64,000 bases of DNA from Nemertoderma westbladi (Eukaryota > Animalia > Xenacoelomorpha), in assembly GCA_032718475.1 (NCBI GenBank), contig JAUCBJ010006028.1, positions 1 through 64,000 on the forward strand, written 5' to 3'. The notes beneath the pieces were generated by a model. That model was not told the origin of the DNA, ran no database searches, and saw only the letters and a list, made by a program, of their open reading frames with translations. This document shows, piece after piece, positions 1 through 64,000 of the stretch (position 1 is the first letter of the stretch; each line of letters begins with the position of its first letter). The position numbers and the translations under genes are program-made.

Positions 1-218
1 CATGCGCTCATAGGCGTTTGTGTGGATTCGGATATGGATAATTGGATACGTCGAAAAGTTTTATTCCAAAATTATAGCAAATTATTGCTGATGAAAAACG
101 GCATAAAACTTTGTTTAAAAAAAAGTTGTAATATTTTTGGTGGAATTTCTAAAAATGGTTTTAATATGATTTAATAGGACATTAAAGTAGAATGTTTGAT
201 TCTGGTATTAAAAATATT

Positions 219-441
219 TATTAAATTTAACGAAAAGTGTCGTGTTACCGTGTAAGTCACACACCTAGAACTGCGAATATACTATTAAATTTAACGAAAA
301 GTGTCGTGTTACCGTGTAAGTCACACACCTAGAATATTAAATTTAACGAAAAGTATCGTGTTACCGTGTTAGTCACACACCTAGAATAATAAATTTAACG
401 AAAAGTGTCGTGTTACCGTGTAAGTCACACACCTAGAACTG
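219..441. repeat. 52-bp tandem repeat, 4 copies
   Basis: Unit tattaaatttaacgaaaagtgtcgtgttaccgtgtaagtcacacacctagaa; a short spacer follows copy 1. Confidence 0.93.
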
Positions 442-700
442 AAAAGACTTTTCTTAAATGTAATGATTTTGATATGAAATTAAACTGTGTATGCTTTGAG
501 GACATACCCTCATGAGTGGTGCGAAGTATGAATGGATAACTAGATGGATAGGTTATTTTCTACGAGCGGTTTAATTTGTTGTTAATACAATCCTTTCTGA
601 AATCCATCGTTCGTCTAAGAACACTAAATACATGGTACTAACCTCAACCTTGCTGACCTTACAAAAGGCCAGCACTCAATCCCATTCCATTCCCTTATAG

Positions 701-885
701 AGTCTGAAGATGAGAGTTCGGTGGATGTGACAGGGGCCCAGCGGGTTAGACGTTCAAGACGACGTTCTAGAGTTAGAAAACCGAGCGTAAAGAGCACCCC
801 GGAACGACGGCCAGTCGGTTCTACTGTGTCGGAGGAACCCAAAGGTCCGACTCAAACCGGAGATGTTGAGACAGACGAGATTCAG
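701..885 (+). CDS. DMXL: DMXL exon a (low-conservation linker, SEDESSVDV...TDEIQ)
   Basis: cccttatag acceptor, CAG|gtttt donor, open frame, phase 0 into the next exon. The peptide itself is not recognisable. Confidence 0.7.
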
Positions 886-3800
886 GTTTTGATTTATATA
901 ATATTACTTCGTCGGTAAAAAGGCAAAGGGGTATATTCAATGAAAATAATTGTCCAGGAGACACTAAAAACCTTACAGCGTATTTAATAGCTTAATATCA
1001 TTTTTTATCTCATAGTACTCGACATGCTGGGCGATGATCGATTTAAGTTGGTGGCAATGGCATCATCAAATGACCCTTTGCCTTTAGTAATTTATCTTTA
1101 AGTACAGTAAATTTCCTTTGTAAACATGATTTTACACAAATGCCCTTTTACACCCGAAAAATTGCCGAAAATATATTTTATATATTGCTATATTTTTTCA
1201 CAAAAATCGCATCAGACTTTAACATTTCGCCAGAAAGTGGAGGACATTGTCAGGAGGCCGCATGCATAACCGCCCCTTTTTCTTTCTACCGACGACTTAA
1301 TAATATTTACTTATTATTACTTGAAGGAAAATGTTTTCCCCGTGAGCTCTACCGAGTTGTATAAAATATGCCAGACGTTAGTGATGGGGTATAATTATTA
1401 TACATCTCCCTAGCCAGGGCGAGAAATGTCCTATTTTATCAGTTTTTCATATTTTTAGGTTTGCTATTTATTTTTTTGTTTTTACCCTCCAGTGTTTGTT
1501 ACGGTCGATGATGCCTCTGCTGCTAATGGAATGGCAGTCTACCCCAGATATGCTGTACGCTATACATTCGCTAGATGGCTCCTTGTTAGTCTGGTTGCTG
1601 GATTGGTTAGATGAATGGCCTCCGAACACACACAGACAAGCGCAGGTACCTAATTTAATATTCTGTAAATCTTTGATGTTGTCCATATCTTTGAGTATTC
1701 GAAGGTGTTGTGTACAATACACATAACAGCGGGTTATGTTTGCTCCACCATCTCCTGGGACTAACTCATTATCCCTCACCCACAACTCGGAGAAAGGAAG
1801 TATGTAGAGTGGTCACTGATCAGAAATCCCGGTTTGTGATTGAAGGTCCCGAGTTCGATCCGCGCCCAGATCAGTTTATTTTCCCATCACTGGTCACCCT
1901 GCGGTATAAGAACCTGGGTTCCGCTGTGGGGGTAGAGTTCAGTATTAAACTTTGGGAAAAAGACTACCCCCCCCCCCCTCCCCACTTATATGTAACTGCC
2001 AAGAGAGAAGAGTGGTTCACGCCCACCGTTCTTTTGTTTACAACAATTAATAGTAGACGTACTTAGCCTTTATTTCATATATTTACTATCACAATGTTGC
2101 ATCGGTTTTAGGTCTCGTTCTCGTCTCGAATACCTCTAGCTTTCCCTGCTGGTGACGCCATCTCGTTATCACCTAATATATACCTATACCGCAATAACCT
2201 AAGTTTAGACATTAAGAAACTGGAATCTTGGAAAGCCCTGGAGCGACGAGGTAGATTCGCTACATCTAGCCCGGGCGCCAGTCTGGGTGAATTCGCCCCC
2301 GATATTCATCTGGTCACCAAACACGGTGACGGCAGTATCAACCAATGGCAGGTTAGTAAAGGTCGACATTATCTGAATGTTTATAACTGCGGTTCGGTTG
2401 TCAATTTATTTTATCTTATTCTGTATTAAATTATCTAAGAGATAATTTTACTCCCCATAGGGTATAGAAGGGAAACTGAAAGTAAAACCTTAAGCTGATA
2501 AATTTGATACATTCATTATTATAGGAGATGCATTTTGGTAAGATAAATGGTTCAACACATTTGCTCCAATCTCTGCTATTTTTAGATGACATTTGCTCCC
2601 GATTCCGGCTACGCTACCGTACTGTCAGTGTGTCACAACGCGCGGTGCAGCGGACACCGCTTCCATATGCTAGACGTGGTGGCCCACGCGGTTCTCCCGC
2701 TGCTACTCACATCGTCGCATCACAACCAACCCAGACGACATCGGAGCAACTCGACGCTCCATCACGTGTCCGAAGACGCGCGGGAAGATGGAATCCCGAT
2801 CCCGGAAACTCATTCAATAGGTAAAAACACGAGCGTAGCGAGGGGATTTACATAAATAAACAAGGCAAAATTATACATACGTGTACACTTTATATTTTAG
2901 GAAAGGTAGAAATTTAATCACTTTTCTTCAACGAATAATTTAGCTAATTCTTAAATTGTTACTTTTTATCTCGAATATATTAAATATACGTGTGAAAATT
3001 TTTTCCAAGGAAAAAGTAATTGATTTTACTTTTTCCCCTCGTAATAGGAGGTAAATAATATATTTTTTGTAGAATTATTCTTAGATTCTATTACATTGTA
3101 TCGAAGGAGAAAAGGTTGGAATTAGAATAGGAAATAGAATTAGAAGAAATAATAATTATTGAAATAGAAAGGTTTACTTACAACCTTTGCCAGGAAAATA
3201 AAAAAATAGAAAATTCGAAGCACATAAAAGTTAAATACAATTTTAATTTCTTTGCGACGCGCACCAAACTAGAACCCAATGGCCATTATATATTTTTTAA
3301 TGTAGTTGATCAGCTCCTTACTAGATCATAAATAATCCACAAAAAGCTTCAGTGAGTTAAATTGTATTAATTAATTCGAATCGCTGCATCTTTCTATGGA
3401 AGACACGTCGCAAATATTGCTGTTCAATTTATTTAATAACACCAAATTACTTAATATTTTGTATTAAATAATCAAAAGCATGAAAATGATGTATGGCAAG
3501 GGAAAAACGTAGTTTAGTGAGAATCGTTATTCCTCTCAAGGCGCTCTGCAAATAAAATAGCCCGAAGATAGTGAAAAAAGTTCAACTTTTATTTGTTATT
3601 TTATCATGTTATGTTATTTTGTTATGTTATTTTGTTATTGTTATGTTATTTTATGCCTCAGGTGTTGAAAGAACTGTGGTACATTTGGACGACACCAGTG
3701 AAACCTTGGATATGACCCGCAGTGAGGCTTCCTTTGGCAGTATGACTACAATGGGACCCAGTGGGACTGTAGGTGGACCCAATAGTGAACTGATTCTCTG

Positions 3801-6800
3801 GAGAGTCGATTCCGTTGGGCCTCTCAGTAAAAGCGGTGAGTTTCTCACCAAGTTTATCCCCAAAGAGTTTATCCATCAGCATCCGCCGCAATAACTACCC
3901 ATTGTACCTTAAAATCGTGTAGCGCCGGGCCTTCTATTGATCTATTGGTTTTAGGTAAGGTATTGTGGATTTAATTCGCCGTCACTCACCCCACAACAAT
4001 TAATTTATAATTAATTAACATCAAGGAACCAGGCATACGGGGTTACAGTGGTTTCTACAAGACTGTATAATAGTTATTCTTTGAGGCACAATTGCCATTT
4101 CTGGCAGAGCACGGAATAACTTGGCGTGGCATGTTTTTCTAGAAAATTTTGTTATGTCACGTTTTTTGATGTTTGTTGTTTATGACCTGTATCCAGCTGA
4201 TGTTTATTGTTTATGGTCTGTATCCAGCTGATGTTTGTTGTTTATGGTCTGTATCCAGCTGATGTTTGTTGTTTATGGTCTGTATCCAGCTGATGTTTGT
4301 TGTTTATGACCTGTATCCAGCTGATGTTTGTTGTTTATGGTCTGTATCCAGCTGATGTTTGTTGTTTATGACCTGTATCCAGCTGATGTTTGTTGTTTAT
4401 GGTCTGTATCCAGCTGATGTTTGTTGTTTATGACCTGTATCCAGCTGATGTTTGTTGTTTATGGTCTGTATCCAGCTGATGTTTGTTGTTTATGGTCTGT
4501 ATCCAGCTGATGTTTGTTGTTTATGGTCTGTATCCAGCTGATGTTTGTTGTTTATGGTCTGTATCCAGCTGATGTTTGTTGTTTATGGTCTGTATCCAGC
4601 TGATGTTTGTTGTTTATGGTCTGTATCCAGCTGATGTTTGTTGTTTATGACCTGTATCCAGCTGATGTTTGTTGTTTATGGTCTGTATCCAGCTGATGTT
4701 TGTTGTTTATGGTCTGTATCCAGCTGATGTTTGTTGTTTATGGTCTGTATCCAGCTGATGTTTGTTGTTTATGGTCTGTATACAGCTGATGTTTGTTGTT
4801 TGTGGTCTGTATCCAGCTGATGTTTGTTGTTTATGGTCTGTATCCAGCTGATGTTTGTTGTTTATGGTCTGTATCCAGCTGATGTTTGTTGTTTATGATC
4901 TGTATCCAGCTGATGTTTGTTGTTTATGGTCTGTATCCAGCTGATGTTTGTTGTTTATGGTCTGTATACAGCTGATGTTTGTTGTTTATGGTCTGTATCC
5001 AGCTAATGTTTGTTGTTTATGGTCTGTATCCAGCTGATGTTTGTTGTTTATGGTCTGTATACAGCTGATGTTTGTTGTTTATGGTCTGTATCCAGCTGAT
5101 GTTTATTGTTTATGACCTGTATCCAGCTGATGTTTGTTGTTTATGGTCTGTATCCAGCTGATGTTTATTGTTTATGACCTGTATCCAGCTGATGTTTGTT
5201 GTTTATGGTCTGTATCCAGCTGATGTTTGTTGTTTATGGTCTGTATCCAGCTGATGTTTATTGTTTATGACCTGTATCCAGCTGATGTTTGTTGTTTATG
5301 GTCTGTATCCAGCTGATGTTTGTTGTTTATGACCTGTATCCAGCTGATGTTTGTTGTTCATGGTCTGTATCCAGCTGATGTTTGTTGTTTATGGTCTGTA
5401 TCTAGCTGATGTTTGTTGTTTATGACCTGTATCCAGCTGATGTTTGTTGTTTATGGTCTGTATCCAGCTGATGTTTGTTGTTTATGATCTGTATCCAGCT
5501 GATGTTTGTTGTTTATGGTCTGTATCCAGCTGATGTTTGTTGTTTATGGTCTGTATACAGCTGATGTTTGTTGTTTATGGTCTGTATCCAGCTAATGTTT
5601 GTTGTTTATGGTCTGTATCCAGCTGATGTTTGTTGTTTATGGTCTGTATACAGCTGATGTTTGTTGTTTATGGTCTGTATCCAGCTGATGTTTGTTGTTT
5701 ATGACCTGTATCCAGCTGATGTTTGTTGTTTATGGTCTGTATCCAGCTGATGTTTGTTGTTTATGGTCTGTATCCAGCTGATGTTTGTTGTTTATGGTCT
5801 GTATCCAGCTGATGTTTGTTGTTTATGGTCTGTATACAGCTGATGTTTGTTGTTTGTGGTCTGTATCCAGCTGATGTTTGTTGTTTATGGTCTGTATCCA
5901 GCTGATGTTTGTTGTTTATGGTCTGTATCCAGCTGATGTTTGTTGTTTATGATCTGTATCCAGCTGATGTTTGTTGTTTATGGTCTGTATCCAGCTGATG
6001 TTTGTTGTTTATGGTCTGTATACAGCTGATGTTTGTTGTTTATGGTCTGTATCCAGCTAATGTTTGTTGTTTATGGTCTGTATCCAGCTGATGTTTGTTG
6101 TTTATGGTCTGTATACAGCTGATGTTTGTTGTTTATGGTCTGTATCCAGCTGATGTTTATTGTTTATGACCTGTATCCAGCTGATGTTTGTTGTTTATGG
6201 TCTGTATCCAGCTGATGTATATTGTTTATGACCTGTATCCAGCTGATGTTTGTTGTTTATGGTCTGTATCCAGCTGATGTTTATTGTTTATGACCTGTAT
6301 CCAGCTGATGTTTGTTGTTTATGGTCTGTATCCAGCTGATGTTTGTTGTTTATGGTCTGTATCCAGCTGATGTTTATTGTTTATGACCTGTATCCAGCTG
6401 ATGTTTGTTGTTTATGGTCTGTATCCAGCTGATGTTTGTTGTTTATGACCTGTATCCAGCTGATGTTTGTTGTTTATGGTCTGTATCCAGCTGATGTTTG
6501 TTGTTTATGGTCTGTATCTAGCTGATGTTTGTTGTTTATGACCTGTATCCAGCTGATGTTTGTTGTTTATGGTCTGTATACAGCTGATGTTTGTTGTTTA
6601 TGACCTGTATCCAGCTGATGTTTGTTGTTTATGGTCTGTATCCAGCTCATGTTTGTTGTTTATGATCTGTATCCAGCTGATGTTTGTTGTTTATGGTCTG
6701 TATACAGCTGATGTTTGTTGTTTATGGTCTGTATCCAGCTGATATTTGTTGTTTATGACCTGTATCCAGCTGATGTTTGTTGTTTATGGTCTGTATCCAG

Positions 6801-9800
6801 CTGATGTTTGTTGTTTGTGGTCCGTATCCAGCTGATGTTTGTTGTTTATGACCTGTATCCAGCTGATGTTTGTTGTTTATGGTCTGTATCCAGCTGATGT
6901 TTGTTGTTTATGGTCTGTATCTAGCTGATGTTTGTTGTTTATGGTCTGTATCCAGCTGATGTTTGTTGTTTATGGTCTGTATCCAGCGGATGTTTATTGT
7001 TTATGACCTGTATCCAGCTGATGTTTGTTGTTTATGGTCTGTATCCAGCTGATGTTTATTGTTTATGACCTGTATCCAGCTGATGTTTGTTGTTTATGGT
7101 CTGTATCCAGCTGATGTTTATTGTTTATGACCTGTATCCAGCTGATGTTTGTTGTTTATGGTCTGTATCCAGCTGATGTTTGTTGTTTATGGTCTGTATC
7201 CAGCTGATGTTTGTTGTTTATGGTCTGTATCCAGCTGATGTTTATTGTTTATGACCTGTATCCAGCTGATGTTTGTTGTTTATGGTCTGTATCCAGCTGA
7301 TGTTTGTTGTTTGTGGTCCGTATCCAGCTGATGTTTGTTGTTTATGACCTGTATCCAGCTGATGTTTGTTGTTTATGGTCTGTATCCAGCTGATGTTTGT
7401 TGTTTATGGTCTGTATCCAGCTGATGTTTGTTGTTTATGGTCTGTATCCAGCTGATGTTTGTTGTTTATGGTCTGTATCCAGCTGATGTTTGTTGTTTAT
7501 GGTCTGTATCCAGCTGATGTTTGTTGTTTATGGTCTGTATCCAGCTGATGTTTATTGTTTATGACCTGTATCCAGCTGATGTTTGTTGTTTATGGTCTGT
7601 ATCCAGCTGATGTTTGTTGTTTATGACCTGTATCCAGCTGATGTTTGTTGTTTATGGTCTGTATCCAGCTGATGTTTGTTGTTTATGGTCTGTATCTAGC
7701 TGATGTTTGTTGTTTATGACCTGTATCCAGCTGATGTTTGTTGTTTATGGTCTGTATACAGCTGATGTTTATTGTTTATGACCTGTATCCAGCTGATGTT
7801 TGTTGTTTATGGTCTGTATACAGCTGATGTTTGTTGTTTATGGTCTGTATCCAGCTGATGTTTGTTGTTTATGACCTGTATCCAGCTGATGTTTGTTGTT
7901 TATGGTCTGTATCCAGCTGATGTTTGTTGTTTATGGTCTGTATCCAGCTGATGTTTGTTGTTTATGGTCTGTATACAGCTGATGTTTGTTGTTTATGGTC
8001 TGTATCCAGCTGATGTTTGTTGTTTATGGTCTGTATCCAGCTGATGTTTGTTGTTTATGATCTGTATCCAGCTGATGTTTGTTGTTTATGGTCTGTATCC
8101 AGCTGATGTTTGTTGTTTATGGTCTGTATACAGCTGATGTTTGTTGTTTATGGTCTGTATCCAGCTAATGTTTGTTGTTTATGGTCTGTATCCAGCTGAT
8201 GTTTGTTGTTTATGGTCTGTATACAGCTGATGTTTGTTGTTTATGATCTGTATCCAGCTGATGTTTGTTGTTTATGGTCTGTATCCAGCTGATGTTTATT
8301 GTTTATGACCTGTATCCAGCTGATGTTTGTTGTTTATGGTCTGTATACAGCTGATGTTTGTTGTTTATGGTCTGTATCCAGCTGATGTTTGTTGTTTATG
8401 ACCTGTATCCAGCTGATGTTTGTTGTTTATGGTCTGTATCCAGCTGATGTTTGTTGTTTATGGTCTGTATCCAGCTGATGTTTGTTGTTTATGGTCTGTA
8501 TACAGCTGATGTTTGTTGTTTATGGTCTGTATACAGCTGATGTTTGTTGTTTATGGTCTGTATCCAGCTGATGTTTGTTGTTTATGATCTGTATCCAGCT
8601 GATGTTTGTTGTTTATGGTCTGTATCCAGCTGATGTTTGTTGTTTATGGTCTGTATCCAGCTGATGTTTGTTGTTTATGGTCTGTATCCAGCTGATGTTT
8701 GTTGTTTATGGTCTGTATCCAGCTGATGTTTGTTGTTTATGGTCTGTATCCAGCTGATGTTTATTGTTTATGACCTGTATCCAGCTGATGTTTGTTGTTT
8801 ATGGTCTGTATCCAGCTGATGTTTGTTGTTTGTGGTCTGTGTCCAGCTGATGTTTGTTGTTTATGACCTGTATCCAGCTGATGTTTGTTGTTTATGGTCT
8901 GTATCCAGCTGATGTTTGTTGTTTATGGTCTGTATCCAGCTGATGTTTGTTGTTTATGGTCTGTATCCAGCTGATGTTTGTTGTTTATGGTCTGTATCCA
9001 GCTGATGTTTGTTGTTTATGGTCTGTATCCAGCTGATGTTTGTTGTTTATGATCTGTATCCAGCTGATGTTTGTTGTTTATGGTCTGTATCCAGCTGATG
9101 TTTGTTGTTTATGGTCTGTATACAGCTGATGTTTGTTGTTTATGGTCTGTATCCAGCTAATGTTTGTTGTTTATGGTCTGTATCCAGCTGATGTTTGTTG
9201 TTTATGGTCTGTATACAGCTGATGTTTGTTGTTTATGATCTGTATCCAGCTGATGTTTGTTGTTTATGGTCTGTATCCAGCTGATTTTATTGTTTATGAC
9301 CTGTATCCAGCTGATGTTTGTTGTTTATGGTCTGTATACAGCTGATGTTTGTTGTTTATGGTCTGTATCCAGCTGATGTTTGTTGTTTATGACCTGTATC
9401 CAGCTGATGTTTGTTGTTTATGGTCTGTATCCAGCTGATGTTTGTTGTTTATGGTCTGTATCCAGCTGATGTTTGTTGTTTATGGTCTGTATACAGCTGA
9501 TGTTTGTTGTTTATGGTCTGTATACAGCTGATGTTTGTTGTTTATGGTCTGTATCCAGCTGATGTTTGTTGTTTATGATCTGTATCCAGCTGATGTTTGT
9601 TGTTTATGGTCTGTATCCAGCTGATGTTTATTGTTTATGACCTGTATCCAGCTGATGTTTGTTGTTTATGGTCTGTATCCAGCTGATGTTTATTGTTTAT
9701 GACCTGTATCCAGCTGATGTTTGTTGTTTATGGTCTGTATCCAGCTGATGTTTGTTGTTTATGGTCTGTATCCAGCTGATGTTTGTTGTTTATGGTCTGT

Positions 9801-12800
9801 ATCCAGCTGATGTTTATTGTTTATGACCTGTATCCAGCTGATGTTTGTTGTTTATGGTCTGTATCCAGCTGATGTTTGTTGTTTGTGGTCTGTATCCAGC
9901 TGATGTTTGTTGTTTATGACCTGTATCCAGCTGATGTTTGTTGTTTATGGTCTGTATCCAGCTGATGTTTGTTGTTTATGGTCTGTATCCAGCTGATGTT
10001 TGTTGTTTATGGTCTGTATCCAGCTGATGTTTGTTGTTTATGGTCTGTATCCAGCTGATGTTTGTTGTTTATGGTCTGTATCCAGCTGATGTTTGTTGTT
10101 TATGGTCTGTATCCAGCTGATGTTTATTGTTTATGACCTGTATCCAGCTGATGTTTGTTGTTTATGGTCTGTATCCAGCTGATGTTTGTTGTTTATGACC
10201 TGTATCCAGCTGATGTTTGTTGTTTATGGTCTGTATCCAGCTGATGTTTGTTGTTTATGGTCTGTATCTAGCTGATGTTTGTTGTTTATGACCTGTATCC
10301 AGCTGATGTTTGTTGTTTATGGTCTGCATACAGCTGATGTTTGTTGTTTATGACCTGTATCCAGCTGATGTTTGTTGTTTATGGTCTGTATCCAACTCAT
10401 GTTTGTTGTTTATGATCTGTATCCAGCTGATGTTTGTTGTTTATGGTCTGTATACAGCTGATGTTTGTTGTTTATGGTCTGTATCCAGCTGATGTTTGTT
10501 GTTTATGGTCTGTATCCAGCTGATGTTTGTTGTTTATGGTCTGTATCCAGCTGATGTTTGTTGTTTATGATCTGTATCCAGCTGATGTTTGTTGTTTATG
10601 GTCTGTATACAGCTGATGTTTGTTGTTTATGGTATGTATCCAGCTGATGTTTGTTGTTTATGACCTGTATCCAGCTGATGTTTGTTGTTTATGGTCTGTA
10701 TCCAGCTGATGTTTGTTGTTTATGGTCTGTATCCAGCTAATGTTTGTTATTTATGACCTGTATCCAGCTGATGTTTGTTGTTTATGACCTGTATCCAGCT
10801 GATGTTTGTTGTTTATGATCTGTATCCAGCTGATGTTTGTTGTTTATGGTCTGTATACAGCTCATGTTTGTTGTTTATGACCAGTATCCAGCTGATGTTT
10901 GTTGTTTATGGTCTGTATCCAGCTGATGTTTGTTGTTTATGACCTGTATCCAGCTGATGTTTGTTGTTTATGGTCTGTATCCAGCTGATGTTTGTTGTTT
11001 ATGGTCTGTATCCAGCTGATGTTTGTTGTTTATGACCTGTATCCAGCTGATGTTTGTTGTTTATGGTCTGTATCCAGCTGATGTTTGTTGTTTATGACCT
11101 GTATCCAGCTGATGTTTGTTGTTTATGGTCTGTATCCAGCTGATGTTTGTTGTTTATGGTCTGTATCCAGCTGATGTTTGTTGTTTATGGTCTGTATACA
11201 GCTGATGTTTGTTGTTTATGGTCTGTATACAGCTGATGTTTGTTGTTTATGGTCTGTATCCAGCTGATGTTTGTTGTTTATGATCTGTATCCAGCTGATG
11301 TTTGTTGTTTATGGTCTGTATCCAGCTGATGTTTATTGTTTATGACCTGTATCCAGCTGATGTTTGTTGTTTATGGTCTGTATCCAGCTGATGTTTATTG
11401 TTTATGACCTGTATCCAGCTGATGTTTGTTGTTTATGGTCTGTATCCAGCTGATGTTTGTTGTTTATGGTCTGTATCCAGCTGATGTTTGTTGTTTATGG
11501 TCTGTATCCAGCTGATGTTTATTGTTTATGACCTGTATCCAGCTGATGTTTGTTGTTTATGGTCTGTATCCAGCTGATGTTTGTTGTTTGTGGTCTGTAT
11601 CCAGCTGATGTTTGTTGTTTATGACCTGTATCCAGCTGATGTTTGTTGTTTATGGTCTGTATCCAGCTGATGTTTGTTGTTTATGGTCTGTATCCAGCTG
11701 ATGTTTGTTGTTTATGGTCTGTATCCAGCTGATGTTTGTTGTTTATGGTCTGTATCCAGCTGATGTTTGTTGTTTATGGTCTGTATCCAGCTGATGTTTG
11801 TTGTTTATGGTCTGTATCCAGCTGATGTTTGTTGTTTATGACCTGTATCCAGCTGATGTTTGTTGTTTATGGTCTGTATCCAGCTGATGTTTGTTGTTTA
11901 TGACCTGTATCCAGCTGATGTTTGTTGTTTATGGTCTGTATCCAGCTGATGTTTGTTGTTTATGGTCTGTATCCAGCTGATGTTTGTTGTTTATGGTCTG
12001 TATCCAGCTGATGTTTGTTGTTTATGGTCTGTATCCAGCTGATGTTTGTTGTTTATGGTCTGTATCCAGCTGATGTTTGTTGTTTATGACCTGTATCCAG
12101 CTGATGTTTGTTGTTTATGGTCTGTATCCAGCTGATGTTTGTTGTTTATGGTCTGTATCCAGCTGATGTTTGTTGTTTATGGTCTGTATCCAGCTGATGT
12201 TTATTGTTTATGACCTGTATCCAGCTGATGTTTGTTGTTTATGGTCTGTATCCAGCTGATGTTTGTTGTTTATGACCTCTATCCAGCTGATGTTTGTTGT
12301 TTATGGTCTGTATACAGCTGATGTTTGTTGTTTATGGTCTGTATCCAGCTGATGTTTGTTGTTTATGGTCTGTATCCAGCTGATGTTTGTTGTTTATGGT
12401 CTGTATCCAGCTGATGTTTGTTGTTTATGACCTGTATCCAGCTGATGTTTGTTGTTTATGGTCTGTATCCAGCTGATGTTTGTTGTTTATGGTCTGTATC
12501 CAGCTGATGTTTGTTGTTTATGACCTGTATCCAGCTGATGTTTGTTGTTTATGGTCTGTATCCAGCTGATGTTTGTTGTTTATGGTCTGTATCCAGCTGA
12601 TGTTTGTTGTTTATGGTCTGTATCCAGCTGATGTTTGTTGTTTATGACCTGTATCCAGCTGATGTTTGTTGTTTATGGTCTGTATCCAGCTGATGTTTGT
12701 TGTTTATGACCTCTATCCAGCTGATGTTTGTTGTTTATGGTCTGTATCCAGCTGATGTTTGTTGTTTATGGTCTGTATCCAGCTGATGTTTGTTGTTTAT

Positions 12801-15800
12801 GGTCTGTATCCAGCTCATGTTTGTTGTTTATGGTCTGTATCCAGCTGATGTTTGTTGTTTATGGTCTGTATCCAGCTGATGTTTGTTGTTTATGGTCTGT
12901 ATACAGCTCATGTTTGTTGTTTATGGTCTGTATACAGCTGATGTTTGTTGTTTATGACCTGTATCCAGCTGATGTTTGTTGTTTATGGTCTGTATCGAGC
13001 TGATGTTTGTTGTTTATGGTCTGTATCCAGCTGATGTTTGTTGTTTATGGTCTGTATCCAGCTGATGTTTGTTGTTTATGACCTGTATCCAGCTGATGTT
13101 TGTTGTTTATGGTCTGTATCCAGCTGATGTTTGTTGTTTATGGTCTGTATCCAGCTGATGTTTGTTGTTTATGGTCTGTATCCAGCTGATGTTTGTTGTT
13201 TATGACCTGTATCCAGCTGATGTTTGTTGTTTATGGTCTGTATCCAGCTGATGTTTGTTGTTTATGGTCTGTATCCAGCTGATGTTTGTTGTTTATGGTC
13301 TGTATCCAGCTGATGTTTGTTGTTTATGACCTGTATCCAGCTGATGTTTGTTGTTTATGGTCTGTATCCAGCTGATGTTTGTTGTTTATGACCTGTATCC
13401 AGCTGATGTTTGTTGTTTATGGTCTGTATACAGCTGATGTTTGTTGTTTATGACCTCTATCCAGCTGATGTTTGTTGTTTATGACCTCTATCCAGCTGAT
13501 GTTTGTTGTTTATGGTCTGTATCCAGCTGATGTTTGTTGTTTATGGTCTGTATACAGCTGATGTTTGTTGTTTATGACCTCTATCCAGCTGATGTTTGTT
13601 GTTTATGGTCTGTATCCAGCTGATGTTTGTTGTTTATGACCTGTATCCAGCTGATGTTTGTTGTTTATGGTCTGTATACAGCTGATGTTTGTTGTTTATG
13701 GTCTGTATACAGCTGATGTTTGTTGTTTATGGTCTGTATCCAGCTGATGTTTGTTGTTTATGACCTGTATCCAGCTGATGTTTGTTGTTTATGACCTGTA
13801 TCCAGCTGATGTTTGTTGTTTATGACCTGTATCCAGCTGATGTTTGTTGTTTATGGTCTGTATCCAGCTGATGTTTGTTGTTTATGGTCTGTATCCAGCT
13901 GATGTTTGTTGTTTATGGTCTGTATCCAGCTGATGTTTGTTGTTTATGGTCTGTATCCAGCTGATGTTTGTTGTTTATGGTCTGTATCCAGCTGATGTTT
14001 GTTGTTTATGGTCTGTATCCAGCTGATGTTTGTTGTTTATGACCTGTATCCAGCTGATGTTTATTGTTTATGACCTGTATCCAGCTGATGTTTCTTGTTT
14101 ATGACCTGTATCCAGCTGATGTTTGTTGTTTATGGTCTGTATCCAGCTGATGTTTGTTGTTTATGGTCTGTATCCAGCTGATGTTTGTTGTTTATGGTCT
14201 GTATCCAGCTGATGTTTGTTGTTTATGGTCTGTATCCAGCTGATGTTTGTTGTTTATGGTCTGTATACAGCTGATGTTTGTTGTTTATGGTCTGTATCCA
14301 GCTGATGTTTGTTGTTTATGACCTGTATCCAGCTGATGTTTGTTGTTTATGGTCTGTATCCAGCTGATGTTTGTTGTTTATGGTCTGTATCCAGCTGATG
14401 TTTGTTGTTTATGGTCTGTATCCAGCTGATGTTTGTTGTTTATGACCTGTATCCAGCTGATGTTTGTTGTTTATGGTCTGTATCCAGCTGATGTTTGTTG
14501 TTTATGACCTGTATCCAGCTGATGTTTGTTGTTTATGGTCTGTATCCAGCTGATGTTTGTTGTTTATGGTCTGTATCCAGCTGATGTTTGTTGTTTATGG
14601 TCTGTATCCAGCTGATGTTTGTTGTTTATGACCTGTATCCAGCTGATGTTTGTTGTTTATGGTCTGTATCCAGCTGATGTTTGTTGTTTATGGTCTGTAT
14701 CCAGCTGATGTTTGTTGTTTATGACCTGTATCCAGCTGATGTTTGTTGTTTATGGTCTGTATCCAGCTGATGTTTGTTGTTTATGACCTGTATCCAGCTG
14801 ATGTTTGTTGTTTATGGTCTGTATCCAGCTGATGTTTGTTGTTTATGACCTGTATCCAGCTGATGTTTGTTGTTTATGGTCTGTATCCAGCTGATGTTTG
14901 TTGTTTATGGTCTGTATCCAGCTGATGTTTGTTGTTTATGACCTGTATCCAGCTGATGTTTGTTGTTTATGGTCTGTATCCAGCTGATGTTTGTTGTTTA
15001 TGACCTGTATCCAGCTGATGTTTGTTGTTTATGGTCTGTATCCAGCTGATGTTTGTTGTTTATGACCTGTATCCAGCTGATGTTTGTTGTTTATGGTCTG
15101 TATCCAGCTGATGTTTGTTGTTTATGGTCTGTATCCAGCTGATGTTTGTTGTTTATGGTCTGTATCCAGCTGATGTTTGTTGTTTATGGTCTGTATCCAG
15201 CTGATGTTTGTTGTTTATGGTCTGTATCCAGCTGATGTTTGTTGTTTATGGTCTGTATCCAGCTGATGTTTGTTGTTTATGGTCTGTATCCAGCTGATGT
15301 TTGTTGTTTATGGTCTGTATCCAGCTGATGTTTGTTGTTTATGGTCTGTATCCAGCTGATGTTTGTTGTTTATGACCTGTATCCAGCTGATGTTTGTTGT
15401 TTATGGTCTGTATCCAGCTGATGTTTGTTGTTTATGACCTGTATCCAGCTGATGTTTGTTGTTTATGGTCTGTATCCAGCTGATGTTTGTTGTTTATGAC
15501 CTGTATCCAGCTGATGTTTGTTGTTTATGACCTGTATCCAGCTGATGTTTGTTGTTTATGGTCTGTATCCAGCTGATGTTTGTTGTTTATGACCTGTATC
15601 CAGCTGATGTTTGTTGTTTATGGTCTGTATCCAGCTGATGTTTGTTGTTTATGACCTGTATCCAGCTGATGTTTGTTGTTTATGGTCTGTATCCAGCTGA
15701 TGTTTGTTGTTTATGACCTGTATCCAGCTGATGTTTGTTGTTTATGGTCTGTATCCAGCTGATGTTTGTTGTTTATGGTCTGTATCCAGCTGATGTTTGT

Positions 15801-18800
15801 TGTTTATGGTCTGTATCCAGCTGATGTTTGTTGTTTATGGTCTGTATCCAGCTGATGTTTGTTGTTTATGGTCTGTATCCAGCTGATGTTTGTTGTTTAT
15901 GGTCTGTATCCAGCTGATGTTTGTTGTTTATGGTCTGTATCCAGCTGATGTTTGTTGTTTATGGTCTGTATCCAGCTGATGTTTGTTGTTTATGGTCTGT
16001 ATCCAGCTGATGTTTGTTGTTTATGGTCTGTATCCAGCTGATGTTTGTTGTTTATGGTCTGTATCCAGCTGATGTTTGTTGTTTATGGTCTGTATCCAGC
16101 TGATGTTTGTTGTTTATGGTCTGTATCCAGCTGATGTTTGTTGTTTATGGTCTGTATCCAGCTGATGTTTGTTGTTTATGGTCTGTATCCAGCTGATGTT
16201 TGTTGTTTATGGTCTGTATCCAGCTGATGTTTGTTGTTTATGGTCTGTATCCAGCTGATGTTTGTTGTTTATGGTCTGTATCCAGCTGATGTTTGTTGTT
16301 TATGGTCTGTATCCAGCTGATGTTTGTTGTTTATGGTCTGTATCCAGCTGATGTTTGTTGTTTATGGTCTGTATCCAGCTGATGTTTGTTGTTTATGGTC
16401 TGTATCCAGCTGATGTTTGTTGTTTATGGTCTGTATCCAGCTGATGTTTGTTGTTTATGGTCTGTATCCAGCTGATGTTTGTTGTTTATGGTCTGTATCC
16501 AGCTGATGTTTGTTGTTTATGACCTGTATCCAGCTGATGTTTGTTGTTTATGGTCTGTATCCAGCTGATGTTTGTTGTTTATGACCTGTATCCAGCTGAT
16601 GTTTGTTGTTTATGGTCTGTATCCAGCTGATGTTTGTTGTTTATGGTCTGTATCCAGCTGATGTTTGTTGTTTATGGTCTGTATCCAGCTGATGTTTGTT
16701 GTTTATGGTCTGTATCCAGCTGATGTTTGTTGTTTATGGTCTGTATCCAGCTGATGTTTGTTGTTTATGGTCTGTATCCAGCTGATGTTTGTTGTTTATG
16801 GTCTGTATCCAGCTGATGTTTGTTGTTTATGGTCTGTATCCAGCTGATGTTTGTTGTTTATGGTCTGTATCCAGCTGATGTTTGTTGTTTATGGTCTGTA
16901 TCCAGCTGATGTTTGTTGTTTATGGTCTGTATCCAGCTGATGTTTGTTGTTTATGATCTGTATCCAGCTGATGTTTGTTGTTTATGGTCTGTATCCAGCT
17001 GATGTTTGTTGTTTATGGTCTGTATCCAGCTGATGTTTGTTGTTTATGACCTGTATCCAGCTGATGTTTGTTGTTTATGGTCTGTATCCAGCTGATGTTT
17101 GTTGTTTATGGTCTGTATCCAGCTGATGTTTGTTGTTTATGGTCTGTATCCAGCTGATGTTTGTTGTTTATGGTCTGTATCCAGCTGATGTTTGTTGTTT
17201 ATGGTCTGTATCCAGCTGATGTTTGTTGTTTATGACCTGTATCCAGCTGATGTTTGTTGTTTATGGTCTGTATCCAGCTGATGTTTGTTGTTTATGGTCT
17301 GTATCCAGCTGATGTTTGTTGTTTATGGTCTGTATCCAGCTGATGTTTGTTGTTTATGGTCTGTATCCAGCTGATGTTTGTTGTTTATGACCTGTATCCA
17401 GCTGATGTTTGTTGTTTATGACCTGTATCCAGCTGATGTTTGTTGTTTATGGTCTGTATCCAGCTGATGTTTGTTGTTTATGGTCTGTATCCAGCTGATG
17501 TTTGTTGTTTATGGTCTGTATCCAGCTGATGTTTGTTGTTTATGGTCTGTATCCAGCTGATGTTTGTTGTTTATGACCTGTATCCAGCTGATGTTTGTTG
17601 TTTATGACCTGTATCCAGCTGATGTTTGTTGTTTATGGTCTGTATCCAGCTGATGTTTGTTGTTTATGGTCTGTATCCAGCTGATGTTTGTTGTTTATGA
17701 CCTGTATCCAGCTGATGTTTGTTGTTTATGGTCTGTATCCAGCTGATGTTTGTTGTTTATGGTCTGTATCCAGCTGATGTTTGTTGTTTATGGTCTGTAT
17801 CCAGCTGATGTTTGTTGTTTATGACCTGTATCCAGCTGATGTTTGTTGTTTATGACCTGTATCCAGCTGATGTTTGTTGTTTATGACCTGTATCCAGCTG
17901 ATGTTTGTTGTTTATGGTCTGTATCCAGCTGATGTTTGTTGTTTATGGTCTGTATCCAGCTGATGTTTGTTGTTTATGACCTGTATCCAGCTGATGTTTG
18001 TTGTTTATGGTCTGTATCCAGCTGATGTTTGTTGTTTATGACCTGTATCCAGCTGATGTTTGTTGTTTATGGTCTGTATCCAGCTGATGTTTGTTGTTTA
18101 TGACCTGTATCCAGCTGATGTTTGTTGTTTATGACCTGTATCCAGCTGATGTTTGTTGTTTATGGTCTGTATCCAGCTGATGTTTGTTGTTTATGGTCTG
18201 TATCCAGCTGATGTTTGTTGTTTATGACCTGTATCCAGCTGATGTTTGTTGTTTATGGTCTGTATCCAGCTGATGTTTGTTGTTTATGGTCTGTATCCAG
18301 CTGATGTTTGTTGTTTATGACCTGTATCCAGCTGATGTTTGTTGTTTATGGTCTGTATCCAGCTGATGTTTGTTGTTTATGACCTGTATCCAGCTGATGT
18401 TTGTTGTTTATGACCTGTATCCAGCTGATGTTTGTTGTTTATGGTCTGTATCCAGCTGATGTTTGTTGTTTATGGTCTGTATCCAGCTGATGTTTGTTGT
18501 TTATGGTCTGTATCCAGCTGATGTTTGTTGTTTATGACCTGTATCCAGCTGATGTTTGTTGTTTATGACCTGTATCCAGCTGATGTTTGTTGTTTATGGT
18601 CTGTATCCAGCTGATGTTTGTTGTTTATGACCTGTATCCAGCTGATGTTTGTTGTTTATGACCTGTATCCAGCTGATGTTTGTTGTTTATGACCTGTATC
18701 CAGCTGATGTTTGTTGTTTATGACCTGTATCCAGCTGATGTTTGTTGTTTATGGTCTGTATCCAGCTGATGTTTGTTGTTTATGACCTGTATCCAGCTGA

Positions 18801-21800
18801 TGTTTGTTGTTTATGACCTGTATCCAGCTGATGTTTGTTGTTTATGACCTGTATCCAGCTGATGTTTGTTGTTTATGACCTGTATCCAGCTGATGTTTGT
18901 TGTTTATGGTCTGTATCCAGCTGATGTTTGTTGTTTATGGTCTGTATCCAGCTGATGTTTGTTGTTTATGACCTGTATCCAGCTGATGTTTGTTGTTTAT
19001 GACCTGTATCCAGCTGATGTTTGTTGTTTATGACCTGTATCCAGCTGATGTTTGTTGTTTATGGTCTGTATCCAGCTGATGTTTGTTGTTTATGACCTGT
19101 ATCCAGCTGATGTTTGTTGTTTATGGTCTGTATCCAGCTGATGTTTGTTGTTTATGGTCTGTATCCAGCTGATGTTTGTTGTTTATGGTCTGTATCCAGC
19201 TGATGTTTGTTGTTTATGACCTGTATCCAGCTGATGTTTGTTGTTTATGACCTGTATCCAGCTGATGTTTGTTGTTTATGACCTGTATCCAGCTGATGTT
19301 TGTTGTTTATGGTCTGTATCCAGCTGATGTTTGTTGTTTATGACCTGTATCCAGCTGATGTTTGTTGTTTATGGTCTGTATCCAGCTGATGTTTGTTGTT
19401 TATGGTCTGTATCCAGCTGATGTTTGTTGTTTATGACCTGTATCCAGCTGATGTTTGTTGTTTATGGTCTGTATCCAGCTGATGTTTGTTGTTTATGACC
19501 TGTATCCAGCTGATGTTTGTTGTTTATGACCTGTATCCAGCTGATGTTTGTTGTTTATGACCTGTATCCAGCTGATGTTTGTTGTTTATGACCTGTATCC
19601 AGCTGATGTTTGTTGTTTATGACCTGTATCCAGCTGATGTTTGTTGTTTATGGTCTGTATCCAGCTGATGTTTGTTGTTTATGGTCTGTATCCAGCTGAT
19701 GTTTGTTGTTTATGACCTCTATCCAGCTGATGTTTGTTGTTTATGACCTGTATCCAGCTGATGTTTGTTGTTTATGGTCTGTATCCAGCTGATGTTTGTT
19801 GTTTATGACCTGTATCCAGCTGATGTTTGTTGTTTATGACCTCTATCCAGCTGATGTTTGTTGTTTATGGTCTGTATCCAGCTGATGTTTGTTGTTTATG
19901 ACCTGTATCCAGCTGATGTTTGTTGTTTATGGTCTGTATCCAGCTGATGTTTGTTGTTTATGACCTGTATCCAGCTGATGTTTGTTGTTTATGACCTCTA
20001 TCCAGCTGATGTTTGTTGTTTATGGTCTGTATCCAGCTGATGTTTGTTGTTTATGGTCTGTATCCAGCTGATGTTTGTTGTTTATGACCTCTATCCAGCT
20101 GATGTTTGTTGTTTATGACCTGTATCCAGCTGATGTTTGTTGTTTATGACCTGTATCCAGCTGATGTTTGTTGTTTATGACCTGTATCCAGCTGATGTTT
20201 GTTGTTTATGGTCTGTATCCAGCTGATGTTTGTTGTTTATGGTCTGTATCCAGCTGATGTTTGTTGTTTATGACCTCTATCCAGCTGATGTTTGTTGTTT
20301 ATGACCTGTATCCAGCTGATGTTTGTTGTTTATGACCTGTATCCAGCTGATGTTTGTTGTTTATGGTCTGTATCCAGCTGATGTTTGTTGTTTATGGTCT
20401 GTATCCAGCTGATGTTTGTTGTTTATGACCTGTATCCAGCTGATGTTTGTTGTTTATGGTCTGTATCCAGCTGATGTTTGTTGTTTATGACCTCTATCCA
20501 GCTGATGTTTGTTGTTTATGACCTGTATCCAGCTGATGTTTGTTGTTTATGACCTGTATCCAGCTGATGTTTGTTGTTTATGACCTGTATCCAGCTGATG
20601 TTTGTTGTTTATGACCTGTATCCAGCTGATGTTTGTTGTTTATGGTCTGTATCCAGCTGATGTTTGTTGTTTATGGTCTGTATCCAGCTGATGTTTGTTG
20701 TTTATGACCTGTATCCAGCTGATGTTTGTTGTTTATGACCTGTATCCAGCTGATGTTTGTTGTTTATGACCTCTATCCAGCTGATGTTTGTTGTTTATGA
20801 CCTGTATCCAGCTGATGTTTGTTGTTTATGGTCTGTATCCAGCTGATGTTTGTTGTTTATGACCTGTATCCAGCTGATGTTTGTTGTTTATGACCTGTAT
20901 CCAGCTGATGTTTGTTGTTTATGACCTGTATCCAGCTGATGTTTGTTGTTTATGACCTGTATCCAGCTGATGTTTGTTGTTTATGACCTGTATCCAGCTG
21001 ATGTTTGTTGTTTATGGTCTGTATCCAGCTGATGTTTGTTGTTTATGGTCTGTATCCAGCTGATGTTTGTTGTTTATGGTCCTGTATCCAGCTGATGTTT
21101 GTTGTTTATGGTCTGTATCCAGCTGATGTTTGTTGTTTATGGTCTGTATCCAGCTGATGTTTGTTGTTTATGGTCTGTATCCAGCTGATGTTTGTTGTTT
21201 ATGACCTGTATCCAGCTGATGTTTGTTGTTTATGGTCTGTATCCAGCTGATGTTTGTTGTTTATGACCTGTATCCAGCTGATGTTTGTTGTTTATGACCT
21301 GTATCCAGCTGATGTTTGTTGTTTATGGTCTGTATCCAGCTGATGTTTGTTGTTTATGACCTGTATCCAGCTGATGTTTGTTGTTTATGACCTGTATCCA
21401 GCTGATGTTTGTTGTTTATGACCTCTATCCAGCTGATGTTTGTTGTTTATGACCTGTATCCAGCTGATGTTTGTTGTTTATGGTCTGTATCCAGCTGATG
21501 TTTGTTGTTTATGACCTGTATCCAGCTGATGTTTGTTGTTTATGACCTCTATCCAGCTGATGTTTGTTGTTTATGGTCTGTATCCAGCTGATGTTTGTTG
21601 TTTATGACCTGTATCCAGCTGATGTTTGTTGTTTATGGTCTGTATCCAGCTGATGTTTGTTGTTTATGACCTGTATCCAGCTGATGTTTGTTGTTTATGA
21701 CCTGTATCCAGCTGATGTTTGTTGTTTATGGTCTGTATCCAGCTGATGTTTGTTGTTTATGACCTGTATCCAGCTGATGTTTGTTGTTTATGACCTGTAT

Positions 21801-24800
21801 CCAGCTGATGTTTGTTGTTTATGACCTCTATCCAGCTGATGTTTGTTGTTTATGACCTGTATCCAGCTGATGTTTGTTGTTTATGGTCTGTATCCAGCTG
21901 ATGTTTGTTGTTTATGACCTGTATCCAGCTGATGTTTGTTGTTTATGACCTGTATCCAGCTGATGTTTGTTGTTTATGGTCTGTATCCAGCTGATGTTTG
22001 TTGTTTATGACCTCTATCCAGCTGATGTTTGTTGTTTATGACCTGTATCCAGCTGATGTTTGTTGTTTATGGTCTGTATCCAGCTGATGTTTGTTGTTTA
22101 TGACCTGTATCCAGCTGATGTTTGTTGTTTATGACCTGTATCCAGCTGATGTTTGTTGTTTATGGTCTGTATCCAGCTGATGTTTGTTGTTTATGACCTG
22201 TATCCAGCTGATGTTTGTTGTTTATGACCTGTATCCAGCTGATGTTTGTTGTTTATGACCTCTATCCAGCTGATGTTTGTTGTTTATGACCTGTATCCAG
22301 CTGATGTTTGTTGTTTATGACCTGTATCCAGCTGATGTTTGTTGTTTATGACCTGTATCCAGCTGATGTTTGTTGTTTATGGTCTGTATCCAGCTGATGT
22401 TTGTTGTTTATGACCTGTATCCAGCTGATGTTTGTTGTTTATGACCTGTATCCAGCTGATGTTTGTTGTTTATGGTCTGTATCCAGCTGATGTTTGTTGT
22501 TTATGACCTGTATCCAGCTGATGTTTGTTGTTTATGACCTGTATCCAGCTGATGTTTGTTGTTTATGGTCTGTATCCAGCTGATGTTTGTTGTTTATGAC
22601 CTGTATCCAGCTGATGTTTGTTGTTTATGACCTGTATCCAGCTGATGTTTGTTGTTTATGACCTCTATCCAGCTGATGTTTGTTGTTTATGACCTGTATC
22701 CAGCTGATGTTTGTTGTTTATGACCTGTATCCAGCTGATGTTTGTTGTTTATGACCTGTATCCAGCTGATGTTTGTTGTTTATGACCTGTATCCAGCTGA
22801 TGTTTGTTGTTTATGGTCTGTATCCAGCTGATGTTTGTTGTTTATGGTCTGTATCCAGCTGATGTTTGTTGTTTATGGTCTGTATCCAGCTGATGTTTGT
22901 TGTTTATGACCTCTATCCAGCTGATGTTTGTTGTTTATGACCTGTATCCAGCTGATGTTTGTTGTTTATGGTCTGTATCCAGCTGATGTTTGTTGTTTAT
23001 GACCTGTATCCAGCTGATGTTTGTTGTTTATGACCTGTATCCAGCTGATGTTTGTTGTTTATGGTCTGTATCCAGCTGATGTTTGTTGTTTATGACCTGT
23101 ATCCAGCTGATGTTTGTTGTTTATGACCTGTATCCAGCTGATGTTTGTTGTTTATGACCTGTATCCAGCTGATGTTTGTTGTTTATGACCTGTATCCAGC
23201 TGATGTTTGTTGTTTATGACCTGTATCCAGCTGATGTTTGTTGTTTATGGTCTGTATCCAGCTGATGTTTGTTGTTTATGACCTCTATCCAGCTGATGTT
23301 TGTTGTTTATGGTCTGTATCCAGCTGATGTTTGTTGTTTATGACCTGTATCCAGCTGATGTTTGTTGTTTATGACCTGTATCCAGCTGATGTTTGTTGTT
23401 TATGACCTGTATCCAGCTGATGTTTGTTGTTTATGACCTGTATCCAGCTGATGTTTGTTGTTTATGACCTGTATCCAGCTGATGTTTGTTGTTTATGACC
23501 TGTATCCAGCTGATGTTTGTTGTTTATGACCTGTATCCAGCTGATGTTTGTTGTTTATGGTCTGTATCCAGCTGATGTTTGTTGTTTATGACCTGTATCC
23601 AGCTGATGTTTGTTGTTTATGACCTGTATCCAGCTGATGTTTGTTGTTTATGGTCTGTATCCAGCTGATGTTTGTTGTTTATGACCTGTATCCAGCTGAT
23701 GTTTGTTGTTTATGGTCTGTATCCAGCTGATGTTTGTTGTTTATGGTCTGTATCCAGCTGATGTTTGTTGTTTATGACCTGTATCCAGCTGATGTTTGTT
23801 GTTTATGACCTGTATCCAGCTGATGTTTGTTGTTTATGACCTGTATCCAGCTGATGTTTGTTGTTTATGGTCTGTATCCAGCTGATGTTTGTTGTTTATG
23901 ACCTGTATCCAGCTGATGTTTGTTGTTTATGACCTGTATCCAGCTGATGTTTGTTGTTTATGGTCTGTATCCAGCTGATGTTTGTTGTTTATGACCTGTA
24001 TCCAGCTGATGTTTGTTGTTTATGGTCTGTATCCAGCTGATGTTTGTTGTTTATGACCTGTATCCAGCTGATGTTTGTTGTTTATGGTCTGTATCCAGCT
24101 GATGTTTGTTGTTTATGACCTGTATCCAGCTGATGTTTGTTGTTTATGGTCTGTATCCAGCTGATGTTTGTTGTTTATGACCTGTATCCAGCTGATGTTT
24201 GTTGTTTATGGTCTGTATCCAGCTGATGTTTGTTGTTTATGACCTGTATCCAGCTGATGTTTGTTGTTTATGGTCTGTATCCAGCTGATGTTTGTTGTTT
24301 ATGACCTGTATCCAGCTGATGTTTGTTGTTTATGGTCTGTATCCAGCTGATGTTTGTTGTTTATGACCTGTATCCAGCTGATGTTTGTTGTTTATGGTCT
24401 GTATCCAGCTGATGTTTGTTGTTTATGACCTGTATCCAGCTGATGTTTGTTGTTTATGGTCTGTATCCAGCTGATGTTTGTTGTTTATGACCTGTATCCA
24501 GCTGATGTTTGTTGTTTATGACCTGTATCCAGCTGATGTTTGTTGTTTATGACCTGTATCCAGCTGATGTTTGTTGTTTATGACCTGTATCCAGCTGATG
24601 TTTGTTGTTTATGACCTGTATCCAGCTGATGTTTGTTGTTTATGGTCTGTATCCAGCTGATGTTTGTTGTTTATGACCTCTATCCAGCTGATGTTTGTTG
24701 TTTATGACCTGTATCCAGCTGATGTTTGTTGTTTATGGTCTGTATCCAGCTGATGTTTGTTGTTTATGGTCTGTATCCAGCTGATGTTTGTTGTTTATGA

Positions 24801-27800
24801 CCTGTATCCAGCTGATGTTTGTTGTTTATGGTCTGTATCCAGCTGATGTTTGTTGTTTATGGTCTGTATCCAGCTGATGTTTGTTGTTTATGACCTGTAT
24901 CCAGCTGATGTTTGTTGTTTATGGTCTGTATCCAGCTGATGTTTGTTGTTTATGACCTGTATCCAGCTGATGTTTGTTGTTTATGACCTGTATCCAGCTG
25001 ATGTTTGTTGTTTATGACCTGTATCCAGCTGATGTTTGTTGTTTATGACCTGTATCCAGCTGATGTTTGTTGTTTATGACCTGTATCCAGCTGATGTTTG
25101 TTGTTTATGACCTGTATCCAGCTGATGTTTGTTGTTTATGGTCTGTATCCAGCTGATGTTTGTTGTTTATGACCTGTATCCAGCTGATGTTTGTTGTTTA
25201 TGACCTGTATCCAGCTGATGTTTGTTGTTTATGGTCTGTATCCAGCTGATGTTTGTTGTTTATGGTCTGTATCCAGCTGATGTTTGTTGTTTATGACCTC
25301 TATCCAGCTGATGTTTGTTGTTTATGACCTGTATCCAGCTGATGTTTGTTGTTTATGGTCTGTATCCAGCTGATGTTTGTTGTTTATGACCTGTATCCAG
25401 CTGATGTTTGTTGTTTATGACCTGTATCCAGCTGATGTTTGTTGTTTATGACCTGTATCCAGCTGATGTTTGTTGTTTATGACCTGTATCCAGCTGATGT
25501 TTGTTGTTTATGACCTGTATCCAGCTGATGTTTGTTGTTTATGACCTGTATCCAGCTGATGTTTGTTGTTTATGACCTGTATCCAGCTGATGTTTGTTGT
25601 TTATGACCTGTATCCAGCTGATGTTTGTTGTTTATGACCTGTATCCAGCTGATGTTTGTTGTTTATGACCTGTATCCAGCTGATGTTTGTTGTTTATGAC
25701 CTGTATCCAGCTGATGTTTGTTGTTTATGACCTGTATCCAGCTGATGTTTGTTGTTTATGACCTGTATCCAGCTGATGTTTGTTGTTTATGACCTGTATC
25801 CAGCTGATGTTTGTTGTTTATGACCTGTATCCAGCTGATGTTTGTTGTTTATGACCTGTATCCAGCTGATGTTTGTTGTTTATGACCTGTATCCAGCTGA
25901 TGTTTGTTGTTTATGACCTGTATCCAGCTGATGTTTGTTGTTTATGACCTGTATCCAGCTGATGTTTGTTGTTTATGACCTGTATCCAGCTGATGTTTGT
26001 TGTTTATGACCTGTATCCAGCTGATGTTTGTTGTTTATGACCTGTATCCAGCTGATGTTTCTTGTTTATGACCTGTATCCAGCTGATGTTTGTTGTTTAT
26101 GACCTGTATCCAGCTGATGTTTGTTGTTTATGACCTGTATCCAGCTGATGTTTGTTGTTTATGACCTGTATCCAGCTGATGTTTGTTGTTTATGACCTGT
26201 ATCCAGCTGATGTTTGTTGTTTATGACCTGTATCCAGCTGATGTTTGTTGTTTATGACCTGTATCCAGCTGATGTTTGTTGTTTATGGTCTGTATCCAGC
26301 TGATGTTTGTTGTTTATGGTCTGTATCCAGCTGATGTTTGTTGTTTATGGTCTGTATACAGCTGATGTTTGTTGTTTATGACCTCTATCCAGCTGATGTT
26401 TGTTGTTTATGACCTGTATCCAGCTGATGTTTGTTGTTTATGACCTGTATCCAGCTGATGTTTGTTGTTTATGGTCTGTATCCAGCTGATGTTTGTTGTT
26501 TATGGTCTGTATCCAGCTGATGTTTGTTGTTTATGGTCTGTATCCAGCTGATGTTTGTTGTTTATGACCTCTATCCAGCTGATGTTTGTTGTTTATGGTC
26601 TGTATCCAGCTGATGTTTGTTGTTTATGACCTGTATCCAGCTGATGTTTGTTGTTTATGGTCTGTATCCAGCTGATGTTTGTTGTTTATGGTCTGTATAC
26701 AGCTGATGTTTGTTGTTTATGACCTCTATCCAGCTGATGTTTGTTGTTTATGGTCTGTATCCAGCTGATGTTTGTTGTTTATGGTCTGTATACAGCTGAT
26801 GTTTGTTGTTTATGACCTCTATCCAGCTGATGTTTGTTGTTTATGACCTCTATCCAGCTGATGTTTGTTGTTTATGGTCTGTATCCAGCTGATGTTTGTT
26901 GTTTATGGTCTGTATCCAGCTGATGTTTGTTGTTTATGGTCTGTATACAGCTGATGTTTGTTGTTTATGACCTCTATCCAGCTGATGTTTGTTGTTTATG
27001 ACCTGTATCCAGCTGATGTTTGTTGTTTATGACCTGTATCCAGCTGATGTTTGTTGTTTATGGTCTGTATACAGCTGATGTTTGTTGTTTATGACCTCTA
27101 TCCAGCTGATGTTTGTTGTTTATGACCTCTATCCAGCTGATGTTTCTTGTTTATGACCTGTATCCAGCTGATGTTTGTTGTTTATGGTCTGTATCCAGCT
27201 GATGTTTGTTGTTTATGGTCTGTATCCAGCTGATGTTTGTTGTTTATGGTCTGTATCCAGCTGATGTTTATTGTTTATGGTCTGTATCCAGCTGATGTTT
27301 GTTGTATATGGTCTGTATCCAGCTGATGTTTGTTGTTTATGGTCTGTATCCAGCTGATGTTTGTTGTTTATGGTCTGTATCCAGCTGATGTTTGTTGTTT
27401 ATGGTCTGTATCCAGCTGATGTTTGTTGTTTATGGTCTGTATACAGCTGATGTTTGTTGTTTATGACCTCTATCCAGCTGATGTTTCTTGTTTATGACCT
27501 GTATCCAGCTGATGTTTGTTGTATATGGTCTGTATCCAGCTGATGTTTGTTGTTTATGGTCTGTATCCAGCTGATGTTTATTGTTTATGGTCTGTATCCA
27601 GCTGATGTTTGTTGTTTATGGTCTGTATCCAGCTGATGTTTGTTGTTTATGGTCTGTATCCAGCTGATGTTTGTTGTTTATGACCTCTATCCAGCTGATG
27701 TTTGTTGTTTATGACCTGTATCCAGCTGATGTTTGTTGTTTATGGTCTGTATCCAGCTGATGTTTGTTGTTTATGGTCTGTATACAGCTGATGTTTGTTG

Positions 27801-30800
27801 TTTATGACCTCTATCCAGCTGATGTTTGTTGTTTATGGTCTGTATCCAGCTGATGTTTGTTGTTTATGACCTCTATCCAGCTGATGTTTGTTGTTTATGA
27901 CCTCTATCCAGCTGATGTTTCTTGTTTATGACCTCTATCCAGCTGATGTTTGTTGTTTATGGTCTGTATCCAGCTGATGTTTGTTGTTTATGACCTGTAT
28001 CCAGCTGATGTTTGTTGTTTATGGTCTGTATCCAGCTGATGTTTGTTGTTTATGGTCTGTATCCAGCTGATGTTTGTTGTTTATGACCTCTATCCAGCTG
28101 ATGTTTGTTGTTTATGACCTGTATCCAGCTGATGTTTGTTGTTTATGACCTCTATCCAGCTGATGTTTGTTGTTTATGACCTCTATCCAGCTGATGTTTG
28201 TTGTTTATGGTCTGTATCCAGCTGATGTTTGTTGTTTATGACCTGTATCCAGCTGATGTTTGTTGTTTATGGTCTGTATCCAGCTGATGTTTGTTGTTTA
28301 TGGTCTGTATCCAGCTGATGTTTGTTGTTTATGGTCTGTATCCAGCTGATGTTTGTTGTTTATGGTCTGTATCCAGCTGATGTTTGTTGTTTATGACCTG
28401 TATCCAGCTGATGTTTGTTGTTTATGACCTCTATCCAGCTGATGTTTGTTGTTTATGACCTGTATCCAGCTGATGTTTGTTGTTTATGGTCTGTATCCAG
28501 CTGATGTTTGTTGTTTATGACCTGTATCCAGCTGATGTTTGTTGTTTATGGTCTGTATCCAGCTGATGTTTGTTGTTTATGACCTGTATCCAGCTGATGT
28601 TTGTTGTTTATGACCTGTATCCAGCTGATGTTTGTTGTTTATGACCTCTATCCAGCTGATGTTTGTTGTTTATGACCTCTATCCAGCTGATGTTTGTTGT
28701 TTATGACCTGTATCCAGCTGATGTTTGTTGTTTATGGTCTGTATCCAGCTGATGTTTGTTGTTTATGACCTGTATCCAGCTGATGTTTGTTGTTTATGGT
28801 CTGTATCCAGCTGATGTTTGTTGTTTATGGTCTGTATCCAGCTGATGTTTGTTGTTTATGACCTGTATCCAGCTGATGTTTGTTGTTTATGACCTGTATC
28901 CAGCTGATGTTTGTTGTTTATGGTCTGTATCCAGCTGATGTTTGTTGTTTATGACCTGTATCCAGCTGATGTTTGTTGTTTATGACCTGTATCCAGCTGA
29001 TGTTTGTTGTTTATGACCTGTATCCAGCTGATGTTTGTTGTTTATGACCTGTATCCAGCTGATGTTTGTTGTTTATGACCTGTATCCAGCTGATGTTTGT
29101 TGTTTATGACCTGTATCCAGCTGATGTTTGTTGTTTATGACCTGTATCCAGCTGATGTTTGTTGTTTATGACCTCTATCCAGCTGATGTTTGTTGTTTAT
29201 GACCTGTATCCAGCTGATGTTTGTTGTTTATGGTCTGTATCCAGCTGATGTTTGTTGTTTATGACCTGTATCCAGCTGATGTTTGTTGTTTATGGTCTGT
29301 ATCCAGCTGATGTTTGTTGTTTATGGTCTGTATCCAGCTGATGTTTGTTGTTTATGGTCTGTATCCAGCTGATGTTTGTTGTTTATGACCTGTATCCAGC
29401 TGATGTTTGTTGTTTATGGTCTGTATCCAGCTGATGTTTGTTGTTTATGGTCTGTATCCAGCTGATGTTTGTTGTTTATGGTCTGTATCCAGCTGATGTT
29501 TGTTGTTTATGACCTGTATCCAGCTGATGTTTGTTGTTTATGACCTGTATCCAGCTGATGTTTGTTGTTTATGACCTGTATCCAGCTGATGTTTGTTGTT
29601 TATGGTCTGTATCCAGCTGATGTTTGTTGTTTATGACCTGTATCCAGCTGATGTTTGTTGTTTATGGTCTGTATCCAGCTGATGTTTGTTGTTTATGGTC
29701 TGTATCCAGCTGATGTTTGTTGTTTATGACCTGTATCCAGCTGATGTTTGTTGTTTATGGTCTGTATCCAGCTGATGTTTGTTGTTTATGACCTGTATCC
29801 AGCTGATGTTTGTTGTTTATGGTCTGTATCCAGCTGATGTTTGTTGTTTATGGTCTGTATCCAGCTGATGTTTGTTGTTTATGACCTGTATCCAGCTGAT
29901 GTTTGTTGTTTATGACCTGTATCCAGCTGATGTTTGTTGTTTATGGTCTGTATCCAGCTGATGTTTGTTGTTTATGACCTGTATCCAGCTGATGTTTGTT
30001 GTTTATGACCTGTATCCAGCTGATGTTTGTTGTTTATGACCTGTATCCAGCTGATGTTTGTTGTTTATGGTCTGTATCCAGCTGATGTTTGTTGTTTATG
30101 ACCTGTATCCAGCTGATGTTTGTTGTTTATGGTCTGTATCCAGCTGATGTTTGTTGTTTATGGTCTGTATCCAGCTGATGTTTGTTGTTTATGGTCTGTA
30201 TCCAGCTGATGTTTGTTGTTTATGACCTGTATCCAGCTGATGTTTGTTGTTTATGACCTGTATCCAGCTGATGTTTGTTGTTTATGGTCTGTATCCAGCT
30301 GATGTTTGTTGTTTATGACCTGTATCCAGCTGATGTTTGTTGTTTATGGTCTGTATCCAGCTGATGTTTGTTGTTTATGGTCTGTATCCAGCTGATGTTT
30401 GTTGTTTATGACCTGTATCCAGCTGATGTTTGTTGTTTATGGTCTGTATCCAGCTGATGTTTGTTGTTTATGGTCTGTATCCAGCTGATGTTTGTTGTTT
30501 ATGACCTGTATCCAGCTGATGTTTGTTGTTTATGACCTGTATCCAGCTGATGTTTGTTGTTTATGACCTGTATCCAGCTGATGTTTGTTGTTTATGACCT
30601 GTATCCAGCTGATGTTTGTTGTTTATGGTCTGTATCCAGCTGATGTTTGTTGTTTATGACCTGTATCCAGCTGATGTTTGTTGTTTATGACCTGTATCCA
30701 GCTGATGTTTGTTGTTTATGACCTGTATCCAGCTGATGTTTGTTGTTTATGACCTGTATCCAGCTGATGTTTGTTGTTTATGGTCTGTATCCAGCTGATG

Positions 30801-33800
30801 TTTGTTGTTTATGACCTGTATCCAGCTGATGTTTGTTGTTTATGACCTGTATCCAGCTGATGTTTGTTGTTTATGACCTGTATCCAGCTGATGTTTGTTG
30901 TTTATGGTCTGTATCCAGCTGATGTTTGTTGTTTATGGTCTGTATCCAGCTGATGTTTGTTGTTTATGACCTGTATCCAGCTGATGTTTGTTGTTTATGA
31001 CCTGTATCCAGCTGATGTTTGTTGTTTATGGTCTGTATCCAGCTGATGTTTGTTGTTTATGACCTGTATCCAGCTGATGTTTGTTGTTTATGACCTGTAT
31101 CCAGCTGATGTTTGTTGTTTATGATCTGTATCCAGCTGATGTTTGTTGTTTATGGTCTGTATCCAGCTGATGTTTGTTGTTTATGACCTGTATCCAGCTG
31201 ATGTTTGTTGTTTATGACCTGTATCCAGCTGATGTTTGTTGTTTATGACCTGTATCCAGCTGATGTTTGTTGTTTATGACCTGTATCCAGCTGATGTTTG
31301 TTGTTTATGGTCTGTATCCAGCTGATGTTTGTTGTTTATGACCTGTATCCAGCTGATGTTTGTTGTTTATGACCTGTATCCAGCTGATGTTTGTTGTTTA
31401 TGACCTGTATCCAGCTGATGTTTGTTGTTTATGACCTGTATCCAGCTGATGTTTGTTGTTTATGGTCTGTATCCAGCTGATGTTTGTTGTTTATGACCTG
31501 TATCCAGCTGATGTTTGTTGTTTATGGTCTGTATCCAGCTGATGTTTGTTGTTTATGACCTGTATCCAGCTGATGTTTGTTGTTTATGGTCTGTATCCAG
31601 CTGATGTTTGTTGTTTATGGTCTGTATCCAGCTGATGTTTGTTGTTTATGGTCTGTATCCAGCTGATGTTTGTTGTTTATGGTCTGTATCCAGCTGATGT
31701 TTGTTGTTTATGGTCTGTATCCAGCTGATGTTTGTTGTTTATGACCTGTATCCAGCTGATGTTTGTTGTTTATGACCTGTATCCAGCTGATGTTTGTTGT
31801 TTATGGTCTGTATCCAGCTGATGTTTGTTGTTTATGACCTGTATCCAGCTGATGTTTGTTGTTTATGGTCTGTATCCAGCTGATGTTTGTTGTTTATGAC
31901 CTGTATCCAGCTGATGTTTGTTGTTTATGGTCTGTATCCAGCTGATGTTTGTTGTTTATGACCTGTATCCAGCTGATGTTTGTTGTTTATGGTCTGTATC
32001 CAGCTGATGTTTGTTGTTTATGACCTGTATCCAGCTGATGTTTGTTGTTTATGGTCTGTATCCAGCTGATGTTTGTTGTTTATGGTCTGTATCCAGCTGA
32101 TGTTTGTTGTTTATGACCTGTATCCAGCTGATGTTTGTTGTTTATGACCTGTATCCAGCTGATGTTTGTTGTTTATGGTCTGTATCCAGCTGATGTTTGT
32201 TGTTTATGACCTGTATCCAGCTGATGTTTGTTGTTTATGGTCTGTATCCAGCTGATGTTTGTTGTTTATGGTCTGTATCCAGCTGATGTTTGTTGTTTAT
32301 GACCTGTATCCAGCTGATGTTTGTTGTTTATGACCTGTATCCAGCTGATGTTTGTTGTTTATGACCTGTATCCAGCTGATGTTTGTTGTTTATGACCTGT
32401 ATCCAGCTGATGTTTGTTGTTTATGACCTGTATCCAGCTGATGTTTGTTGTTTATGGTCTGTATCCAGCTGATGTTTGTTGTTTATGACCTGTATCCAGC
32501 TGATGTTTGTTGTTTATGACCTGTATCCAGCTGATGTTTGTTGTTTATGACCTGTATCCAGCTGATGTTTGTTGTTTATGGTCTGTATCCAGCTGATGTT
32601 TGTTGTTTATGACCTGTATCCAGCTGATGTTTGTTGTTTATGGTCTGTATCCAGCTGATGTTTGTTGTTTATGGTCTGTATCCAGCTGATGTTTGTTGTT
32701 TATGGTCTGTATCCAGCTGATGTTTGTTGTTTATGGTCTGTATCCAGCTGATGTTTGTTGTTTATGGTCTGTATCCAGCTGATGTTTGTTGTTTATGGTC
32801 TGTATCCAGCTGATGTTTGTTGTTTATGACCTGTATCCAGCTGATGTTTGTTGTTTATGGTCTGTATCCAGCTGATGTTTGTTGTTTATGGTCTGTATCC
32901 AGCTGATGTTTGTTGTTTATGGTCTGTATCCAGCTGATGTTTGTTGTTTATGGTCTGTATCCAGCTGATGTTTGTTGTTTATGACCTGTATCCAGCTGAT
33001 GTTTGTTGTTTATGACCTGTATCCAGCTGATGTTTGTTGTTTATGGTCTGTATCCAGCTGATGTTTGTTGTTTATGGTCTGTATCCAGCTGATGTTTGTT
33101 GTTTATGGTCTGTATCCAGCTGATGTTTGTTGTTTATGGTCTGTATCCAGCTGATGTTTGTTGTTTATGGTCTGTATCCAGCTGATGTTTGTTGTTTATG
33201 ACCTGTATCCAGCTGATGTTTGTTGTTTATGGTCTGTATCCAGCTGATGTTTGTTGTTTATGGTCTGTATCCAGCTGATGTTTGTTGTTTATGGTCTGTA
33301 TCCAGCTGATGTTTGTTGTTTATGGTCTGTATCCAGCTGATGTTTGTTGTTTATGGTCTGTATCCAGCTGATGTTTGTTGTTTATGGTCTGTATCCAGCT
33401 GATGTTTGTTGTTTATGGTCTGTATCCAGCTGATGTTTGTTGTTTATGGTCTGTATCCAGCTGATGTTTGTTGTTTATGGTCTGTATCCAGCTGATGTTT
33501 GTTGTTTATGGTCTGTATCCAGCTGATGTTTGTTGTTTATGGTCTGTATCCAGCTGATGTTTGTTGTTTATGGTCTGTATCCAGCTGATGTTTGTTGTTT
33601 ATGGTCTGTATCCAGCTGATGTTTGTTGTTTATGGTCTGTATCCAGCTGATGTTTGTTGTTTATGGTCTGTATCCAGCTGATGTTTGTTGTTTATGGTCT
33701 GTATCCAGCTGATGTTTGTTGTTTATGGTCTGTATCCAGCTGATGTTTGTTGTTTATGGTCTGTATCCAGCTGATGTTTGTTGTTTATGGTCTGTATCCA

Positions 33801-36800
33801 GCTGATGTTTGTTGTTTATGGTCTGTATCCAGCTGATGTTTGTTGTTTATGGTCTGTATCCAGCTGATGTTTGTTGTTTATGGTCTGTATCCAGCTGATG
33901 TTTGTTGTTTATGGTCTGTATCCAGCTGATGTTTGTTGTTTATGGTCTGTATCCAGCTGATGTTTGTTGTTTATGGTCTGTATCCAGCTGATGTTTGTTG
34001 TTTATGGTCTGTATCCAGCTGATGTTTGTTGTTTATGGTCTGTATCCAGCTGATGTTTGTTGTTTATGGTCTGTATCCAGCTGATGTTTGTTGTTTATGG
34101 TCTGTATCCAGCTGATGTTTGTTGTTTATGGTCTGTATCCAGCTGATGTTTGTTGTTTATGGTCTGTATCCAGCTGATGTTTGTTGTTTATGGTCTGTAT
34201 CCAGCTGATGTTTGTTGTTTATGGTCTGTATCCAGCTGATGTTTGTTGTTTATGACCTGTATCCAGCTGATGTTTGTTGTTTATGATCTGTATCCAGCTG
34301 ATGTTTGTTGTTTATGGTCTGTATCCAGCTGATGTTTGTTGTTTATGGTCTGTATCCAGCTGATGTTTGTTGTTTATGATCTGTATCCAGCTGATGTTTG
34401 TTGTTTATGACCTGTATCCAGCTGATGTTTGTTGTTTATGACCTGTATCCAGCTGATGTTTGTTGTTTATGATCTGTATCCAGCTGATGTTTGTTGTTTA
34501 TGGTCTGTATCCAGCTGATGTTTGTTGTTTATGGTCTGTATCCAGCTGATGTTTGTTGTTTATGGTCTGTATCCAGCTGATGTTTGTTGTTTATGACCTG
34601 TATCCAGCTGATGTTTGTTGTTTATGATCTGTATCCAGCTGATGTTTGTTGTTTATGACCTGTATCCAGCTGATGTTTGTTGTTTATGACCTGTATCCAG
34701 CTGATGTTTGTTGTTTATGACCTGTATCCAGCTGATGTTTGTTGTTTATGGTCTGTATCCAGCTGATGTTTGTTGTTTATGACCTGTATCCAGCTGATGT
34801 TTGTTGTTTATGGTCTGTATCCAGCTGATGTTTGTTGTTTATGACCTGTATCCAGCTGATGTTTGTTGTTTATGACCTGTATCCAGCTGATGTTTGTTGT
34901 TTATGGTCTGTATCCAGCTGATGTTTGTTGTTTATGACCTGTATCCAGCTGATGTTTGTTGTTTATGGTCTGTATCCAGCTGATGTTTGTTGTTTATGGT
35001 CTGTATCCAGCTGATGTTTGTTGTTTATGGTCTGTATCCAGCTGATGTTTGTTGTTTATGGTCTGTATCCAGCTGATGTTTGTTGTTTATGGTCTGTATC
35101 CAGCTGATGTTTGTTGTTTATGGTCTGTATCCAGCTGATGTTTGTTGTTTATGGTCTGTATCCAGCTGATGTTTGTTGTTTATGACCTGTATCCAGCTGA
35201 TGTTTGTTGTTTATGGTCTGTATCCAGCTGATGTTTGTTGTTTATGGTCTGTATCCAGCTGATGTTTGTTGTTTATGGTATGTATCCAGCTGATGTTTAT
35301 TGTTTATGACCTGTATCCAGCTGATGTTTGTTGTTTATGACCTGTATCCAGCTGATGTTTGTTGTTTATGGTCTGTATCCAGCTGATGTTTGTTGTTTAT
35401 GACCTGTATCCAGCTGATGTTTGTTGTTTATGACCTGTATCCAGCTGATGTTTGTTGTTTATGGTCTGTATCCAGCTGATGTTTGTTGTTTATGACCTGT
35501 ATCCAGCTGATGTTTGTTGTTTATGACCTGTATCCATCCAGCTGATGTTTGTTGTTTATGACCTGTATCCAGCTGATGTTTGTTGTTTATGACCTGTATC
35601 CAGCTGATGTTTGTTGTTTATGACCTGTATCCAGCTGATGTTTGTTGTTTATGACCTGTATCCAGCTGATGTTTGTTGTTTATGGTCTGTATCGAGCTGA
35701 TGTTTGTTGTTTATGGTCTGTATCCAGCTGGTGTTTGTTGTTTATGGTTTGTATCCAGCTGATGTTTGTTGTTTATGGTCTGTATCCAGCTGATGTTTGT
35801 TGTTTATGGTCTGTATCCAGCTGATGTTTGTTGTTTATGGTCTGTATCCAGCTGATGTTTGTTGTTTATGACCTGTATCCAGCTGATGTTTGTTGTTTAA
35901 GACCTGTATCCAGCTGATGTTTGTTGTTTATGACCTGTATCCAGCTGATGTTTGTTGTTTATGACCTGTATCCAGCTGATGTTTGTTGATTATGGTCTGT
36001 ATCCAGCTGGTGTTTGTTGTTTATGGTTTGTATCCAGCTGATGTTTGTTGTTTATGGTCTGTATCCAGCTGATGTTTGTTGGATATGGTCTGTATCCAGC
36101 TGATGTTTGTTGGATATGGTCTATATCCAGCTGATGTTTGTTGAATATGGTCTATATCCAGCTAATGTTTGTTGTTTATGGTCTGTATCCAGCTGATGTT
36201 TGTTGTTTATAACCTGTATCCAGCTGATGTTTGTTGATTATGGTCTGTATCCAGCTGGTGTTTGTTGTTTATGGTTTGTATCCAGCTGATGTTTGTTGTT
36301 TATGGTCTGTATCCAGCTGATGTTTGTTGGATATGGTCTGTATCCAGCTGATGTTTGTTGGATATGGTCTATATCCAGCTGATGTTTGTTGTTTATGGTC
36401 TGTATCCAGCTGATGTTTGTTGTTTATGACCTGTATCCAGCTGATGTTTGTTGTTTATGGTCTGTATCCAGCTGATGTTTGTTGTTTATGGTCTGTATCC
36501 AACTGATGTTTGTTGTTTATGGTCTGTATCCAGCTGATGTTTGTTTTTCATGGTCTGTATACAGCTGATGTTTGTTGTTTATGGTCTGTATACAGCTGAT
36601 GTTTGTTGTTTATGGTCTGTATCCAGCTGATGTTTGTTGTTTATGGTCTGTATCCAGCTGATGTTTGTTGTTTATGGTCTGTATCCAGCTGATGTTTGTT
36701 GTTTATGGTCTGTATCCAGCTGATGTTTGTTGTTTGTGGTCTGTATCCAGCTGATGTTTGTTGTTTATGACCTGTATCCAGCTGATGTTTGTTGTTTATG

Positions 36801-39800
36801 ACCTGTATCCAGCTGATGTTTGTTGTTTATGGTCTGTATCCAGCTGATGTTTGTTGTTTATGGTCTGTATCCAACTGATGTTTGTTGTTTATGGTCTGTA
36901 TCCAGCTGATGTTTGTTTTTCATGGTCTGTATACAGCTGATGTTTGTTGTTTATGGTCTGTATACAGCTGATGTTTGTTGTTTATGGTCTGTATCCAGCT
37001 GATGTTTGTTGTTTATGGTCTGTATCCAGCTGATGTTTGTTGTTTATGGTCTGTATCCAGCTGATGTTTGTTGTTTATGGTCTGTATAAAGCTGATGTTT
37101 GTTGTTTATGGTCGGTATCCAGCTGATGTTTGTTGTTTATGGTCTGTATCCAGCTGATGTTTGTTGTTTATGACCTGTATCCAGCTGATGTTTGTTGGTT
37201 ATGGTCTGTATCCAGCTGATGTTTGTTGTTTATGACCTGTATCCAGCTGATGTTTGTTGTTTATGGTCTGTATCCAGCTGATGTTTGTTGTTTATGGTCT
37301 GTATCCAGCTGATGTTTGTTGTTTATGGTCTTATCCAGCTGATGTTTGTTGTTTATGGTCTGTATCCAGCTGATGTTTGTTGTTTATGGTCTGTATCCAG
37401 CTGATGTTTGTTGTTTATGGTCTGTATCCAGCTGATGTTTGTTGTTTATGGTCTGTATCCAGCTGATGTTTGTTGTTTATGACCTGTATCCAGCTGATGT
37501 TTGTTGTTTATGGTCTATATCCAGCTGATGTTTGTTGTTTATGGTCTGTATCCAGCTGATGTTTGTTGTTTATGACCTGTATCCAGCTGATGTTTGTTGT
37601 TTATGGTCTGTATCCAGCTGATGTTTGTTGTTTATGGTCTGTATCCAGCTGATGTTTGTTTTTCATGGTCTGTATACAGCTGATGTTTGTTGTTTATGGT
37701 CTGTATACAGCTGATGTTTGTTGTTTATGGTCTGTATCCAGCTGATGTTTGTTGTTTATCATCTGTATCCAGCTGATGTTTGTTGTTTATGGTCTGTATC
37801 CAGCTGATGTTTGTTGTTTATGACCTGTATCCAGCTGATGTTTGTTGTTTATGGTCTGTATCCAGCTGATGTTTGTTGTTTATGGTCTGTATCCAGCTGA
37901 TGTTTGTTTTTCATGGTCTGAATACAGCTGATGTTTGTTGTTTATGGTCTGTATACAGCTGATGTTTGTTGTTTATGGTCTGTATCCAGCTGATGTTTGT
38001 TGTTTATCATCCGTATCCAGCTGATGTTTGTTGTTTATGGTCTGTATCCAGCTGATGTTTGTTGTTTATGACCTGTATCCAGCTGATGTTTGTTGTTTAT
38101 GGTCTGTATCCAGCTGATGTTTGTTGTTTATGGTCTGTATCCAGCTGATGTTTGTTGTTTATGACCTGTATCCAGCTGATGTTTGTTGTTTATGGTCTGT
38201 ATCCAGCTGATGTTTGTTGTTTATGGTCTGTATCCAGCTGATGTTTGTTTTTCATGGTCTGTATACAGCTGATGTTTGTTGTTTATGGTCTGTATACAGC
38301 TGATGTTTGTTGTTTATGGTCTGTATCCAGCTGATGTTTGTTGTTTATCATCTGTATCCAGCTGATGTTTGTTGTTTATGGTCTGTATCCAGCTGATGTT
38401 TGTTGTTTATGATCTGTATCCAGCTGATGTTTGTTGTTTATGATCTGTATCCAGCTGATGTTTGTTGTTTATGACCTGTATCCAGCTGATGTTTGTTGTT
38501 TATGGTCTGTATCCAGCTGATGTTTGTTGTTTATGGTCTGTATCCAGCTGATGTTTGTTGTTTATGACCTGTATCCAGCTGATGTTTGTTGTTTATGACC
38601 TGTATCCAGCTGATGTTTGTTGTTTATGGTCTGTATCCAGCTGATGTTTGTTGTTTATGACCTGTATCCAGCTGATGTTTGTTGTTTATGGTCTGTATCC
38701 AGCTGATGTTTGTTGTTTATGACCTGTATCCAGCTGATGTTTGTTGTTTATGACCTGTATCCAGCTGATGTTTGTTGTTTATGACCTGTATTCAGCTGAT
38801 GTTTGTTGTTTATGACCTGTATCCAGCTGATGTTTGTTGTTTATGACCTGTATCCAGCTGATGTTTGTTGTTTATGGTCTGTATACAGTTGATGTTTGTT
38901 GTTTATGGTCTGTATCCAACTGATGTTTGTTGTTTATGGTCTGTATCCAGCTGATGTTTGTTTTTCATGGTCTGTATACAGCTGATGTTTGTTGTTTATG
39001 GTCTGTATACAGCTGATGTTTGTTGTTTATGGTCTGTATCCAGCTGATGTTTGTTGTTTATCATCTGTATCCAGCTGATGTTTGTTGTTTATGGTCTGTA
39101 TCCAGCTGATGTTTGTTGTTTATGATCTGTATCCAGCTGATGTTTGTTGTTTATGATCTGTATCCAGCTGATGTTTGTTGTTTATGGTCTGTATCCAGCT
39201 GATGTTTGTTGTTTATGGTCTGTATACAGTTGATGTTTGTTGTTTATGGTCTGTATCCAGCTGATGTTTGTTGTTTATGGTCTGTATCCAGCTGATGTTT
39301 GTTGTTTATGGTCTGTATCCAGCTGATGTTTGTTGTTTATGACCTGTATCCAGCTGATGTTTGTTGTTTATGATCTGTATCCAGCTGATGTTTGTTGTTT
39401 ATGACCTGTATCCAGCTGATGTTTGTTGTTTATGGTCTGTATCCAGCTGATGTTTGTTGTTTATGGTCTGTATCCAACTGATGTTTGTTGTTTATGGTCT
39501 GTATCCAGCTAATGTTTGTTATTTATGACCAGTATCCAGCTGATGTTTGTCGTTTATGGTCTGTATCCAGCTGATGTTTGTTGTTTATGGTCTGTATCCA
39601 GCTGATGTTTATTGTTTATGGTCTGTATCCAGCTGATGTTTGTTGTTTATGATCTGTATCCAGCTGATGTTTATTGTTTATGGTCTGTATACAGCTGATG
39701 TTTGTTGTTTATGGTCTGTATCCAGCTAATGTTTGTTATTTATGACCAGTATCCAGCTGATGTTTGTTGTTTATGGTCTGTATCCAGCTGATGTTTGTTG

Positions 39801-42800
39801 TTTATGGTCTGTATCCAGCTGATGTTTGCTGTTTATGGTCTGTATACAGCTGATGTTTGTTGTTTATGGTCTGTATCCAGCTAATGTTTGTTATTTATGA
39901 CCAGTATCCAGCTGATGTTTGTTGTTTATGGTCTGTATCCAGCTGATGTTTGTTGTTTATGGTCTGTATCCAGCTGATGTTTCTTGTTTATGACCTGTAT
40001 CCAGCTGATGTTTGTTGTTTATGGTCTGTATACAGCTGATGTTTGTTGTTTATGATCTGTATCCAGCTGATGTTTGTTGTTTATGGTCTGTATACAGCTG
40101 ATGTTTGTTGTTTATTGTCTGTATCCAGCTAATGTTTGTTATTTATGACCAGTATCCAGCTGATGTTTGTTGTTTATGGTCTGTATCCAGCTGATGTTTG
40201 TTGTTTATGGTCTGTATCCAGCTGATGTTTCTTGTTTATGACCTGTATCCAGCTGATGTTTGTTGTTTATGGTCTGTATACAGCTGATGTTTGTTGTTTA
40301 TGGTCTGTATCCAGCTAATGTTTGTTGTTTATGGTCTGTATCCAGCTGATGTTTGTTGTTTATGGTCTGTATCCAGCTGATGTTTGTTGTTTATGGTCTG
40401 TATCCAGCTGATGTTTGTTGTTTATGGTCTGTATCCAGCTGATGTTTGTTGTTTATGATCTGTATCCAGCTGATGTTTGTTGTTTATGGTCTGTATCCAG
40501 CTGATGTGTGTTGTTTATGGTCTCTATCCAGCTGATGTTTGTTGTTTATGGTCTGTATCCAGCTGATGAATCCTGTTCAATATCAAATAAATTATGATTT
40601 CCAATACTTTTCATTGAATCTCTAAAAACAACCAATCTTATTCAGTCATGTCTCGCACGGTACAGTATGTAGAAAGATTATCCGAAACTTGGAAATGCTC
40701 CAATTTCTTACATCGTTTCCACACGGCGTTGGCCAACGCTTCTCTGATTCCTGTGCTGAGACCATACGCATACGCGAAACGGGTGTTGGCCCCTGGATCA
40801 TAGAAATACAAGGTGAACGCTATAAGGTCATCGAAACGTCCAGAATCGACGACTCCCTTGATGTCGTCCACCATCTTCTTTTCGATTGAGCGTTTATAAA
40901 GTGGTGAAGCTAAGTCAATGGAAAGTTTGGTTAATGAAGGCAGAGATCGTAACGTAGTCATTAGGTTTCGGAAGTTATCCGTAGTTATATGAAGAGAGCG
41001 GACTGAACTAATTACATAGTCAGTGGGATTCTCAATAAGTAGACCATCCTCTAGTTCCAAACTCATTAGGTTAGGGAAGATAAGTCCTATTTCATCAAAC
41101 CTGACAGGAATAGGTTCATAGGCTATGTGTTGCACTGCCAATGTCAAAGCAGTGACCTGCGGCAATCGGGCATTTCTAACGGTCGTATTCGAAATAAAGT
41201 TAGGGAATTCGGTTGGGATCCATATTAATTCCAATTCAGATAAGTTTGGAAACTTAGTGAATTGATCGAGTAATTGAAGGTCCAGAGGATCATCACATTC
41301 CAACTCGATTCTCTTCAATTGATCGCCAGAACGATCAACGTCCTGTATGTGGTAATCAGCGATGATGAGTTGAGGTCCGGGATGATGAATGTAAAGAAAT
41401 CGGAGAGATAAGTTGATTTTGTGCCCTTTAATCAACTCATCAAAGTGCTCCTTCGAATGAAATGACTCCCTAAGTAGATTAGCCGATTCTGATGTCAGAA
41501 TCTCTACGTGCGGGAGCGAGCGATGTAAGCTGATTATATTGGCATGTGTTAAACCACAACACCACTGAATACCTAACTCCTGCAACCTCTCTAGTCGTTT
41601 TAATTTTAATGCAGTATCGATTGTGATATTGGATTTAGGAATGTGTAGAACAATTAGTTTGTGGCAGTTGTTAACGATACCAGATAGAGCGGCATCTTCA
41701 ATGTGACTAACCTTTATAGTTGTGAGCAGAGGAAACTCACTTGTAAAAACAGTGTTCAATATGCCGATATAACGTTGCCTGTAGCTATATAAAACTATTA
41801 AGGACCTGATTTCATTGGATATTCTCGGAAGCCATCGCAATATGATTTTAATCACTTTCAGGTTATCTGGATGAAATTCTTCGTAAAACTCATCGTCTAT
41901 GATGAGATGAACTGAACCGAAATACTGATCGAGATAAAGATCTCTGTAGGTGTCCATAAGATCGCCCAACAATGGTTCCTGTTGCGGTACACCAGTACGT
42001 GGCAATTCCTTGTACTTCAACTGCAACTGTTTAAATGCCATAACAAATGCGTGTAGAATGAATTTTCGTAGCTCAATGAGTAATTTTTTTGGCAGTTTAT
42101 CCAGCCATTCACAGAGAACGCTACAATGATCATTGTGTTGGTAACCAATCGCGTGGCATTCCCATCTCCGAGATTCTGCGTTTACTATTCCCCTAACTAA
42201 AGCCTTGATTACATTGACCACCCCGACTTCTTTTAACGATAATAGTCTACAGTTATTGTTAAGAATTACAATAGGTATTTTATCCATCATTCTTTATCTC
42301 AATAGACTTGATATATTAATAAGATATTTTATAATTTTATGATTTAATTTGCAAATATTTGTTCTAGAATGGTTTCGCCACGGGACTGCAAAAAATATAT
42401 AAAATATTTTTCTTCAAAAATGTCGGTATGACAACTCCGCGCGCCGTTAGAGCAGATTGTTTACCATAACCCACTATAATTCATGCAATACGCACAGCAA
42501 TTAGATTAGAATCCATTTGAATAACCCACGACGCGAATGCCGCTTCTCTATTAGTAACACGCTAATTTACTTGATTGACAGCAATGTCGAGTGGGCTATG
42601 GCAGATAATGGCTTGGAGGGGACTGATACAATACACTTATGTTAGATGAAAATTGAGTGTAAAATATAAAAGTAGTAGGGATTTTTGCGAGGAAAAAAGT
42701 GTCAATATCGACAAACCGAGAAAAATGTTGTTTTATACAGAGAATCCTGAATATCAGCCATAATTTCTTTATTACACAAATATTATGTGCATTTTTGGAC

Positions 42801-45800
42801 TCTGTCCTTGGAGTAATATTTCTTTCATTTTTCATATTTAACCGATGAAAATATTTAAAATTGCAAAAATTGTCGATAAAAATTCAATAATTTTTTTCAT
42901 ATAAAAAATTTTGAAGTATCAAATTTTGAATGGTGCTTTTTTGTCACGAAAAGTCACCACATTTCAGCCCTTCTATCAAAGTATAAAAATATATGAAAAA
43001 AATTGAAAATTATATAAATTTAATTTCTCTTTCATTAGGCATTAGGGGCAATGGTCACCTTAAAAGAAAATAATGAATTAAATTCTCAACTGAAAGTTTA
43101 TCTGGACTTCGTTGTTTTATCCTATAGGGGGCGTCAGTGAATTAGCCCGCATCCAATCACCCCGTTCCACCGCTTTCAGTCACATCGCCTGGGTACCAAC
43201 CATCCTCCCACCGACCTCCTTAGCCGGACTCTCCAACTCTTCCTCATCGTGTTTTATCGCTTGCGATGGTCAGAAACTCAAACTCTACCAAGCCGTTGTT
43301 GATGCCCGTTCGCTCCTTAAACAACTCAATTTGCTACAGGTAATTTGAGTTTAATCTTTCATGGTTAATTGGTTCTAATTTTAATTGGCTGTACTAATTA
43401 AGTTTCACCTAAATTTAAGTTTCACGAAAAATATTTATTGTTTAACTTAACTAATCGTTTAGGAAGAACAGCGGCAGAAGATTCTGATTGGTGAATCACC
43501 GGATCCTCTTCCATTCAATGTGATATCCAGCCAATCAACTGGTAGACCTGGTTGCATTATTGAGCTCGGTAGTCTCGACCAATCATCACAGGTTAGACAA
43601 CATTTAATAGAACTGTCAGTTCAGAACTGGTGTATGTTGATTTGTTTATTAATTTTAATTTATGGATAAATTATTTCATCATGCTTCTTTCAAAATTTAC
43701 AACTCCTCTGTTATATTTTTCTTGAAAGTTGAAAGCTTGCATCTCTAACATTGACAACCTATCAGAATCAGAAGTAACAACTATTTACCTACTGAATATT
43801 GAGCAAACCTTTTATAGCTGGTCTATTGTAATATAGACAACGATTTTTTACCAGCTGAAAGTTAAATGTATGTGTGAACCGGGATTTACCGAAGTTACCG
43901 GATATCATTGGTCGATATGGGTGTTCTGGTTGCATTTAACTCACATCTCTCGGAGGTCGTGGGTTCGATCCCCACATGGGGGCAAGTGGAGTTTTCGTTT
44001 CGTCACGAATGCTTTAAGGGACTAGCCAGGGCGCATATTATCTGCCTTGCATCTTTACATGGTAGCTAAATGGCGGTGCACATGGTGCATCGCAAAATCG
44101 GTGCAATTCGGTGAAAGGTGATGTAATGGCTTTTTGTGACTACACAGTTTATGGTGGAAACCTGAGCCCAGCTATTAATTGTACGTGATAGTTATTTAGG
44201 ACTAGGACAGGGTCCAGCTAATGTACGTGTTTGTGTATTTAGGACTGGGACAGCGTCCAGCTAATGTACGTGTTTGTTTATTTAGAACTAGGACAGAGTC
44301 CAGCTAATGTACGTGTTTGATTATTTAGGACTGGGACAGAGTCCAGCTAATGTACGTGTTTGTTTATTTAGGACTGGGACAGGGTCCAGCTAATGTACGT
44401 GTTTGTTTATTTAGGACTGGGACAGAGTCCAGCTAATGTACGTGTTTGTTTATTTAGGACTGGGACAGGGTCCAGCTAATGTATGTGTTTGTTTATTTAG
44501 GACAGAGTCCAGCTAATGTACGTGTTTGTTTGTTTAGGACTGGGACAGAGTCCAGCTAATGTACGTGTTTGTTTGTTTAGGACTGTGACAGAGTCCAGTT
44601 GATGTACGTGTTTGTTTGTTTAGGACTGGGACAGGGTCAAGCTAATGTACGTGTTTGTTTGTTTAGGACTGTGACAGAGTCCAGTTGATGTACGTGTTTG
44701 TTTGTTTAGGACTGGGACAGGGTCAAGCTAATGTACGTGTTTGTTTATTTAGAACTAGGACAGAGTCCAGCTAGTGTACGTGTTTGATTATTTAGGACTG
44801 GGACAGAGTCCAGCTAATGTACGTGTTTGTTTATTTAGGACTGGGATAGTACGATGATGTACGTGTTTGTTTTTTTTAGGACTGGGACAGGGTCCAGCTA
44901 ATGTACGTGTTTGTTTATTTAGAACTAGGACAGAGTCCAGCTAATGTACGTGTTTGTTTATTTAGAACTAGGACAGAGTCCAGCTAGTGTACGTGTTTGA
45001 TTATTTAGGACTGGGACAGAGTCCAGCTAATGTACGTGTTTGTTTATTTAGGACTGGGATAGTACGATGATGTACGTGTTTGTTTTTTTTAGGACTGGGA
45101 CAGGGTCCAGCTAATGTACGTGTTTGTTTGTTTAGGACTGGGACAGGGTCCAGCTAATGTACGTGTTTGTTTGTTTAGGACTGTGACAGAGTCCAGTTGA
45201 TGTACGTGTTTGTTTGTTTAGGACTGGGACAGGGTCAAGCTAATGTACGTGTTTGTTTGTTTAGGACTGGGACAGAGTCCAGCTAATGTACGTGTTTGTT
45301 TGTTTAGGACTGGGACAGAGTCCAGTTGATGTACGTGTTTGTTTGTTTAGGACTGGGACAGGGTCAAGCTAATGTACGTGTTTGTTTGTTTAGGACTGGG
45401 ACAGAGTCCAGCTAATGTACGTGTTTGTTTGTTTAGGACTGGGACAGAGTCCAGTTGATGTACGTGTTTGTTTGTTTAGGACTGGGACAGGGTCAAGCTA
45501 ATGTACGTGTTTGTTTGTTTAGGACTGGGACAGAGTCCAGCTAATGTACGTGTTTGTTTGTTTAGGACTGGGACAGAGTCCAGTTGATGTACGTATTTCC
45601 CGAACAGTTTATTATTGGCGGTAATACTTCGTTCGCAAGCAAACCTGCTGCCGAGACTCCAACCGACAACAGCTCCCCTCTACTCGACCTCTTTAAGGAG
45701 CGATTCTTCGTCGTGGTTCTCGAGAGCGATACGATACACATGTGGTTCCTTTCTATTACTATTCGTAATTCTGGAGTTGCATCCTTTAGCCAATGTTAGT

Positions 45801-48800
45801 GCTAAACGTGTGAGCCACTTGGGGTCACTATTATAAGACAATGAGAGGCACAACAGCAGCCGCTAACATAGCAGATAACATAGAAAATGTTTTAAGAAAC
45901 CCTAAAGTTATTTTTATAACCAACCCTTTGCTAAAGTTGATGATGTGTCTAAAACTCTAAATCACAATAACTATTTTATTATACTAATATACCGGGCATT
46001 TATTTTAATCCAGACAGATAATACCAGAACCCTATAAGTTCATCTTGAAATCATTGTCGTGCATCTGTTTAGGGAGAGCGCCAATGTGATTGTGTTACAA
46101 TATTACCATTACAGCTACTAAGAAACTTATAACTCAATCTACGACCTTATCCGTGGACCCTGATTGGTCATCCGACGATGACTCAGACAACGTTTACGAG
46201 GAGTTCTCATCGATGTCGAATTTCTATAATCGTATGAGAACAACCGCATCTAATAATTCCACAGCTAAACTTCATGTTAACACTAAAAAGGTATAAAAAC
46301 TAATTTATTAAGCTATCAATGTAATATAATAATTTATTTTCACAAAATAATTTAAAAAATGTTTGAAAAATGTTACTTTTTGCTTTTTGTTACATTTTAT
46401 AAGTTTTTAAGCTCTTTTTATCTCTTTCTTTTTTTTATATTCATACATTATTGAAAGATTTTAACATTTTAAATTCTCAATTTCACATTGAGTCAATGAA
46501 TTTCTAGAAACTATTCCACAAAAAAGAGTTTCATAAAGTCGTATCGGATACGGACTTTTATAAGTTACTCTTTATCTACTTTTTTTTACCCCCAATGTGG
46601 TTTATTGTATCGCTAATGTTCGTCACAGGTTTATTGTAAGGCGCTCCCGCTACCTTCCGACGCCTTCATCCTGCATTCCACTGTCGCAGCTGGACACCTC
46701 AGCAGCAGCAGTATCTACCCGGCCTGCACCGCTCCGTATCTCATAGCAACCAGTTGCACCGACTCGTATCTGCGATTCTGGACCTGCGAGTTTTCGGACC
46801 CGGGGGCCCCCGCTCGAGGTTGGTAATGTATCTGTTTGATTCGGAATCCCGGTCAATTGTAATATAAAGTATTTAATGTCGTTGGTTCTCGTTTGTTTCC
46901 TACATTTTTATTATATTTATCGCGCAGATACATTCAACGACATTCCTGGTTACCTGAAACCGTCCAACTTCCACTGGACGCAATGGAAAATGGACCAATC
47001 GGAGAGCAGTTCGTTGGCGTTGCCTGGACGACCTTTAGCATTAAGTTGTGCACATAATTCGCGACTCTGTTGCGCGTACTTTATCGGCATGGATATTGGC
47101 GTCAGCGTTTACGAGTGCGAAAGTACCGGAGGCTCCAAGTGGGTTCTCGAAGATATTCTTAAACCAGGATCGCCAATTGTAAGTTATATTCCGTATCCCA
47201 TATTGTAATGTACTGGGACTTGTATCTGTTTAAGGAACATCGAAATAAACCCATCTAATTACAAGCAAAAGTGAAACAAACCGTAACCTGTGCTATTTGA
47301 CGTTTATTGTTTTGGTTATAACCTGCTCATTTTCCTTTTTGGAGAATTAACATTGCTGATTCGCAAATTATGTGATATGCGCCGTATCTGGCGCACCTAT
47401 TGCGTTGCTGTAAATCTTTAACCCCCCGCCCCCCCTCCCGCAGCCCGCTACGCCACCTATACAACCCGTCGCCGCTCACAACCCAATGAGAACGTCACCA
47501 TCGTTACGACGCAAGATGTTCCGAAAGGAATCCCTCGACATCGCCGGGGATTCTCTTCCTTATTTCGCTCGGAGCGTCGATTCTCTCGAAGTGACTGACA
47601 GTGAAGCGGACGGGTCTGTTAGACACCCGCCATTTATGTATAAGGTGAGTTGATTCTTAAACAATGTAAACGAGAAACTCACCGCATGCGTTTATCTGCC
47701 GAAGTTTATCGTAACGAGCGTATTAGCCCTAAGTTGATGAGAATAGTTTGTCTTATAGCTCCCAGATAGATGTTTACAGCTTTACACTAAAATATTTGAA
47801 TTGTTTTAGGCATTTGAGTTAATCTCCGAGGTTGCCAAGCAACCGTTGCAGTTAGACTGGGTTTCCATGGAGGATGGGTCTCATTTGTTAACCGTGGCTG
47901 TCGGTTCTAGAGTTATTGCCTACGCACCGGTTTCGAGTTATTATTTACAACTAACTAGTCAACAAGAAGAACGAACTCCCATTGTTAAGGTTACTGGGGG
48001 ATACAAAGCATTGATGCGACAGGTTTGTTACAAATAACAGCTAATTTTGTATTTCACATCTATTAATTTTTCATAGTTTTTAAAATACTCTAGTTTATCC
48101 TGTATTTCAGCACCCGCTTCCTCCTCTGTTGTCTCTGTATCTGTCTCTGTATCTGTCTCTGTATAGCCGTCTCTGTATCCTTTTAGCCGAGTGTAGCTGC
48201 CACACTTCTGTCCCCGCAGCCTCCCTCTGTTGTAGCCATCTCTGTATCCTTTTAGCCGAGTGTAGCTGCTCCACTTCTGTCCCCGCAGCCTCCCTCTGTT
48301 GTAGCCGTCTCTGTATCCTTTTAGCCGAGTGTAGCTGCCACACTTCTGTCCCCGTAGCCTCCCTCTGTTGTAGCCGTCTCTGTATCCTTTTAGCCGAGTG
48401 TAGCTGCTACACTTCTGTCCCCGTAGCCTCCCTCTGTTGTAGCCGTCTCTGTATCCTTTTAGCCGAGTGTAGCTGCTACACTTCTGTCCCCGTAGCCTCC
48501 CTCTGTTGAAGCCGTCTCTGTATCCTTTTAGCCGAGTGTATCTGCTACACTTCTGTCCCCGTAGCCTCCCTCTGTTGTAGCCGTCTCTGTATCCTTTTAG
48601 CCGAGTGTAGCTGCTACACTTCTGTCCCCGTAGCCTCCCTCTGTTGTAGCCGTCTCTGTATCCTTTTAGCCGAGTGTAGCTGCTACACTTCTGTCCCCGT
48701 AGCCTCCCTCTGTTGTAGCCGTCTCTGTATCCTTTTAGCCGAGTGTAGCTGCTACACTTCTGTCCCCGTAGCCTCCCTCTGTTGTAGCCGTCTCTGTATC

Positions 48801-51800
48801 CTTTTAGCCGAGTGTAGCTGCCACACTTCTGTCCCCGCAGCCTCCCTCTGTTGTAGCCGTCTCTGTATCCTTTTAGCCGAGTGTAGCTGCTACACTTCTG
48901 TCCCCGTAGCCTCCCTCTGTTGTAGCCGTCTCTGTATCCTTTTAGCCGAGTGTAGCTGCTACACTTCTGTCCCCGCAGCCTCCCTCTATTGTATAGCCGT
49001 CTCTGTATCCTTTTAGCCGAGTGTAGCTGCTACACTTCTGTCCCCAACGCCCGTGGAGATCTCCGAACATCCAGGGACCTCCCGTTGGATGCAGTTACGA
49101 GAGATTGACTTACAGAGCGCCGATGGTCTACCAGCCCAACCAGTTCTCATTGCGTGGCTACGGAATGGTGTGCTAATGGTTGGTCTAGAGAATGAAATGC
49201 ATATCTACACACAATGGAACCCGCAGACACCCTTTGTAGTCTCCATTGGTTAGTTGGTTTGTAATTATTGGACCTGTTGTTCCATGATTATCAGTGTTGA
49301 CGGTGTAATAGATCGACTGTTTGTTCTTCACTGTGCACTTATAGCTAACGATACTGGCTCATTTATAGGCGACGGCAGTAGCAGTATTGAACAGAGTTTA
49401 TCCGAGATTCAGTTTGTTGTGTCACCCAGACGCTCCAAAAAACGACCCACGCCTGCGGCCGCTATCGGTAGGGACTTCAGCTTTGATTCTGGATTCAAGC
49501 TTGGTATGTTAAGTATTACGTAAAAAGTTAAAGTTAGGTATTATATTAATTACATAGAAGTTAGGTAAGTAGAGTAATTAATTAAATCGGTAAGGTAGAA
49601 CTGGTAGGTATTATTTAGGTAAGATAAGTATAAATTATGTTAAGTTCGGTTTTAACTAGGTTATGTTAGGTATTAGGTTAGGTTTGCGTTTGGTGTTAAC
49701 TAAGATTCGTTATTTAGGTTTAATCTAATATGTCACATGCTGATGATAAGCCCCTATAGTTGCGGTTACGTTTAAATTATTGTTCATTTTCAATTATTAA
49801 TTTGTTCCCGAATTAATTGCTTGTTGTTTTGGTTTAGGGTTGTTTGAGGAAGCCCGTTTAGTGGCTCCTGTTCTGCCTCAGTATCACCCCAAACAGCTCC
49901 AGGAACTGCTTAGCAGTGGGAAGATGAAACGAGTTAAAGCTATTCTCGCTCACTTAGTGCGAACCGTGGCTGGCGAGAAGGCTGTTAACCGGGTACTAGC
50001 TGTAGGTTAGTACATTACTGAACCAGGTGGTTTATTATTGTAAAAGTCGAGTTTATTTCTGGAACAGTCAATAAATCAGCTTCAATAAATCAGCAAAAAA
50101 TCTAACAGCCTACCGTTATGAATGACGTTATGACGGTCATATTAGTTATCATTAAACGGCCAATATACTCTAACCTTTCTCGTAAAACTCACTTTATTTC
50201 ATTTTAAACATTATGAGTCTGCACTTTATTTCATTATAAACATTACGAGTCTGCACTTTATTTCATTATAAACATTACGAGTCTGCACTTTATTTCAATT
50301 TAAACATTACGAGTCTGCACTTTATTTCAATTTAAACATTTCGAGTCTGCACTTTATTTCATTATAAACATTACGAGTCTGCACTTTATTTCATTATAAA
50401 CATTACGAGTCTGCACTTTATTTCAATTTAAACATTACGAGTCTGCACTTTATTTCAATTTAAACATTTCGAGTCTGCACTTTATTTCATTATAAACATT
50501 ACGAGTCTGCACTTTATTTCATTATAAACATTACGAGTCTGCACTTTATTTCATTATAAACATTACGAGTCTGTACTTTATTTCATTATAAACATTACGA
50601 GTCTGTACTTTATTTCATTAGGCGACGACACCTCCTGTTATCCACCCCGACGAGGTTCCTTCCGAGTTCGAACTATCTCGATTAGCGGAACTTCTCCCAA
50701 AGACGCTCCGGCCCTTTCTGAATGCGCCGCGGCCGACAGTGTGCGGTTGGATTACGTGGAGATCACTTCTATTCCTCCCCTACCGCTGCACGCCCTGCTG
50801 GCTGTGGAGGCTGACATAATAGGGGCGCATACTGGGGGAGGAGGGGCAGCTAACTCAGTTGACGTTAAACAACCAGTAGTAGCTACAGAGTAAGCATACT
50901 GAAAGTAATACTGAGGGGGGGGGGCAGCTCGATTTTCGGTTAGGGATAGTCAAGGCATTAATCTAAAGTAAATCTGTCATGGAGTAGGTGGTGAGTTGAG
51001 TCTAACCCTCTGCCATGGAGTAGGTGGTGAGGTGAGTCTAAACCAGCCTGTAAAAATCACCCCAATTCCTGCCGGTGATTTCATATTTGTCAGACATTTT
51101 TTATTTATTTATTAGAACCACGCCGGATAATTATTCCTCGTTGTTTGAGTTGCCAACTGAAGAAGATTTGGATAACAATTTGTTCGAGAAGCCGAGAACG
51201 TTGTCCAGAGGACGGGAGATTTCTCCTTCTCAATTTGGACCGGCGCAGGTGAGAATAGTTCCTCAGCCGATAGTGAGTGAGGATAGTTCCTCAACCGATA
51301 ATAGGTGAAAATAGTTCCTCAACCGATAGTGAGTGAGAATATAGTACCTCAAACCGATAGTGAGTGAGAATAGTTCATCAACCGATAGTGAGTGAGAATA
51401 GTTCATCAACCGATAGTGAGTGAGAATAGTTCCTCAACCGATAGTTAGTGAGAATAGTTCATCAACCGATAGTGAGTGATAATAGTTCCTCAACCGATAG
51501 TTAGTGAGAATAGTTTCGCAAACCGATAGTGAGTGAGAATAGTTCCTCTGCCGATAATGAGTGAGAATTAGTTCCTCAACCGATAGTGAATGAGAATAGT
51601 TCCTCAACCGATAGTGAGTGAGAATAGCTCCTCAACCGATAGTGAATGAGAATAGTTCATCAACCGATAGTGAGTGAGAATAGTTCCCCAACCGATAGTT
51701 AGTGAGAATAGTTTCGCAAACCGATAGTGAGTGAGAATAGTTCCTCTGCCGATAATGAGTGAGAATAGTTCCTCAACCGATAGTGAGTGAGAATAGTTCC

Positions 51801-54800
51801 TCAAACCGATAGTGAGTGAGAATAGTTCCTCAACCGATAGTGAGTGAGAATAGTTCCTCAAACCGATAGTGAGTGAGAATAGTTCCTCAACCGATAGTGA
51901 GTGAGAATAGCTCCTCAACCGATAGTGAATGAGAATAGTTCATCAACCGATAGTGAGTGAGAATAGTTCCCCAACCGATAGTTAGTGAGAATAGTTTCGC
52001 AAACCGATAGTGAGTGAGAATAGTTCCTCTGCCGATAATGAGTGAGAATAGTTCCTCAACCGATAGTGAGTGAGAATAGTTCCTCAAACCGATAGTGAGT
52101 GAGAATAGTTCCTCAACCGATAGTGAGTGAGAATAGCTCCTCAACCGATAGTGAATGAGAATAGTTCATCAACCGATAGTGAGTGAGAATAGTTCCTCAA
52201 CCGATAGTTAGTGAGAATAGTTTCGCAAACCGATAGTGAGTGAAAATAGTTCCTCTGCCGATAATGAGTGAGAATAGTTCCTCAACCGATAGTGAGTGAG
52301 AATAGTTCCTCAACCGATAGTGAATGAGAATAGTTCATCAACCGATAGTGAGTGAGAATAGTTCCTCAACCGATAGTTAGTGAGAATAGTTTCGCAAACC
52401 GATAGTGAGTGAGAATAGTTCCTCAAACCGATAGTGAGTGAGAATAGTTCCTCAACCCTATAGTGAGTGAGAATAGATCCTCAAACCGATAGTGAGTGAG
52501 AATAGTTCTTCAAACCGATAGTGAGTGAGAATAGTTCCTCAACCGATAGTGAGTGAGAATAGTTCCTGAAACCGATAGTGAGTGAGAATAGTTCCTCAAA
52601 CCGATAGTGAGTGAGATTAGTTATTCATACCGATAGTGAGTGAGAATAGTTCCTCAACCAATAGTGAGTGAGAATAGTTCCTCAAACCGATAGTGAGTGA
52701 TAATAGTTCCTCAAACCGATAGTGAGTGAGAATAGTTCCTCAACCGATAGTGAGTGAGAATAGTTTCTCAACCGATAGTGAGTGAGAATAGTTCCTCTGC
52801 CGATAATGAGTGAGAATAGTTTCTCAAACCGATAGTGAGTGAGAATAGTTTCTCAACCGATAGTGAGTGACAATAGTTTCTCAACCGATAGTGAGTGACA
52901 ATAGTTCATCAACCGATAGTGAGTGAGAATAATTCCTCTGCCGATAATGGGTGAGAATAGTTCCTCGAACCGATAGTGAGTGAGAATAGTTCCTCAACCG
53001 ATAATGAGTGACAATAGTTCCTCTGCCGATAATGGGTGAGAATAGTTCCTCAAACCGATAGTGAATGAGAATAGTTCATCAACCGATAATGAGTGAGAAT
53101 AGTTCCTATGTCGATAATGTGTGAGAATAGTTCCTCAAACCGATAGTGAGTGAGAATAGTTCCTCTGCCGATAATGGGTGAGAATAGTTCCTCAAACCGA
53201 TAGTGAGTGAGAATAGTTCCTCTGCCGATAATGGGTGAGAATAGTTCCTCAAACCGATAGTGAGTGAGAATAGTTCCTCAACCGATAGTGAGTGAGAATA
53301 GTTCCTCAAACCGATATTGAGTGAGAATAGTTCCTCAACGCGATAGTGAGTGAGAATAGATCCTCAAACCGATAGTGAGTGAGAATAGTTCTTCAAACCG
53401 ATAGTGAGTGAGAATAGTTCATCAACCGATAGTGAGTGAGAATAGTTCTTCAAACCGATAGTGAGTGAGAATAGTTCCTCTGCCGATAATGGGTGAGAAT
53501 AGTTCCTCAAACCGATAGTGAGTGAGAATAGTTCATCAACCGATAGTGAGTGAGAATAGTTCCTCAACCGATAGTGAGTGAGAATAGTTCCTCAACCGAT
53601 AATAGGTGAAAATAGTTCCTCAACCGATAGTGAGTGAGAATATAGTACCTCAAACCGATAGTGAGTGAGAATAGTTCATCAAACCGATAGTGAGTGAGAA
53701 TAGTTCCTCAACCGATAGTGAGTGAGAATAGTTCCTCAACCGATAGTGAGTGAGAATAGTTCATCAACCGATAGTCAGTGAGAATAGTTCCTCAACCGAT
53801 AGTGAGTGAGAATAGTTCCTCAACCGATAGTTAGTGAGAATAGTTTCGCAAACCGATAGTGAGTGAGAATAGTTTCGCAAACCGATAGTGAGTGAGAATA
53901 GTTCCTCTACCGATAATGAGTGAGAATAGTTCCTCAACCGATAGTGAATGAGAATAGTTCCTCAACCGATAGTGAGTGAGAATAGCTCCTCAACCGATAG
54001 TGAATGAGAATAGTTCATCAACCGATAGTGAGTGAGAATAGTTCCCCAACCGATAGTTAGTGAGAATAGTTTCGCAAACCGATAGTGAGTGAGAATAGTT
54101 CCTCTGCCGATAATGAGTGAGAATAGTTCCTCAACCGATAGTGACTGAGAATAGTTCCTCAAACCGATAGTGAGTGAGAATAGTTCCTCAACCGATAGTG
54201 AGTGAGAATAGTTCCTCAAACCGATAGTGAGTGAGAATAGTTCCTCAACCGATAGTGAGTGAGAATAGCTCCTCAACCGATAGTGAATGAGAATAGTTCA
54301 TCAACCGATAGTGAGTGAGAATAGTTCCCCAACCGATAGTTAGTGAGAATAGTTTCGCAAACCGATAGTGAGTGAGAATAGTTCCTCTGCCGATAATGAG
54401 TGAGAATAGTTCCTCAACCGATAGTGAGTGAGAATAGTTCCTCAAACCGATAGTGAGTGAGAATAGTTCCTCAACCGATAGTGAGTGAGAATAGCTCCTC
54501 AACCGATAGTGAATGAGAATAGTTCATCAACCGATAGTGAGTGAGAATAGTTCCTCAACCGATAGTTAGTGAGAATAGTTTCGCAAACCGATAGTGAGTG
54601 AGAATAGTTCCTCTGCCGATAATGAGTGAGAATAGTTCCTCAACCGATAGTGAGTGAGAATAGTTCCTCAACCGATAGTGAATGAGAATAGTTCATCAAC
54701 CGATAGTGAGTGAGAATAGTTCCTCAATCGATAGTGAATGAGAATAGTTCATCAACCGATAGTGAGTGAGAATAGTTCCTCAACCGATAGTTAGTGAGAA

Positions 54801-57800
54801 TAGTTTCGCAAACCGATAGTGAGTGAGAATAGTTCCTCTGCCGATAATGAGTGAGAATAGTTCTTCGACCGATAGTGAGTGAGAATAGTTCCTCAAACCG
54901 ATAGTGAGTGAGAATAGTTCCTCAACCCTATAGTGAGTGAGAATAGATCCTCAAACCGATAGTGAGTGAGAATAGTTCTTCAAACCGATAGTGAGTGAGA
55001 ATAGTTCCTCAACCGATAGTGAGTGAGAATAGTTCCTCAAACCGATAGTGAGTGAGATTAGTTATTCAAGCCGATAGTGAGTGAGAATAGTTCCTCAACC
55101 GATAGTGAGTGAGAATAGTTCCTCAAACCGATAGTGAGTGATAATAGTTCCTCAAACCGATAGTGAGTGAGAATAGTTCCTCAACCGATAGTGAGTGAGA
55201 ATAGTTTCTCAACCGATAGTGAGTGAGAATAGTTCCTCTGCCGATAATGAGTGAGAATAGTTTCTCAAACCGATAGTGAGTGAGAATAGTTTCTCAACCG
55301 ATAGTGAGTGACAATAGTTTCTCAACCGATAGTGAGTGACAATAGTTCATCAACCGATAGTGAGTGAGAATAATTCCTCTGCCGATAATGGGTGAGAATA
55401 GTTCCTCGAACCGATAGTGAGTGCGAATAGTTCCTCAACCGATAATGAGTGACAATAGTTCCTCTGCCGATAATGGGTGAGAATAGTTCCTCAAACCGAT
55501 AGTGAATGAGAATAGTTCATCAACCGATAATGAGTGAGAATAGTTCCTATGTCGATAATGGGTGAGAATAGTTCCTCAAACCGATAGTGAGTGAGAATAG
55601 TTCCTCTGCCGATAATGGGTGAGAATAGTTCCTCAAACCGATAGTGAGTGAGAATAGTTCCTCTGCCGATAATGGGTGAGAATAGTTCCTCAAACCGATA
55701 GTGAGTGAGAATAGTTCCTCAACCGATAGTGAGTGAGAATAGTTCCTCAAACCGATAGTGAGTGAGAATAGTTCCTCAACGCGATAGTGAGTGAGAATAG
55801 ATCCTCAAACCGATAGTGAGTGAGAATAGTTCTTCAAACCGATAGTGAGTGAGAATAGTTCATCAACCGATAGTGAGTGAGAATAGTTCTTCAAACCGAT
55901 AGTGAGTGAGAATAGTTCCTCTGCCGATAATGGGTGAGAATAGTTCCTCAAACCGATAGTGAGTGAGAATAGTTCCTCTGCCGATAATGGGTGAGAATAG
56001 TTCCTCAAACCGATAGTGAGTGAGAATAGTTCCTCAACCGATAATGAGTGACAATAGTTCCTCTGCCGATAGTGAGTGAGAATAGTTCCTCTGCCGATAG
56101 TGAGTGAGAATAGTTCCTCAACCGATAGTGAGTGAGAATAGTTCCTCAAACCGATAGTGAGTGAGAATAGTTCCTCAAACCGATAGTGAGTGAGAATAGT
56201 TCCTCTGCCGATAATGGGTGAGAATAGTTCCTCAAACCGATAGTGAGTGAGAATAGTTCCTCAACCGATAATGAGTGACAATAGTTCCTCTGCCGATAGT
56301 GAGTGAGAATAGTTCCTCTGCCGATAATGGGTGAGAATAGTTCCTCAAACCGATAGTGAGTGAGAATAGTTCCTCGGCCGATAATGGGTGAGAATAGTTC
56401 CTCGGCCGATAATGGGTGAGAATAGTTCCTCAAACCGATAGTGAGTGAGAATAGTTCCTCAACCGATAATGAGTGACAATAGTTCCTCTACCGATAATGG
56501 GTGAGAATAGTTCCTCAAACCTATAGTGAGTGAGAATAGATCCTCAAACCGATAGTGAGTGAGAATAGTTCTTCAAACCGATAGTGAGTGAGAATAGTTC
56601 CTCAACCGATAGTGAGTGAGAATAGTTCCTCAAACCGATAGTGAGTGAGATTAGTTATTCAAGCCGATAGTGAGTGAGAATAGTTCCTCAACCGATAGTG
56701 AGTGAGAATAGTTCCTCAAACCGATAGTGAGTGATAATAGTTCCTCAAACCGATAGTGAGTGAGAATAGTTCCTCAACCGATAGTGAGTGAGAATAGTTT
56801 CTCAACCGATAGTGAGTGAGAATAGTTCCTCTGCCGATAATGAGTGAGAATAGTTTCTCAAACCGATAGTGAGTGAGAATAGTTTCTCAACCGATAGTGA
56901 GTGACAATAGTTTCTCAACCGATAGTGAGTGACAATAGTTCATCAACCGATAGTGAGTGAGAATAATTCCTCTGCCGATAATGGGTGAGAATAGTTCCTC
57001 GAACCGATAGTGAGTGCGAATAGTTCCTCAACCGATAATGAGTGACAATAGTTCCTCTGCCGATAATGGGTGAGAATAGTTCCTCAAACCGATAGTGAAT
57101 GAGAATAGTTCATCAACCGATAATGAGTGAGAATAGTTCCTATGTCGATAATGGGTGAGAATAGTTCCTCAAACCGATAGTGAGTGAGAATAGTTCCTCT
57201 GCCGATAATGGGTGAGAATAGTTCCTCAAACCGATAGTGAGTGAGAATAGTTCCTCTGCCGATAATGGGTGAGAATAGTTCCTCAAACCGATAGTGAGTG
57301 AGAATAGTTCCTCAACCGATAGTGAGTGAGAATAGTTCCTCAAACCGATAGTGAGTGAGAATAGTTCCTCAACGCGATAGTGAGTGAGAATAGATCCTCA
57401 AACCGATAGTGAGTGAGAATAGTTCTTCAAACCGATAGTGAGTGAGAATAGTTCATCAACCGATAGTGAGTGAGAATAGTTCTTCAAACCGATAGTGAGT
57501 GAGAATAGTTCCTCTGCCGATAATGGGTGAGAATAGTTCCTCAAACCGATAGTGAGTGAGAATAGTTCCTCTGCCGATAATGGGTGAGAATAGTTCCTCA
57601 AACCGATAGTGAGTGAGAATAGTTCCTCAACCGATAATGAGTGACAATAGTTCCTCTGCCGATAGTGAGTGAGAATAGTTCCTCTGCCGATAGTGAGTGA
57701 GAATAGTTCCTCAACCGATAGTGAGTGAGAATAGTTCCTCAAACCGATAGTGAGTGAGAATAGTTCCTCAAACCGATAGTGAGTGAGAATAGTTCCTCTG

Positions 57801-60800
57801 CCGATAATGGGTGAGAATAGTTCCTCAAACCGATAGTGAGTGAGAATAGTTCCTCAACCGATAATGAGTGACAATAGTTCCTCTGCCGATAGTGAGTGAG
57901 AATAGTTCCTCTGCCGATAATGGGTGAGAATAGTTCCTCAAACCGATAGTGAGTGAGAATAGTTCCTCGGCCGATAATGGGTGAGAATAGTTCCTCGGCC
58001 GATAATGGGTGAGAATAGTTCCTCAAACCGATAGTGAGTGAGAATAGTTCCTCAACCGATAATGAGTGACAATAGTTCCTCTACCGATAATGGGTGAGAA
58101 TAGTTCCTCAAACCGATAGTGAGTGAGAATAGTTCCTCGGCCGATAATGGGTGAGAATAGTTCCTCAAACCGATAGTGAGTGAGAATAGTTCCTCAACCG
58201 ATAATGAGTGACAATAGTTCCTCTGCCGATAATGGGTGAGAATAGTTCCTCAAACCGATAGTGAGTGAGAATAGTTTCTGAACCGATAGTGGGTGAGAAT
58301 AGTTTCTGAACCGATAGTGGGTGTGAAGATCATTTATAGTTCCACTTTTTATAATTATTAGTTCCAAGATTATCAGTTAAAAGAGTTTTATTAATAATTT
58401 ATATATTAAACATCATCCTTCCTTACCAGGCGCGTTTGCTCACTTACGTTCTCACACACACCCACCTACCGGGTCTAACTGGTTTAGACCAAATTCACCT
58501 TCTAGCGTTGGCCGATGTGATTGGTTCCTTCCAATCAGACGGCTTGGGGACTTCGATTCAGCCCAACAGGCAGGACAGTAGGAATACCGGTAAGGAATAA
58601 AATCGTACTGGTGCGGATGATTCCTGTATATGGTTAACCCTTAAACTGGTGACGATTTTTCTAAAACGCCATCTCCATTTGGTGAAAACTCACATATGAG
58701 TTACAGTAAAACCGTTCTGACTTGGTTTCAACTCACATATGAGTTTCGGCTATACTTTTGTTTATCAGCTGTCAGGAAGGAAGCATTGACTTATATGTCG
58801 ACGACAATAGGCCCTGTATTGGGCCGTTGATAAGCTTTATAACAGTAGTTGTATCGGCTTCACACGATCAGTATAGGCTAAACAAGACGGTAGTAAAGTG
58901 TGGGAAAATTGTAAAATTTCAACTAATGGCCGTTTCATTATTATAAGTTTATTATAGGAAGGGATCTAGGGGTCTTAACCTCGAATGATAAGTTTATTAC
59001 CCGCTGGATAATGTTGCACATTATGTACGGTACAGTACATCCTCTTCTGTCGACGAAGTTGCGTAATATTTCCATTTTCGAATAAAAATATATTTTTTAT
59101 TCTTAGCAGTATTTTTTATTCTTAGCAGTATTTTTTACTCTTAGCAGTATTTTTTACTCTTAGCAGTATTTTTTATTCTTAGCAGTATTTCAAAGAAACC
59201 AATGGCAATCATATAATAAAGCCTAATTGGTGATCTAATGCTGCAATATTGAGTTAGGCATGGCTTCCGTCGCACTACGGATGGAGCCAGTTCCTATTTA
59301 GAGTGGCCAAGGACTTTGCTGATTAAAGATATATTGGCATAGTAGTATTACACTCTGACAGCTTTATAAAATACAATTGGTTTTATGGTACGTGTTTGTA
59401 TTTATAGTAGAAGTTATAAGGCCAACAATAACAACTATAATTAGTCCAGACTGTAACGGGTATGCTGGAATTCCTTGCAGGTGGTGAGAGTTTAGATGAA
59501 TGCGGCGTTAAGTTCCTTATAGCAATGCGACTGCATTCCTGTCTGAGTCGTTCATTGCCTCCTTACGAACGCGCTAAGTTGCGTCAGCGGGGTCTGGATT
59601 CCAGCTACTTTGCTTGGGCCTTCCATTCCGAGACTCAGGCCGCTTTAATTGAACTCATTCCAGGTTGGAATTCCTCGTATAATGCACCATGGGTGTTGCG
59701 TCTAATTTATTTACACAAAAAATGGAACAAGCGGCTCTTCATATTTATTTAAAAAAAAGCCTGGTGTTTTAATGAACTCACAAAATGATTGATTTGGCGA
59801 AATTCACTATTACATGACCTTTTAACATTTTAATTTTTTGTTACCGACTACTTAATTTTTACATATAAACTTTAGGCGTAAAGAAAGGCAGTCCAACATG
59901 GTCCGAACTCAAAAGTCTAGGGGTCGGGTGGTGGCTGCGTTCTATAACGTTACTCAAGCGGTTAGTGGAGCAACTAGCTAAGTCGGCTTTCCAATCCCGA
60001 CAAGATCCGCTAGATGCCGCATTCTACTACCTGGCCATGGGGAAGAAATCGTTGGTGACCGCCTTGTTTCGGTCAGTTCGCGATTCCAAAATGACGAATT
60101 TCTTCCAAAATGATTTCACCCAGGACAGGTAAAAGTCAATTTAATTAATAAAAATCTGTCACTTAAAAAAGCTATGTTTTATAACGGAAAAGGGGGCGTT
60201 CATAAAGTATGTCACGCACTAGGGGGGGGAGGGGGGGCGGGTTAGAGCTTGCAGACAGAGGGGGGAGGGGGTGTCGACTTTTGTGACGGTCACGGCGATG
60301 TTCTATGCTTTAATGTTAGCTTGGCTTTGACATTCACACTTGTGTAGAAGAGTGGGTAACTTTAAGGAAAACAATAAACTCAATAACATTAAGTATAATC
60401 GATAAATTGAGTAGGACATAGAAGCCATTGACTCCAACACTGTAATACCTGTTAGTAATATAGAATAAGAACACTTGACTTGCCCGTAGGAAAATGTAGA
60501 TATAGTGATTGAATTGATATTGTATTTTGGCATAACAAACATTGTGTATTATTACCAAAATATTTTTTGTCGAGGCGGGGCGGTTTCGACAAAACGGGGC
60601 GGGTGATTTCACAGTTCTGTTTCATTGTTTAACTTTATATCAGATTGGTTGCCGAGGATTAAATAATAATGCCACTTTTTCAAGAGTTTTGGTAATGTAA
60701 ATGTCGGTGCTTTTGGTAAAATATAAAACTCATTATTGGTTGCTATTGTGTATCTCTAGATGGCGTAAAGCTGCACTGAAGAACGCCTACGCGTTGTTAG

Positions 60801-61456
60801 GGAAACAACGTTTCGAACAGGCGGCTGGATTCTTTCTACTCTGTGACCATCTGGACGACGCCCTTGAGGTCTGTATTAACAGACTACACGACCCCCAATT
60901 GGCTATCATTATCAGTCGATTACAGGAGGACTCTGTGGAACTCACCTTGCATAATCGTCAGTTAGTATCAGTTTAGCGATGATATCTACTGATTCTACTT
61001 AAAGACTGTATTTAATCATTATAGTTACAATTATTTTCATGATCACAATATGATCAGCAAATCTTAACTCTCATTGGTTCATGTTCAATTGGATTGTGTC
61101 TTTGGTTATAAAATGGGAAGTACTAATGTGAGTAAATTAGATAAATTTGAAAGTAATGCAATTTTGTATTTTTTTAGGATACTTTACGAGACACTGAGTG
61201 ACCAAGACCCGTTTCTACGGAGTATGAGTCATTGGTTACTAGGGCAATACCCTGAGTCCTTGGAGACTCTTTTAGTCCAATCATCGTTTACAGACAGTAA
61301 CAGCCATTCTGTTCCCGCCTCTTCTGTTAACCAAATCCCCCAGACATTCTCTACATCTCCGAGATCATCATCAACTCCTTCTTCTGTTTTTAATTTTTAT
61401 AATCATCTGCGATGTCATCCGTTGTTGCTACGGAGACAGACACATTCCTTATCCGC
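701..61456 (+). CDS. DMXL: DmX-like / Rabconnectin-3 alpha WD40-RAV1 protein (V-ATPase assembly scaffold), partial: 23 internal coding exons, both ends outside the window
   Basis: Manual splicing of 23 GT-AG exons gives one open frame with matching phases. Motifs characteristic of DMXL1/2 occur in the expected order: DMLYAIHSLDGSLLVW..WLDE, SGHRFH..VLPLLLTSSHHN, SELILWRVD.VGPLS.SGGVSELARI, AGHLSSSSIYPAC, VYECESTGGS.W.LED, LDWVSMEDGSHLLTV, LPQYHPKQL, LDECG.KFL, RWRKAALKNAYALLGKQRFE. Confidence 0.96.
1493..1645 (+). CDS. DMXL: DMXL exon b (CLLRSMMPLLLMEWQSTPDMLYAIHSLDGSLLVWLLDWLDEWPPNTHRQAQ)
   Basis: ccctccag acceptor, CAG|gtacc donor, conserved DGSLLVW..WLDE motif. Confidence 0.9.
1800..1935 (+). 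mobile_element. Possible tRNA-derived SINE fragment
   Basis: aaggtcccgagttcgatcc resembles a tRNA T-arm/Pol III B-box; no complete cloverleaf; boundaries approximate. Confidence 0.4.
2112..2351 (+). CDS. DMXL: DMXL exon c (VSFSSRIPLAFPAGDA...TKHGDGSINQWQ)
   Basis: ttttag acceptor, CAG|gttagt donor, 80 codons, conserved motifs; absent from the ORF track. Confidence 0.93.
2586..2820 (+). CDS. DMXL: DMXL exon d (MTFAPDSG...SGHRFHMLDVVAHAVLPLLLTSSHHN...)
   Basis: ttttag acceptor, TAG|gtaaaa donor (phase 1), conserved GHRFH/LPLLLT.SHHN. Confidence 0.93.
3662..3835 (+). CDS. DMXL: DMXL exon e (...NSELILWRVDSVGPLSKS)
   Basis: cctcag acceptor, G|gtgagt donor. It joins in phase to 43128 to give the conserved VGPLSKSGGVSELARI. 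Confidence 0.93.
4167..40568. repeat. 31-bp satellite, about 1170 copies (36.4 kb), intronic
   Basis: Unit tgatgtttgttgtttatg(gt/ac)ctgtatccagc repeated head to tail without interruption. Confidence 0.99.
40638..42290 (-). CDS. Nested intronless 550-aa protein with degenerate leucine-rich repeats (FBXL/PRAME/ZYG11-like architecture suspected)
   Basis: Uninterrupted 1653-nt non-repetitive ORF with ATG and TAA. It has recurring LRR-like motifs (CHKLIVLHI, LERLQELGIQWC, FPNLSELEL, LPQVTALTL, FPNLMSLEL, LPSLTKLSI, CKKLEHFQV). The family assignment is inference. Confidence 0.8.
   Translation of the reverse strand: MMDKIPIVILNNNCRLLSLKEVGVVNVIKALVRGIVNAESRRWECHAIGYQHNDHCSVLCEWLDKLPKKLLIELRKFILHAFVMAFKQLQLKYKELPRTGVPQQEPLLGDLMDTYRDLYLDQYFGSVHLIIDDEFYEEFHPDNLKVIKIILRWLPRISNEIRSLIVLYSYRQRYIGILNTVFTSEFPLLTTIKVSHIEDAALSGIVNNCHKLIVLHIPKSNITIDTALKLKRLERLQELGIQWCCGLTHANIISLHRSLPHVEILTSESANLLRESFHSKEHFDELIKGHKINLSLRFLYIHHPGPQLIIADYHIQDVDRSGDQLKRIELECDDPLDLQLLDQFTKFPNLSELELIWIPTEFPNFISNTTVRNARLPQVTALTLAVQHIAYEPIPVRFDEIGLIFPNLMSLELEDGLLIENPTDYVISSVRSLHITTDNFRNLMTTLRSLPSLTKLSIDLASPLYKRSIEKKMVDDIKGVVDSGRFDDLIAFTLYFYDPGANTRFAYAYGLSTGIREALANAVWKRCKKLEHFQVSDNLSTYCTVRDMTE
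43128..43339 (+). CDS. DMXL: DMXL exon f (GGVSELARIQSPRSTAFSHIAWVPTILP...LYQAVVDARSLL)
   Basis: cctatag acceptor, CAG|gtaatt donor, conserved motifs. Confidence 0.94.
43463..43591 (+). CDS. DMXL: DMXL exon g (EEQRQK...FNVISSQSTGRPGCIIELGSLDQSSQ)
   Basis: ctaat branch-like motif plus tttag acceptor, CAG|gttaga donor, conserved QST.RPGCIIEL. Confidence 0.92.
43905..44060 (+). mobile_element. Possible tRNA-derived SINE fragment
   Basis: ggaggtcgtgggttcgatccccac T-arm/B-box with stem gtggg..cccac; no full cloverleaf; boundaries approximate. Confidence 0.45.
44180..45594 (+). repeat. 43-bp minisatellite, about 33 copies, made of a splice acceptor plus exon start
   Basis: Unit gactgggacagagtccagctaatgtacgtgtttgtttgtttag; the last copy runs into exon h. 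Confidence 0.97.
45566..45794 (+). CDS. DMXL: DMXL exon h (DWDRVQLMYVFPEQF...FFVVVLESDTIHMWFL...); its 5' end is the last unit of the 43-bp array
   Basis: tttag acceptor at 45564-45565, phase 0; T|gttagt donor, phase 1. An alternative phase-1 donor C|gtaatt lies after 45764. Confidence 0.88.
46115..46290 (+). CDS. DMXL: DMXL exon i (TKKLITQS...LHVNTKK)
   Basis: ttacag acceptor, AAG|gtataa donor, phases 1 and 0 match the neighbours. Confidence 0.82.
46629..46818 (+). CDS. DMXL: DMXL exon j (VYCKALPLP...AGHLSSSSIYPACTAPYLIATSCTDSYLRFWTC)
   Basis: tcacag acceptor, GAG|gttggt donor, highly conserved motif. Confidence 0.93.
46928..47178 (+). CDS. DMXL: DMXL exon k (...VSVYECESTGGSKWVLEDILKPGSPI)
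   Basis: cgcag acceptor, ATT|gtaagt donor, conserved CESTGGS. Confidence 0.92.
47444..47644 (+). CDS. DMXL: DMXL exon l (linker, PATPPIQPV...PPFMYK)
   Basis: C-rich tract plus cag acceptor, AAG|gtgagt donor, 67 open codons, phase 0/0. Confidence 0.82.
47810..48022 (+). CDS. DMXL: DMXL exon m (...LQLDWVSMEDGSHLLTVAVGSRV...ALMRQ)
   Basis: ttttag acceptor, CAG|gtttgt donor, conserved LDWVS.EDGSH.LTV. Confidence 0.92.
48161..49045 (+). repeat. 69-bp minisatellite, about 13 copies, made of a splice acceptor plus exon start
   Basis: Unit ccgagtgtagctgctacacttctgtccccgtagcctccctctgttgtagccgtctctgtatccttttag; the last copy runs into exon n. Confidence 0.97.
49017..49248 (+). CDS. DMXL: DMXL exon n (PSVAATLLSPTPVEI...RWMQLREIDLQSADGLP...LENEMHIYTQW); its 5' end is the last unit of the 69-bp array
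   Basis: ccttttag acceptor at 49015-49016, phase 0; TTG|gttagt donor; conserved DGLP/EMHIY.QW. Confidence 0.87.
49369..49503 (+). CDS. DMXL: DMXL exon o (linker; alternative in-phase acceptor would start at 49345)
   Basis: ctaac..tttatag acceptor, TTG|gtatgt donor, phase 1/1. Confidence 0.72.
49838..50005 (+). CDS. DMXL: DMXL exon p (GLFEEARLVAPVLPQYHPKQLQELLSSGKMKRVKAILAHLV)
   Basis: tttag acceptor, TAG|gttagt donor, Rav1p_C-region motif LPQYHP. Confidence 0.95.
50190..50620. repeat. 32-bp minisatellite, about 13.5 copies, ending at the exon q acceptor
   Basis: Unit cactttatttcattataaacattacgagtctg. Confidence 0.96.
50622..50889 (+). CDS. DMXL: DMXL exon q (...LDYVEITSIPPLPLHALLAVE...)
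   Basis: ttcattag acceptor, GA|gtaagc donor (phase 2), conserved DY.EI.SIPPLPL.ALL. Confidence 0.92.
51116..51248 (+). CDS. DMXL: DMXL exon r (TTPDNYSSLF...SPSQFGPAQ)
   Basis: tattag acceptor, CAG|gtgaga donor, phases match. Confidence 0.9.
51249..58325. repeat. 28/29-bp satellite, about 250 copies (7.1 kb), starting at the exon r donor
   Basis: Unit gtgagaatagttcctca(a)accgatagtga with variants; higher-order duplications are present. Confidence 0.98.
58430..58589 (+). CDS. DMXL: DMXL exon s (ARLLTYVLTHTHLPGLTGLDQIHLLALADVI...)
   Basis: cttaccag acceptor, CCG|gtaagg donor, conserved LPGL..LDQ..LLALAD. Confidence 0.94.
59091..59190. repeat. 19-bp tandem repeat, 5 copies
   Basis: Unit tatttttta(t/c)tcttagcag. 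Confidence 0.93.
59481..59663 (+). CDS. DMXL: DMXL exon t (GGESLDECGVKFLIAMRLH...FAWAFHSETQ)
   Basis: cttgcag acceptor, CAG|gttgga donor, conserved motifs. Confidence 0.94.
59876..60128 (+). CDS. DMXL: DMXL exon u (PTWSELKSLGVGWWLRS...DPLDAAFYYLAMGKK...FFQNDFTQD)
   Basis: tttag acceptor, AG|gtaaaa donor, Rav1p_C core motifs. Confidence 0.95.
60191..60290 (+). mobile_element. Possible end fragment of a non-autonomous DNA transposon (MITE-like)
   Basis: ggggcgttcataaagtatgtcacgcactagggggggaggggg resembles termini of common invertebrate MITE-like repeats as I recall them; no matching opposite end found. Confidence 0.3.
60760..60960 (+). CDS. DMXL: DMXL exon v (RWRKAALKNAYALLGKQRFEQAAGFFLL...)
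   Basis: ctctag acceptor, CA|gttagt donor, hallmark Rav1p_C motif. Confidence 0.95.
61178..61456 (+). CDS. DMXL: DMXL exon w (DPFLRSMSHWLLGQYPESLETLL...VFNFYNHLRCHPLLLRR)
   Basis: ttttag acceptor, GC|gttagt donor, conserved DPFLRSM and FNFYN.LR.HPLL. Confidence 0.92.
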
Positions 61457-61656
61457 GTTAGTAATTAATATTTAATATTAATTAACTGTTTCGGGATGGG
61501 GGGGGGGGGGGGGGGGGTATGTATCCAGGGGAATTGAGAAGCTAGTCCTGTCACTCTATGTTGTATTAATTTAAGTAATACTGCACCTATAATTACCGAT
61601 AAAAGTGTCATATTTTGATGACACGACGACCCCCTCTTATTTTTCTACAAGACGTT

Positions 61657-63914
61657 ATATGACCTTGATTATATTGCAGCTGGTAGGTATACTGTCCTTT
61701 ATTCTATTGCAGCTGGTAGGTATACTGCCCTTCATTATATTGCAGCTGGCACAAATGTCCTTGATTCTATTGCAGCTGGCATATGACCTTGATTCTGGCA
61801 TACATGACCATGATTATATTGCAGCTGGCACAAATGTCATTGGTTCTATTGCAGCTGGCATATGCCTTTGATAATATTGCAGCTGGTATACGTCATGTCC
61901 TTGATTCTATTGCAGCTGGCATACATGGCCTTTATTATATTGCAGCTGGTAGGTATACTGTCCTTGATTCTATTGCAGCTGGCATGCATGTCCTTTATTC
62001 TATTGCAGCTGGCACACATGACATTGATTCTATTGCAGCTGGCATACATGGCCTTTATTATATTGCAGCTGGTAGGTATACTGGCCTTTATTCTATTGCA
62101 GCTGGCACAAATGTCGTTGATTCTATTGCAGCTGGTAGGTTAACTGTCCTTTATTCTATTGCAGCTGGCACAAATGACATTGATTCTATTGCAGCTGATA
62201 TACATGACCTTGATTCTATTGCAGCTGATATACGTCATGTCCTTTATTCTATTGCAGCTGGTAGGTATACTGCCCTTGATTCTATTGCAGCTGATATACA
62301 TGACCTTGATTCTATTGCAGCTGGCATATGACCTTGATTCTGGCATACATGACCAGGATTATATTGCAGCTGGCACAAATGTCATTGGTTCTATTGCAGC
62401 TGGCATATGCCTTTGATAATATTGCAGCTGATATACGTCATGTCCTTGATTCTATTGCAGCTGGCATATGACCTTGATTCTGGCATACATGACCAGGATT
62501 ATATTGCAGCTGGCACAAATGTCATTGGTTCTATTGCAGCTGGCATATGCCTTTGATAATATTGCAGCTGATATACGTCATGTCCTTGATTCTATTGCAG
62601 CTGGCATATGCCTTTGATAATATTGCAGCTGATATACGTCATGTCCTTGATTCTATTGCAGCTGGCATACATGGCCTTTATTATATTGCAGCTGGTAGGT
62701 ATACTGGCCTTTATTCTATTGCAGCTGGCACAAATGTCGTTGATTCTATTGCAGCTGGTAGGTTAACTGTCCTTTATTCTATTGCAGCTGGCACAAATGA
62801 CATTGATTCTATTGCAGCTGATATACATGACCTTGATTCTATTGCAGCTGGCATATGACCTTGATTCTGGCATACATGACCATGATTATATTGCAGCTGG
62901 CACAAATGTCATTGGTTCTATTGCAGCTGGCATATGTCTTTGATAATATTGCAGCTGGTATACGTCATGTCCTTTATTCTATTGCAGCTGGCACACATGT
63001 CCTTGATTCTATTGCAGCTGGCATACATGTCCTTTATTCTATTGCAGCTGGTAGGTATACTGTCCTTTATTCTATTGCAGCTGGCACAAATGTCCTTGAT
63101 TCTATTGCAGCTGGCATAATATGACCTTGATTCTGGCATACATGACCATGATTATATTGCAGCTGGCACAAAATGTCATTGGTTCTATTGCAGCTGGCAT
63201 ATGTCTGTGATAATATTGCAGCTGGTATACGTCATGTCCTTGATTCTATTACAGCTGGCATGCATGTCCTTTATTCTATTGCAGCTGGTAGGTAAACTGT
63301 CCTTTATTCTATTGCAGCTGGCACAAATGACATTGATTCTATTACAGCTGATATACATGACCTTGATTCTATTGCAGCTGGCATATGACCTTGATTCTGG
63401 CATACATGACCATGATTATATTGCAGCTGGCATATGTCTGTGATAATATTGCAGCTGGTATACATGACCTTGATTATATTGCAGCTGGTAGGTATACTGT
63501 CCTTTATTCTATTGCAGCTGGTAGGTATACTGTCCTTTATTCTATTGCAGCTGGCACACATGACATTGATTCTATTGCAGCTGGTAGTATACTGTCCTGG
63601 ATTATATTGCAGCTGGCATATGACCTTGATTCTATTACAGCTGGCATACATGGCCTTTATTATATTGCAGCTGGTAGGTATACTGCCCTTGATTCTATTG
63701 CAGCTGGCATGCATGTCCTTTATTCTATTGCAGCTGGCACACATGACATTGATTCTATTGCAGCTGGCATACATGTCCTTTATTATATTGCAGCTGATAG
63801 GTATAATCTCCTTGATTCTATTGCAGCTGGCACAAATGACATTGATTCTATTTCAGCTGGTAGGTATACTGTCATTGATTCTATTTCAGCTGGCATACAT
63901 GTCATTGATTCTAT
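61657..63914. repeat. Variable 28-33-bp minisatellite, roughly 70 units
   Basis: Constant core attctattgcagctgg with several interchangeable linkers (catacatgaccttg, taggtatactgtccttt, cacaaatgacattg). Confidence 0.96.
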
Positions 63915-64000
63915 CCCATCATGCATCTTACATTCATGGAATTGATTGTATAATTTACTATTAGAATCCTATGCAACTAACATACAATGACATATTTTTC

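What the first reader, a model, noticed from the sequence alone, without database searches (positions are those of the whole stretch)
3594..63914. Intronic tandem arrays in one gene are repeatedly built from or anchored on splice signals
Seen: four unrelated arrays end or begin exactly at a functional DMXL splice site (43-bp and 69-bp include acceptor plus exon start, 32-bp forms the pyrimidine tract, 28-bp starts at the donor GT). A small tgtta repeat also abuts the exon e acceptor. Three further arrays have units that read as U-rich tract plus YAG on the sense strand (31-bp, 19-bp, 30/33-bp). Established: DMXL/Rabconnectin-3 is conserved, and the frame here is intact. Inference: this lineage either has a mutational process that amplifies splice junctions into satellites, or uses such arrays in splicing, for example by stepwise intron removal or decoy-based regulation. 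Either way the spliceosome must select one site among tens to more than a thousand near-identical decoys.
Basis: partly seen in the sequence, partly recalled or inferred. Interest (0 to 1): 0.85.

Follow-up and report, generated by a model that had tools for sequence, protein, structure and literature searches.

The report
Splice-edge "mirage" repeats in DMXL gene
In an animal's DMXL gene four of seven large intron repeats touch a splice site and two are head-to-tail copies of an exon edge; this kind of repeat is already known from lancelets, chickens and human genes, and it is likely a tolerated by-product of DNA duplication rather than a splicing device.

Summary
Partly confirmed; known kind. 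The window holds an intact 22-exon DMXL/Rav1-family segment (1,461 aa, all GT-AG, no stop); seven arrays fill 76% of it. Four touch a modelled splice site. Only the 43-bp and 69-bp arrays copy a junction (intron end + 29 exon bases), leaving 32 and 12 spare acceptors. The 32-bp array stops inside the AG and has no decoy; the 28-bp array starts at the GT, with weaker decoys. The 1,170-copy 31-bp array copies no adjacent site. Every acceptor decoy scored gives a premature stop; AG|GT recursive sites are absent from 5 of 7 arrays. Edge enrichment is modest: 4 of 7 against about 1 expected, P 0.008-0.07 by null. The acceptor look of the three interior arrays is mostly T-richness (Fisher P 0.05-0.30). 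Raw-data depth supports the 36-kb array; a second sample holds the 31- and 43-bp arrays. No RNA was available. This matches lancelet 'mirages', chicken 'exon stuttering' and human F7-type VNTRs. The scan has noted it before: 13 other notes seen in this genome, 60 in at least 15 genomes. Open lead: the 31-bp unit may derive from the 43-bp unit.

The parts
1493..61456 (+). DMXL/Rabconnectin-3-alpha (Rav1 family) gene segment, 22 modelled coding exons, 1,461 aa; gene runs off both ends
   Evidence: tblastn and alignment with unnamed full-length relatives; Pfam Rav1p_C on 4 exons; yeast Rav1, E 2.8e-6; the name DMXL for animal members is recalled
3587..3655 (+). tgtta microsatellite in the pyrimidine tract of the acceptor at 3662; holds no AG
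4167..40568 (+). 31-bp satellite, about 1,170 copies, 3.3% mean divergence; 331 bases from the donor, 2,559 from the acceptor: not anchored; possibly derived from the 43-bp unit
   Evidence: depth ratio 1,421 in the probable source run
40641..42290 (-). nested single-exon 550-aa leucine-rich-repeat-like ORF inside the same intron, stop about 70 bases from the array edge
   Evidence: no Pfam hit; Atlas look-alikes 0.96, uncharacterised/LRR clusters
44165..45598 (+). 43-bp mirage: last 14 intron bases + first 29 bases of the exon at 45566; 33 of 33 TTTAG sites kept, the last is the real acceptor
   Evidence: present in second sample
45566..45764 (+). exon whose start seeds the 43-bp array (DWDRVQLMYVF, conserved in relatives); its 3' end (45764 or 45794) is not fixed
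48130..49045 (+). 69-bp mirage: about 40 intron bases + first 29 bases of the exon at 49017; 13 of 13 acceptor sites kept; 12-bp microrepeat at its 5' edge
50190..50620 (+). 32-bp purely intronic array ending on the A of the acceptor AG (exon at 50622); units read AT where the real site reads AG, so no decoy
51249..58327 (+). 28/29-bp array starting exactly at the donor GT; two GT-type pseudo-donors per unit, all weaker than the real one; one (after 51272) would add 8 residues in frame
59091..59190 (+). 19-bp array, mid-intron, acceptor-like (TAG CAG) but followed by stops; not anchored
61656..63914 (+). 30/33-bp array, not anchored; 14 places read acceptor + CTG + strong donor (3-base pseudo-microexon), 15 AG|GT

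Best explanation
These are locally born minisatellites, two of them 'mirage' copies of an exon edge, that likely arose by short tandem duplication, likely grew by unequal exchange, and are likely spliced out with only the copy next to the full exon used. Steps: (1) shown: the 43-bp and 69-bp units are this gene's own intron end plus 29 exon bases, so they were born in place; the 32-bp and 28-bp units are the last and first bases of their introns. (2) inferred: seeding by slippage or break repair at short shared words (3-base overlaps fit the 69-bp and 28-bp joints), then growth and homogenisation by unequal crossover or conversion (variant blocks repeat along the arrays). (3) follows from geometry: a duplication across an acceptor always leaves the last copy in front of the whole exon, one across a donor leaves the first; duplications inside exons are purged, so survivors pile up in introns and on their ends, which in this gene are close together. 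(4) predicted: the real site wins through exon definition and exon enhancers (acceptors) or first-come choice (donor); leaks to neighbouring copies carry premature stops and would be removed by nonsense-mediated decay.
For: Unit anatomy; intact frame only through the terminal copy, and 0 of 50 (43-bp), 0 of 47 (69-bp), 0 of 1,161 (31-bp), 0 of 10 (19-bp) acceptor-like decoys give an open frame; no AG|GT in 5 of 7 arrays; 3 of 7 large arrays and most small repeats are not anchored, so the gene is repeat-prone everywhere; median array-free intron 234 bases; interior units not clearly more acceptor-like than their own shuffles; arrays real and shared with a second sample; same anatomy published with normal splicing in lancelets (PMC3087553, PMC3902484; passages), first donor used in human F7 (PMC1557585; passages), local origin with over 90% of exon-derived sources at the exon border in chicken (PMC12954441; passages).
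Against: Survivorship alone predicts about 1 of 7 touching arrays, not 4 (P 0.008-0.012), and two edges fall within 1 base of a splice site (P 0.006-0.011, 0.05-0.10 with slack), so an added bias to junctions is plausible. No spare acceptor has decayed (33 of 33, 13 of 13), and 27 of 32-33 units of the 43-bp array carry a branch-point-like CTAAT that the exon copy lacks. For acceptor arrays the choice of the last copy is not trivial: PMC1557585 notes that experiments with duplicated sites gave opposite results, and that two human arrays leak to nearby pseudo-donors. The 31-bp unit may not be local. No RNA tested step 4.
Confidence: 0.68

Rival explanations
1. A junction-directed mutational bias: in this lineage breaks or template switches happen preferentially at exon edges (for example at nucleosome borders or at sites where the polymerase pauses during spliceosome assembly), so arrays are seeded at splice sites more often than survivorship explains. 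Still no function in splicing.
For: 4 of 7 against about 1 expected; two array edges at 0-1 base from a splice site; both junction arrays take exactly 29 exon bases; 13 unreviewed scan notes describe the same in other genes of this genome (leads only).
Against: Significance fades with null choice (P up to 0.07, up to 0.30); one window picked after the fact; no genome to test on; the largest array is not anchored.
Confidence: 0.22
2. The arrays serve splicing: stepwise removal of long introns, or decoys that tune DMXL output through unproductive splicing and decay.
For: Spare acceptors are all intact; 43-bp units hold branch-like CTAAT, U-rich tract, AG and a weak donor 23 bases on; 30/33-bp units hold acceptor + 3 bases + a strong donor at 14 places and 15 AG|GT.
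Against: The two longest arrays, where stepwise removal would matter, hold 0 (31-bp, 36 kb) and 2 (28-bp, 7 kb) AG|GT; intact sites are expected from recent homogenisation (few positions vary at all); the long introns exist only because of the arrays; the 32-bp array has no decoy; the related run X5 shows no cover of the 31-bp or 43-bp edge, though it also fails to cover the exons, so this is not a test.
Confidence: 0.08
3. Assembly artefact: collapsed or inflated repeats from long-read errors.
For: No laid contig spans a whole array; second-sample depth ratios for the 31-bp array disagree between its two runs (71-103 and 385-721).
Against: Probable source run gives depth 45,060 on the array against 31.7 beside it, ratio 1,421 for 1,174 assembled copies (the tool warns that depth is no copy number); an independent sample has contigs breaking at the same edges and joints that go back one 43-bp unit; units carry structured variants.
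Confidence: 0.02

Closest known systems
Amphioxus 'mirage' minisatellites (Adh3, globins BflGb6/BflGb9, troponin C, PGBD5). Seen: matching passages of PMC3087553 and PMC3902484; the Adh3 and troponin C papers only as cited there; supplements not read
   Same: Tandem copies spanning an intron-exon border, AG/GT kept in many units, unit 10-160 bases, several per gene; PGBD5 repeats also include ones that just abut a donor; reported not to disturb splicing.
   Different: More copies here (33, 13; 249 for the donor-abutting array, against 2-7 in the globin and PGBD5 cases); GT/AG-abutting and interior arrays of up to 36 kb in the same gene; normal splicing and length polymorphism not shown here.
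Chicken 'sequence stuttering' (exon and intron stuttering) on dot chromosomes. Seen: passages of PMC12954441
   Same: Each intron has its own locally born array, some from an exon edge (exon part 20-187 bases, 1-44 copies, spans up to 23.5 kb), others purely intronic, side by side in one gene.
   Different: Described there as tied to GC-rich bird chromosomes; this DNA is 38-42% GC and from an invertebrate-type genome (organism not identified).
Human donor-spanning VNTRs: F7 intron 7 (37 bp), IFI6/6-16, CBS, LMNB2, PDGF. Seen: passages of PMC1557585
   Same: Splice donor reiterated into the intron; the most upstream site is used, with leaks to the next two in two genes.
   Different: Those units include exon bases; the 28-bp unit here has no recognisable exon part, and the true mirages here are on the acceptor side.
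Recursive splicing in long introns; intron gain by tandem duplication of AG|GT (both recalled; the second also cited in PMC3087553)
   Same: Long introns with internal splice-like words.
   Different: No AG|GT in 5 of 7 arrays; no intron has both ends inside an array.

Membership tests
Mirage minisatellite | Tandem unit spans a real exon-intron boundary | tested here: met
   Met for the 43-bp and 69-bp arrays (2 of 7). Not met for 32-bp and 28-bp (abut only) nor for 31, 19, 30/33-bp (interior).
Mirage minisatellite | Units keep AG or GT signals as cryptic sites | tested here: met
   33 of 33 and 13 of 13 acceptor sites
Mirage minisatellite | Concerted evolution inside the cluster, odd units at the edges | tested here: met
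   Variant blocks recur in order; degenerate 5' edge units; 71-base last unit in the 69-bp array
Mirage minisatellite | mRNA is spliced normally | not testable with these tools
   No RNA holder listed; only the frame argument
Mirage minisatellite / exon stuttering | Length varies between alleles or individuals | tested here: inconclusive
   31-bp depth ratio 1,421 in sample S1, 71-103 and 385-721 in two runs of S2; contig depth is not copy number
Exon stuttering (chicken) | Direct tandem repeat of 20 or more bases of a coding exon edge in the adjacent intron | tested here: met
   29 exon bases in both the 43-bp and 69-bp units
Exon stuttering (chicken) | GC-rich dot-chromosome context | tested here: not met
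   GC 0.35-0.46 across the window
Recursive splicing | Acceptor directly followed by GT (AG|GT) at intervals in the long intron | tested here: not met
   0 in the 31, 43, 69, 32, 19-bp arrays; 2 in 28-bp; 15 in 30/33-bp with donor scores 3.3-5.3
Recursive splicing | Saw-tooth nascent RNA and intermediate junction reads | not testable with these tools
   No RNA run
Intron gain by tandem duplication | Both ends of the intron lie in array units derived from one exon | tested here: not met
   Each anchored array touches one end only
DMXL/Rav1 family (host gene) | Rav1p_C domain in a protein colinear with about 3,000-aa relatives | tested here: met

The most novel reading that the evidence does not exclude
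This lineage has a genome-wide mutational process aimed at splice junctions, and junction-born repeats can be copied away from their exon: the 36-kb 31-bp satellite would be a trimmed copy of the 43-bp acceptor mirage (28 of 30 aligned bases alike with three gaps, the acceptor AG lost) that moved two exons upstream and amplified about 1,170-fold, for example through a DNA circle. Such a genome would be a natural test bed for how the spliceosome picks the last of dozens of identical acceptors.
Probability: 0.15. Interest if true: 0.6.

Novelty: new member of a known kind. Interest (0 to 1): 0.24.

Why it matters
As it stands it adds a dense invertebrate example to a known but little-studied class (mirages, exon stuttering) and shows that the class is not tied to GC-rich bird chromosomes. 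The part that could matter is testable: an acceptor repeated 33 times with identical signals, where choosing any but the last gives a stop, is a natural experiment on exon definition versus intron definition in a genome whose introns are otherwise short; and a genome-wide excess of such arrays would point to a link between splicing signals and DNA instability.

Tried and rejected
No whole genome is held, so the genome-wide test could not be run. No RNA holder listed: no evidence either way on expression or site use. Run X5 (same species label) covered only dispersed repeats, 2 records and 32, and X6 gave 0 records: no information on array age. Acceptor-likeness of interior units: rejected as beyond composition. 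Recursive splicing: motif absent from 5 of 7 arrays. Hidden coding exons behind the 31-bp and 19-bp arrays: stops follow in the required frame; behind the 30/33-bp array an open stretch exists in one frame but resembles none of 29 relatives printed. The 28-bp unit as a decayed exon-end copy: only 4 bases plus the last one or two match, not claimed. The 32-bp unit as a junction copy: its second half does not match the exon. A shared core word among all units: AGCTG in 5 of 11 units, 38 of 2,000 null sets among GC-rich words but 198 of 2,000 for the best word overall; not claimed. Kinship of 31-bp with 30/33, 69, 32, 28-bp units: not significant. No tRNA gene and no Rfam family in the window. 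Literature: searches found no paper on a genome-wide junction bias in an invertebrate; the library lacks most subscription papers, and supplements were not read.
Full report
Gene. Six-frame translation, tblastn with 16 long relatives and manual choice of borders give 22 coding exons from 1493 to 61456, all bounded by AG and GT, 4,385 bases, 1,461 residues, no stop. The product aligns at 28-50% identity with 10 of 10 long relatives tried (40% over 1,447 residues with P0031), carries Pfam Rav1p_C on 4 of the 10 exon pieces scanned and hits yeast Rav1 in the PDB. The organism was not identified; the nested ORF's Atlas look-alikes are mostly arthropod clusters, a weak hint only. A few borders in unconserved linkers are not fixed (for example the donor at 45765 or 45795).

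Arrays. Tandem Repeats Finder lists seven arrays with units of 19 bases or more and 5 or more copies, plus five small repeats; the seven fill 48,579 of 64,000 bases. Without them the introns are short, median 234 bases. The 43-bp unit is the last 14 bases of an intron plus the first 29 of the exon at 45566, whose residues are conserved in relatives, so the array came from the gene and not the reverse. All 33 acceptor words are kept. The exon part differs from the real exon at one leucine codon: 27 units read CTA, 5 TTG as in the exon, 2 are eroded; CTA makes a branch-point-like CTAAT 25 bases before the next AG. The 69-bp unit is about 40 intron bases plus again 29 exon bases, 13 of 13 acceptors kept. 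The 32-bp array is purely intronic and ends on the A of the AG; its units read AT there. The 28/29-bp array begins at the GT after a conserved exon end and has no convincing exon part. The 31-bp, 19-bp and 30/33-bp arrays lie 331, 290 and about 88-195 bases from the nearest site (the acceptor after the last array is assumed just beyond the window).

Are they real? In the run that may be the source, contig depth is 45,060 on the 31-bp edge and 31.7 beside it, ratio 1,421 against 1,174 assembled copies. A second sample (runs X2, X3, another study) has high depth on the 31-bp and 43-bp edges, single-copy contigs that start at 40536-40538 and 45565, and joints going back by one unit. Its depth ratios for the 31-bp array (71-103 and 385-721) hint at a shorter allele but disagree, and the tool warns against reading depth as copy number.

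More than chance? With seeds placed at random on all positions that leave the exons whole (inside an intron or across one splice site), 0.96-1.06 of the 7 large arrays should contain or abut a site; 4 do (P 0.008-0.012). For all 12 repeats P is 0.05-0.07 (0.01-0.016 if tgtta counts); given each array's host intron, 0.04-0.06. By edge distance, Fisher P is 0.017 (global) and 0.048 (given the intron), and 0.14 and 0.30 when 3 bases of breakpoint slack are allowed; two edges within 1 base have P 0.006-0.011, or 0.05-0.10 with slack. So there is a modest excess in a window that was picked for it.

Decoys. I scored sites with weight matrices from this gene's own 18 acceptors and 21 donors not touching arrays (leave-one-out range 3.4-8.6 and -0.8-11.7; crude). 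Acceptor-like AGs: 50 in the 43-bp array (23 within 0.5 of the real site), 47 in the 69-bp (14), 1,161 in the 31-bp (0; real site scored in-sample), 10 in the 19-bp (0), 0 in the 32-bp and tgtta repeats. Use of any of them gives a premature stop. In the 28-bp array 662 GTs score at most 6.5 against 9.7; 2 keep the frame open, one plausible (after 51272, +8 residues). AG|GT, the mark of recursive sites, is absent from the 31, 43, 69, 32 and 19-bp arrays, occurs twice in the 28-bp and 15 times in the 30/33-bp array; the latter also has acceptor + CTG + strong donor at 14 places.

A lead. The 31-bp unit aligns with the 43-bp unit: 0 of 500 shuffles reached the score in the all-pairs screen, 0-3 of 3,000 under four scorings, 1 of 682 local DNA segments for the commonest unit and 0 of 682 for the best variant pair, 28 of 30 aligned bases alike with three gaps. 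Its leucine codon position reads CTG, between CTA and TTG. Against this: 72 comparisons were screened, both units are T/G-rich, and two other intron stretches (46581, 47285) score as well when made tandem. I put it near one in three.

Mechanism. Shown: local origin of the junction arrays, intact frame through the terminal copy only, stops behind the decoys. Inferred: seeding by slippage or break repair at short shared words, growth by unequal exchange, purging of exon-breaking events, choice of the terminal copy by exon definition and exon sequence (the exon-sequence effect on duplicated sites is recalled from in-vitro work of the 1980s, not read), decay of leaky products. No RNA could be examined.

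Known systems. Tandem copies of exon-intron borders are the lancelet 'mirages', reported not to disturb splicing and to vary in length (PMC3087553, six passages; PMC3902484, four passages). Chicken 'exon and intron stuttering' matches the whole picture of one private array per intron, some from exon edges (PMC12954441, passages). Human F7 and four other genes reiterate a donor, and the first is used, with leaks in two (PMC1557585, passages), which also notes opposite results for experimentally duplicated sites. Both lancelet papers were in my own first listing; the term came to me from earlier scan notes. The scan has noted the same pattern in this genome (13 distinct notes shown) and in 60 findings from at least 15 genomes; these are unchecked leads and I did not test them. 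None lies near this window.

Verdict. Real, partly as described, and of a known kind: two true mirages, two splice-abutting arrays, three interior arrays. The splicing-device reading has little support; a lineage bias towards junctions remains open and needs the genome. Interest 0.24.

Noticed in passing
window 40641-42290 (-): Nested intronless 550-aa ORF on the opposite strand inside the 39-kb intron; no Pfam hit, Atlas look-alikes are uncharacterised/LRR clusters (0.96); present in the second sample with several substitutions and an 11-base gap near its 3' part.
   Followed up: partly
window 43930-44072; similar word at 1840-1870: High-copy dispersed repeat with a tRNA B-box-like word (likely a SINE; label by inspection) just upstream of the 43-bp array; depth in the thousands in all four runs including X5; no tRNA or Rfam call.
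   Followed up: partly
window 47283-47321 and 46471-46510: Short dispersed motifs with many unrelated flanks in other contigs; the first shares a 13-15-base word with a 31-bp variant and is a rival source for that unit.
   Followed up: partly
window 45566-45594 and 49017-49045: Both junction arrays take exactly 29 exon bases; may be coincidence.
   Followed up: no
window 61656-63914: 33-bp variant reads acceptor + CTG + strong donor, like a 3-base microexon, at 14 places; no evidence of use.
   Followed up: partly
window 701-887 and 58958-59030: Possible further exons (open frames with AG/GT borders) not in the model and without support from relatives.
   Followed up: no
window 51249-58327: The 28-bp array holds long internal duplications (offsets 1,593 and 2,358 bases seen from identical reverse-strand frames), a sign of unequal exchange.
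   Followed up: no
window 229-438, 50030-50094, 50973-51041: Further small tandem duplications (52, 21, 14, 36 bp) away from splice sites, showing a general tendency to duplicate.
   Followed up: yes
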